Part shown: piece after piece, positions 1 to 64,000 of the stretch
How the letters are laid out: each line of letters starts with the position of its first letter
Position numbering within the stretch: position 1 is the first letter of the stretch
NCBI GenBank assembly: GCA_017302815.1
Contig: JAFLCQ010000003.1
Coordinates: 2,042-66,041 of the forward strand
Length of the DNA: 64,000 bases
DNA from: Planctomycetota bacterium
GTDB taxonomy: Bacteria > Planctomycetota > UBA11346
Reading direction: 5' to 3'
Program-made: the position numbers and the translations under genes
Notes under the pieces: model-generated
What the model saw: the letters and a program-made list of their open reading frames with translations, nothing else
Told to the model about the DNA's origin: nothing
Databases searched by the model: none

Positions 1-1
1 G

Positions 2-463
2 ACCGCGCTGCTGGCGCTTGGCGCGCCGCTGAGCGCCGCCGACGAGCACGCCGGCCACAACCATGCCGCCGAGGGCGCGCACGCCCACGGCAAGGCCGAA
101 GCGGTCGGCGCCGTCGACATCAGCGTCTACAAGGTCGCCGTCAGCGCCTCCGGGGCCATCGCCGCCGGCAAGGAGTGGCACGTCGAACTCCGCCTGAACC
201 CCGACCAGCCGGTCCCCAAGGCCATCCGCGTCTGGGTCGGCACCGAGAACGGCCGCGGCTCGGTGAAGGCCAAGGCCGAAGCCGAGAAGGACGCCAAGGG
301 CGAGTACGGCGCCCACGTCGAGGTCCCGAACCCGATCCCGGCCGACAGCAAGCTGTGGATCAGCATCGAGCCGGATAACGGCCAGACCGCCAAGGGCTCG
401 GTCGCCCTGCCGAAGACGGAGGCCACGCACGAGCACAAGGAAGGCGACGGGCACAAGCACTGA
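2..463 (+). CDS. His-rich secreted/periplasmic putative metal-binding protein (5' end outside window)
   Basis: Frame 2 is open from the window edge to TGA at 461-463; the track lists it only from the internal Met at 263. Translation TALLALGAPLSAADEHAGHNHAAEGAHAHGKAEAV...THEHKEGDGHKH looks like a signal-peptide tail followed by a small domain flanked by His-rich segments. It lies beside copper genes. Confidence 0.6.
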   Translation, partial: TALLALGAPLSAADEHAGHNHAAEGAHAHGKAEAVGAVDISVYKVAVSASGAIAAGKEWHVELRLNPDQPVPKAIRVWVGTENGRGSVKAKAEAEKDAKGEYGAHVEVPNPIPADSKLWISIEPDNGQTAKGSVALPKTEATHEHKEGDGHKH

Positions 464-522
464 CAGCGCGAGATGCCCATCGGCGCCAGGGCGCATGGCA
501 CGGCAACCGTGCGCCCTGGCCA

Positions 523-660
523 TCGATGACATCGCGCAATCGTGCAGGAGGTGCTGGTCGACCGCCTTGGGAACCCAGACGTCCTGAGCGAGGCGCCATC
601 CGGTCAGGAAGGCGGGTTCAGTTACTACCGTATGGTTGGGAGCACCCTCAACGCGCTACG
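523..660 (+). pseudogene. Internal fragment of an ECF sigma gene (decayed copy of the 2818-3525 gene)
   Basis: About 140 nt are clearly alignable by eye with about 2964-3105 of the intact gene (IVQEVLVDLLGKPEVLAKAQPGQGSKFRYY vs VQEVLVDRLGNPDVLSEAPSGQEGGFSYY). An extra 8 nt (cgcaatcg, 535-542) shifts the frame and an in-frame TGA lies just upstream. The N- and C-terminal parts of the gene are missing. Confidence 0.6.
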
Positions 661-684
661 TCCGCGCCAGCAGCCGCGGGCCCG

Positions 685-1956
685 CTACAACGAACGGGCG
701 ATGGATTGGAGCGGTTTGAGGCCGGATCCGAAGCGTGCCATCGTCAGGCGGTGCTGTTCGAGCTCGCCATAAGGGATGTAGCGCAGTCTCGGACCACCGG
801 CGATCCGGAAGGCGGGGCGGCGGAGCTGGTCGCGGACGTCCGTTTCACGGTCATCTGGTGCGACGATGTAGAGTTCCGGCAGCATGGCAGGCGAGCCGCT
901 GAGAGCGAGATCCCACAACCGCACCACGCCGGAATAGATCGAGGTGGTGTGTTCGACCTCGAACGCGGCCGCGACCTCGCCCGAGGGCTGCAGCCAGAGC
1001 ACGTCGATGAGCCGCACCGCGTCGGCACCAGCGGTCTCGGTGAAGGGGCCGGGCAGGGTTTCGAGGCAGCCATCGCCCAATCGTCCCGTCCCCCAGACCC
1101 GGCCGCGGTCGTTGGCAGCGATCCACACGCGGAAACCCAGTGCATGGCCAAGGTCGCGCAGCCATGCCTGAATCTCGATGTGGGTGCGTTCGCTGGCGCC
1201 CTCGCGTTCGGCGGCAGCGGTTGCCTTACCCGAAACGGCCCGGACCTGGGCGAGATCGGCCAGCCACAATGCCTGGGCCTCTGGCTGATCCGTCCGCGGC
1301 GGCGCCTGGTAGCGGCCCGAGCCGAGGTCGAAGAGCAGTGCCGCGATTGCGCCCAGATCATTGGAGAGCAGGGCGCGGTGCTCCTGGTTCAGGCGCAGGA
1401 TGCCGGTGCGCATCGCCAGGTACTCCGACCAGCGACCAAGTTTCACCCGTGCGCCAGTGAGGGCGTTGTAGCCGTTGACGATCGCGGTGTTGCTGGGCGG
1501 AGCGAGGGTCGGATGCAGGAAGTAGAGCAGGTTGGCGACCGCTGGACCGAGCCCCTTGATGCCGACCGCGTCGAGTCGGTGGATGGCGTCGACGATGGCA
1601 TCTTCGCCCGCGCAGCACGCGCAGGTGGCGAGGAAGCGCCCGAAAGCGCGCTGGTTCTCCGCATGTTCGTAGATGTCGGGGATGCGCAGCTTCGGCTTCC
1701 ACAGAAAGGCATGGTCAGCCCCCGCGAAGAGCTGGCGCTGCTCGGCTACCGAAGCGACCACCGTTTCGAGCGAGGAGCCGCGGTAGTCGTTACCGAAGGA
1801 TCCCCGTTCGATCTCGTCGACGACGACGGCCAGTCCACGACGGATGGAACCGAAGTTCTTGAGCCGGTCGCCCCAGAGAAACCAACGGGTATAGCTGCTG
1901 CCGGGATCGGCACGCCACCGGGTGATGAGAGCGGAGAGCGCTTCGCTGTCGGGCAT
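685..1956 (-). CDS. Restriction-endonuclease-like (PD-(D/E)xK-type) protein with HhH-like N-terminal region; family not recognised
   Basis: 423-aa ORF. The C-terminal third shows a nuclease-like pattern (THIEIQAWLRDLGHALGF ... RLIDVLWL ... AAFEVEHTTSIYSGVVRLWDL). The N-terminal part contains GIKGLGPAVANLL, which is helix-hairpin-helix-like. Its 3' end abuts the sigma-gene fragment. Confidence 0.4.
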   Translation of the reverse strand: MPDSEALSALITRWRADPGSSYTRWFLWGDRLKNFGSIRRGLAVVVDEIERGSFGNDYRGSSLETVVASVAEQRQLFAGADHAFLWKPKLRIPDIYEHAENQRAFGRFLATCACCAGEDAIVDAIHRLDAVGIKGLGPAVANLLYFLHPTLAPPSNTAIVNGYNALTGARVKLGRWSEYLAMRTGILRLNQEHRALLSNDLGAIAALLFDLGSGRYQAPPRTDQPEAQALWLADLAQVRAVSGKATAAAEREGASERTHIEIQAWLRDLGHALGFRVWIAANDRGRVWGTGRLGDGCLETLPGPFTETAGADAVRLIDVLWLQPSGEVAAAFEVEHTTSIYSGVVRLWDLALSGSPAMLPELYIVAPDDRETDVRDQLRRPAFRIAGGPRLRYIPYGELEQHRLTMARFGSGLKPLQSIARSL

Positions 1957-2093
1957 GTCAGCCTGTACCGCATGCAGACCGCTTCGGCAACCCGTGCCGG
2001 GCGCATGAACCGGCCGTCATGTGGATGTGCCTGCCGCGCCGGATGGCCCATGAGACCATCCGGCGCCGGTTGTCGCCCGTTTCACTCGGCAGT

Positions 2094-2573
2094 TCAGCGG
2101 CTGCACAGTGACTGGCAGGCCGCATCGGCGGCATTCAGCGCATCCTGGTCGGACTGGCCCTTCTGCTTCAGCAGGCCGCCTTTGGGGCCGACGGCCGGGG
2201 CCACGTAGCGGCTGCAGTGGGCCGGCGCGGCGGCGACCGTCGGTACGCCGGTCGCATCGCTATGGAGGGCCGCGTTCGTGCCCTTGCGGGTGTCACCGCC
2301 CTTGGGGCCGATGTACCAGGGCCGCTCGCTGGCCACGGCGACGACCGGGGTCGCGGCGGTGAGGGTGGTATCGGCAGCGGTGCGGTAGGCGGCGCCATTC
2401 TTGCCCTGGCGGAGGTCACCGCCCTTGGGGCCGATGTACCAGGGCCGCTCGGCGACCGCGGTCGGGGCCGCGGGGGCGCAGCACGTGCCGGTGACGGCAG
2501 GAGCGGCATCGACGGTCGCAGCGGCGACGGTGGAAGCGAGAAGGATGAGGGTGGGGATGATGGCGAGGCGCAT
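2094..2573 (-). CDS. Secreted repeat protein, PWYIGPKGGD-repeat family (2 full + 1 degenerate repeat)
   Basis: Start chosen at Met giving MRLAIIPTLILLASTVAAATVDA (signal peptide); the track ORF extends upstream to 2900. Two ERPWYIGPKGGD(L/T)R(Q/K)G units lie 41 aa (123 nt) apart, plus a degenerate VGPKGGLLKQKG. Cys residues sit near both ends. Paralogue of 18455-18886. Confidence 0.7.
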   Translation of the reverse strand: MRLAIIPTLILLASTVAAATVDAAPAVTGTCCAPAAPTAVAERPWYIGPKGGDLRQGKNGAAYRTAADTTLTAATPVVAVASERPWYIGPKGGDTRKGTNAALHSDATGVPTVAAAPAHCSRYVAPAVGPKGGLLKQKGQSDQDALNAADAACQSLCSR

Positions 2574-2817
2574 GGCTGACTCCGGGGTTGAGGTGGGTAG
2601 CGGCCACTGGTAGCGGGGGCCGTAAAACGTTGTGAACTCGGCAGTTGTCTCATCCGGAGCTACGCAATTCAGCGTGAGACAAACCCCGTCCTGATGACGT
2701 TTTCTGTCTATGCCCATCGTCGTCGGCTTCCGCTGGCCCTGACAGCGGCCGGAGACACCCCCGCGTCGTGTCGCTGGAGGCAACTGGCGCGGGGGAGTGC
2801 ATGGACACACTGCCGTC

Positions 2818-3525
2818 ATGTACGCCTTCCCCAACACCCGTTGGAGCCTGATCGCCGCCTTGCCGCACCAACCGCAGCAGGTGGGCACGCTGATCGCCAT
2901 CTACGCCGATGCGATCGGCGCCTACCTGCATACCCGGCTGGTTGGCGAGCGCGTTGAACGGGTCGATGACATCGTGCAGGAGGTGCTGGTCGACCTCCTC
3001 GGGAAGCCCGAGGTCCTGGCCAAGGCACAACCCGGCCAGGGAAGCAAGTTTCGCTACTACCTCATGAACCTGGCCTGGTTGGGAGCACTCAACGCGCTAC
3101 GGCATCACCGGCGCCGGGATCACGCCGCACCCGAAGCGCACAACTCGGATGGCGAGGATGTCGCCCGCGTCGAACAACTGGGGGCGAGCGTGCCTGCGCC
3201 CGAGCAGGCCGCCATGGATCGGGCCTGGGCCGTTGGCGTCATTCAGGGCGCCTTGGATGATCTGCGTGTGCTGGTTGATGGCGGACGCCTACCGCCAGAT
3301 GCGTTGCAGATCCTGACGCGCAATCTTGTCGACGGACAGGCGTTGCGGGACATTGCCGCCGACATGGCCATGCCCGTGGCCACGTGCCATCGCCGGTGCG
3401 CCCACGCCCGCACAGCCCTGCAGGAAGCCATCGCCGCACGCCTGCGCCTGGTTGGCGAACTCGGCCCCGAGGATGATCCGACGACCGCGTGTGATGTGCT
3501 GCTCAAGGCGATCGCCCACGGATAG
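2818..3525 (+). CDS. ECF-type sigma-70 family factor (FPNTRWSLI N-terminus)
   Basis: MYAFPNTRWSLIAAL is the N-terminal signature of a class of ECF sigmas. It is followed by a region-2-like DDIVQEVLVDLL and a region-4-like HTH (GQALRDIAADMAMPVATCHRRCAHAR). An alternative GTG start lies at 2797. Confidence 0.7.
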   Translation: MYAFPNTRWSLIAALPHQPQQVGTLIAIYADAIGAYLHTRLVGERVERVDDIVQEVLVDLLGKPEVLAKAQPGQGSKFRYYLMNLAWLGALNALRHHRRRDHAAPEAHNSDGEDVARVEQLGASVPAPEQAAMDRAWAVGVIQGALDDLRVLVDGGRLPPDALQILTRNLVDGQALRDIAADMAMPVATCHRRCAHARTALQEAIAARLRLVGELGPEDDPTTACDVLLKAIAHG

Positions 3526-3533
3526 ACAGCCAT

Positions 3534-5819
3534 TCACGACTGGCGCGGATCATCCCGATCGGATGACGCCCGATGACGCGCCTCGGGATGCTGGAGTGCG
3601 AAGCGCAAGCGCCAGGCATTGAGCAGCACCAGGGTGCTGGAGAGGGCCATGGCGGCGCTGGCGATCATCGGACTCAAGGACCAGCCGGTGATGGGAAGGA
3701 AGACGCCGGCTGCGAGCGGGATGCCCAGGAGGTTGAAGGCGAACGCCCACGCCAGGTTCTGCCGGATGGCCCGGGTCGTGGCCCGGGCGATGTGCAGCGT
3801 GACCGGCAGAGCGGCGATGCCACCCTGCGCCAGCACGACATCGGCTGCGGCCTGCGCCACCTGGGTGCCGTTCCCCATGGCGATACCCAGGTTCGCACCG
3901 GCGACAGCCGGAGCGTCGTTGAGGCCATCACCCACCATGGCGACCACGCGACCACGCGCTTGTGCGCTGGCCACCAGGGCGGCTTTGCGCTCGGGCGTCG
4001 TCTCGGCATGCACCGTGGTGATGCCCAGATCCTGCGCCACCGCTTCGGCAACGGCCATACGATCGCCGGTGACCATGGCCACCGCGATGCCCAGGTTCCG
4101 CAGGTCGGCGACCGCCTGCCGTGCCGCCGGCGTTGGCACATCCAGGACGCCCAGGACGCCGACAGCGACGCCATCCCTGGCGACAACCAGGGGTGTCCGA
4201 CCGGCGCGGGCCAGGCGCTCGGCGTCAGGTTGCACCGCAGCAACGGCAATGCCCAGGCTTGCCAGCCAGGTGATCGTGCCGATGGCGATCATCTGGTCAC
4301 CGATCCGGGCGCCCACACCATGCCCAGGCACGACGGTCGACGCTGGCGCATCGCGCAGATCCAGGCTGCGGTCCTGGGCGGCGCGCACCACGGCACGACC
4401 GAGTGGATGCTCGCTGCCAACCTCGACCAGCGCGGCGAGATGGAGCAACCGCTCCTCGCCCACGCCCGGCTGGGGTACGATGTCGACCAGGCGCGGCTCC
4501 CCCGTGGTCAGGGTCCCGGTCTTGTCGAGCAGCACGGTATCGATGCGGCTGGCCGTCTCGATCGCCGCACCGCCCCGCATGAGGATGCCCAGCTGTGCCG
4601 CCCGCCCGATGCCAACGCTGATGGCGGCGGGAGTCGCCAGGCCCAGCGCGCACGGACAGGCGATGACCAGGACGGCGACGGCGTGGCTGATGCCCATGCG
4701 GAATCCGTCCATGCCGGGCATGGCAAACATCCAGCCCAGAACCGTCAGCACCGCGATGCCCAGGACGACGGGGACGAAGATGGCGCTGAGGCGATCTGCC
4801 ATCCGGGCGATCGGCGCCCGTCCGTTCTGCGCCGACGCCACCGCGGCCATGATCCGGCCGATCGTCGCCGCCGCACCGACGGCCGTGGCGCGTACGGTCA
4901 CCATGCCCGTCCGGTTCAGGGTGCCCGCCTGCACGGTGTCGCCTGGTTGAGCCTCGACCGGCAGGCTCTCGCCCGTGACCAGGGCGGCATCGATCAGGGT
5001 GCGCCCCGTGATGATGACGCCATCCGTCGGAAAGCGCTCTCCAGGGCGCACCCGTACCACATCGCCCGGCATCAGGACGGACGCTGCCACCGTCTCGGGG
5101 ACGCCATCCACCATGCGCTCAGCGTGGTCGGGTTGCAGGGCCGCCAACCCCGCCACGGCATCAGCCAGCCGTCGCCGGGCGCCAACCTCCAGCCAACGTC
5201 CGGTCAGCACCGCCGTCAGGATGACGGCTGCCGCCTCGGCATAGAGTTCGGGGTGATGGCCACCGCCCCAGAGAACCTGGGTCCAACTGGCGACAGAACT
5301 CCCCCAGGCGGCCAGGACACCCAATGTCACCAAGGTGTTCATGTCCAGACTGCCATGGCGAACGCCCCGCCAGGCAGCCAACAGGATACGCCTGCCCGGT
5401 CCAAGCATGATCGCGGTGGTCAGCAGGATCTGCAGTGGAGCATCCCACCAGCTGCCGGTCCCCGGCAGGAGGCCATGGCTCATGGCCAGGATCACCACCG
5501 GCGTCGTCAGGACGGCGGCCTGGATGGCCGCTCGTGCCAGATCCCGCGATTCGGTCTGCACCGCACGTTCGTGGACGGCGTGGGCATCACGATCTCCGAC
5601 CGGCTCGGCGCCATAGCCCAGATCCCTGATCCGGCTGACAGCCTGTGCAACAACGCCAGGCGCCGGGGCAGCCGTCGTCACCAGGGCTTGCCGGGTGATC
5701 AGATCGACGGACGCAGCCTCGATGCCGGGAACGCCGCGGAGAGCCGTGGTAACCCGGCGCACGCAGGCGGCACAGGTCATGCCGGTAATGGACAGGGTGG
5801 TCTCGGTGGACGGATTCAT
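3534..5819 (-). CDS. copA: Copper-translocating P1B-type ATPase
   Basis: N-terminal HMA domain with GMTCAACV, membrane CPC motif (VIACPCALGLATP), phosphorylation site DKTGTLT and hinge GDGLNDAPA. Start placed at MNPSTETTLSITGMTCAAC (5819); the track ORF begins at 5891. Confidence 0.9.
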   Translation of the reverse strand: MNPSTETTLSITGMTCAACVRRVTTALRGVPGIEAASVDLITRQALVTTAAPAPGVVAQAVSRIRDLGYGAEPVGDRDAHAVHERAVQTESRDLARAAIQAAVLTTPVVILAMSHGLLPGTGSWWDAPLQILLTTAIMLGPGRRILLAAWRGVRHGSLDMNTLVTLGVLAAWGSSVASWTQVLWGGGHHPELYAEAAAVILTAVLTGRWLEVGARRRLADAVAGLAALQPDHAERMVDGVPETVAASVLMPGDVVRVRPGERFPTDGVIITGRTLIDAALVTGESLPVEAQPGDTVQAGTLNRTGMVTVRATAVGAAATIGRIMAAVASAQNGRAPIARMADRLSAIFVPVVLGIAVLTVLGWMFAMPGMDGFRMGISHAVAVLVIACPCALGLATPAAISVGIGRAAQLGILMRGGAAIETASRIDTVLLDKTGTLTTGEPRLVDIVPQPGVGEERLLHLAALVEVGSEHPLGRAVVRAAQDRSLDLRDAPASTVVPGHGVGARIGDQMIAIGTITWLASLGIAVAAVQPDAERLARAGRTPLVVARDGVAVGVLGVLDVPTPAARQAVADLRNLGIAVAMVTGDRMAVAEAVAQDLGITTVHAETTPERKAALVASAQARGRVVAMVGDGLNDAPAVAGANLGIAMGNGTQVAQAAADVVLAQGGIAALPVTLHIARATTRAIRQNLAWAFAFNLLGIPLAAGVFLPITGWSLSPMIASAAMALSSTLVLLNAWRLRFALQHPEARHRASSDRDDPRQS

Positions 5820-5948
5820 GATGGTCCTCACCCCAGCTGACGGCCCGATCGCCCGCCGATGACGGATGTCCTTGGAGGCTGTCCCTGCCATGTAGAAGGT
5901 TGGAGGAACCAGCCTGAGACGGGGCCGCTTGGGCGGTGGTTGTTCTAT

Positions 5949-6770
5949 ATGGGCCTACCGCGTCCGCTGCTGCTGCTGGCCATGGTCGCCGTCGCTACCG
6001 CCGCCGATCCCGTCAACCGGATGTGCCCGGTCCTGCCGGATGAGCCCGTCGATCCAGCCTTCCAGACCGCTTGGAATGGGCAGGTCGTTGGGTTGTGCTG
6101 CGCCCGCTGTGTTCGCCAGTTTACCGCCAACCCTCTACAATATATCGTGAAGCCTGCCACTCCAGTGGCAGCGACCCTGCCCGCGCCGACATCCAGCGCC
6201 AACCACGCGGACCATGCCCTGGCGCAGCATGATGGTCAGGCTGCTGCGACGCCCGTCCCGGCGTCAGCCGCCGGGCACGGTGGTCACGACCATGCCACCG
6301 GCGGCCATGATCACGGAACGGGGTCCACGGCTCCCCGACTCGTCGCCTGGTTGGGTCGATTCCACCCCGTCGTCGTGCATTTCCCCATCGCCCTGAGCAT
6401 CCTGGCCGCCTTGGCCGCCGTACTGGGGCGGCTCAGGGCCAGCGAACCTTTCCGGCACACCGCCCGGATCGCGATCCATGGCGCAGCTGCGACAGCCATC
6501 CCAGCCATCCTGCTCGGCTGGTTCGCCGCCGCCGCCACGCCCCATCCGGGGCTGGACGCGGTACTCGCCTGGCATCGCTGGTTGGGCACGGCGGCTGGAG
6601 CAGGCTTGATCGCGGTGGCCGTCTGCACCGAACTGGCGCACCGGCAGATAGACCGCTCGCCGTGGGCCTGGCTGGTCGTCATCGGCAGCACCCTGATGGC
6701 CCTGGTGGTCGGTGTCGTGGGCCACCTCGGTGGCATCCTGATCTTCGGCCCGGACCACTTCACGTGGTAG
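5949..6770 (+). CDS. Membrane protein: N-terminal YHS/TRASH-like Cys domain, His-rich linker, DUF2231-like membrane domain
   Basis: MGLPRPLLLLAMVAVATAA signal/anchor, then CPVLPDEPVD...VGLCCARCVRQFTANP, a His-rich linker (GHGGHDHATGGHDHG), then HPVVVHFPIAL and several TM helices. Start at ATG 5949. Confidence 0.65.
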   Translation: MGLPRPLLLLAMVAVATAADPVNRMCPVLPDEPVDPAFQTAWNGQVVGLCCARCVRQFTANPLQYIVKPATPVAATLPAPTSSANHADHALAQHDGQAAATPVPASAAGHGGHDHATGGHDHGTGSTAPRLVAWLGRFHPVVVHFPIALSILAALAAVLGRLRASEPFRHTARIAIHGAAATAIPAILLGWFAAAATPHPGLDAVLAWHRWLGTAAGAGLIAVAVCTELAHRQIDRSPWAWLVVIGSTLMALVVGVVGHLGGILIFGPDHFTW

Positions 6771-6861
6771 GTGGGTCCGAATACCCTGAGACAGATGTGC
6801 GAAGCCGGACGTTCCCTTGTGAACCCTGGTTCGCCACGAACCGCCATCCCCGGAGTCTGCC

Positions 6862-7149
6862 ATGCGTCCCACCGCCCTCGTCCTTGGCCTAACGGCTACC
6901 CTCACCCTCATCGCCGCCGGCTGCTCTGACCGCAGCGCCGCCGCCGGTCCCAAGCCCTACCCGCTGAACACCTGCCCGATCACCGGGGAGAAGCTCGGTT
7001 CGATGGGCGAACCCATCACCGTCATCAAGGACGGTTACGAAGTGAAGTTCTGCTGCCAGGAGTGCGTCGACAAGTTCACCAAGCACCCGTCCAAGGTCAT
7101 GGACAAGGTGAAATCGGCGCACGAGCCCACCCCGCACATGGGCGGCTGA
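6862..7149 (+). CDS. Lipoprotein with YHS/TRASH-like metal-binding domain
   Basis: Lipobox LIAAGC, then CPITGEKL...YEVKFCCQECVDKFTKHP. Paralogue of 17715-18050 and of domains in 5949-6770 and 15600-16073. Confidence 0.7.
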   Translation: MRPTALVLGLTATLTLIAAGCSDRSAAAGPKPYPLNTCPITGEKLGSMGEPITVIKDGYEVKFCCQECVDKFTKHPSKVMDKVKSAHEPTPHMGG

Positions 7150-7301
7150 TCCGCGCAACCGCTCAGCATCGACCGCTCGATACGGGGAGAAGCCATGGTC
7201 ATCCTTCTACGGTTATCGCTCCACCGCCAATGCAGTCCGTCATGATCGGCAGCGATAGCCGTCTGCACCAATAGGCCACGTATCACCGGCCTGGAGCACC
7301 C

Positions 7302-7523
7302 ATGCATACCACCACCCTGACGATCACCGGCATGTCCTGCGGTAGTTGCCGCAACCATGTCGACGCCGCCCTGCGCGCCGTCGCCGGCGTCACCCAGGTG
7401 CACGTCGATCTCGCCGCCGGCTCGGTTCGCATCAGCCACGAGGACGGCGTCATGCCGGCCGACCTCATCCTCGCGGTCGAGGACGCCGGATATGACGCGC
7501 ACCTGCCCGGACCGACGCCATGA
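7302..7523 (+). CDS. copZ: Heavy-metal-associated (HMA) copper chaperone
   Basis: 73 aa with LTITGMSCGSCRNHV (MxCxxC) and the ferredoxin-like HMA pattern. Its stop overlaps the next start (ATGA at 7520-7523). Confidence 0.85.
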   Translation: MHTTTLTITGMSCGSCRNHVDAALRAVAGVTQVHVDLAAGSVRISHEDGVMPADLILAVEDAGYDAHLPGPTP

Positions 7524-8086
7524 CCACGCCGGCGCAACGCGAAGCCCAAGCTGGGTTGCTGGCTGATCTGGGCCGTTTCAGGGCTTTCATCCGCCGCCGG
7601 GTGGCCGATCCGCACACCGCCGACGACATCCTCCAGGATGCCCTGCTGCGGGCCACCCGGCACCTCGACCAGCTCCAGGACACCGAGCGGATCGATGCCT
7701 GGTTCTACCGCATCATCCGCCATGCGATCGGTGATCGAGCGGGGTCGCGGCCGATGCAGGCGCTGGATCTCGAACCGGCAGCATTCGCTGCCGATCAAGC
7801 CGAGGTGTGCCGCTGCCTGTTTCCGCTCATCGGCCGTCTTCCCCCGGACCAGGCCGAGGCGATCCGCGTCATCGATCTGGCGGATGGCGATCCGGCATTG
7901 CTGGCACGCAACGCCGGGGTGGAGATCAACACCATCCATGCACGACGGTCGCGGGCCCGCTCGGGCCTACGCGATCTGCTGCAGCAGGCCTGCCGCGCCT
8001 GCGCCACCCACGGTTGTCAGGATTGCGACTGCGCACCATCGCCAGACGGGGTGCGGCGACCCACGCCGTCGGCAGGGGTTCAATGA
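7520..8086 (+). CDS. ECF sigma factor with Cys-rich C-terminal extension (CorE-like)
   Basis: Region 2 (ADDILQDALLRATRHL, WFYRIIRHAI) and region 4 (LPPDQAEAIRVIDLADGDPALLARNAGVEINTIHARRSRAR), plus an internal CRC and a C-terminal CRACATHGCQDCDC. Translationally coupled to copZ. Confidence 0.75.
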   Translation: MTTPAQREAQAGLLADLGRFRAFIRRRVADPHTADDILQDALLRATRHLDQLQDTERIDAWFYRIIRHAIGDRAGSRPMQALDLEPAAFAADQAEVCRCLFPLIGRLPPDQAEAIRVIDLADGDPALLARNAGVEINTIHARRSRARSGLRDLLQQACRACATHGCQDCDCAPSPDGVRRPTPSAGVQ

Positions 8087-10302
8087 TGCCGATGCCCCTG
8101 CCCGTCCGGCGCGACCGGACCCAGGTCAGGTGCGACGTCTGGGATGCGTAGCCCAGCCAGCACCAGGGCATCGACCGTCCGCTCCATGGGATGCCCGACG
8201 CGGTGCTGCAGGTGGTATTGGAGATGCGCCGCCCCGATGCGATCGACCACCGCCTGCGCATCGGCGCGGTGGCCGGCGCGCGCCAGGGTGACGGCCTGCA
8301 GCGCCTGCAACTCGGTATGGTCGGGGTTGATGCGCAATCCGCGCCCGACCGCCCGGGACAGGTCGGTGGCATCGCCGCGCGCCAGGGCTTCATAGGCCAG
8401 GATCAGTGGCGGATACATGCTGTCGGGCTCGGCACCGCTGGCGACCAGCCCCAGGTGCTGGGCGCTGTGCAGATCCCGCTGCGCCAACGCCGCCCGGGCG
8501 GCGGCGATCAGGGGCCAGAAGTCACCGGGCCGATCCTGCAGCACTTCCCAGGCCCGTGCATCGATGGCTGCCGCCGGGGCGAAGGCGGCCATGACGGCGC
8601 CGGCGCTCTCCGGCTCGGCCAGCGCCGCCGCCGCATCCACGCCTGCCGGAAGCGCCGGATCGTGGGCCTGGAAGCGGCTGACGGCGCAGACGCGCCCCAG
8701 CGCCCGCCATCCCGGTGTCGGTCCGCCGCTGGCGAGGGCCTGGGCTGCACGAGCGGCCTCGACCGATTGGTTCCGCTCCGCCGCGGCACGCCACGCCCAG
8801 ACCAGCGCCTCAGCGATATCCACGGCCAGGGGATGATCGTGCCAGGTCGGCAGCGCGGCGGCGCTGCCCAACTCGATGCCGACGCCGGCCAGTGCGCTCT
8901 GCCACTCCTGGGACTCACCAGGCCATGGGCCGGTACGCCGGACATGATCAAGCAGCTGCCGGAAACGGAGACGCTGTTCGGCGAGCCGTGTCTGCTGGGC
9001 CAGCACATCGCCCGCGGCGCGCAGGCGTTCGGCGAGGGCGTGCGCCTCCGGCAGACCGGGATGGGACGCGAGCAGCGCTTCCACCTCGGCCTGGGCCACC
9101 CGCACCGCCTCGGGTCGGTTCAGGTCGACGGCGGCAGCCATGCGTTCCACCCGCTGGACAGCGGCCTGCCTGGCGTCGTGGAGATGCAGCCACCAGGCGC
9201 TACCCACCACGGCGAGGAGCAGGATGGCCGAACCGGCAGCCATGCGGACCTGCTTGGAGTGCCGAAGCCGCAACCAAGCCCGTTCAAGCCGCCCGGCCTC
9301 CTGGGCGACCGTGATGCCCTCATCAAGCCAGCGCCGGAGTTCGGCCACGATCGCACCTGCATCGGGGTAGCGCTGGGTTGGCTCGGACAGGCAGCGCCGT
9401 ACCACAGCAGCAAGGCCTCGTGGGACGTTCCGGTCCTGCAACCGGTCGAGTTCGAGCAACCCCGGCCGGCCAGGATCGGGACGCGGTCCCTGGCCAGTCA
9501 GCACCAGGTGCAGCAGGGCGCCAAGGGCGAAGACGTCCATCCGCGGATCGGCTGGCGCCCCCATGGCCTGCTCGGGAGCCATCCAGGCCGGGGTGCCGAC
9601 CCGGACGCCATCACCCTCGCCAATCCGAGCCGCAACGCCCCAGTCGAGGACATAGACGGCACCGAAATCCGCAACCAGGATGTTGGCCGGGGTGAGATCC
9701 CGATGCACAACGCCACGACTGTGGGCGAAGGCGATGGCCTCGACAGCGCGCAAGAAGACTTCGACCAGGGCGATGGCTGGTCGTGGTTCGTCACGCAGAC
9801 GTTCATCGAGCGGACGGCCGTTCAGACGTTGCATGGTGAAGGCCGGACGCCCCTCGGCACGGCCGATGTCGTAGATCGGCGGGATGGCCGGATGCTCCAG
9901 CGATGCGGTCAGGGCGGCTTCGCGCCGGAAGGCCTGGGCGCGGAGATAGAACTGGTCCAGGCTTTCGTCGATACCACGCGGCTTGAGGACCTTCAGGGCG
10001 ACATCACGTTCGAGGGATGCGTCTGCGGCGCGCTGCACCACCGCCATACCGCCCTCGCCAATCACATCCCCGGCATGCAGACGGCTGCGGGAGGGATCGG
10101 CAACAAACCCAGGCTCAGGTGGTGCCTTCAGTGGCATATCGAGATGCACCTGCGTCATCTGGGATTCCGCGTCACCCAGGAGACGTCCAACCTCCTCGTC
10201 GGGCTGGTGCTCCAGCCACTGATCGATCGCGGCGAAACGGTCTTTGGGCAGCGAACCGCGCAGATAGGCGGCAAGCTCCGCGGGCGTGGGTGCGGGATCC
10301 AT
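8080..10302 (-). CDS. Ser/Thr protein kinase with TM segment and long helical/TPR-like C-terminal domain
   Basis: Hanks-type motifs: VALKVL, HRDLTPANILV, LDWGVA (DFG-equivalent) and GTPAWMAPEQ. A hydrophobic segment AAGSAILLLAVVGSAWWL precedes about 380 aa of Ala/Leu-rich helical repeats. It is the last gene of the cus-like operon. Confidence 0.85.
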   Translation of the reverse strand: MDPAPTPAELAAYLRGSLPKDRFAAIDQWLEHQPDEEVGRLLGDAESQMTQVHLDMPLKAPPEPGFVADPSRSRLHAGDVIGEGGMAVVQRAADASLERDVALKVLKPRGIDESLDQFYLRAQAFRREAALTASLEHPAIPPIYDIGRAEGRPAFTMQRLNGRPLDERLRDEPRPAIALVEVFLRAVEAIAFAHSRGVVHRDLTPANILVADFGAVYVLDWGVAARIGEGDGVRVGTPAWMAPEQAMGAPADPRMDVFALGALLHLVLTGQGPRPDPGRPGLLELDRLQDRNVPRGLAAVVRRCLSEPTQRYPDAGAIVAELRRWLDEGITVAQEAGRLERAWLRLRHSKQVRMAAGSAILLLAVVGSAWWLHLHDARQAAVQRVERMAAAVDLNRPEAVRVAQAEVEALLASHPGLPEAHALAERLRAAGDVLAQQTRLAEQRLRFRQLLDHVRRTGPWPGESQEWQSALAGVGIELGSAAALPTWHDHPLAVDIAEALVWAWRAAAERNQSVEAARAAQALASGGPTPGWRALGRVCAVSRFQAHDPALPAGVDAAAALAEPESAGAVMAAFAPAAAIDARAWEVLQDRPGDFWPLIAAARAALAQRDLHSAQHLGLVASGAEPDSMYPPLILAYEALARGDATDLSRAVGRGLRINPDHTELQALQAVTLARAGHRADAQAVVDRIGAAHLQYHLQHRVGHPMERTVDALVLAGLRIPDVAPDLGPVAPDGQGHRHH

Positions 10303-10305
10303 GGG

Positions 10306-10491
10306 CTAGGCGGATACAGGCGCATCGTCGATGCGATGCGGATCGGCGCTGGGAACCACCGCATCAGCCGCCGTCACGGGTGGCGGCACGGATGGCCGAC
10401 CCTCCATGATCGTGCGCAGCCGTTCAGCCAGTGCGAGCGCCGCAGCCGCCGCATCGGGATCCAGCGGATCAGGGACTTGCGGCGTGATCAT
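10306..10491 (-). CDS. Small Pro/Ala/Asp-rich hypothetical protein
   Basis: 61-aa ORF that exactly fills the gap between the cusA stop (10495) and the kinase start (10302), with 3-nt spacers on both sides. No recognisable motif. Confidence 0.35.
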   Translation of the reverse strand: MITPQVPDPLDPDAAAAALALAERLRTIMEGRPSVPPPVTAADAVVPSADPHRIDDAPVSA

Positions 10492-10494
10492 GCC

Positions 10495-13400
10495 CTATGT
10501 CCCGGCTGGACCCGCATCTGGCACAGGCGTTGGTGCCGGTGGTGCCACCAATGCCGCCTGACGCTGCAGCTTCCGCTCCCACCACCAGGCGTAGAAGACC
10601 GGGACGCTGAACAGGCTGATGTAGTCGGCGAGCATGCCGCCGATCACCGGCAGGACCATCGGACGCATCAGTTCGGCGCCGCGGCCGTCGCTCCACAGGA
10701 TGGGGATCAGCGCCAGCAGGGTGGTGCAGTTGGTCATGATGGCCGGACGGCGACGCCGCAGGCCGGCCTGGAAGACGCGCTGGTGGACATCGGGGATGGT
10801 CGTCGGCGCGGTCTTGAACAGATCGTGGAGGTAGGTGCCCAGCAGGATGCCATCATTGAACATGACGCCCAGCAGCACCAGGAAGCCGACGATCACCGCC
10901 GTGGTCATCTCCGCGCCGTAGAGGTAGACGGCGATGAAGCCGCCCGCCGTCGTGACGGTGACGTTGCAGGTGATGATGATCGAGGTGGTCAGCAGCGAGC
11001 GGGTGCCCCAGAGGATCAGCACCAGCATCACGCCCATCGCCATGCCGATCACCCAGGTCATGGTCTGGTCGGCCTTCATCTTCTGCTCGAAGCGTCCGAC
11101 CCAGCGATAGGTCGCACCGGCCGGCAGGGTCAGTTCGCCCCGCTTGATCGCCTCCTGGAGCATGCGGTCGGCCTCGCGCACGACCTCGACCTCGGCACGG
11201 CCGCGGGCGTTGAGCAGGACGTACTGCGTGCGCTTGCCGCCCTCGCTGCGGATCGCCATCGGGCCGATCGTCCAGGTGACGGCGTTGGGGTCGTCGCGCT
11301 TGGCGGTCACCGTCACCTGACCCGGTGGCGGCGCGGCCACGCCCGGTGCCAGGACCGTCAGCGGATCGACGATGCCGGCTGGCAGCGGATCGCCTGCCGG
11401 GATGGTCAGCTCGGCCAGGGTTGGCGAGAGCGGCGTCAGGTTGCGTCCGATGGTCAGCGACTGGCTCTTCCGCCACGCCTCGGGAGTGATGCCATCGAAG
11501 CGCAGGGTGTAGACGGTCGGCGAGGCGGTGAGTAGGTTCAGGGCGATGGCGCCGTGTCCGGCCGCGACCGGCACCTGGAGCTGGGCGAACTCGTCGGCGT
11601 CATCGCGACGCTCGCGCGGGTAGCGGATGCGCACGTTGTAGCGGAGCGTGCCTTCGACGGAGGCGATGATCGGCATGCCGCCCAGGGCGGATTCGACGGT
11701 GGTGAGGAGCTGCTCGGCGGTGATGCCGAAGCGCGCCATCTTGCGCTCATCCAGGCGGATCTCGGCGTAGGGCTTGCCCCCCTCGCGCTGCATCTGCACA
11801 TCGGCCGCGCCGGGGACGCGCTGGACGACCTTTTCGGCCTGCTCCGCGAAGTTCTCCAGGGCCGCCTGATCATCGCCGAGGATCTGCAGGGCCATGAGCG
11901 AGCGGATGCCGGTCGACAACATGACGACGCGGGTCTCGATCGGCTGCAGCCAGCTCGGCGCGACGCCGGGGATGTCGCTGGCGGCGCCCAGGGCCTGGCG
12001 CACCTCGGCCAACGTCCGTGGACGGGTCTGGGTGGTGCCGTCGGGCAGGGTGATCTCGTGCACCGGCCATTCGTGGTAGGGCTTGAGCAGCACCACGGTC
12101 TCGATCATGCCGATCGGCGCCGGATCGAGGGCGGTCTCGGCCCGCCCCATCTTGCCCATCAGCGCCGCCACCTCGGGCACCGAGGCGATGGCCTTGTTCT
12201 GCTGCATCATCACCCGCTGGGTCTCGCCCAGGCCGGCGGTGGCCGGGACCGAGGGCATGAACAGCAGCGAACCCTCGTCGAGGGGCGGGAGGAAGCTGGC
12301 GCCGATACCGGGGAAGGCGCGACGCATGGCGGCGTCGAAGCGGGTCTGCGTGATGTCGGCGCCGACCAGGGCCAGGCCCTGGCGCAACGGCCAGCTCACC
12401 GTCGACCAGCCGGTTCCCAGCATCCAGCCGAAGAGCGCGACCGAGGCGATGGTCAGGGTGAAGGCGACCTTGTGGCGCAGCATGCGGGTCAGCGCCCAGT
12501 CGTAGGCGATGGCGATGCCGTGGCTGACCGGGTTCTCCTCGTAGCTGACCAGCTCTTCGCGGCCGAGGCGCCAGACGGCGTAAGCGGCGAGCATGGCGCC
12601 CAGCGGCGCGGCGATGAGGCCCGGCAGGACCACGGCCCAGCGGCCATGGTCGAGCGGGATGCGCAGGCCCTCGGGCAGCAGGATCATGAACACGATGCCG
12701 GCGAGCAGGCCGGCGAACGCGAGGATCACCGGCTTGCGCGTCTGCCACGGCGGCAGCAGCAACCGGCACAGCACCGGGACGAGCAGCATGCCGAAGATGA
12801 CGGCGGCGCCGATGGCCAGGGTCTTGGTCGCGGCCAACGGCTTGAACAGGCGGCCGGCCTGGTCGTCGAGGAGGAAGATCGGAATGAAGCTGATGATCGT
12901 GGTCGCCGCAGCGGTCAGCAGGGCGCGGGACACCTCGCTGGTGCCGGCGATGACGGCGTCGACGACCTCGGGATCCATCGGCGAGCTGGGCGGTGGCTTG
13001 CCTTCGCGATGCCGCCGCTCCTTGAGCATGACGAGATGCTGGGTGACGTTCTCGCACACCACGATGCCGAAGTCGACCATCACGCCGATGGCGATGGCGA
13101 TGCCGGCCAGGCTCATGATGTTGGCCGACATGCCGAACAGGCGCATGGCCAGGAAGGTCGACAGCACGCCCAGCGGCAGGGCCAACGCGACGGTCAGGCT
13201 GGCCCGGGCATGGAGCATGAAGATGACGATGACCAGGCAGGTGACGATGAGCTCCTCGATGAGCACACGGGCCAGGGTCTGGTTGGTCTCCAGGATGAGT
13301 TGCGACCGGTCGTAGAACGGCACGGCGACCAGTTCGTCCTTGGCGAGCGTCGGCGACAGGTCGTTCAGGCGCTGCTTGACCGCCCCGATGACCGTCTTGG

Positions 13401-14268
13401 GGTCCTCGCCGACGCGCATGGCGACGACCGCGCCGACCTGTTCGCCGGATTGATCGGCGAGCAGCCCCTGGCGGACCGCTCCACCCAGATGGACCTCGGC
13501 TATGTCGCCCAGCAGCAGGCCGGCGCTCTGCTTCGCGTTGCCCTGGATGACGATGTTCTCGACATCGGCGACCGAGCGGATGAAGCCGCGTCCGCGGATC
13601 ATCGTCTCAATGCCGGACTGCTCGATCGACATGGCGCCGACATCGCGGCCGGCCGCCTTCACCGCGTCCATCAGCATCATGGTGGTGATGCCCTGCTCCT
13701 CCAGGCGGGTCGGATCGATGTCGATCTGGTACTCGCGCACCACGCCGCCGGCCGGAGCCACCTCGGACACGCCACGCACGCCTTGCAGGGCGGGGACGAC
13801 CACCTGATCGAGGATGAAGCGTTTGCGCTCGACGTCGCTCGGACCTTGGAGGGTGAAGGCGAAGACCTGTCCCATCGCCGTCGCGTCAGGTCCGAGCTTG
13901 GCCTGGACCCCGGCAGGGAGCAGTCCCTGGATCTGCGACAGCCGCTCCAGCGTGCGGGTCCGGCAGTCGTAGAGGTTGCGGTCCTCGTCGAAGATGACGT
14001 AGACGTAGCTGGTCCCGAACAGGGACATGCCGCGCACGACCTTGACGCCGGGCAGGCCCTGGAGTTCGCGGGCCAGCCGGCGGGTCACCTGCTCATCGAT
14101 ATCCTCAGGCGATTTCCCGGGCCACTCGGCCCAGACGATGACCTGGTTGTCGGAGAGGTCGGGGATGGCGTCGACCGGCACTTTGGTCCACGCCCAGAGG
14201 CCAGCCACGCCCAAGGCGATGGTGATGGCCAGCGTAACCAGCCAGTTGCGGATGAACCAGGCGATCAT
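10495..14268 (-). CDS. cusA: Heavy-metal efflux RND pump (CusA/CzcA family), unusually long
   Basis: The N-terminus MIAWFIRNWLV...VPVDAIPDLSDNQVIVWAEWPGKSPEDIDEQVT..YVYVIFDEDRNLY..LPAGVQAKLGPDATAMGQVF parallels E. coli CusA closely. 1257 aa versus about 1050 typical; extra segments are visible in the second periplasmic loop and mid-protein. Confidence 0.85.
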   Translation of the reverse strand: MIAWFIRNWLVTLAITIALGVAGLWAWTKVPVDAIPDLSDNQVIVWAEWPGKSPEDIDEQVTRRLARELQGLPGVKVVRGMSLFGTSYVYVIFDEDRNLYDCRTRTLERLSQIQGLLPAGVQAKLGPDATAMGQVFAFTLQGPSDVERKRFILDQVVVPALQGVRGVSEVAPAGGVVREYQIDIDPTRLEEQGITTMMLMDAVKAAGRDVGAMSIEQSGIETMIRGRGFIRSVADVENIVIQGNAKQSAGLLLGDIAEVHLGGAVRQGLLADQSGEQVGAVVAMRVGEDPKTVIGAVKQRLNDLSPTLAKDELVAVPFYDRSQLILETNQTLARVLIEELIVTCLVIVIFMLHARASLTVALALPLGVLSTFLAMRLFGMSANIMSLAGIAIAIGVMVDFGIVVCENVTQHLVMLKERRHREGKPPPSSPMDPEVVDAVIAGTSEVSRALLTAAATTIISFIPIFLLDDQAGRLFKPLAATKTLAIGAAVIFGMLLVPVLCRLLLPPWQTRKPVILAFAGLLAGIVFMILLPEGLRIPLDHGRWAVVLPGLIAAPLGAMLAAYAVWRLGREELVSYEENPVSHGIAIAYDWALTRMLRHKVAFTLTIASVALFGWMLGTGWSTVSWPLRQGLALVGADITQTRFDAAMRRAFPGIGASFLPPLDEGSLLFMPSVPATAGLGETQRVMMQQNKAIASVPEVAALMGKMGRAETALDPAPIGMIETVVLLKPYHEWPVHEITLPDGTTQTRPRTLAEVRQALGAASDIPGVAPSWLQPIETRVVMLSTGIRSLMALQILGDDQAALENFAEQAEKVVQRVPGAADVQMQREGGKPYAEIRLDERKMARFGITAEQLLTTVESALGGMPIIASVEGTLRYNVRIRYPRERRDDADEFAQLQVPVAAGHGAIALNLLTASPTVYTLRFDGITPEAWRKSQSLTIGRNLTPLSPTLAELTIPAGDPLPAGIVDPLTVLAPGVAAPPPGQVTVTAKRDDPNAVTWTIGPMAIRSEGGKRTQYVLLNARGRAEVEVVREADRMLQEAIKRGELTLPAGATYRWVGRFEQKMKADQTMTWVIGMAMGVMLVLILWGTRSLLTTSIIITCNVTVTTAGGFIAVYLYGAEMTTAVIVGFLVLLGVMFNDGILLGTYLHDLFKTAPTTIPDVHQRVFQAGLRRRRPAIMTNCTTLLALIPILWSDGRGAELMRPMVLPVIGGMLADYISLFSVPVFYAWWWERKLQRQAALVAPPAPTPVPDAGPAGT

Positions 14269-14274
14269 GGCGGC

Positions 14275-15603
14275 TCAGTGCTGGTGTGCGGGTGCGGTGT
14301 TCACCGACCCGTCGGGGAACAGGAGCGAGGCCGAGCCGGCGAGCTGGGCCTGGCTGTCGATGAGGAAGAGCGCCTGGGTGGCGACCTCATCACCAGGCTG
14401 CAGTCCGGCACGGATGACGTAGCGGTCGTTGCCCGCCTCATCCTCCAGCCGGGGTCCCAGGGCGACGGTCACCGGCTCGAACTGCACCGAGCCATCGGTC
14501 TTGCGGCTCTTCACCCGCCACGCGATGTGGCGGACACCGGTCGAGAGGATGGCGGTCTTGGGCACCTGCGGGAAGGTCCCCCAGGTCGACTGGTCGGTGG
14601 GATCAGCCGGCGTCAGATCGGCTCCGAGCACCGCCTGGATGCGGGCGTTGAGCAGCGAGCCGGGGAGGATGCGTTTGCGGCCATCGGCCAGGTGGATGCG
14701 CACTTCGCGGGCCCGGATCTCGGGATTCAGCTCGTTGGCCACGCGGCCGACCACGGCCTCGATCTCGGGCAGTTCGCCCATGTCATCGCTCGACAAGCGC
14801 ACCCGCTGGCCGGCGCGCAGGAAATGGACGCGCGGCTCGGGTACATGGAACACCAGGGTCAGGCGATGCGGATCGACCAGCTTGATCAGCGGCATGTCGG
14901 CCTGCACCTCGCCGCCGACCATGAGCGTCTTGTTGACCATGTCCTGGTCATCGAGGTAGGCCTGACCTGCGGCCGGGCTGTAGATCGTCACCGTATCGGT
15001 CGGGGGCTTGCCGGCCTTGATCGCCTCCGCGACATGGCGCAGGTTCCAGCGCACGAAGCGTTCCTCGATGGCGGCGGCCAGGTCGGCGTTGCCGGAGCGG
15101 ATCGCGGCGGCCAACTCGCCCTGCGCCTGGTAGGCCTCCGGGCTGTAGAGATCGATGATCGGATCGCCGAGCAGGACCTCCTGGCAGCAGCCGAAAGTCG
15201 CATCATGGCGCTTGACGATGCGCCCTCCGATGCGGCTGATCACGACCTGGGAGAAGCGTTCGTCGTACTCGGCGGCGCCGTAGGCGCGGACGACGACGCT
15301 CGCCGGACCAGCCGTGACTGTCGCCGTCTTGGTGCCCATGCGGCGCTGCTGTTCGCGAGTGAGGTCACCAGCCGTGACCCGCTCCATCTTCATGCCGCAC
15401 ACCGGACAGCTGCCCGGCTTGTGGCCGATGAAGTCCATCATCGGGCAGGCCCAGCGTTCGCCGGTCGGCGCATCGGCATCGGTCCGGTCGTGCGGGACAA
15501 AGAAGGTGCCCGACGGGATGGCGACGATCAGAACCGAGCCGACGGCGAGACCAGCCGCAGCGCTCATCCATCCATTCCACGATCGCAAGATAGGCATGGT
15601 CAC
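14275..15603 (-). CDS. cusB: RND periplasmic adaptor (CusB-like) with N-terminal Cys metal-binding motif
   Basis: N-terminal anchor, then CPMMDFIGHKPGSCPVCGMKMERV (heavy-metal-binding-domain pattern), followed by membrane-fusion-protein architecture. Directly upstream of cusA. Confidence 0.8.
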   Translation of the reverse strand: MTMPILRSWNGWMSAAAGLAVGSVLIVAIPSGTFFVPHDRTDADAPTGERWACPMMDFIGHKPGSCPVCGMKMERVTAGDLTREQQRRMGTKTATVTAGPASVVVRAYGAAEYDERFSQVVISRIGGRIVKRHDATFGCCQEVLLGDPIIDLYSPEAYQAQGELAAAIRSGNADLAAAIEERFVRWNLRHVAEAIKAGKPPTDTVTIYSPAAGQAYLDDQDMVNKTLMVGGEVQADMPLIKLVDPHRLTLVFHVPEPRVHFLRAGQRVRLSSDDMGELPEIEAVVGRVANELNPEIRAREVRIHLADGRKRILPGSLLNARIQAVLGADLTPADPTDQSTWGTFPQVPKTAILSTGVRHIAWRVKSRKTDGSVQFEPVTVALGPRLEDEAGNDRYVIRAGLQPGDEVATQALFLIDSQAQLAGSASLLFPDGSVNTAPAHQH

Positions 15604-16073
15604 TCCTCGACGACCTGGTTCTTGAGCGCGGCCGGACCATAGCGTTCGGGCTCGGCGGCGAACTTGGGTGGGCAGGCCTTGCAGCCGAATCCGATGGTCT
15701 TGCCCTGGAAGGTGGCAGTCGGCAGCTTGGGGTTCACCGGCATGCCGCAGATGGCGCAGATGGTATTGACCGGCACACCGGCAGCAGGCGCGGCCGGCAT
15801 GGCATGCCCGGCATGGGGATCAGCCGCCGGTGCGGCGGCCGGCGTAGCCGGAGCCGGACTGCCATGGCCGGCATGCGGATCTGGTGCCGCCGGTGCCGTT
15901 GGTGGCGTGGCAGCCCCCGTATGCCCGGCATGCGGATCGACGGTGCTCGCCGGAGCGACCGTATGCGATCCCTGGTGGCCCTCGTAGGCGTTGTGGCGGA
16001 CCGTGCGGATGGCGGCCGTCACGACGGCGCCGATCAGGAAGCAGGCGGCGAAGATGATGAGATGGCGGGTCAT
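15600..16073 (-). CDS. Membrane-anchored His-rich protein with 3x DPHAGH and C-terminal YHS/TRASH-like domain
   Basis: N-terminal TM helix (LIIFAACFLIGAVVTAAI), three DPHAGH motifs in a Pro/Ala linker, then ICAICGMPVNPKL...GKTIGFGCKACPPKFAAEP. 4-nt overlaps with both neighbours. Confidence 0.7.
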   Translation of the reverse strand: MTRHLIIFAACFLIGAVVTAAIRTVRHNAYEGHQGSHTVAPASTVDPHAGHTGAATPPTAPAAPDPHAGHGSPAPATPAAAPAADPHAGHAMPAAPAAGVPVNTICAICGMPVNPKLPTATFQGKTIGFGCKACPPKFAAEPERYGPAALKNQVVEE

Positions 16074-17380
16074 GGGGTGGTCGCCGGGGGCTGGTGGTGG
16101 TCGGTCGTCTGGTCGCCGTCATCGGCAACGGCTGTGGTCGGCAGGTCGGGTGGAGCGAGTCGCCAGAGTTCGGCCAAGGCCATCTGGCTGTCGAGCCGGG
16201 CCATGACCGCGTTCATGCCGGACTCGGTGATCATGTCGAGCAGGTTGAGCGAGGCTGTCACCGTGGCGCCGCCACTGCCGACCTGCTGGATGACCGCATC
16301 GTACTCCGTGCGGGTCCGGGCGGCGATGTCGTCGGCCGTCCGCTGCGCCTGCTGGGCTTGGGCGATGGCCCGCTGGGCGCGACTGACCTGGCTGCGCGCC
16401 ATCCAGGTCGCACCGCTGGCCTCATGGCGTGCGGCGCGAGCCCGGGTACGGGCGGCGTCGGCGGCACCGCCATAGGCTGAACGGTAGATCGGCAGCGACA
16501 TGCGGAAGGTGAGCGCGACCTTGTCGGTCTGCTCATCGGTTCCGGCTGCCTCGCGCTCCCAGGCCAGGCCGACCGCCGTCTCGGGATTGCCGCGTGCCTC
16601 GGCCTCGCGCTCCATGGCCTGGGCTTCCTGCTGCATGGCGGCAGCCGTCCGGGCCATCGGGTTGGCCTCGACCCGGATGGTGGCCGGGTCAGGGGCAGCA
16701 AACGGCGGCACGGGTGCATCGGGGCGCAGACCGAGGCGCCCGCGGACCATGGCCAGGGCATCCGCCTGGCGGCGCTCCAGGTCCGCCAGTTGCAGGTCAA
16801 GCTGCTGAGCCTTGGTATCGAGAGCCAACTGATCGCCGATCATCGCACCACCAGCGGCGATGCGGGCACGGACGACCTCGCGCAACGCCGTGATGCGTTC
16901 GCGCGACTGGCGGACCAGGACCTGGGTGTCGCGTGCGGCCATCCACTCCGCGACCCCCGTCGCCACCTCGGCGGCGTGCTCGCCGATCACAGCCGCGACG
17001 CTGGCGGCTTCGAGGCTGACCTGGGCCCGGGCGGTCTGGCGCATGGCATCGCGCTCGCCCCAACGCGGCAGGGCCTGCTCGATCATCGCCCCGTACATGG
17101 TCATCTCCTCACCCATGCGCGTCCGTTCGCGGCCGATGTCGCCGCCGACCATGGGGTCCGGCAGGACGCCGGCCGCAACTTGCGCCTGCTCGGCTCCGGC
17201 AACCCTGGCCCGGGCTGCTGCAATGGCCGGAGCCCGGGCCAGGGCGGCACGGAACTGCAGCAGCGCCGACGCCGGATCCTCGCCGGCTGCCGGTGCGGGG
17301 GCTGGCGCGGTCGGAGCCGGCACCTCGGCGGCGATGCCGAGCATCGTGCTGACGACCGCGAGAAGGATGATGCGTCGCAT
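16070..17380 (-). CDS. Outer-membrane efflux protein (TolC/CusC family)
   Basis: 436 aa with signal peptide MRRIILLAVVSTMLGIAA and Ala/Gln/Arg-rich coiled-coil-like repeats typical of OEPs. First large gene of the RND tripartite set. Confidence 0.65.
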   Translation of the reverse strand: MRRIILLAVVSTMLGIAAEVPAPTAPAPAPAAGEDPASALLQFRAALARAPAIAAARARVAGAEQAQVAAGVLPDPMVGGDIGRERTRMGEEMTMYGAMIEQALPRWGERDAMRQTARAQVSLEAASVAAVIGEHAAEVATGVAEWMAARDTQVLVRQSRERITALREVVRARIAAGGAMIGDQLALDTKAQQLDLQLADLERRQADALAMVRGRLGLRPDAPVPPFAAPDPATIRVEANPMARTAAAMQQEAQAMEREAEARGNPETAVGLAWEREAAGTDEQTDKVALTFRMSLPIYRSAYGGAADAARTRARAARHEASGATWMARSQVSRAQRAIAQAQQAQRTADDIAARTRTEYDAVIQQVGSGGATVTASLNLLDMITESGMNAVMARLDSQMALAELWRLAPPDLPTTAVADDGDQTTDHHQPPATTP

Positions 17381-17520
17381 AGGGTGGCTTTCGGCGGAAG
17401 GCCCGGCAGCAGGCGCTGCAAGGCGCGGCCAAGGACTGCCGAACGGAAACGGCAGAGCCCAGGTAGTTTACACGATTGGCCTGATCACCGCAAGACGCGG
17501 CAATCAGGCCGTACATGGAT

Positions 17521-17700
17521 TCAGTGGCTATGACCGCTGTGGCCACCGTGGCCGCTGCCATGCGATCCCGCACCGGAGCTCCGGTCAGAGCAGCCAGCCA
17601 CGGCCAGGATCCCGATCGTCAGAACCACGGCGACCAGCATGATGATGGTGCGCACCGATGGGCCACGGCGCTGGGAGGTTGCAGAGGAGCAGCAGTCCAT
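17521..17700 (-). CDS. Mini-lipoprotein with His-rich tail (below ORF-track size cutoff as an independent gene)
   Basis: MDCCSSATSQRRGPSVRTIIMLVAVVLTIGILAVAGCSDRSSGAGSHGSGHGGHSGHSH. It has a charged n-region, a hydrophobic core and a lipobox VAGC. The predicted mature part is 23 aa containing 6 His. It sits 15 nt after the stop of the upstream gene. Confidence 0.55.
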   Translation of the reverse strand: MDCCSSATSQRRGPSVRTIIMLVAVVLTIGILAVAGCSDRSSGAGSHGSGHGGHSGHSH

Positions 17701-17714
17701 GGAGGCCTCGCGCG

Positions 17715-18050
17715 TCAGTGCTGGTGGTTGCCGTGGCCGGCGGCGGGAGCGGGAGCGGGAGCAGCTGGAGCCGCATCTGCCTTGGCGGGCGCGTCGGTGA
17801 TCTTTTTCAGGTACTTGGCCGGTTCTTTCTCGAAGGACTTGATGCAGCCCTTGCAGCAGAACTTCACCTCTTGGCCATCCTTGACCACGGTGACGGTGCC
17901 GCCCATCGCATCGAGCTTCTCGTTGCTGACGATGCAGGTGTCGAAGGGGTAGGCCTTGGCCTTGGGGGCATCGGCTGCGGGGGTGTCGGCACCCCACGCG
18001 GCGGCGGCGAGGAGCGAGGCGATGGTGGTCGTCAGGAGCATACGGGGCAT
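17715..18050 (-). CDS. Secreted YHS/TRASH-like metal-binding protein with His-rich C-terminus
   Basis: Signal peptide MPRMLLTTTIASLLAAAAWG, then CIVSNEKL...QEVKFCCKGCIKSFEKEP and a tail ...AAGHGNHQH. Paralogue of 6862-7149. First gene of the minus-strand operon. Confidence 0.7.
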   Translation of the reverse strand: MPRMLLTTTIASLLAAAAWGADTPAADAPKAKAYPFDTCIVSNEKLDAMGGTVTVVKDGQEVKFCCKGCIKSFEKEPAKYLKKITDAPAKADAAPAAPAPAPAAGHGNHQH

Positions 18051-18454
18051 GGTGGAGATCCTTGGGGGTACACTCTATAATGTCGCCCCGATGTCGCCTG
18101 TTCCACGTCGGTTGAAGAACCCCTGGCGAATCGAGAGGCATGCATCGCGCAGTTTATTGCCAGAACAGAAGTTATGATCCGCAGCGTGGGTGTGGACGCT
18201 TCGCCGCCAGCGAGCCGTTCCCCACACATTCGGGCATGGCGTCATCGGTTGGAGGCGGACCCAGGCCTCACCTCCATGGGGAACAGGTCGTCGAGCCAGG
18301 CGGTCGGCTTGGAAACATGGATAACGTCACCAACAGGCTTCGTGTCTCAGGCTGCATCGCCCAACATATGGCGAGACAACCCACATGGCCTTGACGTATT
18401 CTTCATGAAAGGCGGCCCTCCACCCTCCGCCTCACCCTGACTAAGGAGCCCGCC

Positions 18455-18886
18455 ATGCGCCTCTCGCTCATCACCACCCTGATCCTCCTCGCTGCCAGCG
18501 TCTTCGCCGCCGATACGGCCACGAACACCGCCAAGCCCTGGTACATCGGCCCCAAGGGCGGCGACGTCCGCAAGGGGCACACAACCTCGCCCCGTGAACT
18601 CTGGGTGGCCATCCACGGCACCGATGCGGTGCCGGCCACTGCCGCCGCGGCGTCCCCGAAGCCCTGGTACATCGGCCCCAAGGGCGGCGATGTCCGCAAG
18701 GGGTACGCGCCCTCGCCCCGTGAACTCTGGGTGGCCGTCCACGGCACCGATGCCGCGTCGGCTGCTGCCGTCGCGGCGACCCCGAAGCCCTGGTACATCG
18801 GCCCCAAGGGCGGTGACACCCGCAAGGGGCACACGCCCTCACCCAGTGAACTCTGGGTTGCTGTCCATGGCAAGGAAACACGTTGA
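18455..18886 (+). CDS. Secreted repeat protein, PWYIGPKGGD-repeat family (3 tandem 42-aa repeats)
   Basis: Signal peptide MRLSLITTLILLAASVFA, then three units KPWYIGPKGGD(V/T)RKG...SP(R/S)ELWVA(I/V)HG. RBS-like aaggag lies 7 nt upstream of the ATG. Confidence 0.75.
   Translation: MRLSLITTLILLAASVFAADTATNTAKPWYIGPKGGDVRKGHTTSPRELWVAIHGTDAVPATAAAASPKPWYIGPKGGDVRKGYAPSPRELWVAVHGTDAASAAAVAATPKPWYIGPKGGDTRKGHTPSPSELWVAVHGKETR
18533..18886 (+). repeat. Tandem 126-bp coding repeat, about 2.8 copies
   Basis: aagccctggtacatcggccccaagggcgg recurs at 18533, 18659 and 18785, a period of 126 nt (42 codons). Confidence 0.9.
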
Positions 18887-18901
18887 ACACTTGGGACCAA
18901 G

Positions 18902-18936
18902 CCATCCGGTCACTCCTCCTGCAGGCGACCGGATGG
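18902..18936 (+). terminator. Stem-loop downstream of 18455-18886
   Basis: ccatccggtc (18902-18911) pairs with gaccggatgg (18927-18936) around a 15-nt loop. Only a weak T tract follows. Confidence 0.4.
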
Positions 18937-18955
18937 TTGCGCGCCGCAATCCGCA

Positions 18956-19183
18956 CTATCTGACATTCATAAAACGGGATCCATACCCGACCTTGGCGTT
19001 CTTGTGCCGAATCAATCGCTGGGCCAACAGCGCTCCAGGCCAACCGCCGAGGAGTTCGAGGACATGGAGCGTGGCCTCGGGCGTCCGTGGTCGATCGAGT
19101 CGGGCAGCGCGCTTGTCGAGGTAGTAGGCCAGGAAGGCGATCAGGCTCATCAAGCCGTAGACGGCGGCGATGATCTGGATCAC
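18956..19183 (-). CDS. DUF1294-like small membrane protein
   Basis: N-terminal TM helix, then YLDKRAARLDRPRTPEATLHVLELLGGWPGALLAQRLIRHKNAK, which matches the DK..A....RIPE..L....LGG..GA......HK pattern of DUF1294. The left copy of the 15-bp direct repeat lies inside it. Confidence 0.6.
   Translation of the reverse strand: MIQIIAAVYGLMSLIAFLAYYLDKRAARLDRPRTPEATLHVLELLGGWPGALLAQRLIRHKNAKVGYGSRFMNVR
19062..19076 (+). repeat. Left copy of 15-bp direct repeat (candidate att core)
   Basis: acatggagcgtggcc, identical to 43034-43048. Flanking sequence is unrelated on both sides. Confidence 0.55.
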
Positions 19184-19386
19184 CGCCTGCCGCCGGCGGT
19201 AGTGTGCGCCCAGTCTTCAACCCAACCGCGCATCTGACCCCGAAACGTGATCGGCACATCGGTTTGAGCGACCCAGAGGCGCAGTTGTGATTCGGAGATG
19301 CCGCGAAACTGCATGGCAGCGATGAAGTCGGGATTAGCCACGGCTTTGGCCAGGAGATCCTGAGAGCGGCCTGACCAGCGCATCAT
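19180..19386 (-). CDS. Small HTH protein (IS3 OrfA / transposase-HTH-like or excisionase-like)
   Basis: MMRWSGRSQDLLAKAVANPDFIAAMQFRGISESQLRLWVAQ resembles the ..GISESTLRNWV.. HTH of IS3-family OrfA proteins. The track ORF extends to 19509 and the start is uncertain. 4-nt overlap with the DUF1294 gene. Confidence 0.35.
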   Translation of the reverse strand: MMRWSGRSQDLLAKAVANPDFIAAMQFRGISESQLRLWVAQTDVPITFRGQMRGWVEDWAHTTAGGRR

Positions 19387-19495
19387 GTTGGGGCGGGGCA
19401 CGGGTATGAGCGTAGAAGAAGGCCAGTCGCCAACAAGGTGGGGCGATTTAACCCACCGCGCCCACCTTGCGACGGGCGCGGTGCGTATTGCCATC

Positions 19496-19747
19496 CTAAC
19501 GATTTGCAAACTGTTCGACGTCGTCGATGTCCAGGGTGAAGGCGTAGGTGTTGAGTCCGGCGACGACGAAGCCCGAACTCTCTTCGAGGATCATGTAACC
19601 GCCAAACTCAGCCGCGAGTTCGGTGCGGTTCACCGACTTGCGGAGCGTGAAACCACGACGATGCAGGCGACGGCGGAGGTTGGCTTCCTTCTTAGCCCGC
19701 TCAGTGGGTGTTAGGGTGGTAAAGGTTGGGTCCATGGAAGGATCCAT
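19496..19747 (-). CDS. Hypothetical small protein
   Basis: 83-aa ORF with a basic N-terminal half (KKEANLRRRLHRRGFTLRKS) and GGYMILEESSGFVVAG..TLDIDDVEQF. No function recognised. Confidence 0.45.
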   Translation of the reverse strand: MDPSMDPTFTTLTPTERAKKEANLRRRLHRRGFTLRKSVNRTELAAEFGGYMILEESSGFVVAGLNTYAFTLDIDDVEQFANR

Positions 19748-19915
19748 ATTGGAAACCCGTCCAAGCCCTCGATTAATCGGAGACTTGGATGGGAGGTTGA
19801 AGTCCTACTAGGCATTCCCATTTGATCGGGAACGCCATGCAGGCGTTATTGGTCAGACCGTCTCAGTATCCGGAGCCGGATCGGAAAACGGCAGTTCAGT
19901 TCGGATGGAGATACC

Positions 19916-20335
19916 CTAGTTGCTTAGTTCGATCCGTTTGACGTCATTGATGTTGCCCACGATGCAGGTCTTCAACTGGTCCAGCGACCGGACGACGACG
20001 CCCGCTCGCAGCCAGATGATGCTTCCTGCGGGAATCTCAGTGCCCACCGGCAGCACGATCGCCCCACAGCCGGCGACGACTCCCGCATCCATGGCGAAGT
20101 CGTGGACCCAAACTGGTCCAATGATCGAGCAGGAGATCCACGACGCGCCAGTGATTGCCGGGGATCCAGCAGCGAGCGAAGCCTCGATGGCCTTCTGATT
20201 ATCCCAGATTTCGTCGATCGAGATGTAGAGGTCGAGATTCGACAGGAGTTGCTGGATGTGGTCATCCGCGATCGGTTCTGCGTCGTAGAGTCGGGCGACG
20301 ATCGTGTTGATCGATTTCTGTGAAGTGGAAGACAT
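19916..20335 (-). CDS. Hypothetical protein (lower-GC cargo gene)
   Basis: 139-aa ORF with protein-like composition and visibly lower GC than its surroundings. No motif recognised. Confidence 0.5.
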   Translation of the reverse strand: MSSTSQKSINTIVARLYDAEPIADDHIQQLLSNLDLYISIDEIWDNQKAIEASLAAGSPAITGASWISCSIIGPVWVHDFAMDAGVVAGCGAIVLPVGTEIPAGSIIWLRAGVVVRSLDQLKTCIVGNINDVKRIELSN

Positions 20336-20468
20336 GGCTAGATCCTGGATGCTGGTTACGCGGCAATCGCAGATGCGCGATTCGTTGGCAGTTCCGGCCT
20401 CCGAGGCGAGAACAGCTCGGCATGTATCCTGTTGAGATGGGTCAACATGCCGGTCGTCGGTGCTCGAC

Positions 20469-20502
20469 CTCCGTCATCGTCCCTATCAGGACGATGACGG
20501 AG
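20469..20502. repeat. Perfect 14-bp-stem hairpin in intergenic region
   Basis: ctccgtcatcgtcc (20469-20482) and ggacgatgacggag (20489-20502) flank the loop ctatca. It lies about 135 nt downstream of the VWA gene on the minus strand. No U-tract. Confidence 0.6.
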
Positions 20503-20636
20503 CGTGGGCCCGGTCTGTGTAGACGGCTCGGGCAATCGCAAGGCTTGTCATCATGGCCGCGCGCGGGGTTGAATCTGCCCCCAAGCGGCCTGATTTTACA
20601 CCCAGTAGGGGTGGTTTCTCGCCAGTTTTGGGCGCG

Positions 20637-21812
20637 TCAGGACTCGACCCGGAGCACCAGGCCCCATGATGCCGGCGGGCGCCCGTTCTTCGTAAGTGCC
20701 CAGATTACATCGACCTGAGGCTGTTGCCGTGGCGCGGGCCCGAGGCCGTCGGTGAAGTAGACAACGAGCTCTGTCTGTCTGTTTTCGAGAAATGCAGACT
20801 CAAGCGGCGGCCGAAAGTCTGTCCCTCCACGTCCCTCGGCCATGTCCAGGGCGCCAGAGAACGGGTACTCGCGCTGGATGGCGGCGTCGCACTCGACTAC
20901 CGTCCATTCGGCCGTGTCCGCCAACCTGCTCAGGATGGCGGAGATCGATGCCAGCGTCGCACCATCGATGCTGCCGCTGGTGTCCACCACCGCGTTGGCC
21001 TTGACCTTCCGTCGTACTGGTGCGATCGCCGGGACCACGCCCAGCAGGTGCGGCGCTCTCCTGGAAGGCCGGTCGAAGCGATATCCGCGAGTCCTGGCCC
21101 ATCCCGTCCTGGCTTCCAGATCCCGTTGCAGTTCGTGGACCGTAATGTCGCGTGTCAGCTGCGGCAGGCGTTCCATCGCTGACCCTGATCGGTTCCCGAT
21201 ACTCGGGAAACGGCGACGAAGTCGCTGCAGATCTTCGGCATCATCCTTCAGGTTGATGCCGCCAGCCAGGATTTCGTCAACCGCGCTCCTAATCTGTGCC
21301 GTGACCATGGTCTCGTTCTCACGCAGTTGGCGCCAGCCATCATGCGAGTCCAGGGTGGGATCCCCGAAACCAGCATTCGGCTGATCGGTCGTAGCCAGGA
21401 TCCCGTACCGTTCGCGGGTATCCGTATCGAGCGGGAGCTGCGGGTAGTCGCTAAGGACGATTGGCTGTCCAGGCAAGTCGTCCAACCCCTCGTTCACCGT
21501 GACCTCCTGGGCGATGCGCAGGGCGCCCCAGTCGGGCCATTCGGCCGGATCCATGAAGCAGTGGCCGTACACCACATGGCGGACCTCGTGCATCAGCACG
21601 CCCACCAACTGGTCCCGCGTGATGGCCATCACAAAAGCGGGATCGTAGAGGAGGGCGATACGATCGCCCTCCCAGCAGACGCCCATGGTGCCGATATCCG
21701 ATGCCGCAACTCGCCACTGCGCCACGATGCCACCCAGCAGCGGGTGACGATCCAGGAGGCGGCGGATCCCGACCTGCATCGCGCTGGCTGCCAGTAGTGC
21801 ATCAGTCGCCAT
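20637..21812 (-). CDS. HExxH metallopeptidase-like + VWA domain protein (DUF2201-type)
   Basis: N-terminal half carries the zincin motif LMHEVRHVVYGH. The C-terminal half carries a MIDAS-like VVDTSGSIDG. This two-domain layout and its pairing with a MoxR-type ATPase match the DUF2201_N/VWA-like family. Confidence 0.7.
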   Translation of the reverse strand: MATDALLAASAMQVGIRRLLDRHPLLGGIVAQWRVAASDIGTMGVCWEGDRIALLYDPAFVMAITRDQLVGVLMHEVRHVVYGHCFMDPAEWPDWGALRIAQEVTVNEGLDDLPGQPIVLSDYPQLPLDTDTRERYGILATTDQPNAGFGDPTLDSHDGWRQLRENETMVTAQIRSAVDEILAGGINLKDDAEDLQRLRRRFPSIGNRSGSAMERLPQLTRDITVHELQRDLEARTGWARTRGYRFDRPSRRAPHLLGVVPAIAPVRRKVKANAVVDTSGSIDGATLASISAILSRLADTAEWTVVECDAAIQREYPFSGALDMAEGRGGTDFRPPLESAFLENRQTELVVYFTDGLGPAPRQQPQVDVIWALTKNGRPPASWGLVLRVES

Positions 21813-22785
21813 CGTTGAACTCCCGGATGGCTTCAGTGAGCATTCCGCGGAACTCGGCCGGCAGATCCTTGGCTAGCAGCGGCATATGCTTGCCCCAACG
21901 CCGCCGCTGTGCCGGTGACCGCTGCTCGTTCGGATTCGCGATCGTCAGCATCACTGACTTGACCAGCTTGTTCAACTGAGCCGTGTCGTTCTTCGCTGAT
22001 ATCTTCTTGATCAGCCCCCGGTAATCGGGGTAGCCGTCGAGCAGAACCGTGGTTTCGGGCAGCAGCATGCCACCCTGGGCCAAGAAGGCGAGGAAGGCCG
22101 TCGCCATCTTGTCGCCAACCAAACCCGAGATGCAGTTCATCTGCATCTCCTTTCCTGCCTTGGCGCTCTCAAGCTCCTTCAGCACCGAGCTGACCGCCGT
22201 CCAGGCCCGGGGGTTGCTTTCGGACGCCTCGAAGACGTCTGGCATCCACTGGATGAAGCCAATCACCAGGGGATGCACGTCATGCCGCCCAGCCCAGGTC
22301 AGCCACTGCGTCTTGTCCGGCTTGACTTCGATCCGCATGAACCGGGCTTCGAGGGCGGCGTCCAGCTGTCGTGTGCCGGTGTAGCCATCGCGAGCCGGAT
22401 TAATGGCCGCCACGGGCAGCCAACCCGGCGGCAGCACATAGTCGTTCAGCCGCCGCGCCGTCAGCAGTTCCAGGGTTGGAGCCAGCATGTAGGGCTGGGC
22501 GCGGTTCAACTCCTCCAGTACCAGGAGCCCATGCCCTGTGGTGGGGAGGAAATCAGGCGGAGCGAAGCTCGTCCGCCCTGACGCGATCGTCGGGATCCCG
22601 ACCAGGTCGGCGGGTTCCATGAGCGAGAGATCGCGCATGATATAGCCGATATCGAACGCGGCCGCCGCCTGCTGGAGGATCTCCGACTTGCCAAGCCCCG
22701 TTCCACCGACGAGCAGCACTGGCTGCTTTGCCTGATAGGCGATGGAGATCATATCGATGATATCGCTGCCGATGGAGATGGCCAT
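21802..22785 (-). CDS. MoxR/AAA_5-type AAA+ ATPase
   Basis: Walker A LLVGGTGLGKSE, Walker B GLLVLEELNRA, sensor AAINP and LDAALEARF (Arg finger region). 11-nt overlap with the downstream VWA gene. Confidence 0.75.
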   Translation of the reverse strand: MAISIGSDIIDMISIAYQAKQPVLLVGGTGLGKSEILQQAAAAFDIGYIMRDLSLMEPADLVGIPTIASGRTSFAPPDFLPTTGHGLLVLEELNRAQPYMLAPTLELLTARRLNDYVLPPGWLPVAAINPARDGYTGTRQLDAALEARFMRIEVKPDKTQWLTWAGRHDVHPLVIGFIQWMPDVFEASESNPRAWTAVSSVLKELESAKAGKEMQMNCISGLVGDKMATAFLAFLAQGGMLLPETTVLLDGYPDYRGLIKKISAKNDTAQLNKLVKSVMLTIANPNEQRSPAQRRRWGKHMPLLAKDLPAEFRGMLTEAIREFNDGD

Positions 22786-22788
22786 GGC

Positions 22789-23808
22789 TCAGCCCTCCAC
22801 CTTGGCATCGACGCTCGCTACGTCAGCTCCGGCCGGCGCGATCTCGTTGTCAGTTCCAACCTCAGTCACCCTCTCGGTTTCGATCTCAACCTCTGCCTCA
22901 GCTTCGGTCTCGACCGGCACTCTGTTGCGAAGCGAATCTTTCCCAGCGTGCGTCAGTTGGCGACCCTTCGGGGTGATCTTGACCCAGTCGAGCGTGTTCA
23001 GGTAGGGTTCGATGTGGCTCTGGATATACTCCCCAGGCTGGCGGATCTGCAGCGCAATGGTTTCCAGTGCGGCGACGCCACCCAAACGACTCAGGGCGGC
23101 GAGGTAGCTCTGCTGCAGCGAATCGCGATGGTACTGGTCGAATCCATGCGTCTCGAGGAAGCGCCGAACATCGCCCTCTTCGATCTGGATCTGTTCCTGC
23201 CCGCTGAGGCTACCTGCCAATGTCTGGATGCGCTGGCGGGCCAGCCGCGGGTTCCCCTGACTAGCGGCGGCGAGCAGCGTGATCGCCTGCGGCGTGAGCA
23301 GCAGTTCCTCACTAATCGTGATGCTCTTGATGATCAGGCGCATTTCGTCCGGCGTGTAGGGCGCCATCGGGATGACCAGCGTACAGCGCCCGTGTAGCGC
23401 CTTGGTCAGCAGATGCGGCTGGTCCGTGGCCAGGATGACGGTGCACACCGGACAGTCGCACTTGTGCAGGTTCTTCTTACTGGCCGCCTCCATGAAGCTG
23501 TACAAGCCTTCCTGGGAGCGGCGCGGCAGAGCGTGGGCTTCATCGATGAACAGGATGTCGTGGCTCTGGACTTCGGTCAGGGTCGTGGGGATGTTGAGAT
23601 CCCGGTCGGCAACGACCACACGGAACGTGGCATCCATCTCCATGGCGATGGCCTTGGCCAGTTCCGTTTTCCCGATGCCTGACGGCCCGATCAACAGCGT
23701 ATGGGGCATCAGGCGACCACGTTGCTTGGCGCCAGCCGCCTGGGTCCTGAGGATCTTCACTGCTTGGCGCTGACCGATGAATCCATGGAACGACTTCGGG
23801 GCGGTCAT
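22789..23808 (-). CDS. RuvB-like AAA+ ATPase paralogue
   Basis: Collinear with RuvB over its whole length: FIGQRQAV, LLIGPSGIGKTELA, ILFIDEAHAL, EGLYSFMEA, GNPRLARQRI (sensor 2) and a C-terminal winged helix EPYLNTLDWVKITPKGRQLT. It is atypical in having a Cys cluster HKCDCPVC and an acidic Glu/Thr/Val-rich tail. Confidence 0.7.
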   Translation of the reverse strand: MTAPKSFHGFIGQRQAVKILRTQAAGAKQRGRLMPHTLLIGPSGIGKTELAKAIAMEMDATFRVVVADRDLNIPTTLTEVQSHDILFIDEAHALPRRSQEGLYSFMEAASKKNLHKCDCPVCTVILATDQPHLLTKALHGRCTLVIPMAPYTPDEMRLIIKSITISEELLLTPQAITLLAAASQGNPRLARQRIQTLAGSLSGQEQIQIEEGDVRRFLETHGFDQYHRDSLQQSYLAALSRLGGVAALETIALQIRQPGEYIQSHIEPYLNTLDWVKITPKGRQLTHAGKDSLRNRVPVETEAEAEVEIETERVTEVGTDNEIAPAGADVASVDAKVEG

Positions 23809-24017
23809 GACACCACCTCCTGGTCGATCGTCAGTGAATCCGATACGTCTTGTGTGGTGCAGATCACCCAGCGGTCATCGTGGATGATCGTCTCGACGCT
23901 CTCGGGCTGAGGATTGGCGTCATCGAGGAGGTTTGAGTCCAGGATGACGGCGTCGTTCTTCTCGTTGTTTTCAGCGACCATCGCGATCGGCATGACGCCG
24001 GTTGACGAGATCGTCAT
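23805..24017 (-). CDS. Small acidic hypothetical protein
   Basis: 70 aa from ATG 24017 (the track gives a TTG start at 24068). Asp/Glu-rich. ATGA-type 4-nt overlap with the RuvB-like gene. Confidence 0.45.
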   Translation of the reverse strand: MTISSTGVMPIAMVAENNEKNDAVILDSNLLDDANPQPESVETIIHDDRWVICTTQDVSDSLTIDQEVVS

Positions 24018-24257
24018 TTCGGCGGCACCCGGATGATCCGAGTGCCGGCAAGAATACTTGTTACGCAAGGTAACCTCTGTGCGCCATAGGCGCAGATGTA
24101 GAACTAACCGAAGACGTCAGCGACGTCTCAAGCTCGTTGCGCAGTTACCTTGTAGGTGACCTGCGGTATCGTTCGACTTCGACGGCCTCATGGCCGCATC
24201 TTCTTCTTTGGCTGCTGAAACGGCAGCCACGCGCTGGCCCAAAAGGGTGTCTTTGGA

Positions 24258-24267
24258 CCCCCCCCCC
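24258..24267. repeat. C10/G10 homopolymer tract
   Basis: ggaCCCCCCCCCCgtg, ten consecutive C. It lies in a roughly 760-bp segment with no convincing gene. Confidence 0.9.
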
Positions 24268-24827
24268 GTGATGGGACAACTTCCACTGGTATGCAGACTT
24301 CAAGGAGCCGACCGTGATCACCGCGCTCCGACTCGGTTGGCACTCCCAGGTGAGGAGGGCGCCAGCCGGACGCAGCCGCTAAACCACCTCGGTGCCAAGC
24401 ACCAGGTAGCTGCAGGTGATGATCGTGATTGCCAGGGCCAGCGGCCCGGTGGACTTGGGTTTCTCGCACTACCTGCCCTTGGGGGCCGGTGCCGTTGGGG
24501 CTCGGAGTCGTCTCCGGCGATCTGGCGCTGCAGCCGTCTCGGCCATGTAGCGCGCTCAGTAGACCGGCTTCAGTAGCAATGTGGGTTCCCATTGCAAGCA
24601 ACTTCTTGCATCTTGAAGTGACAACGGTTTACGACGCAGCGATTGGTCAGCTCGCGAAAGATCCAACTGTCAATGGTGGCGGACCTAGTCGCCAGCGACT
24701 CCCCTGGGTTCGATCATGGAGCCCGACCCCGGAACACGGATAACTCGCAAACCATTGCTCGCGCTAACGTTGCAGGAATGATGCGGTTGAAGAGGCGAGG
24801 AACGGTCCGCAAGCGTCGCCGGCGACA

Positions 24828-25982
24828 TCACGTCCGCCGCGGTCGTGGCACCGGAGGTGGCAGCAACCGCACCTGCCAAGTGTGGCCGCCAGGTTGCTTA
24901 CGCAGGGGAATCCGCATGTGCAGCTTGATCCGCGACGACCTACCTTGGGCCTCAATGGCTAGGTCGTCGCGTTCAATCGCGTTGAGGATGCCCAGCACCA
25001 CATCCTCAGAGATCTCGTCACGATGCAGGACATGGCGTTGACGCCGGCGATCCGTTCCTGACCCGATCTTCCGGTTGATGAGGTCTACACCACGTCGCTT
25101 GTGCAGCAGGCGGCCAACGTCGCTGATGCCGAACGGCTTCCCTGCCAGATCCTCGCGGAGTATGATCTCCACGGCCGTTCGCAGATACCCCTGCATGCCA
25201 CCAAGGATCTCCGTTGCCCGTGCCGCACGCACACACGCCTGGAGGACAGGCACGATCGCCGTGCCCGTCACCAGGGGTTCATTGACCTGCGGTTCGGTCA
25301 GCAACTGATGGACCTTGGACTGGAGAAGTAGCCGCCGTTGCGGATCCCGACTGGCCTTGCGCCACCTAATCACGCCGTCCGCCAACTCATGCAGGAATGG
25401 CTGCCATACGGCCAAGTCCTCGGAAGCCGGTTGAACATCCCGTCGCCTATCCCTCGGCTTGGGTGTAGGTAGAGACGATCGCAGGACCTCGATCAGGCCA
25501 TGATCCGCAGGCCATATATTGAGGGCTCGCGCCAGGGCCTCGATCTGGTGCGGCTCGAACTGGTCCAGTAGGGCACCGCGACGATCACCGCAGAACCGCC
25601 ACCGCGCCACGCGCACGCCACGCGGTACGGGCAGTTGGCAGTCCGACTCGATCAACCGATCCAGCAGGGCACCCTCGAGTCGGTCCCACCAGGCGCCTGT
25701 GCACGCGGAAGCCGGAACCGACTTCCAATCGACGCCCGAGGACGCCGACAGCATGACGCTTTCCCAATACGCCTGGGGTGGGTCGATACCTTTCGCGATC
25801 CAGTCCGGGGACACCTGCAACACACCGGCAACGGTTGGTAGGCGAGCACTTGGAATCCCACCGGCGTCCCAATCGTACAAGGTGTTCGTCGAGACGCCCA
25901 GTGCCTTCGCCAGGTCGGCACGCGACCACCCCAAGTGGGTAAGCATGACCCCAATGCGTTCCATGTCCCTGACGACTGGCAT
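24828..25982 (-). CDS. XRE-family HTH regulator with large uncharacterised C-terminal domain
   Basis: N-terminal MLTHLGWSRADLAKALGVSTNTLYDWDAGG matches the Cro/C1-type HTH. About 300 further aa have no recognised motif. Divergent from the polymerase gene. Confidence 0.65.
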   Translation of the reverse strand: MPVVRDMERIGVMLTHLGWSRADLAKALGVSTNTLYDWDAGGIPSARLPTVAGVLQVSPDWIAKGIDPPQAYWESVMLSASSGVDWKSVPASACTGAWWDRLEGALLDRLIESDCQLPVPRGVRVARWRFCGDRRGALLDQFEPHQIEALARALNIWPADHGLIEVLRSSLPTPKPRDRRRDVQPASEDLAVWQPFLHELADGVIRWRKASRDPQRRLLLQSKVHQLLTEPQVNEPLVTGTAIVPVLQACVRAARATEILGGMQGYLRTAVEIILREDLAGKPFGISDVGRLLHKRRGVDLINRKIGSGTDRRRQRHVLHRDEISEDVVLGILNAIERDDLAIEAQGRSSRIKLHMRIPLRKQPGGHTWQVRLLPPPVPRPRRT

Positions 25983-26084
25983 GGCATCAGGCTGTCGCGT
26001 GCTCTAGGGGGATCAACTCAGGACGAGGCCGTGTTCCGTAAGTCTTTTATAGACAAATATATAAAATCTTGATCGGCGTAAACA

Positions 26085-26146
26085 CCAACCCAGGAGCGGC
26101 ATCTTCTCGAACCTCAGGGCGGCGCATAAGCCAACCCAGGAGCGGC
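26085..26146. promoter_or_regulatory. Two identical 16-bp direct repeats in the divergent XRE/polymerase control region
   Basis: ccaacccaggagcggc occurs at 26085-26100 and 26131-26146, 46 bp start to start. An AT-rich stretch ttttatagacaaatatataaaatcttgat lies at about 26045-26073, and tgatcggcgt also occurs twice (26070, 26162). Confidence 0.5.
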
Positions 26147-26260
26147 GTGATCGCGACGGCCTGATCGGCGTCGCGGTGATCCAAGCAGAACGCGCAAGCG
26201 GCGACGACCGGGGTCCCTGGCGCCGACATCCGTCGGCGTCGCTACCCAACGGGTGTCGCC

Positions 26261-29200
26261 ATGTCCGTCCCCTCCTCCATCCTCCCCTTCATCTCCCGTC
26301 CCGACGGACGCTGGAAGGTCGGCAGCCTCGATGGCTGGGTCTACGATATCGAGGTCTTCCCCAACTTCTTCTGCGTGCAGTTCTTCGACGGCGTCGACTC
26401 GAAAACCTTCGATCACACGCAGTTCCCTGACCTGGTGCGGTTCGTAACCGACACGGCGAAGGTCCTCATCGGCTTCAACAACTCCAGCTACGATGACGTG
26501 GTCCTGCGCGCGATCTGCCAGAATCCGACGCGCATCACTACGAACGAGATCTACGAACTGAGTGGTCTCCTCATCGCCAAGCGCGAAACGCTCGCGGAGC
26601 CGCAGATCAAGGAGCGCAATCTCCTGATCTATGCCTACGGGCGCAACCCGTGGGCCTTCTCGGTCGACCTCCACCAGGTCACCAATCGCAAGGCTGGCCT
26701 CAAGGAATATGAATGCCGCATGGGCCTGCCGACGGTGGCCGAGAGTCCGGCCGCCTTCGACCAGCCGGTGACCGAAGTGCAGATTCCCGAAATCCTGCGC
26801 TACAATCTCGTCGACGTCAACGCCACCTCGTACCTGCTGGAAAAGAACACCGAACTGGTCGAACTCCGCCATACCCTCTCCGAGCAGTACGCGCTCGGTA
26901 CTCGGATCTACAGCATGGGCGATGCGAAAATCGCCGAGCACTTCGTGCTGACAGCGCTGGAGCGCAAGACGGGTACCGAACCCAGGACGCTGCGGAACCT
27001 GGCCCAGAACTCGCCGAACAATAGGGCCAAGCAGTTCCCGGTCGCTGGACTGCTGCCGTACTCGGTGAACTTCACGACGCCGGTGTTCCAGCAGCTGTTC
27101 GAGACCCTGAAGGCCGGTAGCATCCAGCGCCAGTCCAACGGGGCTCTCGAACTGGACACGGAGCTGCCGGGCAACCAGGCGGTGGTGAACGGACTCACCC
27201 TGAACTTCGGTCGTGGTGGTCTGCATTCTGACGATGAGCCGGGCGTCTTCACCAGCGATGACATGGCGGAAATCTGGGACGTTGATGTGACGAGCTACTA
27301 CCCCGGCATGATGATCGCCTACGGCATCCGGCCGCATCATGTGCTGCCGGCGTTCACGGACGAACTGCGCAAGCTGCGCGACCAGCGGGTCGCCGCCAAG
27401 AAGGCGGGGGACAAGATCACCTCCGAAGCGCTGAAGATCGTCATCAACTCGGTTTTCGGCAAGCTCGGCGATCTTTACAGCCCGCTGCGGGATGACTACG
27501 CCTGTATGCAGGTTACCATCGGCGGTCAGATCCTGCTCCTGCTGCTGATCGAGGCGGTGCAGGTCGCTGGAGCGACGGTGCTGTCAGCGAACACTGACGG
27601 CCTGCTGCTCCGGGTGCCGGTGGACAAGGCGGCGGCCATCTACGCAGCGCTGCGCTCCTGGGAGACCACGACCTCGCTCGCGCTGGAGGAGAAGGCGTAC
27701 AAGACCGTCGCTCGCCGCGACGTGAACAACTACATCGCCATTGCGTCCGAGCCCGACAAGAAGGGCAACCTCGACATCAAGTCGAAGGGCTGCTTCAACG
27801 CCGATGCGACCAAGCTCTCGGGTCGCATCGTCCCGCTCGCAGTTCAGGAGCATCTGCGCACCAGCCTGCCGATTGAGACGATCATCGCGAACCATGGGAA
27901 CGCGGCTGACTTCCTCTACTACCAGCGTTCCCAGAGCGACGGCCATTTCGAGCGGGCTGGACAGCAGCTGCCGCGCACCGTGCGTTGGTACGCCTCCGCG
28001 GACGAGGCGGCGCCGATCGAGCGGGTGAGCCCCACGGGTGCGCGCGCCACGATCCCCAACGCACACCGGACCGCAATCGCCATCGAACTGCCGTCGGGTT
28101 TCACGCGCGCCGATCTCCCCGGCCTGGACGTCCAGCATTATGTCACCCAGAGCCAGAAACTGCTCAACGGCGCACTCGCCGGACCGCTGGTCGAGCGGGG
28201 TACCACCCAGGCCAGGCGGCTCCAGGAAATGGGTCTCATTCTCCTGCCGCAGCGCGGGGGTATGAATCCGAAGGGCATCACGCTGGATGATCTGGACACG
28301 ATCCGGTCGCTCGCGAACCGGCGCTGCGAGACCTGGGGCATCATCACCGGCCCCAACACCCAGACGCTGGTGCTCGACCTCGATAAGATCGAGGTTCTCA
28401 ACCCCACGCTCATCGAGATCCTGTCCGCTCATCCGACGCTCACGACCTGGCATGGCGAGGGCAGCGCGGACGCGGTGCGTGCCGGTCGGAAGCGCGGCGC
28501 GGTATGCTTCCACTATGCCGGTCAGGACGCTCGGATCTATACCCGGCGGACCAAGCCCTGGCTCAACAAGCATGGCTTCGAGGTCGCCTTCGGCGCCAAG
28601 ATCCAGACCGTCATCGGCCAGCATCGCGACGTGGGCGACAACTACGTCCAGGACGGCGAGGTCGCCGATGCTCCCGAGGCGCTGATCGAGTTCATCGGGC
28701 TGCGCAGCGGCCTGCCCAAGAAGCGGCGGCAGGATGAGGCCCATACCGACGCAGGCGATCTCGATCGCCTGCGCCTGGCGGCCGATGCGGTCTTCGGCAA
28801 CGGATGGGCTCGGCCGTTCAACGCCCGTGACGGTCTGAGTGGCGTCGAGGGGACGGTGCCTGGGTACGAGCGGCGTTCAACGCTGCGGCTCTGGGTCAGC
28901 GCGGGGCGGGTCAGCGGCTTCACCTTCCACGCCAACTTCGATACGCGCAGCCGGGTGCAGATGATCCAGGAAGCATATGATCGGCTGCTGCCGCCTGGTG
29001 GAGGTCCTGGCGGTGGCGGCACCTCCACTGCCGGAGACGAACATCATGGTCCGGCCGCTGGCGACGATCCGGCCCATCTCGACGCTTCCGATGCGCCGGC
29101 GATGCCGAGCGAGGAGGATCGGCGCGAGGCCACGAACTGCGCCGACGCCTTCGGCCAGATCACCAGCGTGGGAGTGGTCATCGGCGCCACGGGAACGGGC

Positions 29201-31357
29201 AAGTCCTGGCAGGCCGTCACCCGCGCCATCGAACGGCACGAGCAGGACCTGTTCACCCTCCTGGTGGCGCCGGACAAGGAGGGCATCGAGCAGATGCGGA
29301 AATACCTCCTCAAACAGTGGATCGACGCCGGACGCGTACCGGCGGAACTGTGCATGGAGATCCTGGTCAGCGCGCGCCTGCCGTCCGACACTGAGGATGA
29401 TGGAAGCGATGCGACCGGAGCCTCGGGCGGTGAGATCAAGACGAGCACGCGGATCGTGATCACCCATCACCACTTCGCGTCGCGGAAGCCTCTGACCAGG
29501 TTCCTCTACTCTGCGCTGACCTGGGTGCGGGAGCACCTCGCCGAGGTCATCCTCGATGAGGCCGACCTCTATATCGAACGGCAGAACCATCATCTCCAAC
29601 TCGACAACCGCTACATGTTGATCGGCGGTGCCAAGGGTCAGTGGACGCGCGTCAATCACTGTCCCAGCGCCAAGGGCCAGTTCCGCTGCAAAACCTGCCA
29701 TTTGCGTTCCGGCGGTCGGGTCACGAACCTCGGAACCCACATGGCCTACCGCGCGGCTGCCACTATCGTACCCAGCCAGTTCTCACAGCCGCTGGACGAG
29801 GAGTTCACCATCACGTCAGAGAACCTGTCAATCGAGCAGACCATCAACCTGCCGACCCTCAACCTGCGCCTTTCAAGTCTGGCGCAGACGCCGAAATACC
29901 TCACCCAGCGTGACTTCAGCCAGCAGCGCAAGCCGCCCAAGCCTGGTGAGGAGCAGCCGACGCCGCAGCAGGAGATGCTTGGGTACCTCCGGGATCTGAT
30001 CGATTGCTCGTACCAGCCGACGCTGGCGGAGCCCAAGCTGGTCGATGCGGACATGCAGATTGTCGAGGCTGACCCGCACGTCACGGCCAGCGCCGACGCT
30101 GCTGATGCCGATGCCGCTGCGACGCCGGTCTTCGACAGCGCCCATTCGGCGTCCTACCATTTCCCGTGGTTCGTCTGCAATGCCCGCTTCCTGCTGCTCT
30201 ATGACCGCGCGGCCGTCTTCTTCCTGATGAGGCACGCGAGTCGGCTGATCCTGATGTCGGCGACGATCGACGAGCAGCACATGGCCTTCCTGCGCAGCTG
30301 CGCCAACGGCCGGTCGGTCACCGAAGTGCGGATCGCCACCACCACCTACCAGCCGCTTGACCAGGTCGTCCTCATCGGCCATCAGGGACGCATCGCCTGG
30401 ATGGACCCGCTGGGCGAACGGGCGGCCGCGGCCATCGGCTGCAACTACAGCGATGTCGGGGTGAGCAACCGCACGACGATCGAACGGCTCGGCAACGCGC
30501 TGGCCGCAGCCGGCAGGCCGCCGCTCATGTTCATGCCGACGAAGGAGGATGCCCTAGCGGTGTTCGCGCGGATGAAGGAGAAGGGTTGGACCTTCTACAT
30601 CGAGGGTGAGTACCGCATGCATATCGGACAGGCAGTGGCTGAGTCCCAGACCACCGACGGTTCCCTGGGCCTGCTCAGCTACAGCCGGAGCGCCCTGGGA
30701 ACGGGCATGAACCTGCCGCAGTACATGGTCGCCGTGGTCGACGGCACCGTCCGGCGCCCCCATTATGTGTTCAACCCGGCCCTGAAGACCGAGGATGCCT
30801 ACCTCGAAGCCCAGGAGATGGATCGGGTGCACATCATGGTCCAGAATGTCGGGCGGATTCTGCGGGGGACCGGGGTGAAGTTCGTATTCGTGGTCGGGAT
30901 CTCCCCGGGACAGCTGGCGAAGCTGGCCAAGGAGGTCGAACGCCTGGCGCAGGCGCCAACCGCATCGTGGTTCACGCCTGATGATACGGTCACCGCCATG
31001 GCGACGCTGGTGGCCAGCGTGAAGGCCGGTCAGCTCGTGGTCCCGGACGTACCGAAGCCGGAACCCAAGACCCGTAACCGGCAGAGCAGGAAGCAGCGGG
31101 CGGCGGCGGACGCAACGTCAGATCCGGTTGAGCGCCTACAGGCGGCGATAGCCAAGGTCCAGGAGCGAGCCAAGGACGGTGCAACGTGGCGTGGGGCCGC
31201 TAGGGCCGCGAATGTCGCACGCTTGCCCAAGGCGGAACAGGATCAGGTCAGGGCCGCCTTCGAGGCTGCAATCACTACTGGCGGAGTTACGAACACCGAA
31301 GGACCGCAGGCCGCTGAGGACGACGTTCGGGACGATGCCGACTCCGTGTGGACCTGA
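26261..31357 (+). CDS. Giant replication protein: family-B DNA polymerase + AEP primase-polymerase + SF2 (DEAD/H-type) helicase fusion
   Basis: PolB 3'-5' exonuclease motifs are YDIEVF (ExoI), NSSYDD (ExoII) and YNLVD (ExoIII). Polymerase motifs are A DVDVTSYYPGMM, B KIVINSVFGKLG and C SANTDGLLL (aa about 1-640). The PrimPol-like part is WGIITGPNTQTLVLDLDK ... GAVCFHYAG (aa about 655-815). The helicase has Walker A GATGTGKS (975-982), ILDEADL (1097-1103), MSAT (1332-1335) and QNVGRILRG (motif VI), with an inserted CPSAKGQFRCKTCH zinc-ribbon-like element. Confidence 0.75.
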   Translation: MSVPSSILPFISRPDGRWKVGSLDGWVYDIEVFPNFFCVQFFDGVDSKTFDHTQFPDLVRFVTDTAKVLIGFNNSSYDDVVLRAICQNPTRITTNEIYELSGLLIAKRETLAEPQIKERNLLIYAYGRNPWAFSVDLHQVTNRKAGLKEYECRMGLPTVAESPAAFDQPVTEVQIPEILRYNLVDVNATSYLLEKNTELVELRHTLSEQYALGTRIYSMGDAKIAEHFVLTALERKTGTEPRTLRNLAQNSPNNRAKQFPVAGLLPYSVNFTTPVFQQLFETLKAGSIQRQSNGALELDTELPGNQAVVNGLTLNFGRGGLHSDDEPGVFTSDDMAEIWDVDVTSYYPGMMIAYGIRPHHVLPAFTDELRKLRDQRVAAKKAGDKITSEALKIVINSVFGKLGDLYSPLRDDYACMQVTIGGQILLLLLIEAVQVAGATVLSANTDGLLLRVPVDKAAAIYAALRSWETTTSLALEEKAYKTVARRDVNNYIAIASEPDKKGNLDIKSKGCFNADATKLSGRIVPLAVQEHLRTSLPIETIIANHGNAADFLYYQRSQSDGHFERAGQQLPRTVRWYASADEAAPIERVSPTGARATIPNAHRTAIAIELPSGFTRADLPGLDVQHYVTQSQKLLNGALAGPLVERGTTQARRLQEMGLILLPQRGGMNPKGITLDDLDTIRSLANRRCETWGIITGPNTQTLVLDLDKIEVLNPTLIEILSAHPTLTTWHGEGSADAVRAGRKRGAVCFHYAGQDARIYTRRTKPWLNKHGFEVAFGAKIQTVIGQHRDVGDNYVQDGEVADAPEALIEFIGLRSGLPKKRRQDEAHTDAGDLDRLRLAADAVFGNGWARPFNARDGLSGVEGTVPGYERRSTLRLWVSAGRVSGFTFHANFDTRSRVQMIQEAYDRLLPPGGGPGGGGTSTAGDEHHGPAAGDDPAHLDASDAPAMPSEEDRREATNCADAFGQITSVGVVIGATGTGKSWQAVTRAIERHEQDLFTLLVAPDKEGIEQMRKYLLKQWIDAGRVPAELCMEILVSARLPSDTEDDGSDATGASGGEIKTSTRIVITHHHFASRKPLTRFLYSALTWVREHLAEVILDEADLYIERQNHHLQLDNRYMLIGGAKGQWTRVNHCPSAKGQFRCKTCHLRSGGRVTNLGTHMAYRAAATIVPSQFSQPLDEEFTITSENLSIEQTINLPTLNLRLSSLAQTPKYLTQRDFSQQRKPPKPGEEQPTPQQEMLGYLRDLIDCSYQPTLAEPKLVDADMQIVEADPHVTASADAADADAAATPVFDSAHSASYHFPWFVCNARFLLLYDRAAVFFLMRHASRLILMSATIDEQHMAFLRSCANGRSVTEVRIATTTYQPLDQVVLIGHQGRIAWMDPLGERAAAAIGCNYSDVGVSNRTTIERLGNALAAAGRPPLMFMPTKEDALAVFARMKEKGWTFYIEGEYRMHIGQAVAESQTTDGSLGLLSYSRSALGTGMNLPQYMVAVVDGTVRRPHYVFNPALKTEDAYLEAQEMDRVHIMVQNVGRILRGTGVKFVFVVGISPGQLAKLAKEVERLAQAPTASWFTPDDTVTAMATLVASVKAGQLVVPDVPKPEPKTRNRQSRKQRAAADATSDPVERLQAAIAKVQERAKDGATWRGAARAANVARLPKAEQDQVRAAFEAAITTGGVTNTEGPQAAEDDVRDDADSVWT

Positions 31358-31381
31358 AAAGATCCTGGGATTATCGGTACT

Positions 31382-31434
31382 TGTCATCAAAAGTGGCTAC
31401 GTCCTATATATAGACGTAGCCACTTTTGATGACA
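31382..31434. repeat. Near-perfect 53-bp palindrome (22-bp arms) directly after the polymerase gene
   Basis: tgtcatcaaaagtggctacgtc (31382-31403) and gacgtagccacttttgatgaca (31413-31434) flank ctatatata. The arm core caaaagtggct recurs at 31449-31459. Confidence 0.9.
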
Positions 31435-32311
31435 GTAACCGAATAATACAAAAGTGGCTGTACTTGCCTGCTTGTCTATTTCAGAGGTTGTTTTCAAGCG
31501 AATCATGTCGATGCGACAATCGTCCATAGTATAAAACCACCATCGTTTTTGTAATCATGCATAGACCTTAGGCCGCATGCAATCGAGCAGCGTGAAGTTG
31601 AATGCGCAAATAGTCGTTCGAACCACAGTTCGACATGAAGCGTCGCGAACGGCGAACGTCCAAAAGATCAATACACACCAGCGTCATGCAGCGTGTTACG
31701 GTTCGACTCCATGTGCTGATTAGTTCGTTGGTATCAGCTAAATCGCCGAGTCGCTGGCATCAAGTAAATCCATTCAATGCGAGACCGTTCATTGGGTAAA
31801 TCGACCAAATAATATGCGATAAGAATCATAGTGGCCACATAGCCACAACTATGTCGCAGCCATCGGCGATTCATCCCGCCGTTGGCGGGATCGTCGTAGC
31901 TCGGCTCCACCACATCCTTGGAGAACTAACTATGTCCCATCTCTTCGCGTTTTCGCACCCGCGTGAACACCAGTTAAGCGGCCTTGACCTGTCTCCGTCA
32001 GAGTCGTCAGGGGCCATCGAGGCCTCCTTCTGGGAACGCCGCCGCCACCGCCTGCCCCAGGACTGGCCATCGGTAGTCTCCCGCTTTCTCGATCGGCCGT
32101 CCTCGCCCCAGCACACCCCTCGTCCATCGCCATCTGCTAGTCGGCCAGCGCCGCGTGGTCCGAGCGCCGCCAGCGCGGGCTGAAATCCGGTCACATGCGT
32201 ACCGCAAAATATCGTCGTTTGCGGACATCCCAGTTGGCCGCTGCCAACTCAGATGGCAGCAGCCATCATCTGGCACAACCGCATACCGATCCGCATATTG
32301 GTCAGGTAACC

Positions 32312-32602
32312 ATGCCAGGTCCCAAGAAGCGAGACGAACCGCCGCGCCGCACGCTGACCGTGCGGCTGCCTGTCCCCGTGATTGAGCGTCTTCGCAAGGT
32401 CGCTCGGGACGCTGCCGGCATGCCGGTATTCGCCAGCATGGCTGGCATCGTCGAGGCTGGCGTTACCTCGGAATGCGACCGGATCGAGAAGGTTCTGCGA
32501 GCCGCGTATTCCGGCGGAACAGAGCCGCCAGCCACTCGGAGAACGCTCGCAGGCAGCCGACGCCTCGGCCCCATCAACAACCGCTGTGTCGATATTCCCT
32601 AA
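32312..32602 (+). CDS. Small possible ribbon-helix-helix DNA-binding protein
   Basis: From ATG 32312: MPGPKKRDEPPRRTLTVRLPVPVIERLRKVARD, a beta-strand-then-helix pattern like CopG/Arc. The track ORF starts at 32195. Confidence 0.4.
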   Translation: MPGPKKRDEPPRRTLTVRLPVPVIERLRKVARDAAGMPVFASMAGIVEAGVTSECDRIEKVLRAAYSGGTEPPATRRTLAGSRRLGPINNRCVDIP

Positions 32603-32653
32603 CGTCGGCCTATCCCTCCATCCTATCTTCCACCTCCACCACCGGAGTTCCTT

Positions 32654-33943
32654 ATGCTGAAATCTCACATATTCACGCGCCTCGGGTCGCTTGCTGCGAT
32701 CCTCGTCCTGGCCGCTGGCATCAACGCCGCCGATGCCCCAGCAGGGGCCAGCGACGCCACGACCCTGAGCGCGGCTGACATGGCGCTCATCGACAAGAAT
32801 ATGAACGCCGAAGACAAGGCAGCCTTCAAGAAGGCCATGCTTCAGTACTATCAGGGTCTCAACGGTAAAGCTCCGGATCAAATGCAGGGTTTGCAGGTCG
32901 CATACAAGGCGGCGAAACAGAGTCAGGAGGCACGTGGTGTCGGAAAGGCACCCAAGGAGTTGCAGATCGGCCAAATCCGCACGGTAGTCTCCTGTGGTGC
33001 GAGCTCCGACCAACTCAGCAAACCCCAGGTCCCCAAGTACCTGGCCGTGAGCCCTTCCAATGCGCTGCACTGGATTGTTGGACGACAGGTTGTCCGACTA
33101 AATGCTGATGGCTCACAGACCGTAGTTGCTGGCATTTCTGAAGACGGGCCAGTCGGGGATGGTGGCCCCGCCGTCAATGCTCGACTGACCATGCCATCCG
33201 CCATCGCATTTGCCCCGAATGGCGATCTCTACATCGCTGACCAAGGCGCTCATTGCATTCGTAAAGTGCAGGCCTCGGACGGGGTCATCAGCACATGCGC
33301 CGGTGATGGAACCATTGGCGGCGCCGGAAATCATCCGGATGACGGTGGTCCGGCCATCAAAGCAAAGCTGGGAGGACCTTCGGACCTCCGCGTCGACACC
33401 AAAGGAAATATCTACGTTCTGCACCAGTCTTTGATTCGCAAGATCGACGCTGCAACTGGGAACATCAGCACGGTGATGGAAGGCGCATCCAGCAAGTTCG
33501 CTCTTGATGTAAAAGCTGACATCCTGTCGCCCGGAAATCGCATCTCCCGCTACATCATAACTTCTCAGAAAGATGAGACCATTGCCGGTGCTCGCGTCGA
33601 TGGATACGGCGGCGATGGGAAAGCCGGAGACCAAGTCAGATTCAAGGAAAGCGACAGTGTCGTCGTCGACGCGAATGGTGACATCTACGTTGCCGATACG
33701 GGCAATAACCGTATTCGGAAGATCTCAGGCACAGACGGCATAGTTTCCACTGTTGTTGGCTCAACGACGCCGGTCGGCAATGAGGCCGTTGGAGGGAAAC
33801 CTCCCAAGGGTTACAGCGGAGATGGCGGACCAGCGAACAGCGCATTGCTGGATTCGCCAGAATCTGTCGCCCTCGACGGAATCGGAAATCTGTATTTCAT
33901 CGATCGAGGGAACAAGGTCATTCGCATGGTGAAGTTGCACTAA
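32654..33943 (+). CDS. Secreted NHL-repeat beta-propeller protein
   Basis: Signal peptide MLKSHIFTRLGSLAAILVLAAGINAADA. Repeated units PSAIAFAPNGDLYIADQGAHCIRKV, GNIYVLHQSLIRKID, DANGDIYVADTGNNRIRKI and GIGNLYFIDRGNKVIRMV. Lower GC than the flanks. Confidence 0.7.
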   Translation: MLKSHIFTRLGSLAAILVLAAGINAADAPAGASDATTLSAADMALIDKNMNAEDKAAFKKAMLQYYQGLNGKAPDQMQGLQVAYKAAKQSQEARGVGKAPKELQIGQIRTVVSCGASSDQLSKPQVPKYLAVSPSNALHWIVGRQVVRLNADGSQTVVAGISEDGPVGDGGPAVNARLTMPSAIAFAPNGDLYIADQGAHCIRKVQASDGVISTCAGDGTIGGAGNHPDDGGPAIKAKLGGPSDLRVDTKGNIYVLHQSLIRKIDAATGNISTVMEGASSKFALDVKADILSPGNRISRYIITSQKDETIAGARVDGYGGDGKAGDQVRFKESDSVVVDANGDIYVADTGNNRIRKISGTDGIVSTVVGSTTPVGNEAVGGKPPKGYSGDGGPANSALLDSPESVALDGIGNLYFIDRGNKVIRMVKLH

Positions 33944-34135
33944 CGAGTCAGACAATCGCAACGTCTGCACCACCCGACGATCATGAGTTCTCGCCAATGA
34001 CGATGACTTGTCGCCGCAGCGTGTAGACGACCCCATCATAGACGTCTGGGCGGCGGCTTGTCGCCTCCGTCATCAACACCCCTGACCCCTGCTGGCAGCA
34101 GCCACGCAGGGGTCTTCGTTTTCGGAGATCATATC

Positions 34136-34594
34136 ATGGCCATCACCATCCAGGCCCAACTCGCGAAGAAGGTGCCGATTCCCGGCGCCGACTACTCGTC
34201 CCAGCAGGCCTCCATTACCATCTCGGCCGAGGTAACCGACCTCACCCAGGTCGTCACCGAGGCCCAACGCATCTACGCCATCGCTGAGCAGGCGGTCGAT
34301 GCACAACTGAACCGGCAAACCGCCGCTGTCCCCCAGTCTGCTCGATCGGTCGCCGCACCACCCCAGGCACAACCGCGACAGGGCATTTCCCAGCCCCATC
34401 GGCCCAATAGTCAGCGCCGCCAGCCGGCCGCCGTGACCGATTCCCAACTCCGGTTCCTCAAGCGTCTGATCGACCAGACCAAAGTGGCAGTGCCGGCGAT
34501 CCTCGATCAGTACCAGGTCGGCAGTCTCGACCAGCTTTCATGCCGGGATGCGGCCGGGCTGATTGACGAACTGAAGGGCCAGGTGGCGGCGTGA
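34136..34594 (+). CDS. Hypothetical protein (Gln/Pro-rich linker, helical C-terminal module)
   Basis: GGAG lies 8 nt upstream of ATG 34136. 152 aa. C-terminal SQLRFLKRLIDQ...SLDQLSCRDAAGLIDELK. 4-nt overlap with the next gene. Confidence 0.5.
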   Translation: MAITIQAQLAKKVPIPGADYSSQQASITISAEVTDLTQVVTEAQRIYAIAEQAVDAQLNRQTAAVPQSARSVAAPPQAQPRQGISQPHRPNSQRRQPAAVTDSQLRFLKRLIDQTKVAVPAILDQYQVGSLDQLSCRDAAGLIDELKGQVAA

Positions 34595-35361
34595 TTGCAG
34601 CCACCGTTGTGACCCCATCTACTCCTCCTTCAGCGGCACAGCGATCACCTGATCACCTCAGCCACAGCCAGGTCCAGGAGTTCACCCTGTGTCCTCGGCG
34701 ATGGCGATTCAACAAGATCGAAAACGCGCCGCGGGAGCAGGTCGGCTCAGCCCTGGTCTTCGGAGCGGCGGTACACGACACCATCGCCGCCGTGAACGAG
34801 GCTGCGCTGCATGGAGAGCGCATCGACGCGCCAGCGCATTTCCTCACCGCCTGGAAGCGGGCGGTGGCTGACGCCAATGCACCGATCCACTTCGGCAAGG
34901 ACGATGGTGACGACCTCATCGCCAAGGGCCGGAGTCTCGTCGGCATCTACACGCCACCGCCAGGGATCATTGGCGTCGAGCAACCGTTCGAGGTCGAGTT
35001 GGCGCCGGATCTTCCAATCGTCCAAGGCCGCATCGACCTGGTGCGTGCCGAGGGCGAAACCCTAATCCTGGCTGACATCAAGACTGCCGCTGCCCGCACG
35101 CTGACCGACACCCATGCGGTCGAGGCACAGTTGGCACTTTACGATCTCGCGTATCCCGCCTCCCGGCACGAGGTCATCGTCGCTGCCAAACTCAAAAACC
35201 CCGTGATCACGGTCCAGCCGATCACGCCCTGGCCGATCGCGACGCTCGTGCGCCATTACCGGGAAGTCCATCACGGGATGGCCAGCGGTGTCCGCTACGG
35301 GGTGCGGGGTTGGCAGTGCGAGGGTTGTTCGTTCGCAAGCCGTTGCAGAAAGGAAGGATAG
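34591..35361 (+). CDS. Cas4/RecB-like PD-(D/E)xK exonuclease with 4-Cys cluster
   Basis: N-terminal Cys (EFTLCPRRW), nuclease motifs GRIDLV ... LILADIKT ... EAQLALYDLA (QxxxY), and C-terminal CEGCSFASRC (C-x2-C-x5-C). Confidence 0.7.
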   Translation: MIAATVVTPSTPPSAAQRSPDHLSHSQVQEFTLCPRRWRFNKIENAPREQVGSALVFGAAVHDTIAAVNEAALHGERIDAPAHFLTAWKRAVADANAPIHFGKDDGDDLIAKGRSLVGIYTPPPGIIGVEQPFEVELAPDLPIVQGRIDLVRAEGETLILADIKTAAARTLTDTHAVEAQLALYDLAYPASRHEVIVAAKLKNPVITVQPITPWPIATLVRHYREVHHGMASGVRYGVRGWQCEGCSFASRCRKEG

Positions 35362-35364
35362 GCC

Positions 35365-35856
35365 ATGTCAGATCGTGCCTACGCCCGCTTCACCGTTCCC
35401 ATGTCGGTCCTGGCCGACCCCGCCAAGGCCGAGGCCATTCGATCCGCCTTCGGCTTCTCCACAGCCGACTTCCAGTCCACGCTGCTGTCAGAGCCGTTGA
35501 CCCAAGAGGCCAGTGGTCACGAGAGCTTCACCGTGCGCCTCGTCGACAGGCGGCCTTGCCTCGTCTATGAGGAGGAGGACTGCAACTACGGCGGCGCCGA
35601 CATCGAGGACGCCCTTTGTGCGGCCCAGGTGCCCTTCATCCAGGTGAATGCAGCCGGTGACGAGTACGGGCCGAGTTCGACCGTCTATGACGGTGAGACA
35701 TCCGAGATTGTCCGCCTCGACCACAACCTGGAACCCATCGTCGGCATCGGCGTCGTCGACGGCCGTGCCACCGTCGATGCCCAGGAAGTCACCGACTACG
35801 AGCGCTACCTCCGCCTGCGGCGAAGTGTGCTGCTCTACCCCGCCGTAGCGGCTTGA
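35365..35856 (+). CDS. Hypothetical protein
   Basis: 163-aa ORF beginning 4 nt after the previous stop. Acidic, with no recognised motif. Confidence 0.45.
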   Translation: MSDRAYARFTVPMSVLADPAKAEAIRSAFGFSTADFQSTLLSEPLTQEASGHESFTVRLVDRRPCLVYEEEDCNYGGADIEDALCAAQVPFIQVNAAGDEYGPSSTVYDGETSEIVRLDHNLEPIVGIGVVDGRATVDAQEVTDYERYLRLRRSVLLYPAVAA

Positions 35857-35961
35857 ACCGAGTCCAGGTCTTCGGGACCTGGACCACCGTTTCTCATGCG
35901 TCAGCAACCCGCCCGTTTCCGGCCGTCATCTGCGCAACTCACCAGCAACCAGCGGAGTCTG

Positions 35962-36048
35962 ATGAAGAAATCCGATTTCTGGCTCGCCGTCTTTATCGCC
36001 GCACTCGTCGCTGCGGCGGAAGAGGCGCTGCGCAACCAGAAGAAGTAG
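35962..36048 (+). CDS. Candidate 28-aa hydrophobic micro-protein
   Basis: GGAG lies about 6 nt upstream of ATG 35962. Sequence MKKSDFWLAVFIAALVAAAEEALRNQKK, followed 10 nt later by a strong hairpin. Too short for the ORF track. Confidence 0.3.
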   Translation: MKKSDFWLAVFIAALVAAAEEALRNQKK

Positions 36049-36057
36049 CCGACATCC

Positions 36058-36083
36058 TGACCCCAGTTCTCCAACTGGGGTCA
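36058..36083. terminator. Hairpin between convergent genes (possible bidirectional terminator)
   Basis: tgaccccagtt (36058-36068) and aactggggtca (36073-36083) flank the loop ctcc. Confidence 0.5.
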
Positions 36084-36090
36084 GCCCCGA

Positions 36091-36966
36091 TCACCTGTCG
36101 TCCAAGCCCGCTACGGCCGCTCTCGGTTGGTGGGTCATCCGGCGCACATCGAAGACCAGACGTGAGCCGTCAATACGCCCGTCCGCCGATCGGAGGAGAA
36201 ACAGGTCGACGTTGCGTTGGTCGTCACTAGCATCGTCCTCATCCAACCCAAGACCGAGGACGGCGTCAGCCCCGTCGAGGTCTTCATCCTCGGCGTACCC
36301 GGCGGTGGCGACGATGGGGATGCCAAGCTCCCGGGCGATGCTCGCCAGGGATCGCACCATCGTCTGCACGGAACTCGTCGTGACTCCAAGGGTTTCCGCC
36401 CCGAGATAGTCGACGATCACCACCGTCGATCGGACCGATGCATGCTGGTGAATCAGCGTTGTCAGCTGGTCGGCGGTTGCATCCGTAGGTGCCATCAGGA
36501 CGAGCGGCCAGGACGCGATGGCTGCCTGGGCTTGATCCACGGCGGCCAGCTGCGCCGGACTGCAGGTGCCTGATTCCAAGAAGTCGTAGGGCACGCCGGT
36601 CATCGCCGTGATCAGCTTCCACGTCAGCATCGGCACCGACAGGTCCGTGCTGATGTAGAGAACCTGGACAGGGTCGGCTGGCCGGGCGACGAGATCGCGA
36701 GCCAAACCCAGCGCGAGCGAGGACTTCCCCGATCCAGGCTGGCATACGCAGACGTGCATCTGTCCGGGCTGCAGCAGCGGCACCACGTCACGCCAGCCGA
36801 TCGCCTGCACCGGGATGGGACGGTTGTGATCTGCCACGCCGCCACCGTAGCACGCCATCCCCATGCACCAGTCCCATGGCAGCAGCGCCGTTCGACGTCG
36901 CCTGCCATGGATTTCCATCACCAAACCCCGGCCATCCGGCCACTGAAAGGAGCCCCATATGTCCAA
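36091..36966 (-). CDS. DnaB C-terminal-domain-like / RecA-fold ATPase
   Basis: Walker A QPGSGKSSLALGLA, Walker B VVIVDYLGAE, and LASIARELGIPIVATAGY as in the DnaB_C LK.LAKEL.VPV.ALSQL pattern. There is no DnaB N-terminal domain. The true start may be an internal Met (36918 or 36864). It is the only minus-strand gene in this module. Confidence 0.6.
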   Translation of the reverse strand: MDIWGSFQWPDGRGLVMEIHGRRRRTALLPWDWCMGMACYGGGVADHNRPIPVQAIGWRDVVPLLQPGQMHVCVCQPGSGKSSLALGLARDLVARPADPVQVLYISTDLSVPMLTWKLITAMTGVPYDFLESGTCSPAQLAAVDQAQAAIASWPLVLMAPTDATADQLTTLIHQHASVRSTVVIVDYLGAETLGVTTSSVQTMVRSLASIARELGIPIVATAGYAEDEDLDGADAVLGLGLDEDDASDDQRNVDLFLLRSADGRIDGSRLVFDVRRMTHQPRAAVAGLDDR

Positions 36967-37165
36967 GACCCGGCGTTATCCGTGGCCCGCATCCGCTCTG
37001 TCGGACCGCGAACTGATGAACCAACTGCACCAGGCCAGCGTCGCGACGAAGACCCCGATCACTCGCCTGCTACGCATAGCGGCCGATCGCCTTGTCGCCG
37101 ACATCCGTGACCGCATGGACGATCCGGCCTCGCTGCGCGGGGTCGAACCGCGGCCGGCGGCCTGA
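36959..37165 (+). CDS. Small putative DNA-binding protein (paralogue of 38784-38972)
   Basis: 68 aa. YPWPASALSDRELMNQLHQASVATKTPITRLLRIAADRL aligns with WPWARALPASLTHEQVRDLHALSKISGRTIRRIVTTAV of the other copy. Confidence 0.45.
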   Translation: MSKTRRYPWPASALSDRELMNQLHQASVATKTPITRLLRIAADRLVADIRDRMDDPASLRGVEPRPAA

Positions 37166-37167
37166 AC

Positions 37168-37386
37168 GTGGGCCTCGCCACCACGCCGGCGATGCTGACC
37201 CAGATCGAGGAGCAGTGGAAGTCCCGCGCCCGGACGCAGGGCTACAAGCCCGGAAGCAACCGATACCGGCAGGCCGAACTCGAGTTCTTCGTCGGCGCTA
37301 TGGCCGCCATCGAAGCCGTCACCGGCAATCCCAGTCCGCCCAGATGGGTCATCGCCGGCATGCGCGGCGACCCCATCGCCGTCTGA
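37168..37386 (+). CDS. Hypothetical small protein
   Basis: 72-aa ORF with a GTG start 3 nt after the previous stop. No recognised motif. Confidence 0.35.
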   Translation: MGLATTPAMLTQIEEQWKSRARTQGYKPGSNRYRQAELEFFVGAMAAIEAVTGNPSPPRWVIAGMRGDPIAV

Positions 37387-37484
37387 TTCCATCAACCAGC
37401 AGGACATCGAGCACCGCCGTCCGGGCTCCTGCCAGGCCAGATCGCTGGCCGGCAACGTCCTGCTCCTTCTCTCTGAGCAACGAC

Positions 37485-38777
37485 ATGAACCTCACTGATT
37501 ACATCGCCAAACACCGTTCAACCGCGAGGAAGCCCACCGCTGACATCCGTTCGCGCTGGGCCTCCCGCATCGTCGCCCGCAACCTTCATCAGCAGGCTGC
37601 AGCCGGCGCGCAGGCCTACCTGCGCGACTACGGCAAGGGCATCTCCACCGCCAAGGTCATCGCCCTCGCCATCCAGGCCGAGGTCGAGGGCTGTGACGAC
37701 ATGGCCCGTGGTTTCTGGGCCAAGGCGTTCGAGTTGGAGACGGGCATCTCGGCTCCAGCCACGGCGAGCAGTGATGTCACCTCCAGGTCCAACAAGGAGG
37801 CAGCGTCAGCGCCCCTGGCTGTGGCGTTTCCGGGCCTACCCGCCCATCTCCAGCCCGGCCGCATCATCACCATGCAACCAGTCGACGCTGCCGGTACCCA
37901 CGACGACTACATCCACAACCCGATCTACTGCGGCCAACCCAAACGAGATGGCAGCCGGATCGTGGTGATCGCCTCATCCCAGCCCGTCGTCTACCAGAGC
38001 CGCTCGACCAGCATCCTGGCTTCACCGAGCATGTCCTTCGACGGTGCCTTCCGTCGCGCCGCCGAGGCCAAGGGGCCGTTCGTCCTCGACGGTGAACTGG
38101 TCTACCTCGACGCCAGCGGCGGCGAGCACCGTACCGGCAGCCAGGCGGCCCAGGCCAACGCAACCAACGATCACCCCGATGCCCGGGTGCGCTGCCGGAT
38201 CTGCGTCTTCAGGGCGCTGTTCGCCAACGGCCGCGACCTGACGAGCGCCGATGAGGAGGCCCGCATCCGCGGCGCCGAGATCATCGTCGGCATCGCCCAA
38301 GGCATCCTGATCAAGGCCGGCGTCGAGGACTACGACATCGAGCAGGTGCCCACGGCCTGGACGAAGGCCCAGAAGCACGCCCTGGTTTGCCGCCAGCAGG
38401 ATGAGGGCCGCGAAGGCGAGGTGTGGATTCAGCGGCAGACCCGCTACCTCGGCGGTAAGCATGGCGAGATCATGGTACGGACGAAGTACCTCGCCGAGAC
38501 CGAGGTCGTCATCACGGCCCTGACCCCGACCACGGTCGCTGGCCGTCCCTTCGGTGCCATGGAGGTCGCCGAGGCGAAGCCCGATGGGGCTGGTCGGCCG
38601 CTGGGCCGCGTCGGCACCGGCTTCAGCGCGGAGGACGCCTCCGAGATCGCCATGCTCGTCGCCCGGCATCCCGAAGGCCTCCGCATCCTGGTCCGTCACC
38701 AGGGCCGCACCGAGACCGGTATGCTGTGGCATGCCCGGTTCCTCCGCATCATCGGGCCGGTCGGCATGGTCGCGTAG
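37485..38777 (+). CDS. ATP-dependent DNA ligase
   Basis: Adenylation motif I KRDGSR (K codon at 37941), motif III FVLDGELVYLD, motif V region EGEVWIQR / MVRTKY, and an OB-like C-terminal part with GRVGTGFS. Start placed at MNLTDY (37485); the track ORF begins at 37092. Confidence 0.7.
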   Translation: MNLTDYIAKHRSTARKPTADIRSRWASRIVARNLHQQAAAGAQAYLRDYGKGISTAKVIALAIQAEVEGCDDMARGFWAKAFELETGISAPATASSDVTSRSNKEAASAPLAVAFPGLPAHLQPGRIITMQPVDAAGTHDDYIHNPIYCGQPKRDGSRIVVIASSQPVVYQSRSTSILASPSMSFDGAFRRAAEAKGPFVLDGELVYLDASGGEHRTGSQAAQANATNDHPDARVRCRICVFRALFANGRDLTSADEEARIRGAEIIVGIAQGILIKAGVEDYDIEQVPTAWTKAQKHALVCRQQDEGREGEVWIQRQTRYLGGKHGEIMVRTKYLAETEVVITALTPTTVAGRPFGAMEVAEAKPDGAGRPLGRVGTGFSAEDASEIAMLVARHPEGLRILVRHQGRTETGMLWHARFLRIIGPVGMVA

Positions 38778-38783
38778 GCGGCC

Positions 38784-38972
38784 ATGCAGATCGACCGCCC
38801 TCGCACTGCCTGGCCGTGGGCTCGCGCCCTGCCAGCGTCCCTGACGCATGAGCAGGTGCGGGACCTCCACGCCTTGTCGAAAATCAGCGGCCGGACCATC
38901 CGCCGCATTGTCACCACCGCCGTCACCGCCGCCCTGGACGAGGCCCGCGAGGCCGAATCCAACCCGGCCTGA
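38784..38972 (+). CDS. Small putative DNA-binding protein (paralogue of 36959-37165)
   Basis: 62 aa sharing the W-P-W...A-L...L-H...I-(T/R)-R pattern with the 36959 gene. Confidence 0.45.
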   Translation: MQIDRPRTAWPWARALPASLTHEQVRDLHALSKISGRTIRRIVTTAVTAALDEAREAESNPA

Positions 38973-38989
38973 ACCATCGAGATCGCTCC

Positions 38990-39703
38990 ATGAACACCGT
39001 CTTCCATATTCCCCGCATCACAGCCGATCGCCTCGCACGCCTGCCCTTGGCCTGTGCCGACGAATCCGGTCCTCTCGGCCACATCGGCGTCCGCGTCACG
39101 CCGACCGCCGTGCGCTTCGCTGCCACCAACGGCCGCATCCTCGCCAGCCTCGTCGTGCCCATCGACGTCCTCACCGGCGATGCCGGCGACGTCATTTTCG
39201 ACGCGGCTCAGTTCGCCACCGCCCTCAAGGCTGCGGCAAAGGCGACTGGCGGGCGCATCCAGATCGAGATCGGGCCGAAGGAGGCCCGGCTGACCAACGG
39301 CACGGCATCGGCCATCGTCCGCCGCGTCGACGGCACCTTCCCGCGCGTCGAGCACGTCTGGTCGCGCACCGCCGGGCGCCAGTGGGTGCCGACGATCAGC
39401 AGTCTCGATCCCGTGCTGTTAGCCACCGCCCAGAAGATCAGCGGGCACAAGAATCCGCTGCTGTTCTCATCCCCCGTCGATCCCGCCGCCCGGCTGGATC
39501 GCCTCTGGGCCGTGCCGGGCGCCACCGCCGGCGAGAGCCTCGACCTCGCCCAGGCCCGGCAGGCCGTGATCGCCCCGGCGTACTGGGCCGACCACGAACT
39601 CGCCATCCTGGTCATGCCCGTCACCAGGACCGCTGAGCAGCGCCAACTCGATCTCCAGGTCCACGCCGTGAGCCTGCCAGAGTCGGCCGCCGTCGCGGCC
39701 TGA
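38990..39703 (+). CDS. Shortened DNA polymerase III beta-clamp (DnaN)-like protein
   Basis: VRFAATNGRILA resembles DnaN LRTVATDGHRLA. VDGTFPRVEHVW resembles VDGRFPDYRRVLP. C-terminal AILVMPVTR resembles YVVMPMRL. It is 237 aa versus about 366 for canonical beta, so roughly one domain is missing. Confidence 0.55.
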   Translation: MNTVFHIPRITADRLARLPLACADESGPLGHIGVRVTPTAVRFAATNGRILASLVVPIDVLTGDAGDVIFDAAQFATALKAAAKATGGRIQIEIGPKEARLTNGTASAIVRRVDGTFPRVEHVWSRTAGRQWVPTISSLDPVLLATAQKISGHKNPLLFSSPVDPAARLDRLWAVPGATAGESLDLAQARQAVIAPAYWADHELAILVMPVTRTAEQRQLDLQVHAVSLPESAAVAA

Positions 39704-39766
39704 CCGCCACCCCGCCATCACCCCCATGCACCCAGGCCGCCACCGCTGCCTGGGCAGGAGTCGTCC

Positions 39767-40915
39767 ATGGACCTGTTCTCCGACATCCTCCCCCCACTGC
39801 CGGCGCCGGTGCCCATCAGCACCGTCGTCGATGCCGTGGCCCCGACCCTCGTCCGCACCCCCAGCCTTCACCCCGAGAGCCCGAAGCCCAGCCGCGCCCC
39901 GCATACCGCCAGGCTCGGCCTGCCGCCGCCGCGCCAGAACCCCTGGCAGCGCATCGGCAGGGCGCTCTCCCCGGCCGCAGCCACTGATCCCGCCGTCGCC
40001 ATCCGCGAGGCGGGGCTCGACTGGACTGTTAGCCGCGTCGATCTGCGCACCGCAGACAGCCTCGACCCGGTGCCGGACTTCGCCGCGATACGGAAATCCA
40101 ATGACGGCCGCATTCTCGGCGTCGTCGGCCCCGACTACGAGCCGTTCCAGAACGCCGGCATGTTTCAAGTCTTCACCGATCTCGCCCAGGTCAGCCGCGA
40201 CGATGGAGGCATGCCCTTCACCATCGAGACGGCCGGGGCATTCAATGGAGGGAAGGTCGTCTGGGCGCTCGCGCACCTCCCCGAACTTGGGATCAGGATC
40301 AGCGAAGACGTGTCGAATACCTACCTTCTGGTCAGCAATGGCCACACCGGCAATAAGACGTTAGTCATTTGCCCTACGACGATTAGAGTAATCTGCCGCA
40401 ATACCCTGGCGATGGCGGAGGCGCAGGCCCGTCACAACCGCAGCAAGCCCGGCCTCGCCGGCGGCTTCACGATCAAGCACTTGCCCAGCATCCACGAGAG
40501 CGTCAACCAGGCGAAGAATGCCTTCGCCACCGTGATCCGAGACCACGCCGTCACCAAGGCCGCCTGGAACCGGCTCGCCGATGTACCGCTGAACCGGAAG
40601 CTGGAGCACGAGTTCATGGCCCAGGTCTTCGGTCGCCCCGGCCCTGACGAATCCGATCGCGCTCGTGCGCTACGAAAGTCCCGCGAAGAACGCATCGCTG
40701 CGATCCTCGCGTCGCCGACCTCGCAGGTGAAAGGGACAAAGGACAGCCTGCTGTCGGCCCTCTTCGCCTGCACAGAATGGGCTGACCATGACCGCATGAC
40801 CCGGACTACTGATGGCGGCAATGCGGACGAGGCGCGCCTCTTCAGCGCTGCTTTTGGCAGCGCTGCTGCGTTGAAGGAGCGGGCATGGACGGCCGCGCTG
40901 GATCTGGCAGCATAA
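39767..40915 (+). CDS. DUF932-family (phage/plasmid-like) protein
   Basis: AGLDWTVSRVDL ... AAIRKSNDGRILGVVGPDYEPFQNAGMFQVF matches the DUF932 signature common in integrative elements. A Pro-rich N-terminal extension precedes it. Confidence 0.65.
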   Translation: MDLFSDILPPLPAPVPISTVVDAVAPTLVRTPSLHPESPKPSRAPHTARLGLPPPRQNPWQRIGRALSPAAATDPAVAIREAGLDWTVSRVDLRTADSLDPVPDFAAIRKSNDGRILGVVGPDYEPFQNAGMFQVFTDLAQVSRDDGGMPFTIETAGAFNGGKVVWALAHLPELGIRISEDVSNTYLLVSNGHTGNKTLVICPTTIRVICRNTLAMAEAQARHNRSKPGLAGGFTIKHLPSIHESVNQAKNAFATVIRDHAVTKAAWNRLADVPLNRKLEHEFMAQVFGRPGPDESDRARALRKSREERIAAILASPTSQVKGTKDSLLSALFACTEWADHDRMTRTTDGGNADEARLFSAAFGSAAALKERAWTAALDLAA

Positions 40916-41355
40916 ACCATCTGCTGCCATCTGCCGCCTTGTGAGGCCATGGCCATCGGGTATCATGTGCCCAGTTCCGTGGTGATCGGCACCCGGGGCA
41001 GTGGAACTGGATCTGGCTCGTCACGACGGGCCTTTTGCCGGCAGCCAATGCCAACGACCGATCGGTTCGACGACGAGCGACCACGCGAACCACGTGTCGA
41101 GAACCTCGGCGCCGCTCCCTTCGAGGATCGGCTTCCGGGCGTAGGTCGACGATCCCGACTAGCCTCCTTCGGCGCCCGCCGGTGGAACGTCTCGCTGCTC
41201 ACCATGCGTGGGCACGGTGCACGCAGCCGCCGTTCATCGCCACAGTCCCGATCGACCTACCCATGTCGCAGGACTCCACGTCCCCCCGCCACCGTCGTGC
41301 TGCCGCCCATCAGCCGCAGCCGACCCATGGCGACTCCTCCATCCCTTCACCCAAC

Positions 41356-41622
41356 ATGCCCCACTCCACGACCATGGTCGCGGGGCTGCGCCGTCTTCTC
41401 AGCACCGAGGAGGCGAGCATCTACCTCGACTGTCATGTGCGGACCATTCCCCGCCTCATGGAAAGGGAGGTGAATCCGCTCAAGGCATACCGTATTGGCC
41501 GCATCCTGAAGTTCCGCCAGGAAGATCTCGATGCCATACTTGAGCCGGTGAACACCGACTCGGCCGCGTCGACCTCCCTGGAGGACTTCGTCGACCAGCA
41601 GTTCCAGACGGGGGCGCCGTGA
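41356..41622 (+). CDS. Excisionase-family HTH DNA-binding protein
   Basis: LLSTEEASIYLDCHVRTIPRLMEREVNPLKAYRIGRILKFRQEDLDAIL fits the excisionase/HTH_17 pattern. 4-nt overlap with the integrase gene. An alternative start lies at 41374. Confidence 0.65.
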   Translation: MPHSTTMVAGLRRLLSTEEASIYLDCHVRTIPRLMEREVNPLKAYRIGRILKFRQEDLDAILEPVNTDSAASTSLEDFVDQQFQTGAP

Positions 41623-42968
41623 ACGTCGCCCTCGCGCTGAACCCCCCGGCGGCGTCCGCCGCCGGGGCCAATCCCATCATCATCTTCGAGAGGAAGCCTA
41701 TGGCGGGGCACACCACGATGCCGCCTCGCAAACAGACCACGCCCTACGGCGACGTCACCCTGACCTCGCGCTGGATGCGTGATCGCTATCACCTCGTCGC
41801 CACCGGGCCGATCTCAGCCCTGCGGTGGATGTTCCCGAAGCACGATGGCTCCATGGAGGCCGTGTCGCCGCATGCGTGTCGCCACGTCTTCAGCCCGGCG
41901 CCCGCACCCATCACGGTCGAGCGCGAACTGAGAAGGGTCTGCGCGGTCTGGCAGGCCAGGTGGGATGAGCGCGGCCAGGACACCCAGGACGGCCTTGCCG
42001 CAAGTTCGCCTTCGCAGTCGTCCTCCATCCAGAACCTCGGCCAACTATTCGACCACCTGTACGCCGACCGCATGACCAAGGTCGCCAAGTCGACGACCGA
42101 CCGGGACCGCTATCGGCTGCTTCTGTGGCGCACCGAACTCGGCAACGACCGCCTGCTCGCGAACCTGCGGCCGGATGACATTGCCGATGCCCTGGCCCGG
42201 ATCGGCAAGCGCACCAGCCCGTCCACTGCCAACACCAGCCTGGGCGTCCTGAAGACCTACCTGACCTGGGCGGCGAACATGGGGCTACTGCGTGACCTGA
42301 GTCACAAGACGGTCCGTCGGCTCAAGGAGCCGGCCTCGTTACGCCACCGCCGCGAATGGTGGACAACCGCCCAGTTCGAGCAGGCGCTCGCCATCGCTCA
42401 ACAGGACCCGCACCAGCCGACGGCTACGCTGCTGGTGGCATGCGGCTGTCTGCTCGGGCTGCGACCCGAGGAAATCATCATGCAGCGCTGGGAGGACCTG
42501 GATCTCGATGCCAAGGACCCCCAGACGGGCGAACCGCGGCCGGTCTGCCATGTCGTTCCGCACTCCGGCTGGACGCCGAAGGATGGCGAGGCGCGGGACA
42601 TCCCTATCTCGGCCAGGCTCCTGGCCATTCTGACGCCGCTTCGGCGGAAGGCTGGCTTCCTGCTGATGAATGAGCCGCACCGGAAAGGACGGCCTCGTGG
42701 TGGGACGGGCTGGAAGTACCGCTACAACCCGACCAAGGTCTGGCGGCGGATGATGGAGGCGTTCACGAAGGCCGGCGGGAAGGTCATTACCATGTACGGC
42801 ATGCGGCACACCTTCGCCTCGAACCTGCTCATCAACAACGTCTCGGACGTGAAGGTCGCTCGCTGGTTGGGGCATGGTGACACCCGCATGCTGCACCGTC
42901 ACTACGGCCACCTGCTGAGCTATGACGATGACATCAACGCCACAGCGAACCCCAAGGAGCAGGGGTGA
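41619..42968 (+). CDS. Tyrosine recombinase / phage-type integrase
   Basis: C-terminal catalytic region: GLRPEEI (Arg I), YGMRHTFASNLL (box II) and LGHGDTRMLHRHYGHL (nucleophile Tyr). Plus an N-terminal SAM-like core-binding region. The start codon is uncertain (GTG 41619 or Met near 41701). Confidence 0.85.
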   Translation: MNVALALNPPAASAAGANPIIIFERKPMAGHTTMPPRKQTTPYGDVTLTSRWMRDRYHLVATGPISALRWMFPKHDGSMEAVSPHACRHVFSPAPAPITVERELRRVCAVWQARWDERGQDTQDGLAASSPSQSSSIQNLGQLFDHLYADRMTKVAKSTTDRDRYRLLLWRTELGNDRLLANLRPDDIADALARIGKRTSPSTANTSLGVLKTYLTWAANMGLLRDLSHKTVRRLKEPASLRHRREWWTTAQFEQALAIAQQDPHQPTATLLVACGCLLGLRPEEIIMQRWEDLDLDAKDPQTGEPRPVCHVVPHSGWTPKDGEARDIPISARLLAILTPLRRKAGFLLMNEPHRKGRPRGGTGWKYRYNPTKVWRRMMEAFTKAGGKVITMYGMRHTFASNLLINNVSDVKVARWLGHGDTRMLHRHYGHLLSYDDDINATANPKEQG

Positions 42969-42983
42969 GCAAGACCGCGCTGA

Positions 42984-43010
42984 CCGGCGGAGGCTTCACG
43001 CCTCCGCCGG
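42984..43010 (+). terminator. GC-rich hairpin just after the integrase stop
   Basis: ccggcggaggc (42984-42994) and gcctccgccgg (43000-43010) flank the loop ttcac. No immediate T-tract. Confidence 0.4.
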
Positions 43011-43033
43011 CAGGGTCGGCCGTGATCTTCTTT

Positions 43034-43048
43034 ACATGGAGCGTGGCC
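43034..43048 (+). repeat. Right copy of 15-bp direct repeat (candidate att core)
   Basis: acatggagcgtggcc, identical to 19062-19076. It lies between the integrase hairpin and the tRNA terminator. Confidence 0.55.
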
Positions 43049-43060
43049 GACAGCGCCACC

Positions 43061-43084
43061 AACTGGGAGCAGAACTGGGAGCAG
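43061..43084 (+). repeat. Perfect tandem duplication of a 12-mer
   Basis: aactgggagcag occurs twice in tandem (43061-43072 and 43073-43084). Confidence 0.85.
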
Positions 43085-43112
43085 AGGGCAAAACCACGGC
43101 CCCCGCCAAGTC

Positions 43113-43152
43113 CCGTAAAAAGGTATAACCCCCGGCTTTCACCGGGGGTTAT
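43113..43152 (-). terminator. Rho-independent terminator of tRNA-Gly
   Basis: Stem ataacccccgg (43125-43135) pairs with ccgggggttat (43142-43152), loop ctttca. On the minus strand it is followed by ACCTTTTTAC (a T5 run), and it begins 4 nt after the tRNA CCA end. Confidence 0.75.
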
Positions 43153-43156
43153 CTCT

Positions 43157-43233
43157 TGGAGCGGGCGATGAGACTCGAACTCACGACCTACAGCATGGCA
43201 AGCTGTCGCTCTAGCCAACTGAGCTACGCCCGC
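43157..43233 (-). tRNA. tRNA-Gly (anticodon GCC), CCA encoded
   Basis: Reverse complement GCGGGCGTAGCTCAGTTGGCTAGAGCGACAGCTTGCCATGCTGTAGGTCGTGAGTTCGAGTCTCATCGCCCGCTCCA folds as a 77-nt cloverleaf: 7-bp acceptor stem, D arm GCTC/GAGC, anticodon stem ACAGC/GCTGT with loop TTGCCAT, T arm GTGAG-TTCGAGT-CTCAT. Confidence 0.95.
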
Positions 43234-43282
43234 ATCCGGCGTTGCTTACGTGGGGGCGGAGTGTGCGATGATCGCAGGACTG

Positions 43283-44269
43283 TCAACCCCCTCTTTTCCT
43301 CTCCGCCAGCAGTCGTGCGGCGTCGACGGCACCATAGGTGAAGATGATGTCCGCACCGGCACGGCGCAGCGAGAGCAGGCTCTCCAGCAGGCACTTGTCG
43401 TAGTCGAGCCAGCCGTTGGCAGCCGCGGCCTTCAGCATCGCGAACTCGCCGCTGACGTGGTAGGCGGCCACCGGCAGGGCGGTGGCGGCACGGACGCGTG
43501 AGATGACATCGAGATAGGGCAGGCCGGGCTTCACCATCAGCCAGTCGGCCCCCTCCGACTCGTCCAAGGCCACTTCGCGCAGGGCTTCGCGCACGTTGGC
43601 CGGATCCATCTGATAGGTCTTCTTGTCGCCCGAACGCGGCGCGCTGTCGAGGGCGTCCCGGAACGGACCGTAGAACGCCGAGGCGTACTTCACGCAGTAG
43701 CTGCAGATCGCCACGTCGTGGAAACCGGCGGCGTCGAGCGCTGCCCGGATGGCTCCGACCCGCCCGTCCATCATGTCGCTGGGGGCCACCACGTCCGCCC
43801 CGGCTCGCGCCTGGGCGACCGCCATGGCGGCGAGGATGGGCAGGGAGTCGTCATTGACGATGCGCCCGTCGCGGACCAGGCCATCATGGCCGTCGCTGCT
43901 GTAGGGATCCATGGCCACATCGGTGATGACCACAAGATCGGGGAGTGCGCGCTTGAGGGCACGGACCGTACGCGGCAGAAGCCCCTCGGGATCGGTCGAT
44001 GCGGTGGCGAGGTGGTCCTTGGACGCATCCGCCAGCGCCGGGAAGAGCGCCACCGCACGCACACCGACGCCATGAGCCTCGCGTGCGGCCTCGATCAGAC
44101 CATCCAGCGGCAGCCGGCTGCATCCGGGCATGCTGGCGATCGGGACCGCCGTCGGCAGGTCGTGCACGAACAGCGGAAGCACCAGGCGCTCGGGTCCGAG
44201 GTCCGTTTCATGCACTAGGGAGCGGATGCCGGCGGAGACGCGGTTGCGCCGCGGACGCAGCGGAATCAC
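43283..44269 (-). CDS. hemB: Porphobilinogen synthase (delta-aminolevulinate dehydratase)
   Basis: N-terminal IPLRPRRNR..IRSLVHETDL..LVLPLFV, and the length (328 aa from the GTG overlapping the upstream stop as GTGA) fits HemB. Further conserved blocks: SMPG..RL, PSDMMDGRV, SYCVKYASAFYGPFRDA, YQMDPAN, VKPGLPYLD and YHVSGEFAM. Confidence 0.85.
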   Translation of the reverse strand: MIPLRPRRNRVSAGIRSLVHETDLGPERLVLPLFVHDLPTAVPIASMPGCSRLPLDGLIEAAREAHGVGVRAVALFPALADASKDHLATASTDPEGLLPRTVRALKRALPDLVVITDVAMDPYSSDGHDGLVRDGRIVNDDSLPILAAMAVAQARAGADVVAPSDMMDGRVGAIRAALDAAGFHDVAICSYCVKYASAFYGPFRDALDSAPRSGDKKTYQMDPANVREALREVALDESEGADWLMVKPGLPYLDVISRVRAATALPVAAYHVSGEFAMLKAAAANGWLDYDKCLLESLLSLRRAGADIIFTYGAVDAARLLAERKRGG

Positions 44270-47133
44270 GGCTTCGCCGCCTGTTGCGCGGGAGCCTCGG
44301 GCGGTCCCCACAAGCGGAGGAAGCGGTCGGCGACCACGCCGTCGCCATCCCGCACCATGAGGCGCAGCTGGTTGAGTCCCGGCTTCAGCTGGACCCGCGG
44401 GGAATAGATCCAGGTGCCCTTGGCGGCCCCATCCTGGGCGGCGGCGGCGGGATCGACATCCAGGGCCGAGGCGGTCTGCAGGTCGATCTTGTCCTCATCC
44501 TGGAACAAGGCGACCAGATCCAGCGCAGCGGCCTGCGCGTCATCGGAGGCATCGCCGATCGAGAAGCGCAGCTGCGTGCGAGCTCCATCGGTCTGCTGCC
44601 CGAGCACGGCCAGGGTCGGCTGCACGAGACGACGGGGCTTGAGCGGCTTGCCGACGTCGATGTCGATCCCGGCGCGGACATCGGCGCGGAAGCGCGCGTC
44701 ATCCCCCTCCGGGAGGATCTCCACCGCCACCACGTTGAGATGGATGCGTTCGGCCGTGAACGGCACCATCTTGCCGGCGCGCTTGACCTCTTTGCGCACA
44801 CTGAGCGGGAAGGACAGGGTGACGGATGCGCCCGGGGCGATCGCGGACTCGATCTTCTGCCGGCTGGCGCCAAGCGAGACGTAGGGATCGTTGTCCTTCT
44901 CGACCCACACCGCTCCGGTCTCCATGGGACCGGTGCCGTCATTGAAGACCTCGACCTGCAGTTCGGCGCGCTCATCCGGGGACAGCCGGCCGTCGCCGTT
45001 CGATTCGACCACCTTCCAGGCCAGGCCAAGATGCGGAGCGGGACGCGAGGCGACCTGGAGCGACACCGGGCAGGAGGCGATGACGTTCTTGCCGCCTTCC
45101 TGGTGCAGCTCGATGGTGAAGCGCTCCTCGCCCTGCGGCAGGCGCGGAGGGACCTTGAAATGCAGCAGGCCGCTGCCGGTCTTTCCGGCGGCGACCTCGC
45201 CGACCACGAACTCCTCCTCCCAGAACGGAGAGCGCGGATCGGCGCGGATGATGGCGAACAGGCGGCCGACCGCGGCCTCGCCGCGGTTGTCCACCTGCAC
45301 CGACAGCGACTCGGTCAGCCCAGCCGTGATGCTGGCAGGGCCGGTATAGGACAGCGACAGGGTGCCTGCGGCGGGCTCGCCAGCCGCTCCCCAGCGCACC
45401 GGCTGCGGCAGCCGGGCGAGGGTGTCGGCCAGGGCGGAGGCCTCGACCTCGGCGCGCTTGGCGATGGGGGCCTTGAGACGCTCGATCAGGAAAGGCCGCA
45501 GCTTCTCGACCTCCATCGCCTTGGCCGCCGCCTGCGACCAGTCCTCGGCGGCGCAGGCCTCCTTGAGCATGTCGAGGACGAGCTGGCTCTGCCGGTCGGG
45601 CCGGAAGTCGCGGGCCGAGATGGTGTGGACGCGGCGCGCCTCGCGGTCCATCCATGGATCCAGCCAGGACAGCTCGGCGACCGTGTCATGGACGTAGTTC
45701 CGCCGTCCGCCCAGGGCGAACTCGTTGTCGCGCTCGCGCTCCATCGACAGGTCGCGCAGATCCACCGAGCCGTCCTGGCGCACCGCATGGCGGGTGAGGA
45801 CCAGGTCCGGCGCCACACCGACATCCTGGATGGAGACGCCGCCGGGCAGCAGGTACTCCTGGATGGTCAGCTTCAGCCGGCTGCCATCGCGCATTTCGCG
45901 GATGTTCTGCACCGACCCCTTGCCGAAGGTCGCTTCGCCGGCGATCACGGCGCGCTCATTGAGCTGCAGCGCCCCGGACACGATCTCCGCCGCGCTGGCG
46001 GTGCCGGGCGAGGTCAGCACCACCATCGGAGCGGTGACGAAACGCCGGGCGTTGTTGGTGTAGACGTCCTCCTGCCCATCGACGGTGGTGGTGCGGACCA
46101 CCTCCTGGCCGCGGGCGAGGAAGAAGCCGCCGATCAGCTTGGCCTGGTCGAGCAGTCCGCCGCCGTTGAAGCGCAGGTCGAGCACCAGCGCCTTGACCGG
46201 CGCATCGCGCTCCAGCTCGCGCAGGGCGAGGAAGAGATCATGCGCGGTGTTGGCGTTGAACTCATCCATGCGCACATAGCCGACATCGCCATCGCGGAAG
46301 CTGCGGATGGTGATGACCTTGACCAGGTCGCGGACGATCGGCACCTCGACCGGAGCCTTCAGTTCCTTGCGCTCGATGCTGAGCGTCACCGTCGTACCCT
46401 TGGGGCCCTTGATGCGCCGCACCGCCTGGTCGAGGGTGAGGCCGGCGGTCTTCTCGCCGTCGATCGCCAGGATGACGTCGCCGTCCTCGATGCCCGCGCG
46501 CTCGGCCGGCAGGCCGGGCATCACGCGCTGGATCGAGATCAGCCCCTCCTCTTGGTTCAGGAAGGCACCGATGCCGTAGAACTGGCCCTGGATGTTGTCC
46601 TCGGTCCACTCGCGGGCCGCCTCGGGCGGCCACATGACGGTATGCGGATCGAGGGTCGACAGCACGCCGTTGATCTGGGCGTAGGCCAGCTGCCGCAGGC
46701 GCTCGGCCGGTGCATCGAAGCCCTTCTCGACCGCCTGGCGCACGCGCTCGACGATGCCCATGGCATCGCCAAGCGATCCGGGCTCGGTGGCGTCGACGGT
46801 CCGGCGCTCACCGCGCAGGTTGAGCAGGATGCGCCCATCGCCCCATCCCGTGTCGATGCCGATCTCCGACTGTTCGAGCAGGCGCAGGGCGCGCTCGACC
46901 ATCAGGTGCGGACGGAAGCGGGACTTGTCGTAGTAGTGCTGTTCCAGCACGGCCCCGACGGACGGCGCCATGTCCGGGAAGGGCAGCGGATCCGGAGACT
47001 CGCCCGCGGTGGCCGGCACGGCGCTGGCCGAGATGGCAATGGCCGACACGGCGATGGCGAGAAGAGATCTGGATATCACGTGGTTTCCGATGCTAGGGCG
47101 TGATTGCGACCTGCCAACCGCTGACCGATCCAT
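44266..47133 (-). CDS. S41 family C-terminal processing peptidase with PDZ domain and ~500-aa C-terminal extension
   Basis: Signal-like SRSLLAIAVSAIAISASA, a PDZ domain (PGLPAERAGIEDGDVILAIDG), catalytic GTASAAEIVSGAL (Ser) and TFGKGSVQ (Lys). Start uncertain: ATG 47133 overlaps the upstream gene, and GTG 47079 is an alternative. The upstream part of the track ORF is not coding. Confidence 0.75.
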   Translation of the reverse strand: MDRSAVGRSQSRPSIGNHVISRSLLAIAVSAIAISASAVPATAGESPDPLPFPDMAPSVGAVLEQHYYDKSRFRPHLMVERALRLLEQSEIGIDTGWGDGRILLNLRGERRTVDATEPGSLGDAMGIVERVRQAVEKGFDAPAERLRQLAYAQINGVLSTLDPHTVMWPPEAAREWTEDNIQGQFYGIGAFLNQEEGLISIQRVMPGLPAERAGIEDGDVILAIDGEKTAGLTLDQAVRRIKGPKGTTVTLSIERKELKAPVEVPIVRDLVKVITIRSFRDGDVGYVRMDEFNANTAHDLFLALRELERDAPVKALVLDLRFNGGGLLDQAKLIGGFFLARGQEVVRTTTVDGQEDVYTNNARRFVTAPMVVLTSPGTASAAEIVSGALQLNERAVIAGEATFGKGSVQNIREMRDGSRLKLTIQEYLLPGGVSIQDVGVAPDLVLTRHAVRQDGSVDLRDLSMERERDNEFALGGRRNYVHDTVAELSWLDPWMDREARRVHTISARDFRPDRQSQLVLDMLKEACAAEDWSQAAAKAMEVEKLRPFLIERLKAPIAKRAEVEASALADTLARLPQPVRWGAAGEPAAGTLSLSYTGPASITAGLTESLSVQVDNRGEAAVGRLFAIIRADPRSPFWEEEFVVGEVAAGKTGSGLLHFKVPPRLPQGEERFTIELHQEGGKNVIASCPVSLQVASRPAPHLGLAWKVVESNGDGRLSPDERAELQVEVFNDGTGPMETGAVWVEKDNDPYVSLGASRQKIESAIAPGASVTLSFPLSVRKEVKRAGKMVPFTAERIHLNVVAVEILPEGDDARFRADVRAGIDIDVGKPLKPRRLVQPTLAVLGQQTDGARTQLRFSIGDASDDAQAAALDLVALFQDEDKIDLQTASALDVDPAAAAQDGAAKGTWIYSPRVQLKPGLNQLRLMVRDGDGVVADRFLRLWGPPEAPAQQAAKP

Positions 47134-48733
47134 CACCGCCGCGGGCGATGGCGACGCCGGTGAGATCATCCGCCTGCGGCCGGCCGGCGGTGAAGCCGTC
47201 GACCGCGGCGGCGACGAGATCCAGCACGCGCCTGGGCGCCAACCGGCTGCGCCAGGCCGCCAGCACGGTGTCGGCGAGGCGCTCCTCGCCCAGGGTGGTG
47301 CCATCCTCGTGCGCGGCCTCGATGATGCCGTCGGTGTAGAGCAGCAGGAGATCCCCGGGCGCCAGCACGACTTCGGGACTGGGGTCGATCTCGAGATGCG
47401 GGACGATGCCCAGGGGCATGGCGGTGCTGTCGAGCCAGCGGACCTCGCCCTTGTGGATCCACAGCGATCTGGTGTGCCCAGCGGAGACGTATTCGCAGCG
47501 CCCGGTCGCGGCATCTATCGCCACGGCGACGGCGGTCATGAAGCGGCCGCTGCGGGTATGGAACAGTCCTTCGTTGACCTGGCGGAAGGCGGTCTGCATG
47601 TCGGCGCCGGCGCGGAACTGCTGCTGCGCCAAGGCGTGCGCCATGGTGGTGAACAGGGCGGCGCCGAGGCCGTGGCCGCTGACATCGCCGACCATGGCGA
47701 CCATGCCGCCCTCGCGTGGCAGGTAGGCGAAGTAGTCGCCGCCGGTCTCGTTGCACGGTCGCGACCAGCCCTCGGCCAGCAGGCCAGCGAGCTTCAGCCC
47801 GCTGGTGGGGAACATCTTCTCCTGCACCGTCCGCGCGATGTCGATCTCCTGCCGGAGGCGTTCGCGCTCGATCGCATCCTTCACCAGGGTCGCGTTGTCG
47901 ATCGCGGTGCCGGCGAGGTTGCAGAGGGTTTCGGCCAGGCGCTTCTTGGCCAGGCCGAAGTCGCTGGTGGGGTTGGCCAGGACGAGGACGCCCAGGATGC
48001 GGTCGCGCGAGATGAGGGCGAGAGCGAGCAGCCCATCGAGGCGCTCCTTGAGCCCGCTGAGGTCGAGGGCGCTGCGGCGTTCGCCGCGAGCCAGCACGAC
48101 CGGATCACCGGTGGCGAACACCGCGTCGACGACCTTGCGGCCGTCGGCGAGGCGGATCGCATCGAGATGCTCGACCGCCAGACCCCAGGCCACGCGCACC
48201 TGGAGAGCTCCGTCCGCAGCAGGCAGCAGCACGGCCCCGACCTGCGCCCCGACGGCGTTCAACGCGGTCTCCAGCAGCTTCGTCAGCAGCACTTCGAGAT
48301 CGAGATGCCGCAGAAGATCCCCGGCGACGGCGAGCTGGGCGACGATCTCGCGCGTCTCGCGCAGCTCCTCGACCACGATCTGCCGCCGGTGCAGCTGCAC
48401 CAGCAGCGGACCGAGCAGGGTCGCGAGATGGCGCACGGACGCATCGCGATGGGCCCCCTCGCGCACCACCAGCAGGCCGACCTGCTGGCCCTGCGAGGAG
48501 AGGCGCAGGCTGCCGTCCGGGACGCGCAGCTCCGGCACGTCCTGGCGCGGCTGGTTCTGGCCGAAGCCGGCGACCGGGTAATAGACCCCGGCGGTGGCGT
48601 CGTAGAGGTACAGTGCCGCCGGAGCCGCGCCGAGACGCGGCAGCTCGTCCTCGAGGATCGAGATGAGATGCTGGGCGGTGTCGGCGGCCAGCAGTCGGTC
48701 GGCGGTCGTGCCCAGATCGTCGGTTGCAGCCAC
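47093..48733 (-). CDS. PP2C/SpoIIE-family phosphatase with GAF-like sensor domains
   Basis: C-terminal GGDYFAYLP...VAMVGDVSGHGLGAALFT ... LLLYTDGIIEA is the SpoIIE/RsbU phosphatase signature. The N-terminal two-thirds is GAF-like. Confidence 0.75.
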   Translation of the reverse strand: MAATDDLGTTADRLLAADTAQHLISILEDELPRLGAAPAALYLYDATAGVYYPVAGFGQNQPRQDVPELRVPDGSLRLSSQGQQVGLLVVREGAHRDASVRHLATLLGPLLVQLHRRQIVVEELRETREIVAQLAVAGDLLRHLDLEVLLTKLLETALNAVGAQVGAVLLPAADGALQVRVAWGLAVEHLDAIRLADGRKVVDAVFATGDPVVLARGERRSALDLSGLKERLDGLLALALISRDRILGVLVLANPTSDFGLAKKRLAETLCNLAGTAIDNATLVKDAIERERLRQEIDIARTVQEKMFPTSGLKLAGLLAEGWSRPCNETGGDYFAYLPREGGMVAMVGDVSGHGLGAALFTTMAHALAQQQFRAGADMQTAFRQVNEGLFHTRSGRFMTAVAVAIDAATGRCEYVSAGHTRSLWIHKGEVRWLDSTAMPLGIVPHLEIDPSPEVVLAPGDLLLLYTDGIIEAAHEDGTTLGEERLADTVLAAWRSRLAPRRVLDLVAAAVDGFTAGRPQADDLTGVAIARGGDGSVSGWQVAITP

Positions 48734-48800
48734 GGCGGGACACTAGCAGGCCGACCCGGGGCTGGCCACCACCAGGGCGACCGCCCGGGACGCCGGACGA

Positions 48801-49739
48801 TCACTCGGGCGGATCGGTGTCCTTGACCAGGTGCGGCACCTCGGCGCACAGGGCGGCGAAGCGGGTCGCGTCCAGGCCGGCATGGCGCACGATATGGGCG
48901 TCGACCTGGGTCTCGAAGGGGTGGTCGGGATGCATGCCCACCCCGGCGGCATAGACCAACCGCTCGGCGAGACGCAGCACCCCCAGGTGCCGGGCCCAGT
49001 CGCCGTCGCCGGAGGGGTCGCGGTGGTGCCTGGCGATGCAGGTGCGCAGGGCCGGGGGCAGCTGCCACTTCTCCGCCAGCCGATCGCCCACCCAGCCGTG
49101 GTCGAAGCCGATGGCCCGGCGCTCGGCCAGCAGGATGTCCACCTGCGCCGCCTTGCGCAGGCGGACGCCGGAACGGGCGAGGAACGGCGACAGGATCAGC
49201 ATGCCGATGTCGCGCAGGAGGCCGGCGGCGAAGAACTCCTCGGACAGGTCCGGACCGGCGCCGCTGCGCAGCCCGGCGGCCCGCGCAACCGCCGCGGTCG
49301 CCATCGAGTTGCGCCACAGCCCCCCGCGGGTCATGCCGTAGGGTTCGAGGTCGACCAGGAGGATGTTCGATGTCGATGCCGCCAGCACCAGGCTGCGCAG
49401 GCTGGCGAATCCGATGATCGACACCGCGTCGCGGATCGACCCGACCGGCTGCGGACGCCGGTAGAAGGCGCTGTTGACCAGCTTCAGCACCCGGCCGGCC
49501 AGCACCATGTCCTGCTCGATCAGGCGTTCGAGCTCGCTGGTCGAGCTGTGCGCATCCCCGACCCGCGCCAGCACCTGCCCGACGATGTGGGGCAGCGCGG
49601 GTGCGCGATCGATCGCATCGAGGACTTCGCTCTCCTGCAACTGGGCCAGGCCGCCCGTACGTCTGAACTCGGTACCGGAGCCATCATCGTCGGCATCGGT
49701 GCTCGGAGCCTTGAAGCGCGAGAAGATGTCCCCAGCCAT
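48801..49739 (-). CDS. HDOD domain signalling protein
   Basis: LPHIVGQVLARV...LERLIEQDMVLAGRVLKLVNSAFY....VGSIRDAVSIIGF..LRSLVLA fits the HDOD pattern. Confidence 0.7.
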   Translation of the reverse strand: MAGDIFSRFKAPSTDADDDGSGTEFRRTGGLAQLQESEVLDAIDRAPALPHIVGQVLARVGDAHSSTSELERLIEQDMVLAGRVLKLVNSAFYRRPQPVGSIRDAVSIIGFASLRSLVLAASTSNILLVDLEPYGMTRGGLWRNSMATAAVARAAGLRSGAGPDLSEEFFAAGLLRDIGMLILSPFLARSGVRLRKAAQVDILLAERRAIGFDHGWVGDRLAEKWQLPPALRTCIARHHRDPSGDGDWARHLGVLRLAERLVYAAGVGMHPDHPFETQVDAHIVRHAGLDATRFAALCAEVPHLVKDTDPPE

Positions 49740-50027
49740 GCTATGGGCACCCTAGGAGATGATCTCGCGGTAGGCAAGCGGCTCCGCCATGCTACCGTCG
49801 CAGCATGATCGGCAGCGTCCAGCCGGCCAATCCTGCGCCACCGCAGTTCCGCACCGAGCCGGCGCGGGCGCCGGTGGCACGCGTGCCCCGCAGCCTCGAT
49901 CTGCTCGCCGCACCGCCGCATCGCCAGGTCACCGACCTGCGGCAGGCCGGCCGCATCGATCTGCGCGTCTGATCCGGGTCACGCCCGCGCGCGCTGGCCG
50001 TTGCCTCCGGACAGACCGGAGCCCAGC

Positions 50028-51587
50028 ATGCATCGCATCTCCCCCCTCCTCATCGCCCTCGCCGTTGGACAGCTCGCCGCTGTCGAACTCTCGCCGATGT
50101 TCAACGACAACGCGGTGCTGCAGCGCGACCGCGAGGTCGCGGTCTGGGGAGGCGGCAAGCCCGGCGAGCAGATCACGGTGCGCTTCGCCGGCCAGGAGCG
50201 CCAGGCCACCGCGGACGCCGACGGCCGATGGCTGGTGCGTCTGGCTCCGCTGGCGGCCAGCAAGGAGGGCCGCGATCTCGTGGTCGCAGGCGAAGGGACC
50301 GTGACGGTGAAGAACGTGGTCGTCGGCGAGGTGTGGATCTGCTCCGGGCAGTCCAACATGGAGTGGGTCGTCAACAACACCATGAACTCCAAGGATGAGA
50401 TCGCCGCAGCCGAACTGCCGCTGATCCGGCAGCTGGACATCCCCAACCTGCACCGGGGCTCGCCCACCACGACGTTCAAGGCCGCATGGACGCCAGCTTC
50501 TCCCAAGACCGCCGGCGGCTTCACCGCGGTCGGGTTCTACTTCGCCCGCGAGATCGCCCGCGAACTCGACGTCCCCATCGGCCTGATCGCCTCGAACTGG
50601 GGCGGCACCCGCATCGAACCGTGGATCAGCCCGGCCGGCCTGCGCGCCTCGCCGGAGCTCAAGGACATCGCCAGCCAGGTCGACGCCACCGATCCCTCGA
50701 CCGACGCCGGCAACAAGGCGCACCTCGATCACCTGGCGAAGGTCAGGGAGTGGCTGCCGCAGGCCGAGGCGGCCCTCGCGCAACGCAAGCCAGCCCCCGC
50801 GCTGCCGGCTGCCCCGGGATCGACCGGCGATCAGCAGGGCCCCGCCCGGCTGTGGAACGGCATGATCGCGCCCCTGGTGCCCTACGGCATCCGCGGCGCC
50901 CTGTGGTACCAGGGCGAATCCAACGGTGGGGAAGGGGTCAGCTACCTGCACAAGAAGAAGGCGCTGGTCTCCTCGTGGCGGCAGGCCTTCGGCCAGGGTG
51001 ACTTCCCCTTCTACTTCGTGCAGCTCGCCAATTACCAGAAGTCCGATCCGGCCAAGCCCGAGGGCGGCGACGGCTGGAGCCGGCTGCGCGAAGCGCAGCT
51101 GAACGCGATCAAGGAGATCCCCGCCACCGGCATGGCGGTGACGATCGATATCGGCGAGGCGAACGACATCCACCCCCGCAACAAGCAGGACGTCGGGCGG
51201 CGCCTGGCCCTGTGGGCGATGGCCAAGGACTACGGCAAGCCCGTCGTGCACAGCGGACCGCTCTACGCCTCGCAGGCGATCGAAGGCGCGGCCATCCGCG
51301 TGCGCTTCGACAGCGTCGGTGGCGGTCTGATGGCCGGCACCAAGAAGGGCCTCGAACCGGTCGCAGAGTCGAAGGGCGCGGCGCTGACCTGGTGGGCCAT
51401 CGCCGGCGAGGACAAGGTCTGGCGCAAGGCCGAGGCCAGGATCGACGGCGACAGCGTCGTCGTGTCCTCGCCCGAGGTCGCCAAGCCGGTGGCGGTGCGC
51501 TACGCCTTCGCCATGAATCCCGAGGGCGCCAACCTCTACAACCGCGAAGGCCTGCCGGCCTCGCCGTTCCGCACCGACAGCTGGTAG
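50028..51587 (+). CDS. Sialate O-acetylesterase-like (SGNH/DUF303) secreted hydrolase
   Basis: Signal peptide MHRISPLLIALAVGQLAA, then VGEVWICSGQSNMEW (GQSNM catalytic block) and WYQGESN. Confidence 0.65.
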   Translation: MHRISPLLIALAVGQLAAVELSPMFNDNAVLQRDREVAVWGGGKPGEQITVRFAGQERQATADADGRWLVRLAPLAASKEGRDLVVAGEGTVTVKNVVVGEVWICSGQSNMEWVVNNTMNSKDEIAAAELPLIRQLDIPNLHRGSPTTTFKAAWTPASPKTAGGFTAVGFYFAREIARELDVPIGLIASNWGGTRIEPWISPAGLRASPELKDIASQVDATDPSTDAGNKAHLDHLAKVREWLPQAEAALAQRKPAPALPAAPGSTGDQQGPARLWNGMIAPLVPYGIRGALWYQGESNGGEGVSYLHKKKALVSSWRQAFGQGDFPFYFVQLANYQKSDPAKPEGGDGWSRLREAQLNAIKEIPATGMAVTIDIGEANDIHPRNKQDVGRRLALWAMAKDYGKPVVHSGPLYASQAIEGAAIRVRFDSVGGGLMAGTKKGLEPVAESKGAALTWWAIAGEDKVWRKAEARIDGDSVVVSSPEVAKPVAVRYAFAMNPEGANLYNREGLPASPFRTDSW

Positions 51588-51612
51588 CCGCGGGCGGACG
51601 GCGGGCGCCGCG

Positions 51613-53559
51613 TCACTTCACGATGGCGCGGCGCTTGTCGATCAGCTGCTGCACCACGCCCGGATCGGCCAGGGTGGAGGTGTCGCCCAGGTTGTCCGTC
51701 TCGTCGGCCGCGATCTTGCGCAGGATCCGGCGCATGATCTTGCCGCTGCGGGTCTTGGGCAGCCCGGGCGCGATGAGGATGACGTCGGGGGTGGCGATCG
51801 GCCCGATGTGGTGGCGGACCTCGTTGCGCAGCTCGCCGATGAGCTCGGGGGTCTCCTTGTAGCCCTCCTTGAGCAGCACGTAGGCGAAGATGCCCTGGCC
51901 CTTGATCTCGTGCGGGTAGCCGCAGACCGCGGCCTCGGCGCAGCCGGGATGGCTGACCAGGGCGCTCTCGACCTCGGCGGTTCCCATGCGATGGCCCGAG
52001 ACGTTGATCACATCGTCGACGCGCCCGGTGATCCAGTAGTAGCCGTCCTCGTCGCGGCGGCAGCCATCGCCGGTGAAGTAGTAGCCCGGGAAGGGCTTGA
52101 GATAGGTCTCGGCGAAGCGCTGGTGGTCGTTCTGGATCGTGCGCGCCATCGACGGCCAGGCGCGCTTGAAGCACAGGACGCCGCTGACGCCATTGCCGGG
52201 CAGCTCATTGCCCTTCTCATCGAGGATCACCGGCTCGACGCCGAAGAACGGCAGCGTGGCCGAGCCGGGCTTGGTCGGGATGGCCGCCGGCAGCGGGGTG
52301 ATCATGATCGAGCCGGTCTCGGTCTGCCAGAAGGTGTCGACGATCTGGCAGCGCTTCTCGCCGACCACCTCGTGGTACCAGCGCCAGGCCTCGGGATTGA
52401 TCGGCTCGCCGACGCTGCCCAGCACGCGCAGGCTGCTGCGGTCGTACTTCTTCGGCCACTGGTCGCCCTCGCGCATGATGGCGCGGATGGCGGTCGGCGC
52501 GGTGTAGAACTGGGTGATCTTGTGGCGCTGCACCACATCCCAGTAGCGGCCGGCATCCGGATAGGTCGGGATGGATTCGAACATCACCGTCGTCGCGCCA
52601 TTGCACAGCGGGCCGTAGACGACGTAGCTGTGGCCGGTCACCCAGCCGATGTCGGCCATGCAGGCGTGGATGTCGCCCTCGCGGTAGTCGAAGACGAACT
52701 TCATCGTCATCGCGGCGCCGAGGAGGTAGCCCGCCGTGGTATGGGCGATGCCCTTCGGCTTCCCGGTGCTGCCCGAGGTGTAGAGCAGGAACAGGGTGTC
52801 CTCGCTGTCCATGTGCTCGATGGGGCAGTAGGGCCGCTCGCCGGCCATCAGCTCATCGATCCAGATGTCGCGGGGGGCGTAGAACGGGATCTTGCCGCCG
52901 GTGCGCTTGACCACGAAGACGTGCTTCACGCTCGGGCAGGCCATCACCGCCTCGTCGACGGTGCGCTTCAGCGGGATCACCTTCTTGGCGCGCAGGCCCT
53001 CGTCGGCGGTGATGACCGCCTTGCACTTGGCGTCGAGGATGCGGTCGCGCACGCTTTCCGCCGAGAAGCCGGCGAAGATCACGCTGTGGACCAGGCCGAG
53101 GCGGGCGCACGCCAGCATGGCGAAGGCCGCCTCGGGGATCATCGGCATGTAGATGGCGACCCGGTCGCCCTTGCGCAGGTTGTGATGGCGCAGGACGTTG
53201 GCCATGCGGCAGACCTGCCGCTGCAGTTCACGGTAGGTGATGGTGCGGGTCTGGCCGGGATCGTCCCCCTCCCAGATGATCGCCACCTGGTCGCCGCGGG
53301 TCTTCACGTGCCGGTCGACGCAGTTCTCGCACACATTCAGCTTGCCGCCGAGGAACCAGGACACGAGGCCCTGCTTCCAGTCGTTGTCGCTGACCTCGCG
53401 GAAGGGGTGGATCCAGGTCAGGTGCTCCAGCGCCATGCGGCCCCAGAAATGATCCGGCTCGGCCAGGCTCTCCTCGTACAGCGTGCGATAGGTCGCGAGG
53501 TCCGGGATGAGGGCGCCCTCGCGGACGCGATCCGGGGCGTGGATGAGCTGGTCGGCCAT
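51613..53559 (-). CDS. acs: Acetyl-CoA synthetase
   Basis: 648 aa from Met 53559. AMP-binding motifs [14 protein letters not shown]...[17 protein letters not shown] and [12 protein letters not shown], plus an Acs-type N-terminus ([12 protein letters not shown]). Confidence 0.9.
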
Positions 53560-53627
53560 GCGTTCTCCGTGCTGCTGAAAAGCGATACATAGCACCGGGA
53601 ACGGGGCGTGCTCAAGTCCGCACAGGC

Positions 53628-54854
53628 TCAACCTTCGTCGGGTGTCTGCGACCCGTCATGGCTGACCCCAACCAGCTCGGCGACCAGGATCTCGGAACTC
53701 TTGCCCTTGGCGTTGATGCCCTGGTCGCTGGCGATGCTGATGCGGCCGCGGCAGGCCTCGTAGAAGGTGAAGGTGACGACGATGCAGCCGGGCTTGGCGT
53801 GGTCGCTGACCCGCTTGGCGGTGTTCACCGTGTCGCCGAGGATGTCATAAGCCTTGGTCCGCACCGATCCGAACAGGCCCTCGATGACGTCGCCATGGTG
53901 GATGCCCATGCCGACGTGCAGGCCGTAGAGCCCGAGGAAGGCGCCCACCTCGTCGCGCAGGGCGATGGCGGCGCGTGCCGCATCCAGCGGGTCGGAGAAG
54001 AACATCATCACCTCGTCGCCGGTGTGCTTGGTCCGTTCGGGATGGAACGGGGCGCAGGCATGCTCGGCGGCCGTATAGACCCCATCGAGCATGAGCAGCA
54101 CCTCCTCCGGCGAACGCGGCTCGCTCCACTTGGTGAATCCCCGCACGTCGGCGAAGAGCACCGATCGGCGGGTCCGCCGCGGACGCAGATCGTCGTCCCG
54201 TCCCATCGCTCGGCTGAGCACGGATTTGCCCAGGAGCATCTCGGAATAGCCGCGCAGCCGCCCGGCGACCTCGGCCAGGCGCGCGTGGTCGCGGACGCGG
54301 AGGACCGCGCCGATGCCCAGCGCCACGCCAAGCAGGGCCATCGCTGCGGCGAGGAAGCGGTGCTCGGCCACGGCCAGGAATCCGTTCAGATCATCGGACA
54401 GGGCGGCGTAGATGCCGACCATGCCGAGCGAACGCAGGACGTGCTCGGCGATGATGGCGAACTCGGCCCCGGCCGGCGGCAGGACCGGGCCGATCCTGCG
54501 GCAGCAGGCGACCGCGAGCGAAACCGCCCAGTACACTCCCAAGAAGGGGTCGTGGGGCAGATTGGAGAGGTCGATGCAGGCCAGGCCAAGGGTGAACAGC
54601 CCGGCACCGATGAGATTCAGCAGGAAGGACGGCGGCAGCCGGCGCTGCGCCCGCATGGCTATGGCGTAGGACTGGACGAAGGCCCCGGCCAGCAGCGGAA
54701 CCACCTGGGGCCAGGTGGCGACCGGCAGCGCCAGCACGGTTGCCAGCGCGATGGCGATGGGGATCTGGCCCGAGGAACCCAGGAACTCGCTCGCCGCGAG
54801 GTGCGAAGCGCGCGGCTGCAGCAATCGACCGATGCCGGAGTCGTCACCGACCAT
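53628..54854 (-). CDS. Membrane-bound class III adenylate/guanylate cyclase
   Basis: N-terminal multi-TM region, then a cyclase catalytic domain [14 protein letters not shown] ... [11 protein letters not shown] ... [14 protein letters not shown] ... [13 protein letters not shown]. Confidence 0.8.
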
Positions 54855-54896
54855 GTGGCCATTGTGGACGCCCGGGCCGGCGGCGCCATGGCTGGC

Positions 54897-55667
54897 TCAA
54901 CGCGGCAGACGCTCCAGCAGGGCGGCCAGCGAGGCCTGCTCGGCCTCCGGGTTGTAATCGACCGCCGGAAGGACCGCGTGCAGCTCGCGGGCCTTGGGGT
55001 TGGTGAAGGCGTGCAGGGCGCGGCCGTAGATCTGCATGTCCCAGGCCGCCTTGGCGGCGATCATCTCGCCGGCGAAGGCGGCCACGTCGGCGGGCGGGAC
55101 CATGGGGTCGGAACCGCCATGCAGCACCAGGATCCTGGCCTTGATGCCGCCGGGGGAGACCGCCGTCGTGGTGGACAGGCCACCGTGGAACGAGGCCGCC
55201 AGATGCAGCGGCTCGCCAGCGCGGGCGAGTTCCAGCACCACCGTGCCGCCGAAGCAGAAGCCGATGGCGGAGAGGCGTTCCGCAGCCAGGCCGGAGCGTC
55301 CGGCCAGCACCGCCAGGCCGGCGCGCGCGCGTGACACCATGAGGCTCCGATCCTGATAGAATGGGCCGGCCCAGGCGCCGGCCTGCTTGGGATCGTCGGT
55401 GACCTTGCCGGCTCCATACATGTCGCAGGCGAAGGCGGCATAGCCGCGTTCGGCCAGTTCGCGGGCGCGGCGCTGCGCATAGTCGTTCATGCCCCACCAC
55501 TCCGGCACCACCAGCACACCGGCGCTCGGCTTGGCCGCGGCGGGCATGGCCAGGGCCCCGCGCAGGGCCACGCCATCATGCGCGTAGTCGACCGGGGTGA
55601 CGGTGGTGTCGACGGCGGCCACGATGGCGCCGAAGGACACGAGCAGGCAGAGAGCGGTGCGGATCAT
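54897..55667 (-). CDS. Dienelactone hydrolase family protein (secreted)
   Basis: Signal peptide, then GVLVVPEWWGMNDY and a nucleophile elbow IGFCFGG typical of DLH-family alpha/beta hydrolases. Confidence 0.7.
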   Translation of the reverse strand: MIRTALCLLVSFGAIVAAVDTTVTPVDYAHDGVALRGALAMPAAAKPSAGVLVVPEWWGMNDYAQRRARELAERGYAAFACDMYGAGKVTDDPKQAGAWAGPFYQDRSLMVSRARAGLAVLAGRSGLAAERLSAIGFCFGGTVVLELARAGEPLHLAASFHGGLSTTTAVSPGGIKARILVLHGGSDPMVPPADVAAFAGEMIAAKAAWDMQIYGRALHAFTNPKARELHAVLPAVDYNPEAEQASLAALLERLPR

Positions 55668-55728
55668 GCCGGGGATATGCCCTGGCGATCCGTCCAGGCC
55701 ATGCCCAGCACGGGCCGGCTTGCACGCG

Positions 55729-56532
55729 TCAGCCGTCGTAGGGCTCGTTGGGGCGGTGGCGCCGACGCCAGCGCATCGGTGCGCACCCGGTGGCGCGGCG
55801 GAAGGCGTCCGACAGGTGCTTCACCGAGCGGAAGCCGCAGGCGATGGCGATCTCAGCCAATGGCATGCGCGAGCGCGACAGCAGGTCGCGGGCGCGGTCG
55901 CAGCGCACCGAGGTCAGCCAGCGCCCGGGGCCGACGCCCAGGCGGGCGGCGAAGACGTGGCGCAACCGGGGCTCGCTGATGCCGATGGACTTGGCGACGT
56001 CGCCGACGCTGCCGATGCTGGCGTAGTCGCGGGCGATGCAGGCGCAGGCCAGCGCCACATGGTCGCTGGCCTCCGCAGGCTGGGCCGCCATGCCGCACAG
56101 CAGCGAGGCCGCCCGGTGGTCGAGCGAGGCCTGACGCCAGGGATCGTCGGAGCGGACGGCGGTGGACAGGTCCTCGAAGGCGTGGCGCAGCTGCAGATCG
56201 ACGAGATCGACGACCAGCACCCCCGCACAGCGCAGGCTGCCTTCCGGCAGCGCGACATGGAGGCACAGATCGGTGCCGGCCGCTTCCAGCACCTGGTCGT
56301 GGGCATGCCCGGGCGGGTAGATCACCACCGCCCCCGGTCCGAAGCTGACGCGGCTGCCGTCGGCCAGACCGCTGGTGCCGCGCCCGCTGGGATGGAACAC
56401 CAGTTCGGTGTCGCGGTGGGTGTGGCGAGGGCAGCTGGGACCGCGTCCCAGGAGATGGCGGAAACCGCAGACGAAGCGGACCGGGGCGTACCCTCCGTCC
56501 AAGGCCTCCCGCAACGCCTCGCGCGCATCCAT
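55729..56532 (-). CDS. AraC-family transcriptional regulator (cupin + HTH)
   Basis: C-terminal SVGDVAKSIGISEPRLRHVFAARLGVGPGRWLTSVRCDRARDLLSRSRMPLAEIAIACGFRSVKHLSDAFRRATGCAP is an AraC double HTH. Start at MDAREAL (56532), or 56577. Confidence 0.8.
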   Translation of the reverse strand: MDAREALREALDGGYAPVRFVCGFRHLLGRGPSCPRHTHRDTELVFHPSGRGTSGLADGSRVSFGPGAVVIYPPGHAHDQVLEAAGTDLCLHVALPEGSLRCAGVLVVDLVDLQLRHAFEDLSTAVRSDDPWRQASLDHRAASLLCGMAAQPAEASDHVALACACIARDYASIGSVGDVAKSIGISEPRLRHVFAARLGVGPGRWLTSVRCDRARDLLSRSRMPLAEIAIACGFRSVKHLSDAFRRATGCAPMRWRRRHRPNEPYDG

Positions 56533-56582
56533 CGCCGGCAGATTAGCGCGACGAGACGGCGGTGGAACCACTGCCATCCGCT

Positions 56583-58919
56583 TCAGGGCAGCCGCACGAC
56601 GCAGTCCACGGGCACCGCCAGGATGGATGCATCGCCGCGTCGCAGCTCGGCACCGAGCGGATACCGAGGCGACGCCTCGGCGGGCGTCACCGGCAGGGCG
56701 ACGCGCGCCGACGACCACGGTTCGACCCGCACTGCGGTTTCGCCACCCTGGCCAGGGGCACGCAGGGCGATCCGGCCGGTCAGCGGAGCATCCGAGGGGT
56801 TGTGCACGATCACCGTCACGTCGGCCGCGATGCCAGCGGTCAGCTCTGCCGGAGCTATCAGGGCCAGCAGCGGGCCGCATCCCGCGGTCAGCAGCAGCGG
56901 CAGGGCGCTCGTGATCTCACCAGCATCGATGGTGCAGCCGGCCGCGTCCATCTGCGCTGGCATGATCTCGGGACCGCTGCGCACGATACCGCCGGACCCA
57001 GCCGTCGGCCGGAAGGCGAAGACCTGGCGCGGACGGACACCGGGAATCGTGATACGGACCCCGCTGGCGTTCCTGATCGGACCACCCTGGCCACCCTGGG
57101 CGGCGACCACCACCAGGCGGTCATCGTCAGCCGCCAGCAGCGACACATCCGGAACCGGCATCCGCGAGCTGGCGACGGTCCAACCCGGCCGCACCCCGGC
57201 CTGGGCCAGCACCTCGACCAGGGCAGCCGGCAGGCCCGGTGCGGATCCGGTCAGGTGAGTGGCGCCCGGTGCGGAGGCGAACAGGGCCAGGCGTCCCCCC
57301 TGCGCCAGGCGCATCGCCGGCACCCCGTCGCGGGCGGCCCGGGCGACGGCATCGGTGCCGAGCAGCACGGCCAGCCCGAAGCCCGGTCTGGCGTCGACCT
57401 CGGCGCCCCAGCGGTCGACGGCGGCGAAGGGCTCGCTGGCGATGACCGTGCCTCCGCCGGTCACATACGCCCGCAGGCGGTCAGCCAGATCCTGGTCGGC
57501 TATGGCCGCATCGGGCAGGATCAGCGCGCGATAGCGCGCAGCGGACGCCGGCAGCTGCGCCGCCTGGATCACGTCGCAAGCGATGCCGGCCGCGGAGAGG
57601 GCGGCGTGCATGCCGTGGAACTCACGGTCCAGGGCCGACCCGCCGTCCAGCCGCCCGCCGTCGCGCGCACTGGCGCGCAGATAGGCATCGGGATCGAGGC
57701 AGATCGCCACCGCGGGCGGTGGCCGCGTGAAGCGGCCCAGGTTGATCATGCGCTGCTGATGCGCGATGTCGCGGCAGGCGAGCACGCGCGGATTCCACTC
57801 GCCGTCGGTGACGGTGAAGTCGTCCACCCGGCTGAAGCCCCACAGCAGCACCGCATCGGCACCATGGCCATACATCGTCCACACCTGCGAGCGCAGCAGG
57901 TCGGCGCGCCCCTCCTCGCCGATCGCCTTCCAGTGGCCCGAACGGGCGCCGAAGACCTCGCACTCCAGGACGTGGGCCGGACGGCCCTGCGCCACCCCCT
58001 GCAGCTGGTCCATCGCGTAGGGCACGAAGGCGCGATCGGTCCACGGCGTCGGATAGATGTCCATGCCGACGACATCCATCGCGCGGCTGTAGGCCTCGAC
58101 ATCGGCACAGCGGATGCCGTACCAGTTGTTGATCGGTCCGTCGAGGTTGGTCGTGCGCGACAGGTCCGGGCGGATGCGGCGGACGAAGCCGGATTCCCAA
58201 TCCATGAAGTCGGCGATCTGGTGCACCTGGAAGCGGCGCCAGTCCATCCACGCGCCAGGAGCTGCAGGATCGGCCTGAGCCGGCGGCACCACGGCGGCGA
58301 AGGCGGCGAAGGCGGACTTCCAGCGGCGGTTGAGGGTGGCGATGTCGCCGTGCCGGCCAGGCAGCCAGGCGCGAAAGGCGGCCACGCTGGCCGGGCCGTA
58401 GTCGAAGATGCGGGTGCGGTTCCAGTGCATCCCCGGTTCGTTGTGCAGGATCACCCCCGCCAGCGAGGCCGCGGGCGGGAAGCTCGCGAGGTAGGCGGTG
58501 AAATCCTTCTCCAGCATGGTGCGGAAACCGGCATGCGCGTAGCTGTACTGCGGCCAGCACGAATCGTCGTAGCGGATCGCCCACGACTTCCGGTCCTCGA
58601 CGCCGGTGCGGCCGTTCTGATCGACCATCCAGGCGTCGAGGACCGGGAAATAGTCGGCCGAGGGATAGTGGCTGCCCAGCTGGAGGTAGGAGCGCACCCC
58701 GCGGGATGCCAGCTCCTGCGCCCAGCGGGTATGGCCGGGGACGGCCCAGGCATAGCCGCCGCCGGTCAGGCGGACGCAGTTCAAACCGCTTTCGAAGAAC
58801 AGCTCGCGGGCGGCGGCAGGGCGCCCTGCTTCGCAGTCGGCGCCGAAGAGGATGTCGCGTTCAGCGGCGGCACTGGACGCGGCCACCGCGATGGCGGCGA
58901 CGAGGGGAAGCAGGGTCAT
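56583..58919 (-). CDS. GH42-like glycoside hydrolase (beta-galactosidase-like), secreted
   Basis: Signal peptide MTLLPLVAAIAVAASSAAA. TIM-barrel-like blocks ILHNEPGMH and HVLECEVFG (candidate acid/base and nucleophile Glu), and a middle trimerisation-like block AVAICLDPD. The family call is tentative. Confidence 0.5.
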   Translation of the reverse strand: MTLLPLVAAIAVAASSAAAERDILFGADCEAGRPAAARELFFESGLNCVRLTGGGYAWAVPGHTRWAQELASRGVRSYLQLGSHYPSADYFPVLDAWMVDQNGRTGVEDRKSWAIRYDDSCWPQYSYAHAGFRTMLEKDFTAYLASFPPAASLAGVILHNEPGMHWNRTRIFDYGPASVAAFRAWLPGRHGDIATLNRRWKSAFAAFAAVVPPAQADPAAPGAWMDWRRFQVHQIADFMDWESGFVRRIRPDLSRTTNLDGPINNWYGIRCADVEAYSRAMDVVGMDIYPTPWTDRAFVPYAMDQLQGVAQGRPAHVLECEVFGARSGHWKAIGEEGRADLLRSQVWTMYGHGADAVLLWGFSRVDDFTVTDGEWNPRVLACRDIAHQQRMINLGRFTRPPPAVAICLDPDAYLRASARDGGRLDGGSALDREFHGMHAALSAAGIACDVIQAAQLPASAARYRALILPDAAIADQDLADRLRAYVTGGGTVIASEPFAAVDRWGAEVDARPGFGLAVLLGTDAVARAARDGVPAMRLAQGGRLALFASAPGATHLTGSAPGLPAALVEVLAQAGVRPGWTVASSRMPVPDVSLLAADDDRLVVVAAQGGQGGPIRNASGVRITIPGVRPRQVFAFRPTAGSGGIVRSGPEIMPAQMDAAGCTIDAGEITSALPLLLTAGCGPLLALIAPAELTAGIAADVTVIVHNPSDAPLTGRIALRAPGQGGETAVRVEPWSSARVALPVTPAEASPRYPLGAELRRGDASILAVPVDCVVRLP

Positions 58920-58954
58920 GTTCCGGTCCTGATGCGTTGATGGTGGCTGACGGT

Positions 58955-59539
58955 TCAGCGGCGCACGGCGTAGTGCTGCGCGCGCCGGTCGCCGACCGGG
59001 ACCACCGAGCGCCAGGTGCAGACGTCCCAGTTCCAGGCGCGGTTGTCGGTCATCTGCTGATACGAGAACTCCGGTGTGCCCAGCGACAGCGCGACCTTGC
59101 CGTCGTGGCGCAGGATGAAGCCGCTGGCGTTGCCGCCGAAGAAGTGCGGCGGCTCCGGGGTCGTGGCCGGGAAGGTCCCGTTCGTCTCGCCGCAGGTCCA
59201 CGCGCCGCCGGTGCGCATGCCGGCGGGGATCACCAGCTCGACGCACACGGCCGCGGCGTCGCCGCAGCGCTCGACATCGATGTCGAAGCCGTCGCCGGCC
59301 AGCGCGACGCCCAGCTTGGCGCCGCCCGGGAAGTCCAGCACCGCCGAGCGCCCGTCGGCTGCCAGTGCCACGGCGCTGTGCGCGGTGCGGGCATAGGCGG
59401 CATCCTGCAGCGACGGCCACGACAGGACCATGTCCGGTCCGGTGGCGGCGACGTGGATGCCATCCGCGGCGAGGCGGGGCGTCGGTTCGGCGGCGGCCAG
59501 CGTGGCGGCGAGGGCGAGGATGGGGACGATGCGGGACAT
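58955..59539 (-). CDS. Secreted hypothetical protein
   Basis: 194 aa from Met 59539 with signal peptide MSRIVPILALAATLAAA. No recognised motif. Confidence 0.5.
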   Translation of the reverse strand: MSRIVPILALAATLAAAEPTPRLAADGIHVAATGPDMVLSWPSLQDAAYARTAHSAVALAADGRSAVLDFPGGAKLGVALAGDGFDIDVERCGDAAAVCVELVIPAGMRTGGAWTCGETNGTFPATTPEPPHFFGGNASGFILRHDGKVALSLGTPEFSYQQMTDNRAWNWDVCTWRSVVPVGDRRAQHYAVRR

Positions 59540-59633
59540 GGGACCTCCATGGTGGTGGAGGGCCCATCCTAGGCCTGGGCGGGGGATACCGGCAATCAAT
59601 ACAAACGATCGAAACGACGATTTTCGGCTGCCC

Positions 59634-60428
<795 letters not shown>

Positions 60429-60470
60429 TCAGGAGCCCGTCGGCCGTGCAAGCCCGTGCCCTGGACACCT

Positions 60471-62444
60471 TCAGCCGGCGGGCACCAGCTCGTCGGCGAG
60501 ACGGAACACGGTCGTGGGGCAGCTGGGCAGCGCGCGCAGGAAGTAGCGGCCGTAGGAGGCCGTCGCCACGCGGTGGTCCATGATCGCCACCGTCCCGGTG
60601 TCGGTGCGGGTGCGGATCAGGCGGCCGAAGCCCTGCTTCAGGCGCAGGATGGCCTCGGGCACCTGGCGTTCGACGAAGGGGTTGCCGCCGCGCTTGCGGA
60701 TCTCGTTCAGGCGCGACTCGACCACCGGGTGGTTGGGGACCTCGAAGGGCAGCTTGGCGATGACGACGTGGCGCAGGGCGTTGCCCGGCACGTCGACGCC
60801 CTCCCAGAAGCTGCTGGTGCCGAACAGCACCGCGTCGCCGGTGCGCTTGAACAGCTCGATCATCTGGCTGCGCGCCATGCCATCGCCGTGGCGGAGGACG
60901 AAGCGGCGTAGCCGGTCCAGCTGCGGCCGCACGCGGTCATGCACCGCCTGCAGCTGGCGGTAGCTGGTGAAGAGGACGAAGATGCCGCCCTCGGCTTCGA
61001 CGGCGTAGCGGCCCAGCCAGCGCGCCATGGCGTCGGCGAAGGACTCCGAGTTCGGGTCCAGCACCGACTCGTTGATGAGGATGCGCGCCTGCGCCTGGTA
61101 GTCGAAGGGGCTGTCCAGGCGCTTCGCCGCGCCGCCGTCCAGGCCGATACGCCGGCGCAGGAAGAGGAAGCGCTCGGAGTCGTCCGCCGCCAGGGTGGCG
61201 CTGGTCAGCACCACGGTGCGCATGCGGTCGAAGAGCTGCTCCTTCAGCATGGTCGCCACCGACAGCGGCCGCGCCGACAGCGATGGCGAACGGCGCTCCT
61301 TGGGAACGGTGGCGTAGCACACCAGGCCGCTGTCCTCGCCGGCGAGGACGCGGCGGATGCCGCCCGCCATCTCCAGGGCGCGGGTCGCCTGGGCGGTCAG
61401 CTCGGTCGCCTCGTTGTCGTCGCCGGCACGCGACTTCAGGCGGTCCAGGGCCTGCGCCAACTCGTCCAGGGCCGGGGAGAGCGGATTCTCCACCGGATGG
61501 GCGGCGCTGATCCGCACCGTCTCGTCGCTGCGGCCCTCGGCGAGGCGGCCGACGCCCAGCCACAGGTCCTCGTTCGCCCGGCGCACCCCCTCCACCGCGC
61601 CGCGCGCGTCCTCGCGCCGCGGATCGGCGAGCAGGCCCTTGCCGCGCACGCTCCACAGGGTGTCGAGGAACCAGCGCACCTGCGCCGCGCTCACCTCGAC
61701 GCCAAGGTGGTCGGTGGCCACGTCCTCCAGCGCGTGCGCCTCGTCGAAGACCACCACCTGGTGCGGCGGCAGGATGCCGCCGGCCTCTTCGCGCAGGCCG
61801 AGGTCGCTGAAGTAGAGGTGGTGGTTCACCACCAGCAGCTGCGCCCCCTCCATGCGCTGGCGGGCGGCGTAGAAGAAGCAGCTGCCGAACTCGGGGCATT
61901 TGCGGCCGAGGCAGTTGGTGCGGTCGCTCTGGACCAGGCGCCACACCGCATGCGACGGTTCCCAGCCCAGCTCCTCCTTGTCGCCGATCTCGGCCTCGTT
62001 GTGGGCCCAGTCGGCGATCTGGCGCAGGGCCTGTGCATCCTCGCGCGTCTCGAACAGCGCCTGCTGGCCGTCGTAAGCCAGGCCGAGGCGGCGGATGGAG
62101 ACGTAGTTCTGCCGCCCCTTCACCAGCACGGCCTTCAGTTCGGGGAAGATCTGCTGCAGCAGCGGGATGTCCTTGCGGACGAGCTGCTCCTGCAAGGCGA
62201 TGGTGGCGGTCGAGATCACCACTTTGGTGTTCTGGGCCAGCGCGTGCTGGATGACCGGGATGAGGTAGGCGAAGGACTTGCCGACGCCGGTCGGCGCCTC
62301 GCAGATCACATGGCTGGGGCCCGACAGCCCCTGCGCGACGAGATCCGCCATCGCCACCTGCTGCGGACGGCTTTCCCAGCCCGGCAGCAGGCGCGAGAGC
62401 TCGCCGCCGGGACCGAGGACGTCAGCGACCGTGGCGCGCGGCAT
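60471..62444 (-). CDS. dinG: DinG/Rad3-type ATP-dependent DNA helicase
   Basis: Motifs CEAPTGVGKSFAYLIP (Walker A), VVFDEAHALED (DEAH) and Cys residues between motifs (CLGRKCPEFGSCFF, Fe-S-like). C-terminal FWEGVDVPG ... QGFGRLIRT. Start at 62444, or 62483. Confidence 0.8.
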   Translation of the reverse strand: MPRATVADVLGPGGELSRLLPGWESRPQQVAMADLVAQGLSGPSHVICEAPTGVGKSFAYLIPVIQHALAQNTKVVISTATIALQEQLVRKDIPLLQQIFPELKAVLVKGRQNYVSIRRLGLAYDGQQALFETREDAQALRQIADWAHNEAEIGDKEELGWEPSHAVWRLVQSDRTNCLGRKCPEFGSCFFYAARQRMEGAQLLVVNHHLYFSDLGLREEAGGILPPHQVVVFDEAHALEDVATDHLGVEVSAAQVRWFLDTLWSVRGKGLLADPRREDARGAVEGVRRANEDLWLGVGRLAEGRSDETVRISAAHPVENPLSPALDELAQALDRLKSRAGDDNEATELTAQATRALEMAGGIRRVLAGEDSGLVCYATVPKERRSPSLSARPLSVATMLKEQLFDRMRTVVLTSATLAADDSERFLFLRRRIGLDGGAAKRLDSPFDYQAQARILINESVLDPNSESFADAMARWLGRYAVEAEGGIFVLFTSYRQLQAVHDRVRPQLDRLRRFVLRHGDGMARSQMIELFKRTGDAVLFGTSSFWEGVDVPGNALRHVVIAKLPFEVPNHPVVESRLNEIRKRGGNPFVERQVPEAILRLKQGFGRLIRTRTDTGTVAIMDHRVATASYGRYFLRALPSCPTTVFRLADELVPAG

Positions 62445-62511
62445 GGGTGTGCTTATAGACCCATTCGGGATTTTGCCAACCACGAGGGAGCGGCTCTGCT
62501 AGGACGCCGCC

Positions 62512-62967
62512 ATGCCCCTGGCCGACGACGCCCGCTGCCGCATCGTCCTGCTGCATCCGCCCCTGGACGGCGATGCGGGAGAACGGCTGGCCACCGCCTG
62601 CGGCAAGCTGTTCGCCCAGTTCATCCGTGAAGGGCGCTGCGATGCGGCCACGGCGGAGATCGAGCACGGCGGAGCCGCCTTGGTCCTGGCCTGGTCGCCC
62701 GCCGTCCCCCTCTCCGGGTGCAGCCACGACAAGCTCAACGCCCTGCTGGCCGCCCACGGCCGGGATCCGGTGCCGCCGCCCTGCTGCGTGCGCCTGAGCG
62801 ATGGCTGGCGCTGCCTCGACCGCGCCGGCCTGCGCGCCCAGGCCGCGGCGGACACCCCGCTGCTCGACCACCGCCTCGAACGGCTGGGCGATTGGCGTGC
62901 ACACGGCCTGACCACCGTCGGCGCCTCGTGGGCCGCCGCGCTCCTGCCGAGACCGATCCCGACATGA
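62512..62967 (+). CDS. Hypothetical protein
   Basis: 151-aa ORF. Its stop overlaps the next start (ATGA). No recognised motif. Confidence 0.4.
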   Translation: MPLADDARCRIVLLHPPLDGDAGERLATACGKLFAQFIREGRCDAATAEIEHGGAALVLAWSPAVPLSGCSHDKLNALLAAHGRDPVPPPCCVRLSDGWRCLDRAGLRAQAAADTPLLDHRLERLGDWRAHGLTTVGASWAAALLPRPIPT

Positions 62968-63665
62968 CCACGCCCATCGCCCTCGCCGCCACGCTGCGCG
63001 ACCGCTGCGACGCCATGCGCTTCGCCGGCCTCACCGTCTACAATCCGCTGGTCTACGCCTGGACCGTGCACGAGGAATACCTGCGCCGCTTCGCCGCCGG
63101 ACGCAAGAAGACCCTGTTCCTGGGCATGAATCCGGGGCCCTTCGGCATGGCGCAGATCGGCGTGCCCTTCGGCGAGATCGCCGCCGCGCGCGACTGGATG
63201 CGCCTGTCCGGCGCCATCGGCAGGCCGCCGCGCGAACATCCCAAGCGCCCGATCCAGGGCTGGGACTGCCCGCGCAGCGAGGTCAGCGGCCGCCGCCTGT
63301 GGGGCCTGTTCTCCGCCCGCTTCGGCACCCCGGAGGCCTTCTTCGCCGACCATCTGGTGGTGAACTGGTGCCCACTGGTGTTCATGGGCGAGACCGGCGC
63401 GAACATCACCCCGGACAAGCTGCCGGCCGGCGAGCTGGCGCCGCTGCAGCAGGCCTGCGACGCCCACCTGTCCGGCGTCATCACCGCCACCGGCGCACAG
63501 GTGGTGGTCGGTCTGGGCAAGATCGCCAGCGCTGCCGCCGCGCGCGCCGGCGCCCCGCGGGTGGTCGATGTGCTGCACCCCAGCCCGGCCAGCCCGGCGG
63601 CCAACCGCGGCTGGGCCGAGGCGGCGACCCGCTCGCTGGTGGCGGCCGGGGTGTGGACCGCCTGA
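62964..63665 (+). CDS. SMUG1-type (family 3) uracil-DNA glycosylase
   Basis: LFLGMNPGPFGMAQIGVPFG matches the SMUG1 GMNPGP.GM.QTGVPF active-site block. HPSPASPAAN matches the C-terminal HPSP motif. Confidence 0.7.
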   Translation: MTTPIALAATLRDRCDAMRFAGLTVYNPLVYAWTVHEEYLRRFAAGRKKTLFLGMNPGPFGMAQIGVPFGEIAAARDWMRLSGAIGRPPREHPKRPIQGWDCPRSEVSGRRLWGLFSARFGTPEAFFADHLVVNWCPLVFMGETGANITPDKLPAGELAPLQQACDAHLSGVITATGAQVVVGLGKIASAAAARAGAPRVVDVLHPSPASPAANRGWAEAATRSLVAAGVWTA

Positions 63666-63701
63666 TATTGCAGGCCGGCCGCCTCCCCCGACCATCCGCC
63701 C

Positions 63702-64000
63702 ATGCCCGCATGGGACCAGGCAGCGGTGATGGCGGCGGCGAAGCGGCTCCGCCTGGTGGCGGATCCGATGCGCCGGCGCCAGGGCGAAGGCTCTCGCCTG
63801 GGTCGCGGGCCCGGCGCCAGCCTCGAATTCCACGACCATCGGCCCTACGCGCCCGGCGACGACCTGCGGCATCTCGACTGGTCGGCCTACGCGCGCAGCG
63901 GGCAGCTGGTGATCCGCCGCCACCGCAAGGAGGTCAGCCCGCGCCTGGAGGTGCTGCTCGACGCCTCAGCCAGCATGGCGGTCGACGCCGCCAAGGCCGC
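63702..64000 (+). CDS. DUF58 domain protein (3' end outside window)
   Basis: Open frame from ATG 63702 to the window edge. GASLEFHDHRPYAPGDDLRHLDWSAYARSGQLVIRRH is the DUF58 signature. Confidence 0.65.
   Translation, partial: MPAWDQAAVMAAAKRLRLVADPMRRRQGEGSRLGRGPGASLEFHDHRPYAPGDDLRHLDWSAYARSGQLVIRRHRKEVSPRLEVLLDASASMAVDAAKA

Follow-up and report, generated by a model that had tools for sequence, protein, structure and literature searches.

Copper islands are well studied, yet they still hold small exported proteins without an assigned role. Two genes of this kind, termed gene A and gene B, lie at the ends of a copper efflux island in an uncultured Planctomycetota bacterium (assembly GCA_017302815.1, contig JAFLCQ010000003.1). 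The locus raises the question of what these repeat proteins do beside an efflux system, and of why the 27-nucleotide core of their repeats is identical in every full copy. All positions below refer to the window, which is the whole 64,000-nucleotide stretch that was analysed.

Two repeat genes at the ends of a copper island

The two genes and their internal repeats are as follows.

18455-18886, + strand: gene A, predicted 143-aa exported repeat protein with a signal peptide (residues 1-18) and three 42-aa units
18509-18634, 18635-18760 and 18761-18886, + strand: tandem 126-nt units of gene A, found by repeat detection
18535, 18661 and 18787 (start positions), + strand: 27-nt core copies in gene A, exact matches
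2094-2573, - strand: gene B, predicted 159-aa exported paralogue
2296-2322 and 2419-2445, - strand: 27-nt core copies in gene B, exact matches
2175-2201, - strand: degenerate third motif of gene B, APAVGPKGG, found by sequence comparison

Gene A begins with a Sec-type leader, MRLSLITTLILLAASVFA, which is followed by three tandem units of 126 nt (42 aa). Units 2 and 3 are 84% and 74% identical to unit 1 at the nucleotide level, and each unit consists of KPWYIGPKGGDxRKG followed by an H..SPxELWxAxHG linker. The open frame at 18395-18886 has a GC3 of 0.82, similar to that of the long ORFs of the window. The leader of gene B, MRLAIIPTLILLASTVAA, is related to that of gene A. Gene B encodes an N-terminal CC pair, two full units spaced by 123 nt (41 aa), the degenerate third motif and a C-terminal CxxxC helix, with five Cys in the protein. 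As judged by eye, both signal peptides consist of MR, a 15-residue hydrophobic stretch and a V-x-A cleavage-type site. A GGAG-type ribosome-binding site is located ~7 nt 5' of the ATG in both genes. Export of both predicted products by means of Sec-type signal peptides is supported by these leaders.

The core 27-mer, GCCCTGGTACATCGGCCCCAAGGGCGG, occurs exactly five times in the window with zero mismatches, compared with 0.00 copies expected from shuffled sequences. The initial annotation had described two paralogues with homologous signal peptides, built almost entirely of 41- to 42-aa repeats with a core identical in all five full copies, which sit at the outer edges of a copper cluster and point outward. 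Re-counting and the ORF map agree with this description throughout, the third motif of gene B being degenerate.

The cluster flanked by genes A and B spans 2797-18050. Its genes were identified by Pfam and NCBIfam scans of the ORFs between genes A and B, except where other evidence is given.

2797-3525, + strand: ECF-like sigma protein, 242 aa
3534-5954, - strand: CopA P1B-ATPase
5859-6770, + strand: DUF2231 membrane protein
6862-7149, + strand: YHS/TRASH-like lipoprotein, first gene of the sigma operon (scans and tblastn matrix)
7302-7523, + strand: CopZ-like HMA protein
7520-8086, + strand: CorE/SigZ-type ECF sigma factor, ECF44/ECF238-like (SigZ match and Cys motifs)
8080-10302, - strand: Ser/Thr kinase
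10495-14274, - strand: CusA
14275-15819, - strand: CusB
15600-16073, - strand: membrane-anchored protein with three DPHAGH motifs and a TRASH-like domain (scans)
16070-17467, - strand: outer-membrane factor (OEP)
17715-18050, - strand: secreted YHS/TRASH-domain protein with a His-rich tail (scans and tblastn matrix)

The last of these is the first gene of the cus operon and the divergent neighbour of gene A.

A rare family of exported repeat proteins

A word-index search produced 43 relatives of the repeat proteins. A HMMER profile search of 1.84 billion protein representatives gave only 32 matches, three of which (P0049, with 1022 aa, P0056 and P0057) were set aside because they appear unrelated or resemble translated repeats. 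Just six further loci came from a scan of 241 million metagenome records, and the family is therefore rare; it amounts to ~30 clusters, all from uncultured bacteria. Among 185,579 species genomes, it is found in only four metagenome-assembled genomes (MAGs), with the label Planctomycetota in three cases and Caulobacterales in one. Of 81 related genomes, 5 have the family, including three of the seven in the genus of the window, and its distribution is therefore patchy.

Every member is known from MAGs or metagenomes, and such assemblies may be chimeric at repeats. A sixth GPKGG match, on contig C90, was dropped, as its frame looks non-coding.

The three false positives apart, members have 80-175 aa, an N-terminal hydrophobic signal and one to three motifs. 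A logo of 141 motif instances gives the consensus [KR]-P-W-[YF]-I-G-P-K-G-G-D-[TVI]-R-[KR]-G. Within G-P-K-G, both Gly residues and the Lys are invariant and the Pro is nearly so; the linkers vary freely. For 31 of the 54 proteins, at most five residues follow the last motif. The family has two main architectures. Type A, as in gene A, combines three motifs with H-x2-SP-x-ELW-x-A-x-HG linkers; type B, as in gene B, carries Cys pairs and a CxxxC helix besides two motifs and a degenerate third one. In several subfamilies, the same core is accompanied by added Cys clusters or His residues. Cys is absent from type A and from many other members, and some members have neither His nor Cys. Mature proteins of the family are net basic, with 11.8% Lys plus Arg versus 6.9% Asp plus Glu.

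The initial annotation did not recognise the motif as a known domain, and the searches uphold this view. Pfam gives nothing significant (best E-values of 0.16, to KPWE_dom, and 0.21), and neither does NCBIfam, whose best match (E = 0.041) lies over the signal peptide. PADLOC gives zero matches for the repeat proteins, as does a profile search of PDB sequences at E-values up to 10. The KGG stress repeat (PF10685) and the choline/cell-wall-binding repeats (PF01473) are not listed even at E-values up to 10, and full-text searches of the literature for the motif found no occurrence.

The proteins are predicted to be largely disordered. AlphaFold2 models have a mean pLDDT of 50.6 for type A and 49.9 for type B, with short helices in the linkers of type A. 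In type B, only residues 120-159 are modelled with moderate confidence; here a VGPKGGL turn lies between two bridge residues and is followed by the Cys-bearing helix.

Association with metal genes in other genomes

Heavy-metal or copper genes (Cus, CopA, multicopper oxidase (MCO), YHS or DUF2231) are located within 10 kb in 12 of 15 independent family loci. According to a tblastn matrix, 11 of these loci contain a YHS/TRASH homologue, and no other protein accompanies the repeat family as regularly as the small YHS/TRASH protein, which is often its divergent neighbour. Representative neighbourhoods are listed below.

L001: CusA, kinase, HMA, CopA, sigma-like protein, CsoR
L002: OEP, CusB, CusA
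L003: MCO, YHS, DUF2231, CopA, sigma-like protein
L004: MCO, DUF2231, Cus-type RND system
L005: MCO, Csp, Fur
L007: OEP, DUF2231, YHS
L017: S41 protease, then two tandem family genes, then OEP and CusB

In the available DNA of the three other loci, metal genes were not seen: the context is a restriction-modification system and a recombinase in L006 and an ABC transporter and a rhodanese in L037, and the family gene of L015 is at a contig end. The bracketing layout recurs in a MAG of the same genus, where a type A gene (~14.6-15.0 kb) and a type B gene (31.5-31.9 kb) share one contig. Thus, the link to metal stress that was proposed from the position of the two genes is kept in other genomes, and it is reinforced by a promoter that the genes share with the rest of the island.

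ECF-type promoters and a candidate metal-sensing sigma factor

Alignments of upstream regions, taken from several genomes for both type A and type B genes, revealed a conserved element, an asymmetric 26-nt unit with the form GAGACA-N15-ACGT(T/A). The unit shares the AAC...CGT look that is typical of ECF promoters. The window has five exact copies of GAGACA-N15-ACGTW, compared with 0.01 expected.

18373-18398, + strand: promoter motif of gene A (GAGACA-N15-ACGTA), ending 56 nt before the ATG
18323-18348, - strand: divergent partner promoter, YHS-OEP-CusB-CusA operon (motif scan)
2626-2651, - strand: promoter motif of gene B, ending 52 nt before the ATG
2676-2701, + strand: divergent partner promoter, gene of the 242-aa sigma-like protein (2797-3525; motif scan)
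6788-6813, + strand: fifth and only unpaired copy, 48 nt before the operon for the YHS lipoprotein, CopZ-like HMA protein and ECF sigma factor

The whole 4.28-Mb assembly contains the same five copies only, all in the island, and a reversed control pattern has none. A relaxed pattern has 14 matches genome-wide versus 11 for its control, which is background only outside the island. In L001, L002, L003, L006, L007, L011, L012 and L014, family genes have the same unit ~40-65 nt ahead of their ATG, with GAGACA, GGGACA or GAAACA as the -35 part across loci. No sigma-70-type promoter was found upstream of gene A or gene B.

Divergent pairs of the unit resemble a palindrome (AACGT..TGTCTC..GAGACA..ACGTT), and an RNA hairpin or a dimeric operator was considered for this arrangement. 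Both were rejected because the unit is single at 6788-6813, the spacing between the halves varies, and each half has a start codon ~50 nt further on. Divergent partners are 24 nt apart here, ~13 nt in L014 and ~190 nt in L007, a spread that points to independent promoters and away from a hairpin or a palindromic operator.

A candidate reader of these promoters is encoded at 7520-8086. Its best NCBIfam model is SigZ. The protein has a CRC motif in the linker between sigma2 and sigma4 (...AEVCRCLFP...) and a C-terminal extension, CRACATHGCQDCDC, whose tail has the pattern C-x2-C-x4-C-x2-C-x-C; the Cys-rich stretch reads ...QQACRACATHGCQDCDC... The CRC motif and the Cys tail are kept in orthologues from the family-bearing islands L003, L001 and L004, which are 79%, 77% and 42% identical. 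Pfam and NCBIfam detect no anti-sigma domain beside the sigma factor, where the neighbours are the CopZ-like HMA protein and the Ser/Thr kinase. CorE-like ECF factors (ECF44/ECF238) are marked by a CxC motif between sigma2 and sigma4.2 and by a Cys-rich C-terminal extension, and they sense metals through this Cys-rich domain without an anti-sigma factor (PMC4937300, PMC7826278). The protein from the island has both the CxC motif and the Cys-rich extension with no adjacent anti-sigma gene, and a promoter is shared by the putative targets and its own operon.

These features suggest that all five promoters are probably read by the sigma factor at 7520-8086, with both the transcription starts and the pairing of sigma factor and promoter inferred from the DNA. 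The copy at 6788-6813 is then read as autoregulation. Alternatively, the second sigma-like protein (2797-3525) or a repressor could read the motif. Because the ECF promoter is confined to the island, has a copy at the sigma operon and recurs in other genomes, genes A and B are read, with fairly high confidence, as dedicated members of a metal-sensing sigma regulon.

Possible functions of the repeat proteins

On balance, we lean slightly toward the view that genes A and B represent a rare exported family within a metal-sensing sigma regulon and serve as a multivalent docking or buffering accessory of the efflux response in the periplasm. Regulon membership and export, taken separately, are graded much more firmly than this combined reading, and the scaffold mechanism on its own is tentative and perhaps rather doubtful.

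According to the proposed mechanism, metal would activate the CorE/SigZ-type sigma factor, which would fire all five promoters together. Both repeat proteins would consequently be induced along with the YHS-CusCBA operon, the operon for the YHS lipoprotein, the CopZ-like protein and the sigma factor, and the second sigma-like gene. Once made, the repeat proteins would go to the periplasm, where each core would form a small aromatic/basic beta-turn or hairpin, and the whole protein would act as a multivalent display of the core that docks a conserved periplasmic partner. The signature is unusually sharp, in that a 15-residue motif is constant across genomes within freely evolving disordered proteins, and the repetition of an invariant short motif along a disordered exported protein suggests that a conserved partner or ligand recognises it. 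The best candidate for this partner, chosen by co-occurrence alone, is the accompanying YHS/TRASH copper protein, or else the TRASH domains of the Cus and DUF2231 proteins. The Cys clusters of type B or the His pairs in the linkers of type A would add copper handling. The biochemical function is a guess at present; the motif nevertheless defines a peptide for which a partner or a chemistry can be looked for.

The repeat proteins might instead be metal sponges or chaperones that bind Cu(I), Cu(II) or Ag(I) in the periplasm and fold on binding, like SilE/PcoE or CusF. Binding would presumably use cation-pi contacts with the core Trp and Tyr, the Asp and Lys, and backbone amides, together with His or Cys from the linkers. 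The copper regulon, the copper context and the predicted disorder are consistent with this role. So are the linkers of type A, which keep two His, one Glu and one Trp per unit, the four or five Cys that type B keeps, the CxxC clusters or His runs of other subfamilies, and the variant core PWYMHPNKSGD of protein P0050, which has Met and His inside. However, the invariant core has no His, Cys or Met. In mature family proteins, His is near background (2.7% versus 2.3%), Met is depleted (0.8% versus 2.5%) and the charge is positive; several members have zero or one His and no Cys. Moreover, Pfam matches to CusF, CopC, PcoE/SilE or HMA are absent from the repeat proteins. Because the core is without a classical copper ligand and the proteins are Met-poor and net basic, a direct metal role is uncertain. 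Given also the low His content and the members that have neither His nor Cys, a sponge of the SilE/PcoE type is unlikely as the common function, and we regard direct binding in general as unlikely.

Another possibility is that the protein is a multi-core precursor, which would be cut and maybe modified (for example, by copper- or oxidase-dependent Tyr/Trp-Lys chemistry), releasing 12- to 15-residue peptides as a signal, metallophore or cofactor. Such a precursor would be expected to resemble the family in several respects: invariant cores are set between hypervariable linkers and have basic flanks, the last core is near the C-terminus in 31 of 54 proteins, and copy number ranges from 1 to 3. 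Multicopper oxidases are nearby in L003, L004 and L005, a PDZ/S41 C-terminal protease adjoins the family genes in L017, and an S8 protease is present in L006. Bufferins, which are copper RiPPs with Sec signals, provide a precedent (PMC11626156). However, neither a maturase nor a protease is consistently adjacent, no gene for an MNIO enzyme is present in the assembly, and the sole radical-SAM gene nearby is the activase beside an anaerobic ribonucleotide reductase. Scans of the island genes found no multicopper oxidase, and a trypsin-like protease would cut poorly at the K/R-Pro bond that precedes the core. We therefore consider a precursor quite improbable. The related idea that the core W-Y-I-G-P-K-G-G-D is itself a substrate for periplasmic copper- or oxidase-dependent chemistry, such as a Tyr/Trp-Lys cross-link or quinone formation, possibly with subsequent release of the units, is also given a low chance, on the order of long odds. 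If true, the family would be a new class of ribosomally made multi-core peptides, with maturation outside the cytoplasm and on-demand production under a copper-sensing sigma factor.

The excess of Lys and Arg over Asp and Glu and a core rich in Trp, Tyr and Gly would also fit a cationic envelope binder, whose aromatic/basic hairpins attach to LPS, peptidoglycan or exopolymer and so shield metal sites or tether island proteins during copper stress. The flexible multivalent design recalls aromatic repeats that bind choline or glycans. This function seems very improbable: there are zero matches to CW_binding_1, LysM, SH3b or other wall-binding repeats at E-values up to 10, the ~28-residue linkers are unlike the compact arrays of wall-binding domains, and no glycan gene context is conserved.

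Nucleotide identity of the cores

The initial annotation attributed the identity of the five cores either to recent gene conversion or to selection acting on the DNA or RNA itself. The second explanation is not borne out. In orthologues, the core varies at every synonymous site (CCC/CCG/CCA, TAC/TAT, ATC/ATT, GGC/GGT/GGA/GGG and AAG/AAA), and there is therefore no general DNA or RNA constraint. A search of positions 1-20000 against Rfam at permissive thresholds gave only chance matches at the level of microRNAs and snoRNAs, and no RNA family at the core.

Recent gene conversion fares better. Although CCC accounts for 31% of Pro codons here and CCG for 54%, all ten core Pro codons are CCC. Under the codon usage of the window, a chance match at the seven variable codons of the core has P = 0.017 for two copies and P = 8.6e-4 for three. 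Units of gene A differ from one another at 2 of 28 and 7 of 25 synonymous sites; by this measure, they are young overall. The longest exact runs shared by genes A and B are 42, 31 and 27 nt in the window, compared with 21-26 nt in the same-genus MAG and in the MAG labelled Caulobacterales. The run of 42 nt forms a perfect inverted repeat that brackets the 16.5-kb island.

2281-2322: left arm, in the second unit of gene B (core and DTRKG codons)
18787-18828: right arm, in the third unit of gene A

The long run and the improbable codon match make local gene conversion between the paralogues plausible, with moderate support. Our reading is that the nucleotide identity of the cores probably reflects an invariant peptide and codon bias, plus some local homogenisation or recombination.

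The similarity between the window and two strain-variant contigs breaks off at 18828-18832, just past the third core. The strain variants of gene A end in ...RKGHH or ...RKGAR, the usual ending in the family. Because these variants end right after the third core, the extra tail of gene A, HTPSPSELWVAVHGKETR, looks like the product of a rearrangement. Repeat number also differs among relatives: P0035, on contig L036 from metagenome Ga0172380, is exactly gene B minus 41 aa, and P0005 and P0044 are further variants. The same metagenome gave contig L033, which has a near-identical gene A. Metagenome assemblies can, however, break or mis-join at repeats of this kind.

That the nucleotide sequence is itself functional, as a recombination site for inversion or mobilisation of the island or as an RNA element, with the peptide secondary, has a negligible chance and is largely refuted: five identical 27-mers, the inverted repeat around the island and a loss of similarity exactly at the end of the third core would be expected from it, but orthologues hold the peptide invariant as synonymous sites vary, relatives share only the shorter A-B runs, Rfam has no match, elsewhere single or tandem genes of the family bracket nothing, and breakpoints at repeats may be assembly artefacts.

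Comparison with known systems

Like SilE and PcoE, the repeat proteins are small, Sec-exported, disordered and (by prediction) metal-induced, and they are encoded at the edge of a copper/silver efflux island. SilE and PcoE are rich in Met and His and have HxxM/MxxH motifs, whereas the repeat family is Met-poor, has a core without metal ligands and has no sequence similarity to them. When the composition of the family was compared with this type, no enrichment in Met (0.8%) or His (2.7%) was found. CusF is likewise a small periplasmic protein encoded with a CusCBA-type pump, and its Trp suggests how a Trp could cap a metal site. However, the folded OB-like barrel of CusF carries a His/Met/Met/Trp site, and the repeat family lacks such a fold, the Met residues and homology. 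The operon slot of CusF is occupied here by a YHS/TRASH protein.

Precursors of ustiloxin (with YAIG/YVIG repeats) and of the BURP-domain cyclopeptides also combine a signal peptide with repeated aromatic cores, variable spacers and basic borders, and their maturation uses copper-dependent oxidative chemistry. These systems are eukaryotic, with dedicated oxidases (UstYa/DUF3328 or BURP) and Kex2 processing. In contrast, no equivalent enzyme is conserved beside the bacterial repeat family.

Bufferins are copper-binding RiPPs that are modified by MNIO enzymes (PMC11626156). Like BufA1 and BufA2 (PMC11626156), the repeat proteins are small, have a Sec signal, are linked to copper stress and often to an ECF sigma factor, and include some Cys-rich members. 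Nevertheless, neither MNIO (DUF692/PF05114) nor DUF2063 is encoded beside any family member in the annotated neighbourhoods. PF05114 is absent from the assembly, which is 72% complete, although the control genome of Caulobacter scored; and Pfam finds no DUF2282 or BUF_6/12Cys match in the repeat proteins. Identity with bufferins was rejected on the grounds that the genome has no MNIO gene, no maturase is consistently adjacent and many members are Cys-free.

The closest regulatory parallel is with the CorE and CorE2 regulons of Myxococcus xanthus (ECF44, now ECF238, a group that also holds B. subtilis SigZ). As with CorE, the island has an ECF sigma factor with a CxC linker motif and a Cys-rich C-terminal extension, and no evident anti-sigma gene alongside. 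As in the CorE regulons, a small set of metal-homeostasis genes, including an efflux system and the sigma factor's own operon, is placed on one ECF-type promoter. The C-terminal domain of the island sigma factor, a predicted sensor from an uncultured member of the Planctomycetota, has five Cys, compared with six in CorE and CorE2. Unlike the CorE regulons, the island regulon holds two secreted repeat proteins and several YHS/TRASH proteins, which have not been reported for CorE. Reconstructed in E. coli, the five promoters and the CorE-type sigma factor could serve as a minimal copper-responsive switch. The literature and databases searched contain no description of the repeat family, of its motif or of the five-promoter regulon of CorE type; small exported accessory proteins that are encoded in copper islands and controlled by an ECF sigma factor are, as a kind, already known.

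Segment following the promoter

The promoter region of the repeat family contains a further conserved element, which directly follows the -10-like sequence.

18399-18425: palindromic segment TTCTTCATGAA(A/G)AG, immediately 3' of the -10-like ACGT(T/A); conserved, including in the upstream regions of two loci from other genomes or metagenomes (L001 and L003)

The palindrome is conserved in type A genes and in the type B genes of relatives, and gene B of the window does not carry it. The segment could represent the start-site region or an additional operator.

Tandem pairs of repeat-family genes are found in other genomes. In one of these (L014 2786-3647), a single promoter precedes a type A gene with a type B gene behind it, and in another (L017 3670-4553) the pair consists of near-identical 112-aa paralogues. 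Within the core, CCC encodes the second Pro (G-P-K) in ~37 of the 41 distinct copies, which stem from many GC-rich genomes but are phylogenetically related. The commoner Pro codon in the window's genome, in contrast, is CCG.

Additional genes of the cus operon

Two genes on the minus strand add to the description of the cus operon.

15600-16073, minus strand: 157-aa ORF, with the OEP gene on one side and the CusB gene on the other
8080-10302, minus strand: Ser/Thr kinase of 740 aa, located where the cus operon ends

The 157-aa ORF encodes an N-terminal membrane anchor and a C-terminal TRASH/YHS-like Cys domain, and its three DPHAGH motifs correspond to 35-nt repeats at 15787-15938. The long open frame taken as CusB extends over the 3' end of this ORF, so the true CusB start is probably near 15600.

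The kinase contains a single membrane segment; its C-terminal part is long and helical, and its end is rich in His (GQGHRHH). The island may have a second, kinase-linked signalling branch, made up of this protein and the 242-aa sigma-like protein.

Island borders and possible mobility

A 96-nt segment of the sigma-like gene (2971-3066) is duplicated, with 78% identity, at 539-634, just beyond the left end of the island. This duplication may be a rearrangement footprint.

The right flank was compared with that of a contig (L033) from metagenome Ga0172380 that carries a near-identical gene A.

L033 1150-9218: stretch of this strain-variant contig from the same metagenome

There, gene A stops directly behind the third core, and two terminator-like hairpins come after it. 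Beyond them lie zeta-toxin-like, Fic and Mrr genes, followed by narH, narJ and narI. The right flank of the island thus differs between strains.

Gene B is also adjoined by a gene with a relative elsewhere.

685-1956, minus strand: gene for a 423-aa protein, adjoining gene B

The 423-aa protein of the window has no Pfam match. A protein encoded on an unrelated metagenome contig (L006 5636-6928) shares 90% identity with it, and this relative carries an NmeDI_C restriction-endonuclease domain. The gene for the relative directly adjoins another repeat-family member and has a methyltransferase upstream. This arrangement looks like a mobile restriction-modification module that moves together with the repeat family.

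Follow-up and report, generated by a model that had tools for sequence, protein, structure and literature searches.

Tycheposons are tRNA-integrating elements that encode a tyrosine recombinase together with polymerase, primase, helicase and ligase genes, lack capsid and conjugation genes, and have been reported in vesicles as well as in capsids (bioRxiv 10.1101/2020.12.28.424599). Pipolins, other elements that carry a PolB polymerase, have been reported as defence islands (PMC11551731). We analysed a 64,000-nucleotide stretch of a Planctomycetota metagenome-assembled genome (MAG), hereafter the window, in which an integrated element of ~24 kb spans about 18.95–43.16 kb (Table 1).

Integration at a tRNA-Gly gene

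The interval is a real integrated mobile element on the 3' side of tRNA-Gly(GCC), and two other sequencing runs contain it at 99.9–100% identity. A composition scan gave a GC content of 0.55–0.66 within the interval versus about 0.69 outside, in keeping with the patchy composition seen in the first-pass annotation, which had also placed the excisionase and integrase genes ~190 bp from the tRNA; the integrase gene and the 3' end of the tRNA are 189 bp apart. Rightward, the excisionase, the integrase, a terminator hairpin and the tRNA follow one another. The hairpin (fold of −27.4 kcal/mol) has no further copy in the window, and is seen directly to be carried by the element: with compensatory stem changes, it also adjoins tRNA-Gly in the related contig L109 and tRNA-Leu in L108. 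As relatives inserted at different tRNAs share this hairpin, the right end of the element reaches the tRNA; the hairpin replaces the native downstream sequence of the tRNA, and the crossover presumably fell at or inside the tRNA 3' end. The order of integrase then tRNA is likewise found at tRNA-Gly(GCC) in L109 and tRNA-Leu(GAG) in L108, where other tandem repeats occupy the position of the ACTGGGAGCAG copies. Judged by sequence identity, integrase similarity appears to track the target tRNA (55% to L109 versus 28% to L108). No empty tRNA-Gly site was found, the nearest hemB in GTDB being 74% identical and without an adjacent tRNA.

The left end is not defined exactly. Homology between the DUF1294-like ORF and contig L002 (85% amino acid and 86% nucleotide identity) stops at 18984, the GC content shifts at 18.85–19.0 kb, and the limit probably lies at about 18.95–18.99 kb. 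The next ORF, of 109 residues, has no Pfam or PHROG match. An exact 15-mer, ACATGGAGCGTGGCC, had been taken to bracket the element; both copies exist, at 19062 and 43034, but they probably do not mark its boundary. The left copy (19062–19076) lies inside the DUF1294 ORF, which in a homologue runs unbroken across the site, and the right copy falls within the integrase-proximal arm. The window holds about 40 independent chance direct repeats of at least 15 nt, and this one stands out solely when a positional prior is applied (500 bp versus 11.5 kb, E=0.004); it is unlikely to be the att core. We found no attL, neither as a partial tRNA copy nor as a second set of arm repeats. Since attL is unrecognisable, the present copy may have lost the ability to excise and, its left-end ORF being truncated, may be a fixed, decaying island.

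Table 1 Features of the element, in window coordinates (aa, amino acids; percentages are identities)
Feature	Position	Strand	Evidence and remarks
DUF1294-like ORF, 75 aa	18956..19183	-	DUF1294 motif in translation; 3'-truncated relative to homologue
109-aa ORF	19180..19509	-	79% aa to L002 4010-4237; linked to replicase cassette in L002 too
139-aa ORF, final gene of leftward operon	19916..20335	-	89% aa to L162
DUF2201 protein: metallopeptidase-like N-terminal and VWA-like domains	20637..21812	-	Pfam PF09967 7.5e-16, PF13203; PHROG 1314 6e-28; L162 93% aa
MoxR-type AAA_5 ATPase	21802..22785	-	Pfam PF07728; L162 87% aa
RuvB-like AAA+ ATPase with RuvB C-terminal winged helix	22789..23808	-	Pfam RuvB_N and RuvB_C; PDB RuvB E=6e-28, full length
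XRE-family regulator, 384 aa (N-terminal HTH, then about 300 aa without assignment)	24828..25982	-	Pfam HTH_3/HTH_23; PHROG repressors
Divergent control region; candidate operators, promoters or origin	25983..26260		AT-rich 26040-26075; two CCAACCCAGGAGCGGC copies (26085, 26131)
Fusion replicase, 1,698 aa	26261..31357	+	PolB with 3'-5' exonuclease ~aa 1-640; AEP/PrimPol-like ~665-900; SF2 (DEAD/ResIII) helicase ~960-1698
Inverted repeat, 30-nt arms; candidate terminator or origin	31374..31442		Arms 90% complementary, 9-nt loop; just past replicase stop
Two small backbone ORFs	31851..32602	+	110 aa (31851-32183), 135 aa (32195-32602); homologues in L108, L162, L001
NHL-repeat beta-propeller, cargo	32654..33943	+	Pfam TEN_NHL 1e-24, NHL; signal-peptide-like N-terminus
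Backbone ORF upstream of nuclease, 152-178 aa	34058..34594	+	37-49% aa to L108, L109
PD-(D/E)XK (Cas4/RecB-like) nuclease	34591..35361	+	Pfam PDDEXK_1 1e-20; PADLOC Cas4 5e-8; 64% aa to L108, L109
163-aa backbone ORF	35365..35856	+	36% aa to L108; 163-164-aa gene at same position in three relatives
DnaB C-terminal (RecA-fold) ATPase without DnaB N-terminal domain	36091..36966	-	Pfam DnaB_C 3.6e-16; PDB DnaB 3e-7
ATP-dependent DNA ligase, LigD-ligase-domain-like, 430 aa	37485..38777	+	Pfam PF01068; NCBIfam NHEJ ligase 1e-18; 70% aa to L108
62-aa backbone ORF, always upstream of clamp-like gene	38784..38972	+	84% aa to L108; 62-aa gene at same place in relatives
Two-domain beta-sliding-clamp-fold protein, 237 aa, family hallmark	38990..39703	+	PHROG 947 3e-6; AF2 pLDDT 87, pTM 0.81
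DUF932 / TIGR03299 phage-plasmid protein	39767..40915	+	Pfam 2e-33; NCBIfam 173 bits, above cut-off; 62-72% aa to L108, L109
Excisionase/AlpA-like HTH_17 protein, 82 aa	41374..41622	+	Pfam HTH_17 on longer ORF; L084 gene call
Tyrosine integrase, 449 aa	41619..42968	+	Pfam Phage_integrase 1.5e-12
15-mer ACATGGAGCGTGGCC, right copy, within integrase-proximal arm	43034..43048	+	Exact repeat search
Two tandem ACTGGGAGCAG copies between integrase and hairpin; candidate arm-type integrase sites	43062..43084	+
Intrinsic-terminator hairpin, element-borne	43125..43152	-	Terminator scan; 12-bp stem, loop GUGAAAGC region, T-run; abuts tRNA 3' end
tRNA-Gly(GCC), integration target	43157..43233	-	ARAGORN; Rfam 68.6 bits

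Gene content and the fusion replicase

The gene inventory of the first-pass annotation is borne out by Pfam, NCBIfam, PHROG, PADLOC, PDB and Foldseek matches, from which gene identities are read directly: the RuvB-like ATPase by RuvB_N/RuvB_C and PDB RuvB, the XRE-type regulator by HTH_3/HTH_23, the Cas4-like nuclease by PDDEXK_1 and PADLOC Cas4, the DnaB-C-like ATPase by DnaB_C and PDB DnaB, the ATP-dependent ligase by PF01068 and NCBIfam, the DUF932 protein by Pfam and NCBIfam, and the beta-clamp-like protein by its AF2 model and Foldseek matches to DnaN (E=5e-9, probability 1.0); the best 50 Foldseek matches of this model are all bacterial sliding clamps or clamp-containing complexes. The ligase ORF is 430 residues long, as in the gene call of L003, and not the 561-residue maximal ORF. 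The proposed PolB/PrimPol/helicase fusion holds strongly for PolB, moderately for the SF2 helicase and, for PrimPol, only at the level of the family: ResIII was matched in 6/6 and DEAD in 4/6 fusion homologues, and PF09250 in 11/17 relatives, the window's own copy being sub-threshold (E=0.068). Modelling of the C-terminal 1,059 residues gave a poor structure (pLDDT 44). This three-part architecture occurs in at least 32 representative clusters; such an all-in-one replication enzyme is rare.

The PolB part matches phage DNA polymerases at 28–36% identity (E down to 4e-104), and its Exo I/II/III, A, B, C (NTD) and KxY motifs are invariant relative to bona fide phage enzymes. By sequence, it appears to be an ordinary phage-type polymerase, nearest to clamp-associated phage polymerases. 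The XRE gene is divergent from the replicase gene, and XRE homologues lie upstream of all full-length replicase homologues examined, making this regulator a conserved replicase partner. Past the replicase, the inverted repeat, with a third half-site at 31449–31459, falls in the element's kilobase of lowest GC content.

A conserved backbone with a variable slot

Backbone synteny, at 46–84% amino acid identity, is observed directly in L108, L109/L110 and the P0049 and P0105 contigs. The shared order is small ORFs, PD-(D/E)XK nuclease, 163-residue protein, ATP-dependent ligase, 62-residue protein, clamp-fold protein, DUF932 protein, excisionase, integrase and hairpin. The clamp-like marker has 108 homologue clusters, the few source-named ones being Planctomycetes MAGs. 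This tRNA-targeting family is widespread, and we found no description of it in the literature. L109 has a Kelch propeller at the place corresponding to the NHL-repeat protein.

Upstream of the backbone lies a variable replicase slot, equally plain from the gene orders. In relatives it holds DUF3987, DUF5906 with AEP-TOTE, or Toprim; in L162 it holds three proteins of unknown function, and a pair of DnaB and IstB/DnaC-like genes sits at the far left end. In the present element the slot is filled by a two-gene cassette, XRE regulator plus fusion, and the polymerase fusion is an exchangeable cassette. The first-pass description of a near-complete private replisome is revised on both counts. The set is less complete, with SSB, clamp loader, topoisomerase and RNase H unrecognised in the element, and a private replisome as the organising principle is not supported, since relatives that encode no polymerase still have the clamp-like protein, the nuclease, the ligase and the DUF932 protein.

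Virion and transfer genes

Pfam and PHROG searches confirmed that terminase, portal, capsid, tail, relaxase and T4SS signatures are without a match among the window ORFs, and every ORF of at least 300 residues is otherwise assigned. Nor did they recognise a satellite-type packaging or capsid-redirecting gene in the element. The reported picture of an integrated element at tRNA-Gly, rich in replication genes and with virion and conjugation genes unrecognisable, is thereby upheld.

Such a gene set could descend from a temperate phage at tRNA-Gly whose structural and lysis genes disappeared and of which the replication, regulation and integration modules alone were retained. The PolB domain is phage-type, with more than 1,100 matching phage records; the DUF932 and DUF2201 proteins have phage homologues; a PolB-primase-helicase relative, P0012, lies inside a prophage that also encodes a terminase and a portal; and the missing attL and truncated left-end ORF would suit decay. 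We nevertheless consider this origin quite unlikely. The same virion-less backbone recurs in five independently examined relatives (viewed within ±10 kb of the marker gene, the span to which this absence applies), the marker itself numbers 108 clusters, and the same gene loss in every relative is unlikely. The clamp-like family is absent among 2.9 million IMG/VR contigs. In L108 the element gives way to host genes directly beyond integrase and tRNA, and the 13–16 kb from the leftmost visible element gene to the integrase in L109 and L108 is satellite-like, not phage-like.

The absence of that family from viral contig collections would also fit a helper-independent integrative plasmid, kept or amplified autonomously by the replicase, clamp, ligase and nuclease that it encodes and spread by vesicles, transformation or cell fusion; this corresponds to the distinct self-replicating lineage suggested at first pass. 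The unusually complete replication gene set, the lack of a recognisable packaging gene in PHROG searches and the report of tycheposons in vesicles as well (bioRxiv 10.1101/2020.12.28.424599) point the same way. We find such an episome distinctly improbable, given that the element has no recognisable genes for partition, plasmid maintenance or transfer, that a related replicase lies alongside a large terminase in L086, and that relatives arrange their integrase, excisionase and primase/helicase genes in the way of classical satellites.

The leftward operon and recurrence of the cassette

The leftward operon reads XRE, two small ORFs, RuvB-like ATPase, MoxR ATPase, VWA/metallopeptidase protein and 139-residue ORF, and is shared by the sibling element L162. 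The RuvB-like ATPase falls below the RuvB equivalog cut-off (NCBIfam, 167 bits versus 282) and has few close homologues. MoxR-VWA pairs are components of NTP-dependent conflict systems, and the Pfam search gave a weak bpMoxR match in this operon. The XRE plus fusion pair recurs independently in L001, L002, L104/L105, L103 and L086. As a stand-alone cassette it has a DruA-domain gene and transposases as neighbours in L002; in L001, SbcCD-like and methyltransferase genes lie nearby, and in L105, RHS proteins do.

These settings, together with the MoxR-VWA pair and the precedent of pipolins as defence islands (PMC11551731), would agree with an integrase-linked cargo island made up mainly of conflict systems, namely the XRE plus fusion cassette and the RuvB-like/MoxR/VWA operon, with the fusion acting against invaders or in repair. 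This is unlikely in our estimation: PADLOC detected no known defence system in the element, the proofreading-polymerase motifs of the fusion are intact and identical to those of phage replicases, and the fusion fills the slot that in relatives holds canonical primase-helicases of mobile elements. Moreover, the 12.1-kb circular contig L086 has a fusion homologue as its principal gene, and in L103 the fusion and an integrase together form a minimal element.

Proposed life cycle and relation to known elements

Taken together, the locus is probably best explained as a replication-competent tRNA-Gly element of the tycheposon/PICI-like kind, moved by a helper or passively. For such an element we infer excision, episomal replication, roles for the accessory proteins and dependence on a helper. 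The XRE protein would hold the element silent; upon induction, Int and Xis would excise a circle, which the fusion enzyme would unwind, prime and copy with proofreading, while the clamp-like protein, ligase and nuclease would aid synthesis and the processing of nicks and flaps. Virion and conjugation genes are missing; therefore, movement between cells would need a helper phage or some other passive means, as for PICI-like satellites and tycheposons, a mode of transfer that is purely conjectural.

The first-pass annotation rightly set the element apart from two described kinds: it is not a casposon because Cas1 is absent, and it looks unlike a pipolin, in that its PolB has ordinary clamp-associated phage polymerases as closest counterparts and carries a PrimPol of its own by fusion. 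That its layout matches no known kind is not supported, as tycheposons and PICI-like satellites are such elements (bioRxiv 10.1101/2020.12.28.424599). With these it shares integration at a tRNA, a tyrosine recombinase, replication genes and the lack of capsid and conjugation genes, and by gene content it appears to be a tycheposon/PICI-like replicative integrative element.

Gene content of the element

An integrated feature of about 24 kb beside tRNA-Gly, as described in the first-pass annotation, is real: a tyrosine integrase and an HTH_17 excisionase-like ORF precede tRNA-Gly(GCC), and the GC content, about 69% for the window, falls to 0.55–0.66 between 19 and 43 kb. The tRNA is the only one in the window by ARAGORN and Rfam, the sole find of the Rfam scan, and lies directly downstream of hemB. 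The same arrangement, a site-specific tyrosine recombinase with an excisionase at a tRNA gene, recurs in relatives at tRNA-Gly and tRNA-Leu. The gene list given earlier was mostly borne out by Pfam, NCBIfam, PHROGs and PDB searches. It comprises a DUF2201 VWA/metallopeptidase, a MoxR AAA_5 protein, a RuvB-like ATPase (matching RuvB structures over its full length, E=6e-28; under the NCBI equivalog cut-off), a 384-aa XRE regulator, an NHL propeller, a PD-(D/E)XK Cas4-like nuclease, a DnaB-C-terminal ATPase, a LigD-type ATP ligase of 430 aa (561 aa for the maximal ORF) and a DUF932 protein.

The reported absence of virion and conjugation genes also held, with no Pfam or PHROGs match to terminase, portal, capsid, tail, relaxase or T4SS for any element ORF; the element thus presents primase, helicase and polymerase hallmark genes of its own with no capsid or conjugation machinery. 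We assign some probability to a decayed prophage. Searches of Pfam and PHROGs for the large terminase, portal and major capsid protein that mark a prophage were negative, and all ORFs of at least 300 aa, enough for a terminase or portal, already belong to other families. Relaxase, the mark of an ICE or IME, and the T4SS and coupling protein that an ICE also has gave no Pfam match. Small ORFs had no PHROG or Pfam match to the packaging or capsid-redirection genes of phage satellites such as PICI, P4-like elements and PLE (terS, MCP-like, sid/cpm/ppi), in a search whose sensitivity is low for fast-evolving small proteins. Some probability likewise goes to a defence or cargo island; PADLOC returned no known defence systems. 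The hallmark of casposons is a Cas1-family integrase (casposase); Cas1 was absent from Pfam scans of about 30 candidate element ORFs, and the recombinase is a tyrosine integrase.

In the host flank just left of the element lies a gene for a secreted-looking 143-aa protein with three tandem 42-aa (126-nt) repeats of the unit KPWYIGPKGGDxRKGxxxSPxELWVAxHG. Further left, an RND-type efflux operon-like region encodes 1257-aa and 442-aa proteins followed by an OEP outer-membrane factor; within the same region are three 35-nt repeats and a small CCKGC-motif ORF. An exact direct repeat lies farther out still.

Positions of features in the window and in two related contigs
Feature	Sequence	Position	Strand	Remark
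Exact direct repeat, ~37 nt	window	2292-2437		123-nt spacing; far outside the element
RND-type efflux operon-like region	window	10495-18050	-	
Three 35-nt repeats	window	15787-15938		
143-aa protein gene	window	18455-18886	+	
Left limit of element	window	about 18.95-18.99 kb		placement from GC shift and homology
DUF1294 ORF	window	18956-19183	-	
End of homology to L002	window	18984		
DUF1294 and 109-aa ORF, end piece	window	18984-19418		
Counterparts of end piece	L002	2599-2781 and 4017-4233		
15-mer, left copy	window	19062		
15-mer, right copy	window	43034		
Stretch facing divergent end of L003	window	21617-21644		L003 1-28
XRE/replicase intergenic region	window	26040-26156		
Fusion replicase gene	window	26261-31357	+	
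Inverted repeat	window	31374-31459		
Tyrosine integrase	window	41619-42968		
tRNA-Gly(GCC)	window	43157-43233	-	
hemB	window	43283-44311		
Exact 15-nt direct repeat	L109	454-468, 14317-14331		

The tRNA-proximal arm and the ends of the element

Directly at the tRNA 3′ end, the window and two contigs that share the backbone of the element, L108 and L109, have the same hairpin, CCCC(N)GGCTTTCACC(N)GGGG with a T-run after it (tRNA strand); the stem changes among the three are compensatory. The motif occurs once in the window. Its presence beside two tRNA species means that the hairpin must belong to the element, which consequently reaches at least 43156; the crossover presumably lies at or in the tRNA. 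The target is tRNA-Gly(GCC) in L109 and tRNA-Leu(GAG) in L108, with the tRNA 3′ end facing the integrase as in the window, whose integrase is 55% identical to that of L109 and 28% to that of L108. Between integrase and hairpin lie tandem short repeats (ACTGGGAGCAG, twice, in the window; other repeats in L108 and L109) that look like arm-type integrase sites and are candidates for them; there is no second set in the window. In L109, an exact 15-nt direct repeat brackets the element, with the right copy at a GC jump; since that copy lies 690 bp past tRNA-Gly, the tRNA may sit inside a composite island there.

The boundaries had first been drawn at an exact 15-mer, ACATGGAGCGTGGCC, and this proved wrong. 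Exact direct repeats of at least 15 nt number roughly 40 independent ones in the window, which makes the pair unremarkable unless a positional prior is applied; under such a prior (500 bp after the integrase versus the 11.5 kb surrounding the GC shift) no other match ranks higher (E=0.004). As an att core the 15-mer is unlikely. Its left copy lies within a DUF1294 ORF whose homologue in L002, a contig with a related fusion replicase, is 85–86% identical and unbroken across that position. Joining the flanks into a reconstructed attB fails to restore the DUF1294 N-terminus, and the right copy lies in the integrase-proximal arm, 109 bp within sequence given to the element by comparison with relatives. 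No partial tRNA-Gly copy of the kind that forms an att repeat was found in window positions 1-42000, and with integrase and tRNA both present, direct repeat searches in the window gave no convincing pair.

The left limit can be placed only approximately, from the GC shift and the end of homology to L002. That homology stops inside the DUF1294 ORF, which is shorter than its homologue by 20 residues at the C-terminus, and attL may have been lost from this copy. The end piece, DUF1294 and the adjacent 109-aa ORF, is 83–86% identical in nucleotide sequence between the window and L002, whereas the replicase genes of the two are merely 66% identical, which suggests recent exchange of the end piece; in L002 the two ORFs are separated by inserted RNase T and nitroreductase genes.

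The proposed comparison of the hemB/tRNA-Gly locus yielded no empty site: an exact copy of the hemB protein is absent from the records, and in a GTDB scan the best hemB relatives were at most 74% identical, with the tRNA not beside hemB. The element itself is present in two other sequencing runs at 99.9–100% identity. One of these contigs (L003, Logan SRR10663363_38801) is 99.9% identical to the window except to the left of 21645, where it departs within the DUF2201 gene. Its 28-nt divergent end matches nothing among the sequences compared, and the divergence reflects a structural variant or else an artefact of assembly.

Domain architecture of the fusion replicase

The three predicted regions of the 1,698-aa fusion replicase differ in the strength of their matches, and we grade them domain by domain. 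The PolB domain, residues 1-640, is firm. It shows 28–36% identity, with E down to 4e-104, to stand-alone phage polymerases of 640-680 aa in more than 1,100 records, including Rhizobium Kleczkowskavirus, Xanthomonas Langgrundblatt and Rhodobacter RcTitan types. The Exo I (DxE), Exo II and Exo III motifs, motifs A, B (KxxxNSxFG) and C (NTD), and KxY are invariant against bona fide phage enzymes, so an active proofreading PolB is likely. The helicase domain, from residue ~960, is moderately supported, with a Walker A and a DExD motif, and among full-length homologues matches to ResIII in 6/6 (best E=2e-5) and to DEAD in 4/6. The PrimPol domain is probable. Invariant DxD, WHG and GFE motifs mark the middle region, for which Pfam Prim-Pol is the sole recurrent family (11/17 diverse relatives, best E=1.5e-5; E=0.068 for the window copy itself). 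For residues 640-1698, AlphaFold gave a poor model (pLDDT 44) that had no significant Foldseek matches, the pRN1 prim-pol domain ranking fourth, and a profile search of the PrimPol-helicase region against the PDB gave spurious repeat-protein matches only. Many PrimPol-region homologues carry a zinc-finger-like CPFxxxH...CxHxSC motif after the PrimPol core, absent from the window protein and its closest relatives.

A word-indexed search found just six full-length homologues. An exhaustive HMMER search of 1.84 billion representatives retrieved 242 relatives of the C-terminal two-thirds, and at least 32 of the top 150 possess all three regions, most being 1.55–1.72 kaa long; this recurrence indicates that the architecture is a real, uncharacterised family.

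Two non-coding features flank the gene. The intergenic region shared with the divergent XRE gene contains an AT-rich stretch and two copies of CCAACCCAGGAGCGGC, candidate operators. The kilobase of the element with the lowest GC contains, just past the stop codon of the replicase, a nearly perfect inverted repeat with 30-nt arms and a third half-site, a candidate terminator or origin.

The replicase cassette in other loci

Upstream of every full-length homologue examined, in the loci L001, L002 and L104/L105, lies a divergent XRE-like gene of 345-450 aa. These loci share almost none of the other window genes, and the polymerase travels with the XRE gene as a cassette. The 9.5-kb contig L103 carries a more distant replicase homologue (27% identity) with a 339-aa gene upstream and an integrase downstream. 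A 12,147-bp circular contig (IMGVR_UViG_3300028635_000002; 29-nt terminal overlap, GC 33%) has as its largest gene a fusion replicase homologue, which spans the circle junction. Its other genes include those for a large-terminase-like protein, an ERCC4 nuclease, an MT-A70 methylase and an HTH_17 protein; the contig holds no capsid gene and is possibly a mini-replicon akin to a satellite. PolB-PriCT-VirE fusions whose polymerase falls in the same clade are encoded by a prophage that also has terminase and portal genes.

A conserved backbone with a clamp-like protein

The 237-aa clamp-like protein has 108 homologue clusters at 46–86% identity, all about 235 aa. The few clusters with a source name are Planctomycetes MAGs, and a 100% match identifies the host of the window. 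Its AlphaFold model is confident (pLDDT 87, pTM 0.81), and the top 50 Foldseek matches listed are all bacterial beta sliding clamps, alone or within a complex (E about 5e-9, probability 1.0). DnaN has three clamp-fold domains per subunit, about 366 aa in all, and forms a dimeric ring. The predicted fold of the element protein comprises two of these three domains, with TM(query) 0.5-0.57 against DnaN. A search of 2.9 million IMG/VR contigs with this protein found no member of the family, and a viral-contig scan gave no relatives of the DUF2201 protein.

Four relatives found through this marker display a common gene order: small ORFs, PD-(D/E)XK nuclease, 163-aa ORF, in some the ligase, 62-aa ORF, clamp-like protein, DUF932, HTH_17 and tyrosine integrase. 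Their replicases differ. L108 has a DUF3987 helicase, the P0049 contig DUF5906 and AEP-TOTE genes, and L109/L110 a Toprim primase and an ATPase; L162/L163 has three proteins of unknown function in the replicase slot and DnaB with an IstB/DnaC-like loader at the far end. The left arm (RuvB-like, MoxR, VWA and 139-aa ORF) is shared with L162/L163 at 87% nucleotide identity over 4.09 kb. The idea of a private replisome needs qualifying and is not supported as the organising principle: the clamp-like protein, nuclease, ligase and DUF932 are kept in polymerase-less relatives and are thus not simply accessories of the fusion's PolB, and no SSB, clamp loader or topoisomerase was recognised in the element. 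For synteny of the right-hand module, a concatenated query against annotated plasmids and phages matched DUF932 alone.

A model for the element

The reading that best fits the locus is a replicative integrative element of the tycheposon/PICI-like kind: genes for a tyrosine integrase and an excisionase sit at a tRNA, accompanied by a regulator, replication genes of the element's own and cargo, and virion or conjugation genes are not recognised. Some probability also goes to a helper-independent episome. We think it unlikely that a bolder version holds, in which the nuclease, clamp-fold and DUF932 trio would define a new phylum-wide class of Planctomycetota elements, a PCNA-like trimeric 'mini-clamp' would recruit host polymerases or the element's own fusion replicase, and the whole would be a helper-independent self-synthesising episome distinct from pipolins, casposons, satellites and tycheposons.

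What is new in this tycheposon/PICI-like element is the backbone (two-domain clamp-fold protein, DUF932, PD-(D/E)XK nuclease, ligase and element-borne tRNA terminator), as are the phylum and the particular replicase cassette. To our knowledge, the mobile elements of Planctomycetota are almost uncharted, and the locus exposes an undescribed element family with more than 100 marker clusters, whose backbone, plug-in replicase slot and element-supplied tRNA terminator could serve in annotating comparable islands throughout the phylum. Two components merit attention: the PolB-PrimPol-SF2 helicase family, a candidate compact replicase for biochemistry and biotechnology, and the mini-clamp/DUF932 backbone. 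The two-domain clamp-fold protein is conserved even where there is no polymerase, and what it tethers bears on how small elements hijack host replication.

Comparison with known systems

The initial view that the layout matched no known kind was overstated, as tycheposons, tRNA-integrating Prochlorococcus elements with polymerase, primase, helicase and ligase genes, have been described with the same logic (bioRxiv 10.1101/2020.12.28.424599). With these and PICI-like satellites the element shares a tyrosine recombinase and excisionase, insertion at a tRNA gene, modular replication genes (polymerase, primase, helicase, ligase), regulators, cargo, the absence of capsid and conjugation machinery and a size of tens of kilobases. 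The likeness is one of functional kind. The element differs in phylum and in its hallmark backbone, and this copy has neither a partial tRNA at the distal end nor a terS or MCP-like gene.

Pipolins are integrative, often tRNA-sited elements with a tyrosine recombinase and a family-B polymerase (piPolB) and without virion genes (PMC5695915, PMC11551731). The element, too, is integrative and tRNA-sited, with a tyrosine recombinase, a family-B polymerase and no recognised virion genes, but its polymerase is fused to its own PrimPol, and its closest matches in similarity searches are primer-dependent phage PolBs whose genes neighbour those of sliding clamps and primases. NCBIfam and PDB matches of the fusion PolB are to Pol II and Pol alpha, and the sequence comparisons lean against membership in the piPolB clade. 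In siphophages of the Kleczkowskavirus/RcTitan/Langgrundblatt type, a related PolB (28–32% identity) is encoded beside a sliding clamp, RecB-type exonuclease, SF2 helicase and primase, a functional set matching that of the element. These phages differ in having separate genes, virion genes and a three-domain clamp (about 325-338 aa), and local tblastn with all element proteins found no BLAST-level similarity beyond the polymerase.

The closest functional parallel to the fusion replicase is GP55 of Lactococcus phage 1706, the 'four-in-one' enzyme for which helicase, primase, polymerase and exonuclease reactions and de novo DNA synthesis have been shown; the HelPrimPolB group has an N-terminal SF3 helicase, a central AEP and a C-terminal PolB of the EpsilonN-like clade (PMC12205980, PMC4889955, PMC7544198). 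The fusion replicase is likewise predicted to unite a helicase, an AEP-type primase (Prim-Pol at family level) and a family-B polymerase with 3′-5′ exonuclease on one chain. Its order is PolB-PrimPol-helicase rather than helicase-primase-PolB, its helicase is SF2 (DEAD/ResIII) rather than SF3, and its PolB belongs with the small clamp-associated phage polymerases (Rhizobium, Xanthomonas and Rhodobacter phages). It resides in an integrative element, whereas GP55 belongs to a virulent phage, and it would represent a second, independently assembled version of the GP55-type enzyme.

Follow-up and report, generated by a model that had tools for sequence, protein, structure and literature searches.

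RuvB is seen as a motor dedicated to its partner RuvA, and a RuvB-related ATPase encoded on an integrative element, directly upstream of a MoxR-type ATPase and a protease-vWA protein, raises the question of whether these genes form a unit and, if so, what that unit does. The region was analysed within a 64-kb stretch of a Planctomycetota genome (the window), where four ORFs follow each other on the minus strand (Table 1); from upstream to downstream, the first two overlap by 4 nt, 3 nt separate the second from the third, and the last two overlap by 11 nt. The first-pass annotation described these ORFs as one tightly coupled four-gene cassette; the junctions are as described, but the conserved unit consists of three genes, encoding the RuvB-like, MoxR and protease-vWA proteins (from here on the trio), and the four-gene reading is corrected on this point. 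The trio is a self-contained module that travels horizontally and is here the cargo of an integrative element.

Table 1. Positions of the genes, repeats and other features of the window
Feature	Position	Strand	Details
RuvB-like AAA+ ATPase, 339 aa	22789..23808	-	Pfam RuvB_N, AAA, RuvB_C
Short MoxR-type (AAA_5) ATPase, 327 aa	21802..22785	-	Pfam AAA_5; phrog_1297
Zinc-metallopeptidase-vWA fusion, 391 aa	20637..21812	-	Pfam DUF2201_N + DUF2201; phrog_1314
Small acidic ORF, 70 aa from ATG at 24017	23805..24068	-	GC3 0.79
139-aa gene downstream of the trio	19916..20335	-	no family match
Tyrosine integrase of the island carrying the trio	41619..42968	+	Pfam Phage_integrase 1.5e-12
tRNA-Gly(GCC) beside the integrase	43157..43233	-	tRNA gene
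Perfect inverted repeat of 14 bp, between the protease-vWA and 139-aa genes	20469..20502	.	no T-run
Leader inverted repeats upstream of the small ORF	24066..24152	-	9-nt perfect arms 24066-24074/24144-24152
84-nt patch upstream of the variable region	24203..24286	.	86% identical to L001

Searches of gene neighbourhoods revealed the same trio, in the same order and with tight junctions, in about 20 other distinct loci (trio loci: L001-L006, L008, L010, L011, L013, L016-L024, L028, L039, L089, L094 and L096), so that the genes are not scattered, as they would be if the first-pass annotation had been mistaken in joining them. When all neighbouring ORFs were clustered only the three trio families were common across loci, and since the order recurs in loci sharing nothing else the association goes beyond chance. 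The closest relative, L001, apart, the trio proteins are 28-40% identical across loci; against L001 dN/dS is 0.11-0.22 for the three genes. The loci derive from Planctomycetota, Myxococcota, Verrucomicrobiota, Thermoanaerobaculia, an Alcaligenaceae bin and a Kuenenia bin, and the spread of the trio appears horizontal and patchy. The MoxR gene is split in L020 and L039, and P0048 is a deletion chimera joining the N-terminus of a RuvB-like protein to a DUF2201 C-terminus; these are decay products of the sort met in fast-turnover accessory systems. On a Sphaerotilus plasmid a different protein of 592 aa, adjoining a DUF262 gene, holds the position of the RuvB-like protein, and the MoxR-DUF2201 pair is found without a RuvB-like gene in L009, L012, L087 and about 55 Polyangiaceae loci, a pattern in which the third component of MoxR-DUF2201 systems appears to be swappable.

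Pfam searches of the RuvB-like protein identified RuvB_N (1.6e-23), AAA and RuvB_C (7e-9), and in 40 aligned sequences Walker A (K47), Walker B (D89, E90), the arginine finger (R141) and sensor 2 (G185, P187, R188) are invariant. The AlphaFold2 model (pLDDT 86.6) has the three-domain RuvB fold, and when run through Foldseek its top 45 PDB matches were all RuvB, with target-normalised TM-scores of up to 0.87, in agreement with the earlier description of a RuvB homologue that keeps Walker A/B, sensor 2 and the C-terminal winged helix. RuvB being both the best family match and the fold, one explanation would be a host ruvB lying by chance beside an unrelated MoxR-vWA pair. However, the protein reaches neither RuvB equivalog cut-off (NCBIfam NF000868, 166.9 bits against 282; TIGR00635, 137.5 against 299.05), the trio-type RuvB-likes form a group apart from the named RuvBs in a rough neighbour-joining distance tree, the presensor-1 hairpin is absent between residues 110 and 123 of the model, the window contains neither ruvA, often a neighbour of ruvB, nor a second ruvB, and the gene lies inside a low-GC island. 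With the recurrent three-gene order added, chance adjacency is effectively refuted by the synteny and keeps only a minimal probability. Because of the scores below cut-off, the separate grouping and the missing hairpin the gene is predicted not to be an ordinary host ruvB; a host ruvB is what would have undone the original proposal.

RuvB's presensor-1 beta-hairpin binds domain III of RuvA (PMC9477746). Compared with RuvB of T. maritima the window protein has a deletion of ~10 residues at this hairpin, common to its sub-clade, while other trio members carry an insert of unrelated sequence at the position, i.e. the hairpin is diverged rather than deleted. Four conserved head-domain arginines of S. 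thermophilus RuvB touch DNA (Arg291, 310, 312 and 315; PMC9477746); only the R315 equivalent, in a GR motif (R283 in the RuvB-like protein), is invariant, trio members have G, A or P at the position equivalent to Arg291, and the window protein has K at two positions near these arginines. The place of the deleted hairpin is occupied by a Cys cluster (HKCDCPVC), which together with a C-terminal acidic tail had been put forward as a distinctive mark of the protein. Both are present, but the cluster is found only in relatives at least 81% identical and is gone at ~46-50% identity, and the tail, probably disordered since its AlphaFold2 pLDDT is below 50, is limited to the same sub-clade. Shared with the RuvB of RuvAB, which acts in Holliday-junction branch migration, are thus the three-domain fold, the ATPase motifs and the winged-helix head with its conserved GR; the differences lie in the equivalog scores, the absent Arg291 equivalent, the deleted or diverged RuvA-docking hairpin, the lack of a nearby ruvA and the position directly upstream of a MoxR and DUF2201 pair, seen for 7/7 RuvB-like relatives on complete contigs.

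The MoxR protein matches Pfam AAA_5 (35.3 bits, gathering score 22) and phrog_1297 (2.4e-55), does not reach the Pfam threshold of bpMoxR (17.8 vs 27), and in PDB profile searches matches midasin AAA domains and NorQ. It contains a Walker A of the form GxxGxGKS and an EE variant of Walker B, and the alignment shows no variation at K33, E91, E92, N129 (sensor 1) or R148 (arginine finger). In the protease-vWA protein Pfam finds DUF2201_N, a putative metallopeptidase (37.8 bits vs 23.2), and the vWA-like DUF2201, and the PHROG match is phrog_1314 (6.3e-28). The HEVRH peptidase and DTSGS MIDAS motifs noted earlier in this gene hold among 79 homologues, where H75, H79, H84, E103 and E108 are invariant, E76 nearly so, and the MIDAS residues D277, S279, S281, T331 and D355 invariant. 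The protein is accordingly a predicted zincin of the minimal gluzincin-like kind (HExxH...E), to which a vWA domain with a full MIDAS motif is fused C-terminally. Foldseek with its AlphaFold2 model (pLDDT 90.2) gave weak matches of the vWA domain to the ArnB paralogue VWA2, NorD and alpha2-delta, and of the protease domain to the minigluzincins selecase and abylysin (E about 0.04-0.2).

An AAA+ ring combined with a MIDAS-bearing vWA adaptor is also found in NorQ-NorD, CbbQ-CbbO and RavA-ViaA, and the Mg-chelatase BchI-BchD, like the trio, has two AAA+-type modules and one vWA domain. Maturation or assembly of a protein complex is shown for NorQD and CbbQO and proposed for the ATV tail. The trio could likewise be an assembly or maturation chaperone without a DNA role, the RuvB-like ring being a second remodelling ATPase or a client, and the resemblance of the vWA domain to NorD and of the MoxR protein to NorQ and CbbQ points in this direction, as does the occurrence of the MoxR and protease-vWA pair in phage families (phrog_1297, phrog_1314) and in group 2.2 jumbo phages, where a role in virion assembly is proposed (Iyer et al. 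2021, PMC7824862). One trio (L089) lies on a predicted viral contig, but scanning 2.9 million viral contigs in a pattern-limited way brought up only this one, no consistent linkage of the trio to structural or client genes is seen, and the RuvB-like protein keeps the winged-helix head and invariant GR motif of a DNA motor; we consider a chaperone unlikely. Unlike the classical MoxR-vWA pairs and Mg-chelatase, the trio is without a linked metabolic client gene, its vWA carries a protease and its second ATPase is of the RuvB type. The jumbo-phage pair has the same two-gene core, in which a vWA protein with a metallopeptidase at its N-terminus comes after an AAA_5 MoxR, whereas it is without a RuvB-like gene and the trio proteins are only about 25% identical to the phage proteins.

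To the first-pass annotation, a RuvB paralogue joined to a MoxR/vWA-protease pair on a mobile element was unfamiliar; the pair had already been described, in jumbo phages, but no description of the three-gene combination was found. Within the MoxR-vWA systems the trio appears to be an undescribed ternary variant, its third component being a RuvB paralogue, which would be a fifth kind: in the published ternary systems this place is taken by VMAP, an inactive STAND NTPase, FtsH or a vWA-fused beta-propeller (Kaur et al. 2020, PMC7159879). These systems, reported to be concentrated in bacteria of multicellular habit such as deltaproteobacteria and planctomycetes (PMC7159879), share with the trio a core of MoxR AAA+ and vWA plus a third conserved component, the FtsH type adding a second AAA+, and their host taxa overlap with those of the trio. 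They differ in that RuvB has 0 occurrences in that paper, in that their peptidases are among the variable C-terminal effector domains while that of the trio is N-terminal to the vWA, and in the score of the trio's MoxR below bpMoxR.

The trio lies in a low-GC stretch (~62% vs ~69% in the flanks) with an integrase adjoining tRNA-Gly(GCC), where the island probably integrated, and this, together with mobile-element genes near other trio loci, bears out the mobile setting suggested earlier. Among 106 neighbouring ORFs scanned there were 4 tyrosine integrases, 2 serine recombinases, 2 T4SS coupling-protein matches, 2 ParB and 1 IstB. The island of the window carries replication and recombination genes (DnaB-like, ATP-dependent ligase, PD-(D/E)XK), so a role in element maintenance fits equally well as one in conflict. 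The trio might be the element's own DNA-processing or switching device, with the RuvB-like motor acting on replication, recombination or excision intermediates and the MoxR-vWA-protease loading or unloading it, or removing or cleaving a DNA-bound repressor or relaxase-type protein, much as ImmA/IrrE-type metalloproteases cleave repressors. A related DnaB-like helicase gene accompanies the trio in both the window and L001, the integrases, serine recombinases, ParB and T4SS coupling-protein matches as well as a D5_N/DUF5906 primase-helicase are frequent near the trio, and an HTH_17 (excisionase-type) gene lies directly upstream of it in L096, with similar-looking small HTH ORFs, judged by eye, upstream in L003, L020 and L023. 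The protease domain resembles IrrE, ArdC and SPRTN, DNA-linked proteases, although these Foldseek matches are weak and not significant (E 0.25-0.9). This device is nevertheless a rather doubtful alternative: no gene of an element core shows consistent linkage to the trio, Polyangiaceae genomes commonly have relatives of the pair that lack a RuvB-like gene, and some loci have the context of a defence island, not of an element core.

In L017 JetC (2.8e-188) and JetD (4.7e-58) of Wadjet are located directly upstream of the trio, and in L008 it stands between a C5 methylase and, on its opposite side, HmaA (1590 bits) with a HEC-07-like gene; HipAB and a WYL regulator are neighbours in L004, a reverse transcriptase and a caspase in L003. 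The first-pass annotation suggested an anti-phage or anti-host module or, alternatively, a replisome or recombination remodelling device for the element. The Wadjet and HmaA/HEC-07 neighbours lend some support to a role in conflict, for which the MoxR-vWA ternary conflict systems of deltaproteobacteria, actinobacteria and planctomycetes, one of them with FtsH as second AAA+, are a precedent (PMC7159879). We tentatively propose, with somewhat less than even confidence, that the trio serves conflict between genetic elements, as defence of host or element against phage or invading DNA or as counter-defence. Counted for this role were the conserved order, the distinct RuvB clade, the invariant ATPase, HExxH and MIDAS residues, the patchy horizontal spread, the mobile-element and defence neighbours, the decay products and the swappable third component. 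Against it, the protease-vWA protein has no match in PADLOC-DB v2.0.0 (2023) and both ATPases only short generic P-loop matches, and known defence genes lie beside only a minority of trio loci; the window's own island contains no recognised defence genes.

From the domain identities and the conserved catalytic residues we infer how such a conflict system may work. The RuvB-like protein would form a ring that is driven by ATP and uses its winged-helix head to bind DNA or track along it, without RuvA since the RuvA-docking hairpin is lost or diverged, and the MIDAS site of the vWA would capture an acidic ligand, either a target protein or the RuvB-like protein, in this lineage by its acidic tail. 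The MoxR ring would then spend ATP to remodel the captured complex and the fused gluzincin domain cut the captured protein, a DNA-linked signal thereby leading to proteolysis. The tail proposed as ligand is not conserved across the family, however, which speaks against this mechanism, and the DNA binding is putative, with only one of the four head-domain arginines invariant. That a RuvB-derived DNA-sensing or tracking ring freed from RuvA licenses a zinc protease via MoxR-vWA, as a new NTP-dependent class of immunity or anti-immunity on integrative elements, is a candidate only, and a fairly improbable one; if true, it would be the first RuvB-type motor outside Holliday-junction processing. 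A widespread lineage of RuvB paralogues wired to a MoxR-vWA-protease pair would show the motor recruited for another job. Should the trio act in defence or counter-defence, it would extend the immune repertoire of Planctomycetota and Myxococcota, two phyla that E. coli-based catalogues cover poorly, and offer a tractable three-protein system for studying how two AAA+ rings are coupled with a MIDAS adaptor and a protease.

The small acidic ORF, originally counted as a member of the cassette, has a coding-like GC3 and probably codes for a protein. A search of 1.84 billion representative proteins returned no homologue besides its own entry, the two other matches being weak, partial and to long proteins, and in L001 it is replaced by unrelated sequence, the DNA homology ending exactly at the start codon of the RuvB-like gene; the ORF is best regarded as an orphan outside the conserved module. 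Downstream, the 139-aa gene shares the conservation of the trio in the closest relative alone (89% aa identity; dN/dS 0.25). The perfect hairpin preceding it exists as reported, but it is not followed by a T-run and its L001 version is imperfect, with non-compensated changes. The structured leader fared similarly: its perfect arms are present, but the fold is weak (z = -2.3) and the repeats are not conserved in L001. Further upstream, the 84-nt patch, which holds a G10 run (G6 in L001), is possibly a promoter or regulatory site.

The RuvB-like AAA+ gene, the short MoxR-type ATPase gene and the protease-vWA gene of the window form a conserved unit of three genes, strictly linked and with a horizontal, accessory distribution. 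When the near group of RuvB-like relatives (the nearest non-identical sequences of a 5.8-billion-protein collection, at 33-40% identity, with canonical RuvBs next at ~30%) was looked up on contigs that were long enough (n=7; P0002, P0005, P0006, P0007, P0015, P0019 and the window's own), all seven genes had an AAA_5 ATPase and then a DUF2201_N/DUF2201 protein as the next two genes, the second junction being mostly a 4-nt overlap. A reverse search, in which a protease-vWA alignment was run against one genome per species, gave 80 loci, and a RuvB-like gene was located immediately upstream of the MoxR gene in 15 of them (L008, L010, L011, L013, L016-L024, L028 and L039; L010 and L005 are the same contig). 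The sources of these 15 trios are Planctomycetota, Myxococcota, Verrucomicrobiota and Thermoanaerobaculia, besides bins of Alcaligenaceae and Kuenenia (one each) and an unclassified proteobacterium; a further trio lies on a predicted viral contig beside an SNF2 helicase. Clustering of all neighbouring ORFs from 19 loci showed that the three trio families alone are common to more than two loci while the flanks all differ, and chance adjacency with a host ruvB is therefore effectively excluded. The genes are thus not scattered, and the proposal of the first-pass annotation that they belong together holds.

Three loci hold what look like decay products of the trio. In two Planctomycetota bins the MoxR gene is split into two ORFs (L020 2566-3579 and L039 6949-7992), which points to a frameshift pseudogene or to an error in the assembly. 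In the third (L007 116-1033) a 305-aa chimera, P0048, consists of the N-terminal two thirds of a trio-type RuvB-like protein reading in frame into the last ~60 residues of the DUF2201 vWA domain, apparently the product of a deletion in which MoxR and the greater part of the protease-vWA gene were lost.

Features of the window discussed in the text
Feature	Positions	Strand	Remarks
Small ORF	23805-24068 (ATG at 24017)	minus	without Pfam match
RuvB-like, 339 aa	22789-23808	minus	Pfam RuvB_N + AAA + RuvB_C
MoxR, 327 aa	21802-22785	minus	Pfam AAA_5 (MoxR/dynein-related type)
Protease-vWA, 391 aa	20637-21812	minus	Pfam DUF2201_N (putative metallopeptidase) + DUF2201 (vWA-like)
139-aa gene	19916-20335		
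Non-coding patch, 84 nt	24203-24286		
Tyrosine integrase	41619-42968		abuts tRNA-Gly 43157-43233
ORF with tandem repeats	18403-18900	minus	GC3 0.82; repeats at 18509-18886
1698-aa ORF	26261-31357	plus	GC3 0.83

The four minus-strand ORFs are present where they had been placed from the sequence, with a 4-nt overlap, a 3-nt gap and an 11-nt overlap as successive junctions, but the small acidic protein and the structured leader upstream of it had to be given up as conserved parts of the cassette. In the closest relative, L001/L002, the three proteins are 83%, 88% and 93% identical in amino acid sequence and the DNA is 87% identical to window positions 19732-23809, the similarity ending exactly at the start codon of the RuvB-like gene; the segment 23810-24202, which contains both the small ORF and the leader, has no counterpart there. 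The small ORF has a coding-like base composition (GC3 0.79). Among 1.84 billion representative proteins a complete HMMER search found nothing beyond its own entry and two matches, weak and partial, to long proteins, and the non-homologous L001 ORF in the corresponding place is not coding-like, so that the small acidic protein is treated as a local orphan and was rejected as a fourth component. Beyond this segment follows an 84-nt non-coding patch, 86% conserved with L001, with a run of 10 G at ~24255-24264 that corresponds to 6 G and a TT in L001; the patch, whose homopolymer may vary in length, could serve as a promoter or a regulatory site. The 139-aa gene is conserved in L001 (89%) and in no other locus. 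For the four genes common to the window and L001 the dN/dS between the two copies is 0.11-0.25, and judged from these ratios all four are under purifying selection.

The RuvB-like protein, whose exact sequence is recorded from a Planctomycetota metagenome-assembled genome, is clearly derived from RuvB. It aligns over its full length to T. maritima RuvB, and the first 45 PDB matches of its AlphaFold2 model (pLDDT 86.6) are all RuvB (target-normalised TM-score up to 0.87), with clamp loaders next. Walker A, Walker B and sensor 2, already noticed in the single protein, are together with the arginine finger invariant across 40 aligned sequences, and an active ATPase ring is therefore likely. The protein is not a RuvB orthologue, as shown by scores of 166.9 and 137.5 against NCBIfam equivalog models with cut-offs of 282 and 299, respectively, and by a rough neighbour-joining tree (a simple distance tree) in which the checked trio-linked sequences and near relatives stand apart from the named RuvBs; neither ruvA nor a second ruvB was found within the 64-kb window. 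In RuvB the presensor-1 beta-hairpin is the docking site for domain III of RuvA, and four arginines of the head domain hold the DNA (Wald et al., PMC9477746). This hairpin is deleted in the window protein, in agreement with its suggested distinctness from the host ruvB, and replaced by unrelated sequence in other trio members, while only the last of the four arginines (GR motif) is invariant.

The place of the deleted hairpin is filled by the HKCDCPVC cluster. The cluster is present as had been reported, but it is kept only in relatives of at least 81% identity, one of them with N for H; at ~46-50% identity a relative lacks the cysteines altogether, which led us to reject the cluster as a zinc site of the family. 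Nor is the acidic tail a general feature of the family, being confined to the same sub-clade; it is predicted with low confidence by AlphaFold2 and is probably disordered, and the tails of other members are acidic, basic or absent. The Verrucomicrobiota contig L005/L006 carries, at 812-1783 (minus strand) and 6 kb from the trio, a second and distinct gene of the RuvB family with 25% identity to the query; it adjoins a tyrosine integrase and is possibly another non-canonical RuvB on a mobile element.

In the MoxR protein Walker A, an EE-type Walker B, sensor 1 and the arginine finger are conserved, and its MoxR-family profile matches in PDB are midasin AAA domains, NorQ and CbbQ. The protease-vWA protein had been described as combining a peptidase with a MIDAS motif, and both residue sets are borne out by 79 homologues, in which H75, H79, H84, E103 and E108 as well as D277, S279, S281, T331 and D355 of the MIDAS are invariant and E76 nearly so; both activities are therefore likely to be retained. 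Its AlphaFold2 model is confident (pLDDT 90.2) and has no close solved relative. The weak Foldseek matches are vWA domains (an ArnB paralogue and NorD) and minimal gluzincins (selecase and abylysin), those to IrrE, ArdC and SPRTN being insignificant.

The MoxR and metallopeptidase-vWA pair is not new; the two proteins match PHROG families 1297 and 1314, and in jumbo phages a MoxR together with a vWA protein with an N-terminal metallopeptidase has been proposed to act in virion assembly (Iyer et al., PMC7824862). That the trio is a DNA-independent assembly chaperone is unlikely. A phage origin of the trio was rejected, the pairs in the phage database being distant (~25% identity) and one contig alone carrying the trio in a pattern-limited scan of 2.9 million viral contigs; phage-database RuvB matches are ordinary-RuvB-like at ~30% identity, and a plasmid search gave distant pairs only. 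Without the RuvB-like gene the pair occurs in ~55 Polyangiaceae/Sorangium loci (within L025-L086, also in Minicystis and Chondromyces), among them S. cellulosum So ce56 at ~6.65 Mb, and in L009, L012 and L087. The myxobacterial pair-only MoxR has an additional helical C-terminal extension of ~100 aa without similarity to the RuvB-like protein. On the Sphaerotilus sulfidivorans plasmid NZ_CP035707.1 (L097 1925-6080) a 592-aa hypothetical protein takes the upstream position, tightly packed with MoxR and VWA-like (DUF2201) genes that overlap by 4 nt and are followed by a DUF262 (GmrS-like) gene and transposases. Given these pair-only loci and the 592-aa partner, the MoxR-DUF2201 pair looks like a core accepting alternative upstream partners as third component.

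Four MoxR-vWA-centric ternary conflict systems have been described, with VMAP, inactive STAND, FtsH or beta-propeller components, the FtsH type having a second AAA+ and being reported in deltaproteobacteria, actinobacteria and planctomycetes (Kaur et al., PMC7159879). The trio follows the same logic in overlapping taxa, whereas its third component is RuvB-like, and RuvB is unmentioned in that work; no description of the trio was found in the literature searched for DUF2201, for COG3864 and for MoxR, vWA and RuvB together, and the trio looks like a further ternary variant of the MoxR-vWA type.

A Pfam census of 106 flanking ORFs from a sample of 14 genomic trios revealed 4 tyrosine integrases, 2 serine recombinases, 2 T4SS coupling-protein matches, 2 ParB and 1 IstB. 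An integrase lies just upstream of the trio in L013 and another in the neighbourhood in L005, a D5_N/DUF5906 primase-helicase just downstream in L023, DnaB and IstB nearby in L001, and an HTH_17 gene directly upstream in L096. That the trio serves the element itself, in its replication, recombination or induction, is rated somewhat less probable than a conflict role. Other neighbours are known defence genes: in L017 (86-5724) Wadjet JetC (2.8e-188) and JetD (4.7e-58) immediately precede the trio, HipAB and a WYL regulator are near it in L004, and a reverse transcriptase and a caspase in L003. In L008 (7-5120, 9214-11853) the trio is flanked on one side by HmaA (full-length helicase, 1590 bits) and a HEC-07-like gene, and on the other by a C5 cytosine methylase. 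Genes embedded in Hma loci frequently prove to be defence systems (Payne et al., bioRxiv 10.1101/2024.01.29.577857), a study in which MoxR, vWA and RuvB are not mentioned; true Hma embedding is not claimed because helicase and methylase are on opposite strands. Apart from short P-loop matches of the two ATPases, none of the three trio proteins has a match in PADLOC-DB v2. A conflict role, in defence or counter-defence, is our tentative reading, held at somewhat less than an even chance.

All inference on the trio is computational, and our own ORF calls are noisy in the very GC-rich Myxococcota loci. The RuvB-like ring would bind or track DNA without RuvA, the vWA MIDAS would take an acidic ligand, whether the RuvB-like protein or some target protein, and MoxR would remodel the MIDAS-ligand complex using ATP. 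The fused gluzincin may then cut the captured protein, by which a DNA-linked signal would become proteolysis.

The suggested mobile-element setting agrees with a GC content of ~62% over roughly 18-37 kb, the stretch in which the trio lies, compared to ~69% in the surrounding sequence, and with the tyrosine integrase abutting tRNA-Gly. Mobile island is a fair label, its boundary being defined by GC content only; attL/attR repeats of the tRNA-Gly 3' end were sought and none found. Between integrase and cassette are DUF932, an ATP-dependent ligase, a DnaB-like helicase, a PD-(D/E)XK nuclease and the 1698-aa helicase-like ORF, and the island holds no recognised defence genes. An Rfam scan of 17-45 kb gave tRNA only, which leaves the long upstream gap without a known RNA, and promoter and terminator counts were not above those of shuffled sequence. 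Where the low-GC island appears to have its left end, one ORF holds a 126-nt unit three times in tandem, the copies being 100%, 84% and 74% identical to the reference copy; the unit would encode a 42-aa protein repeat. The 1698-aa ORF, just upstream of the cassette's HTH neighbour, has a strong coding signal, a weak DEAD-box match as its sole family match and no PADLOC match, and is a very large, essentially unannotatable helicase-like island protein.
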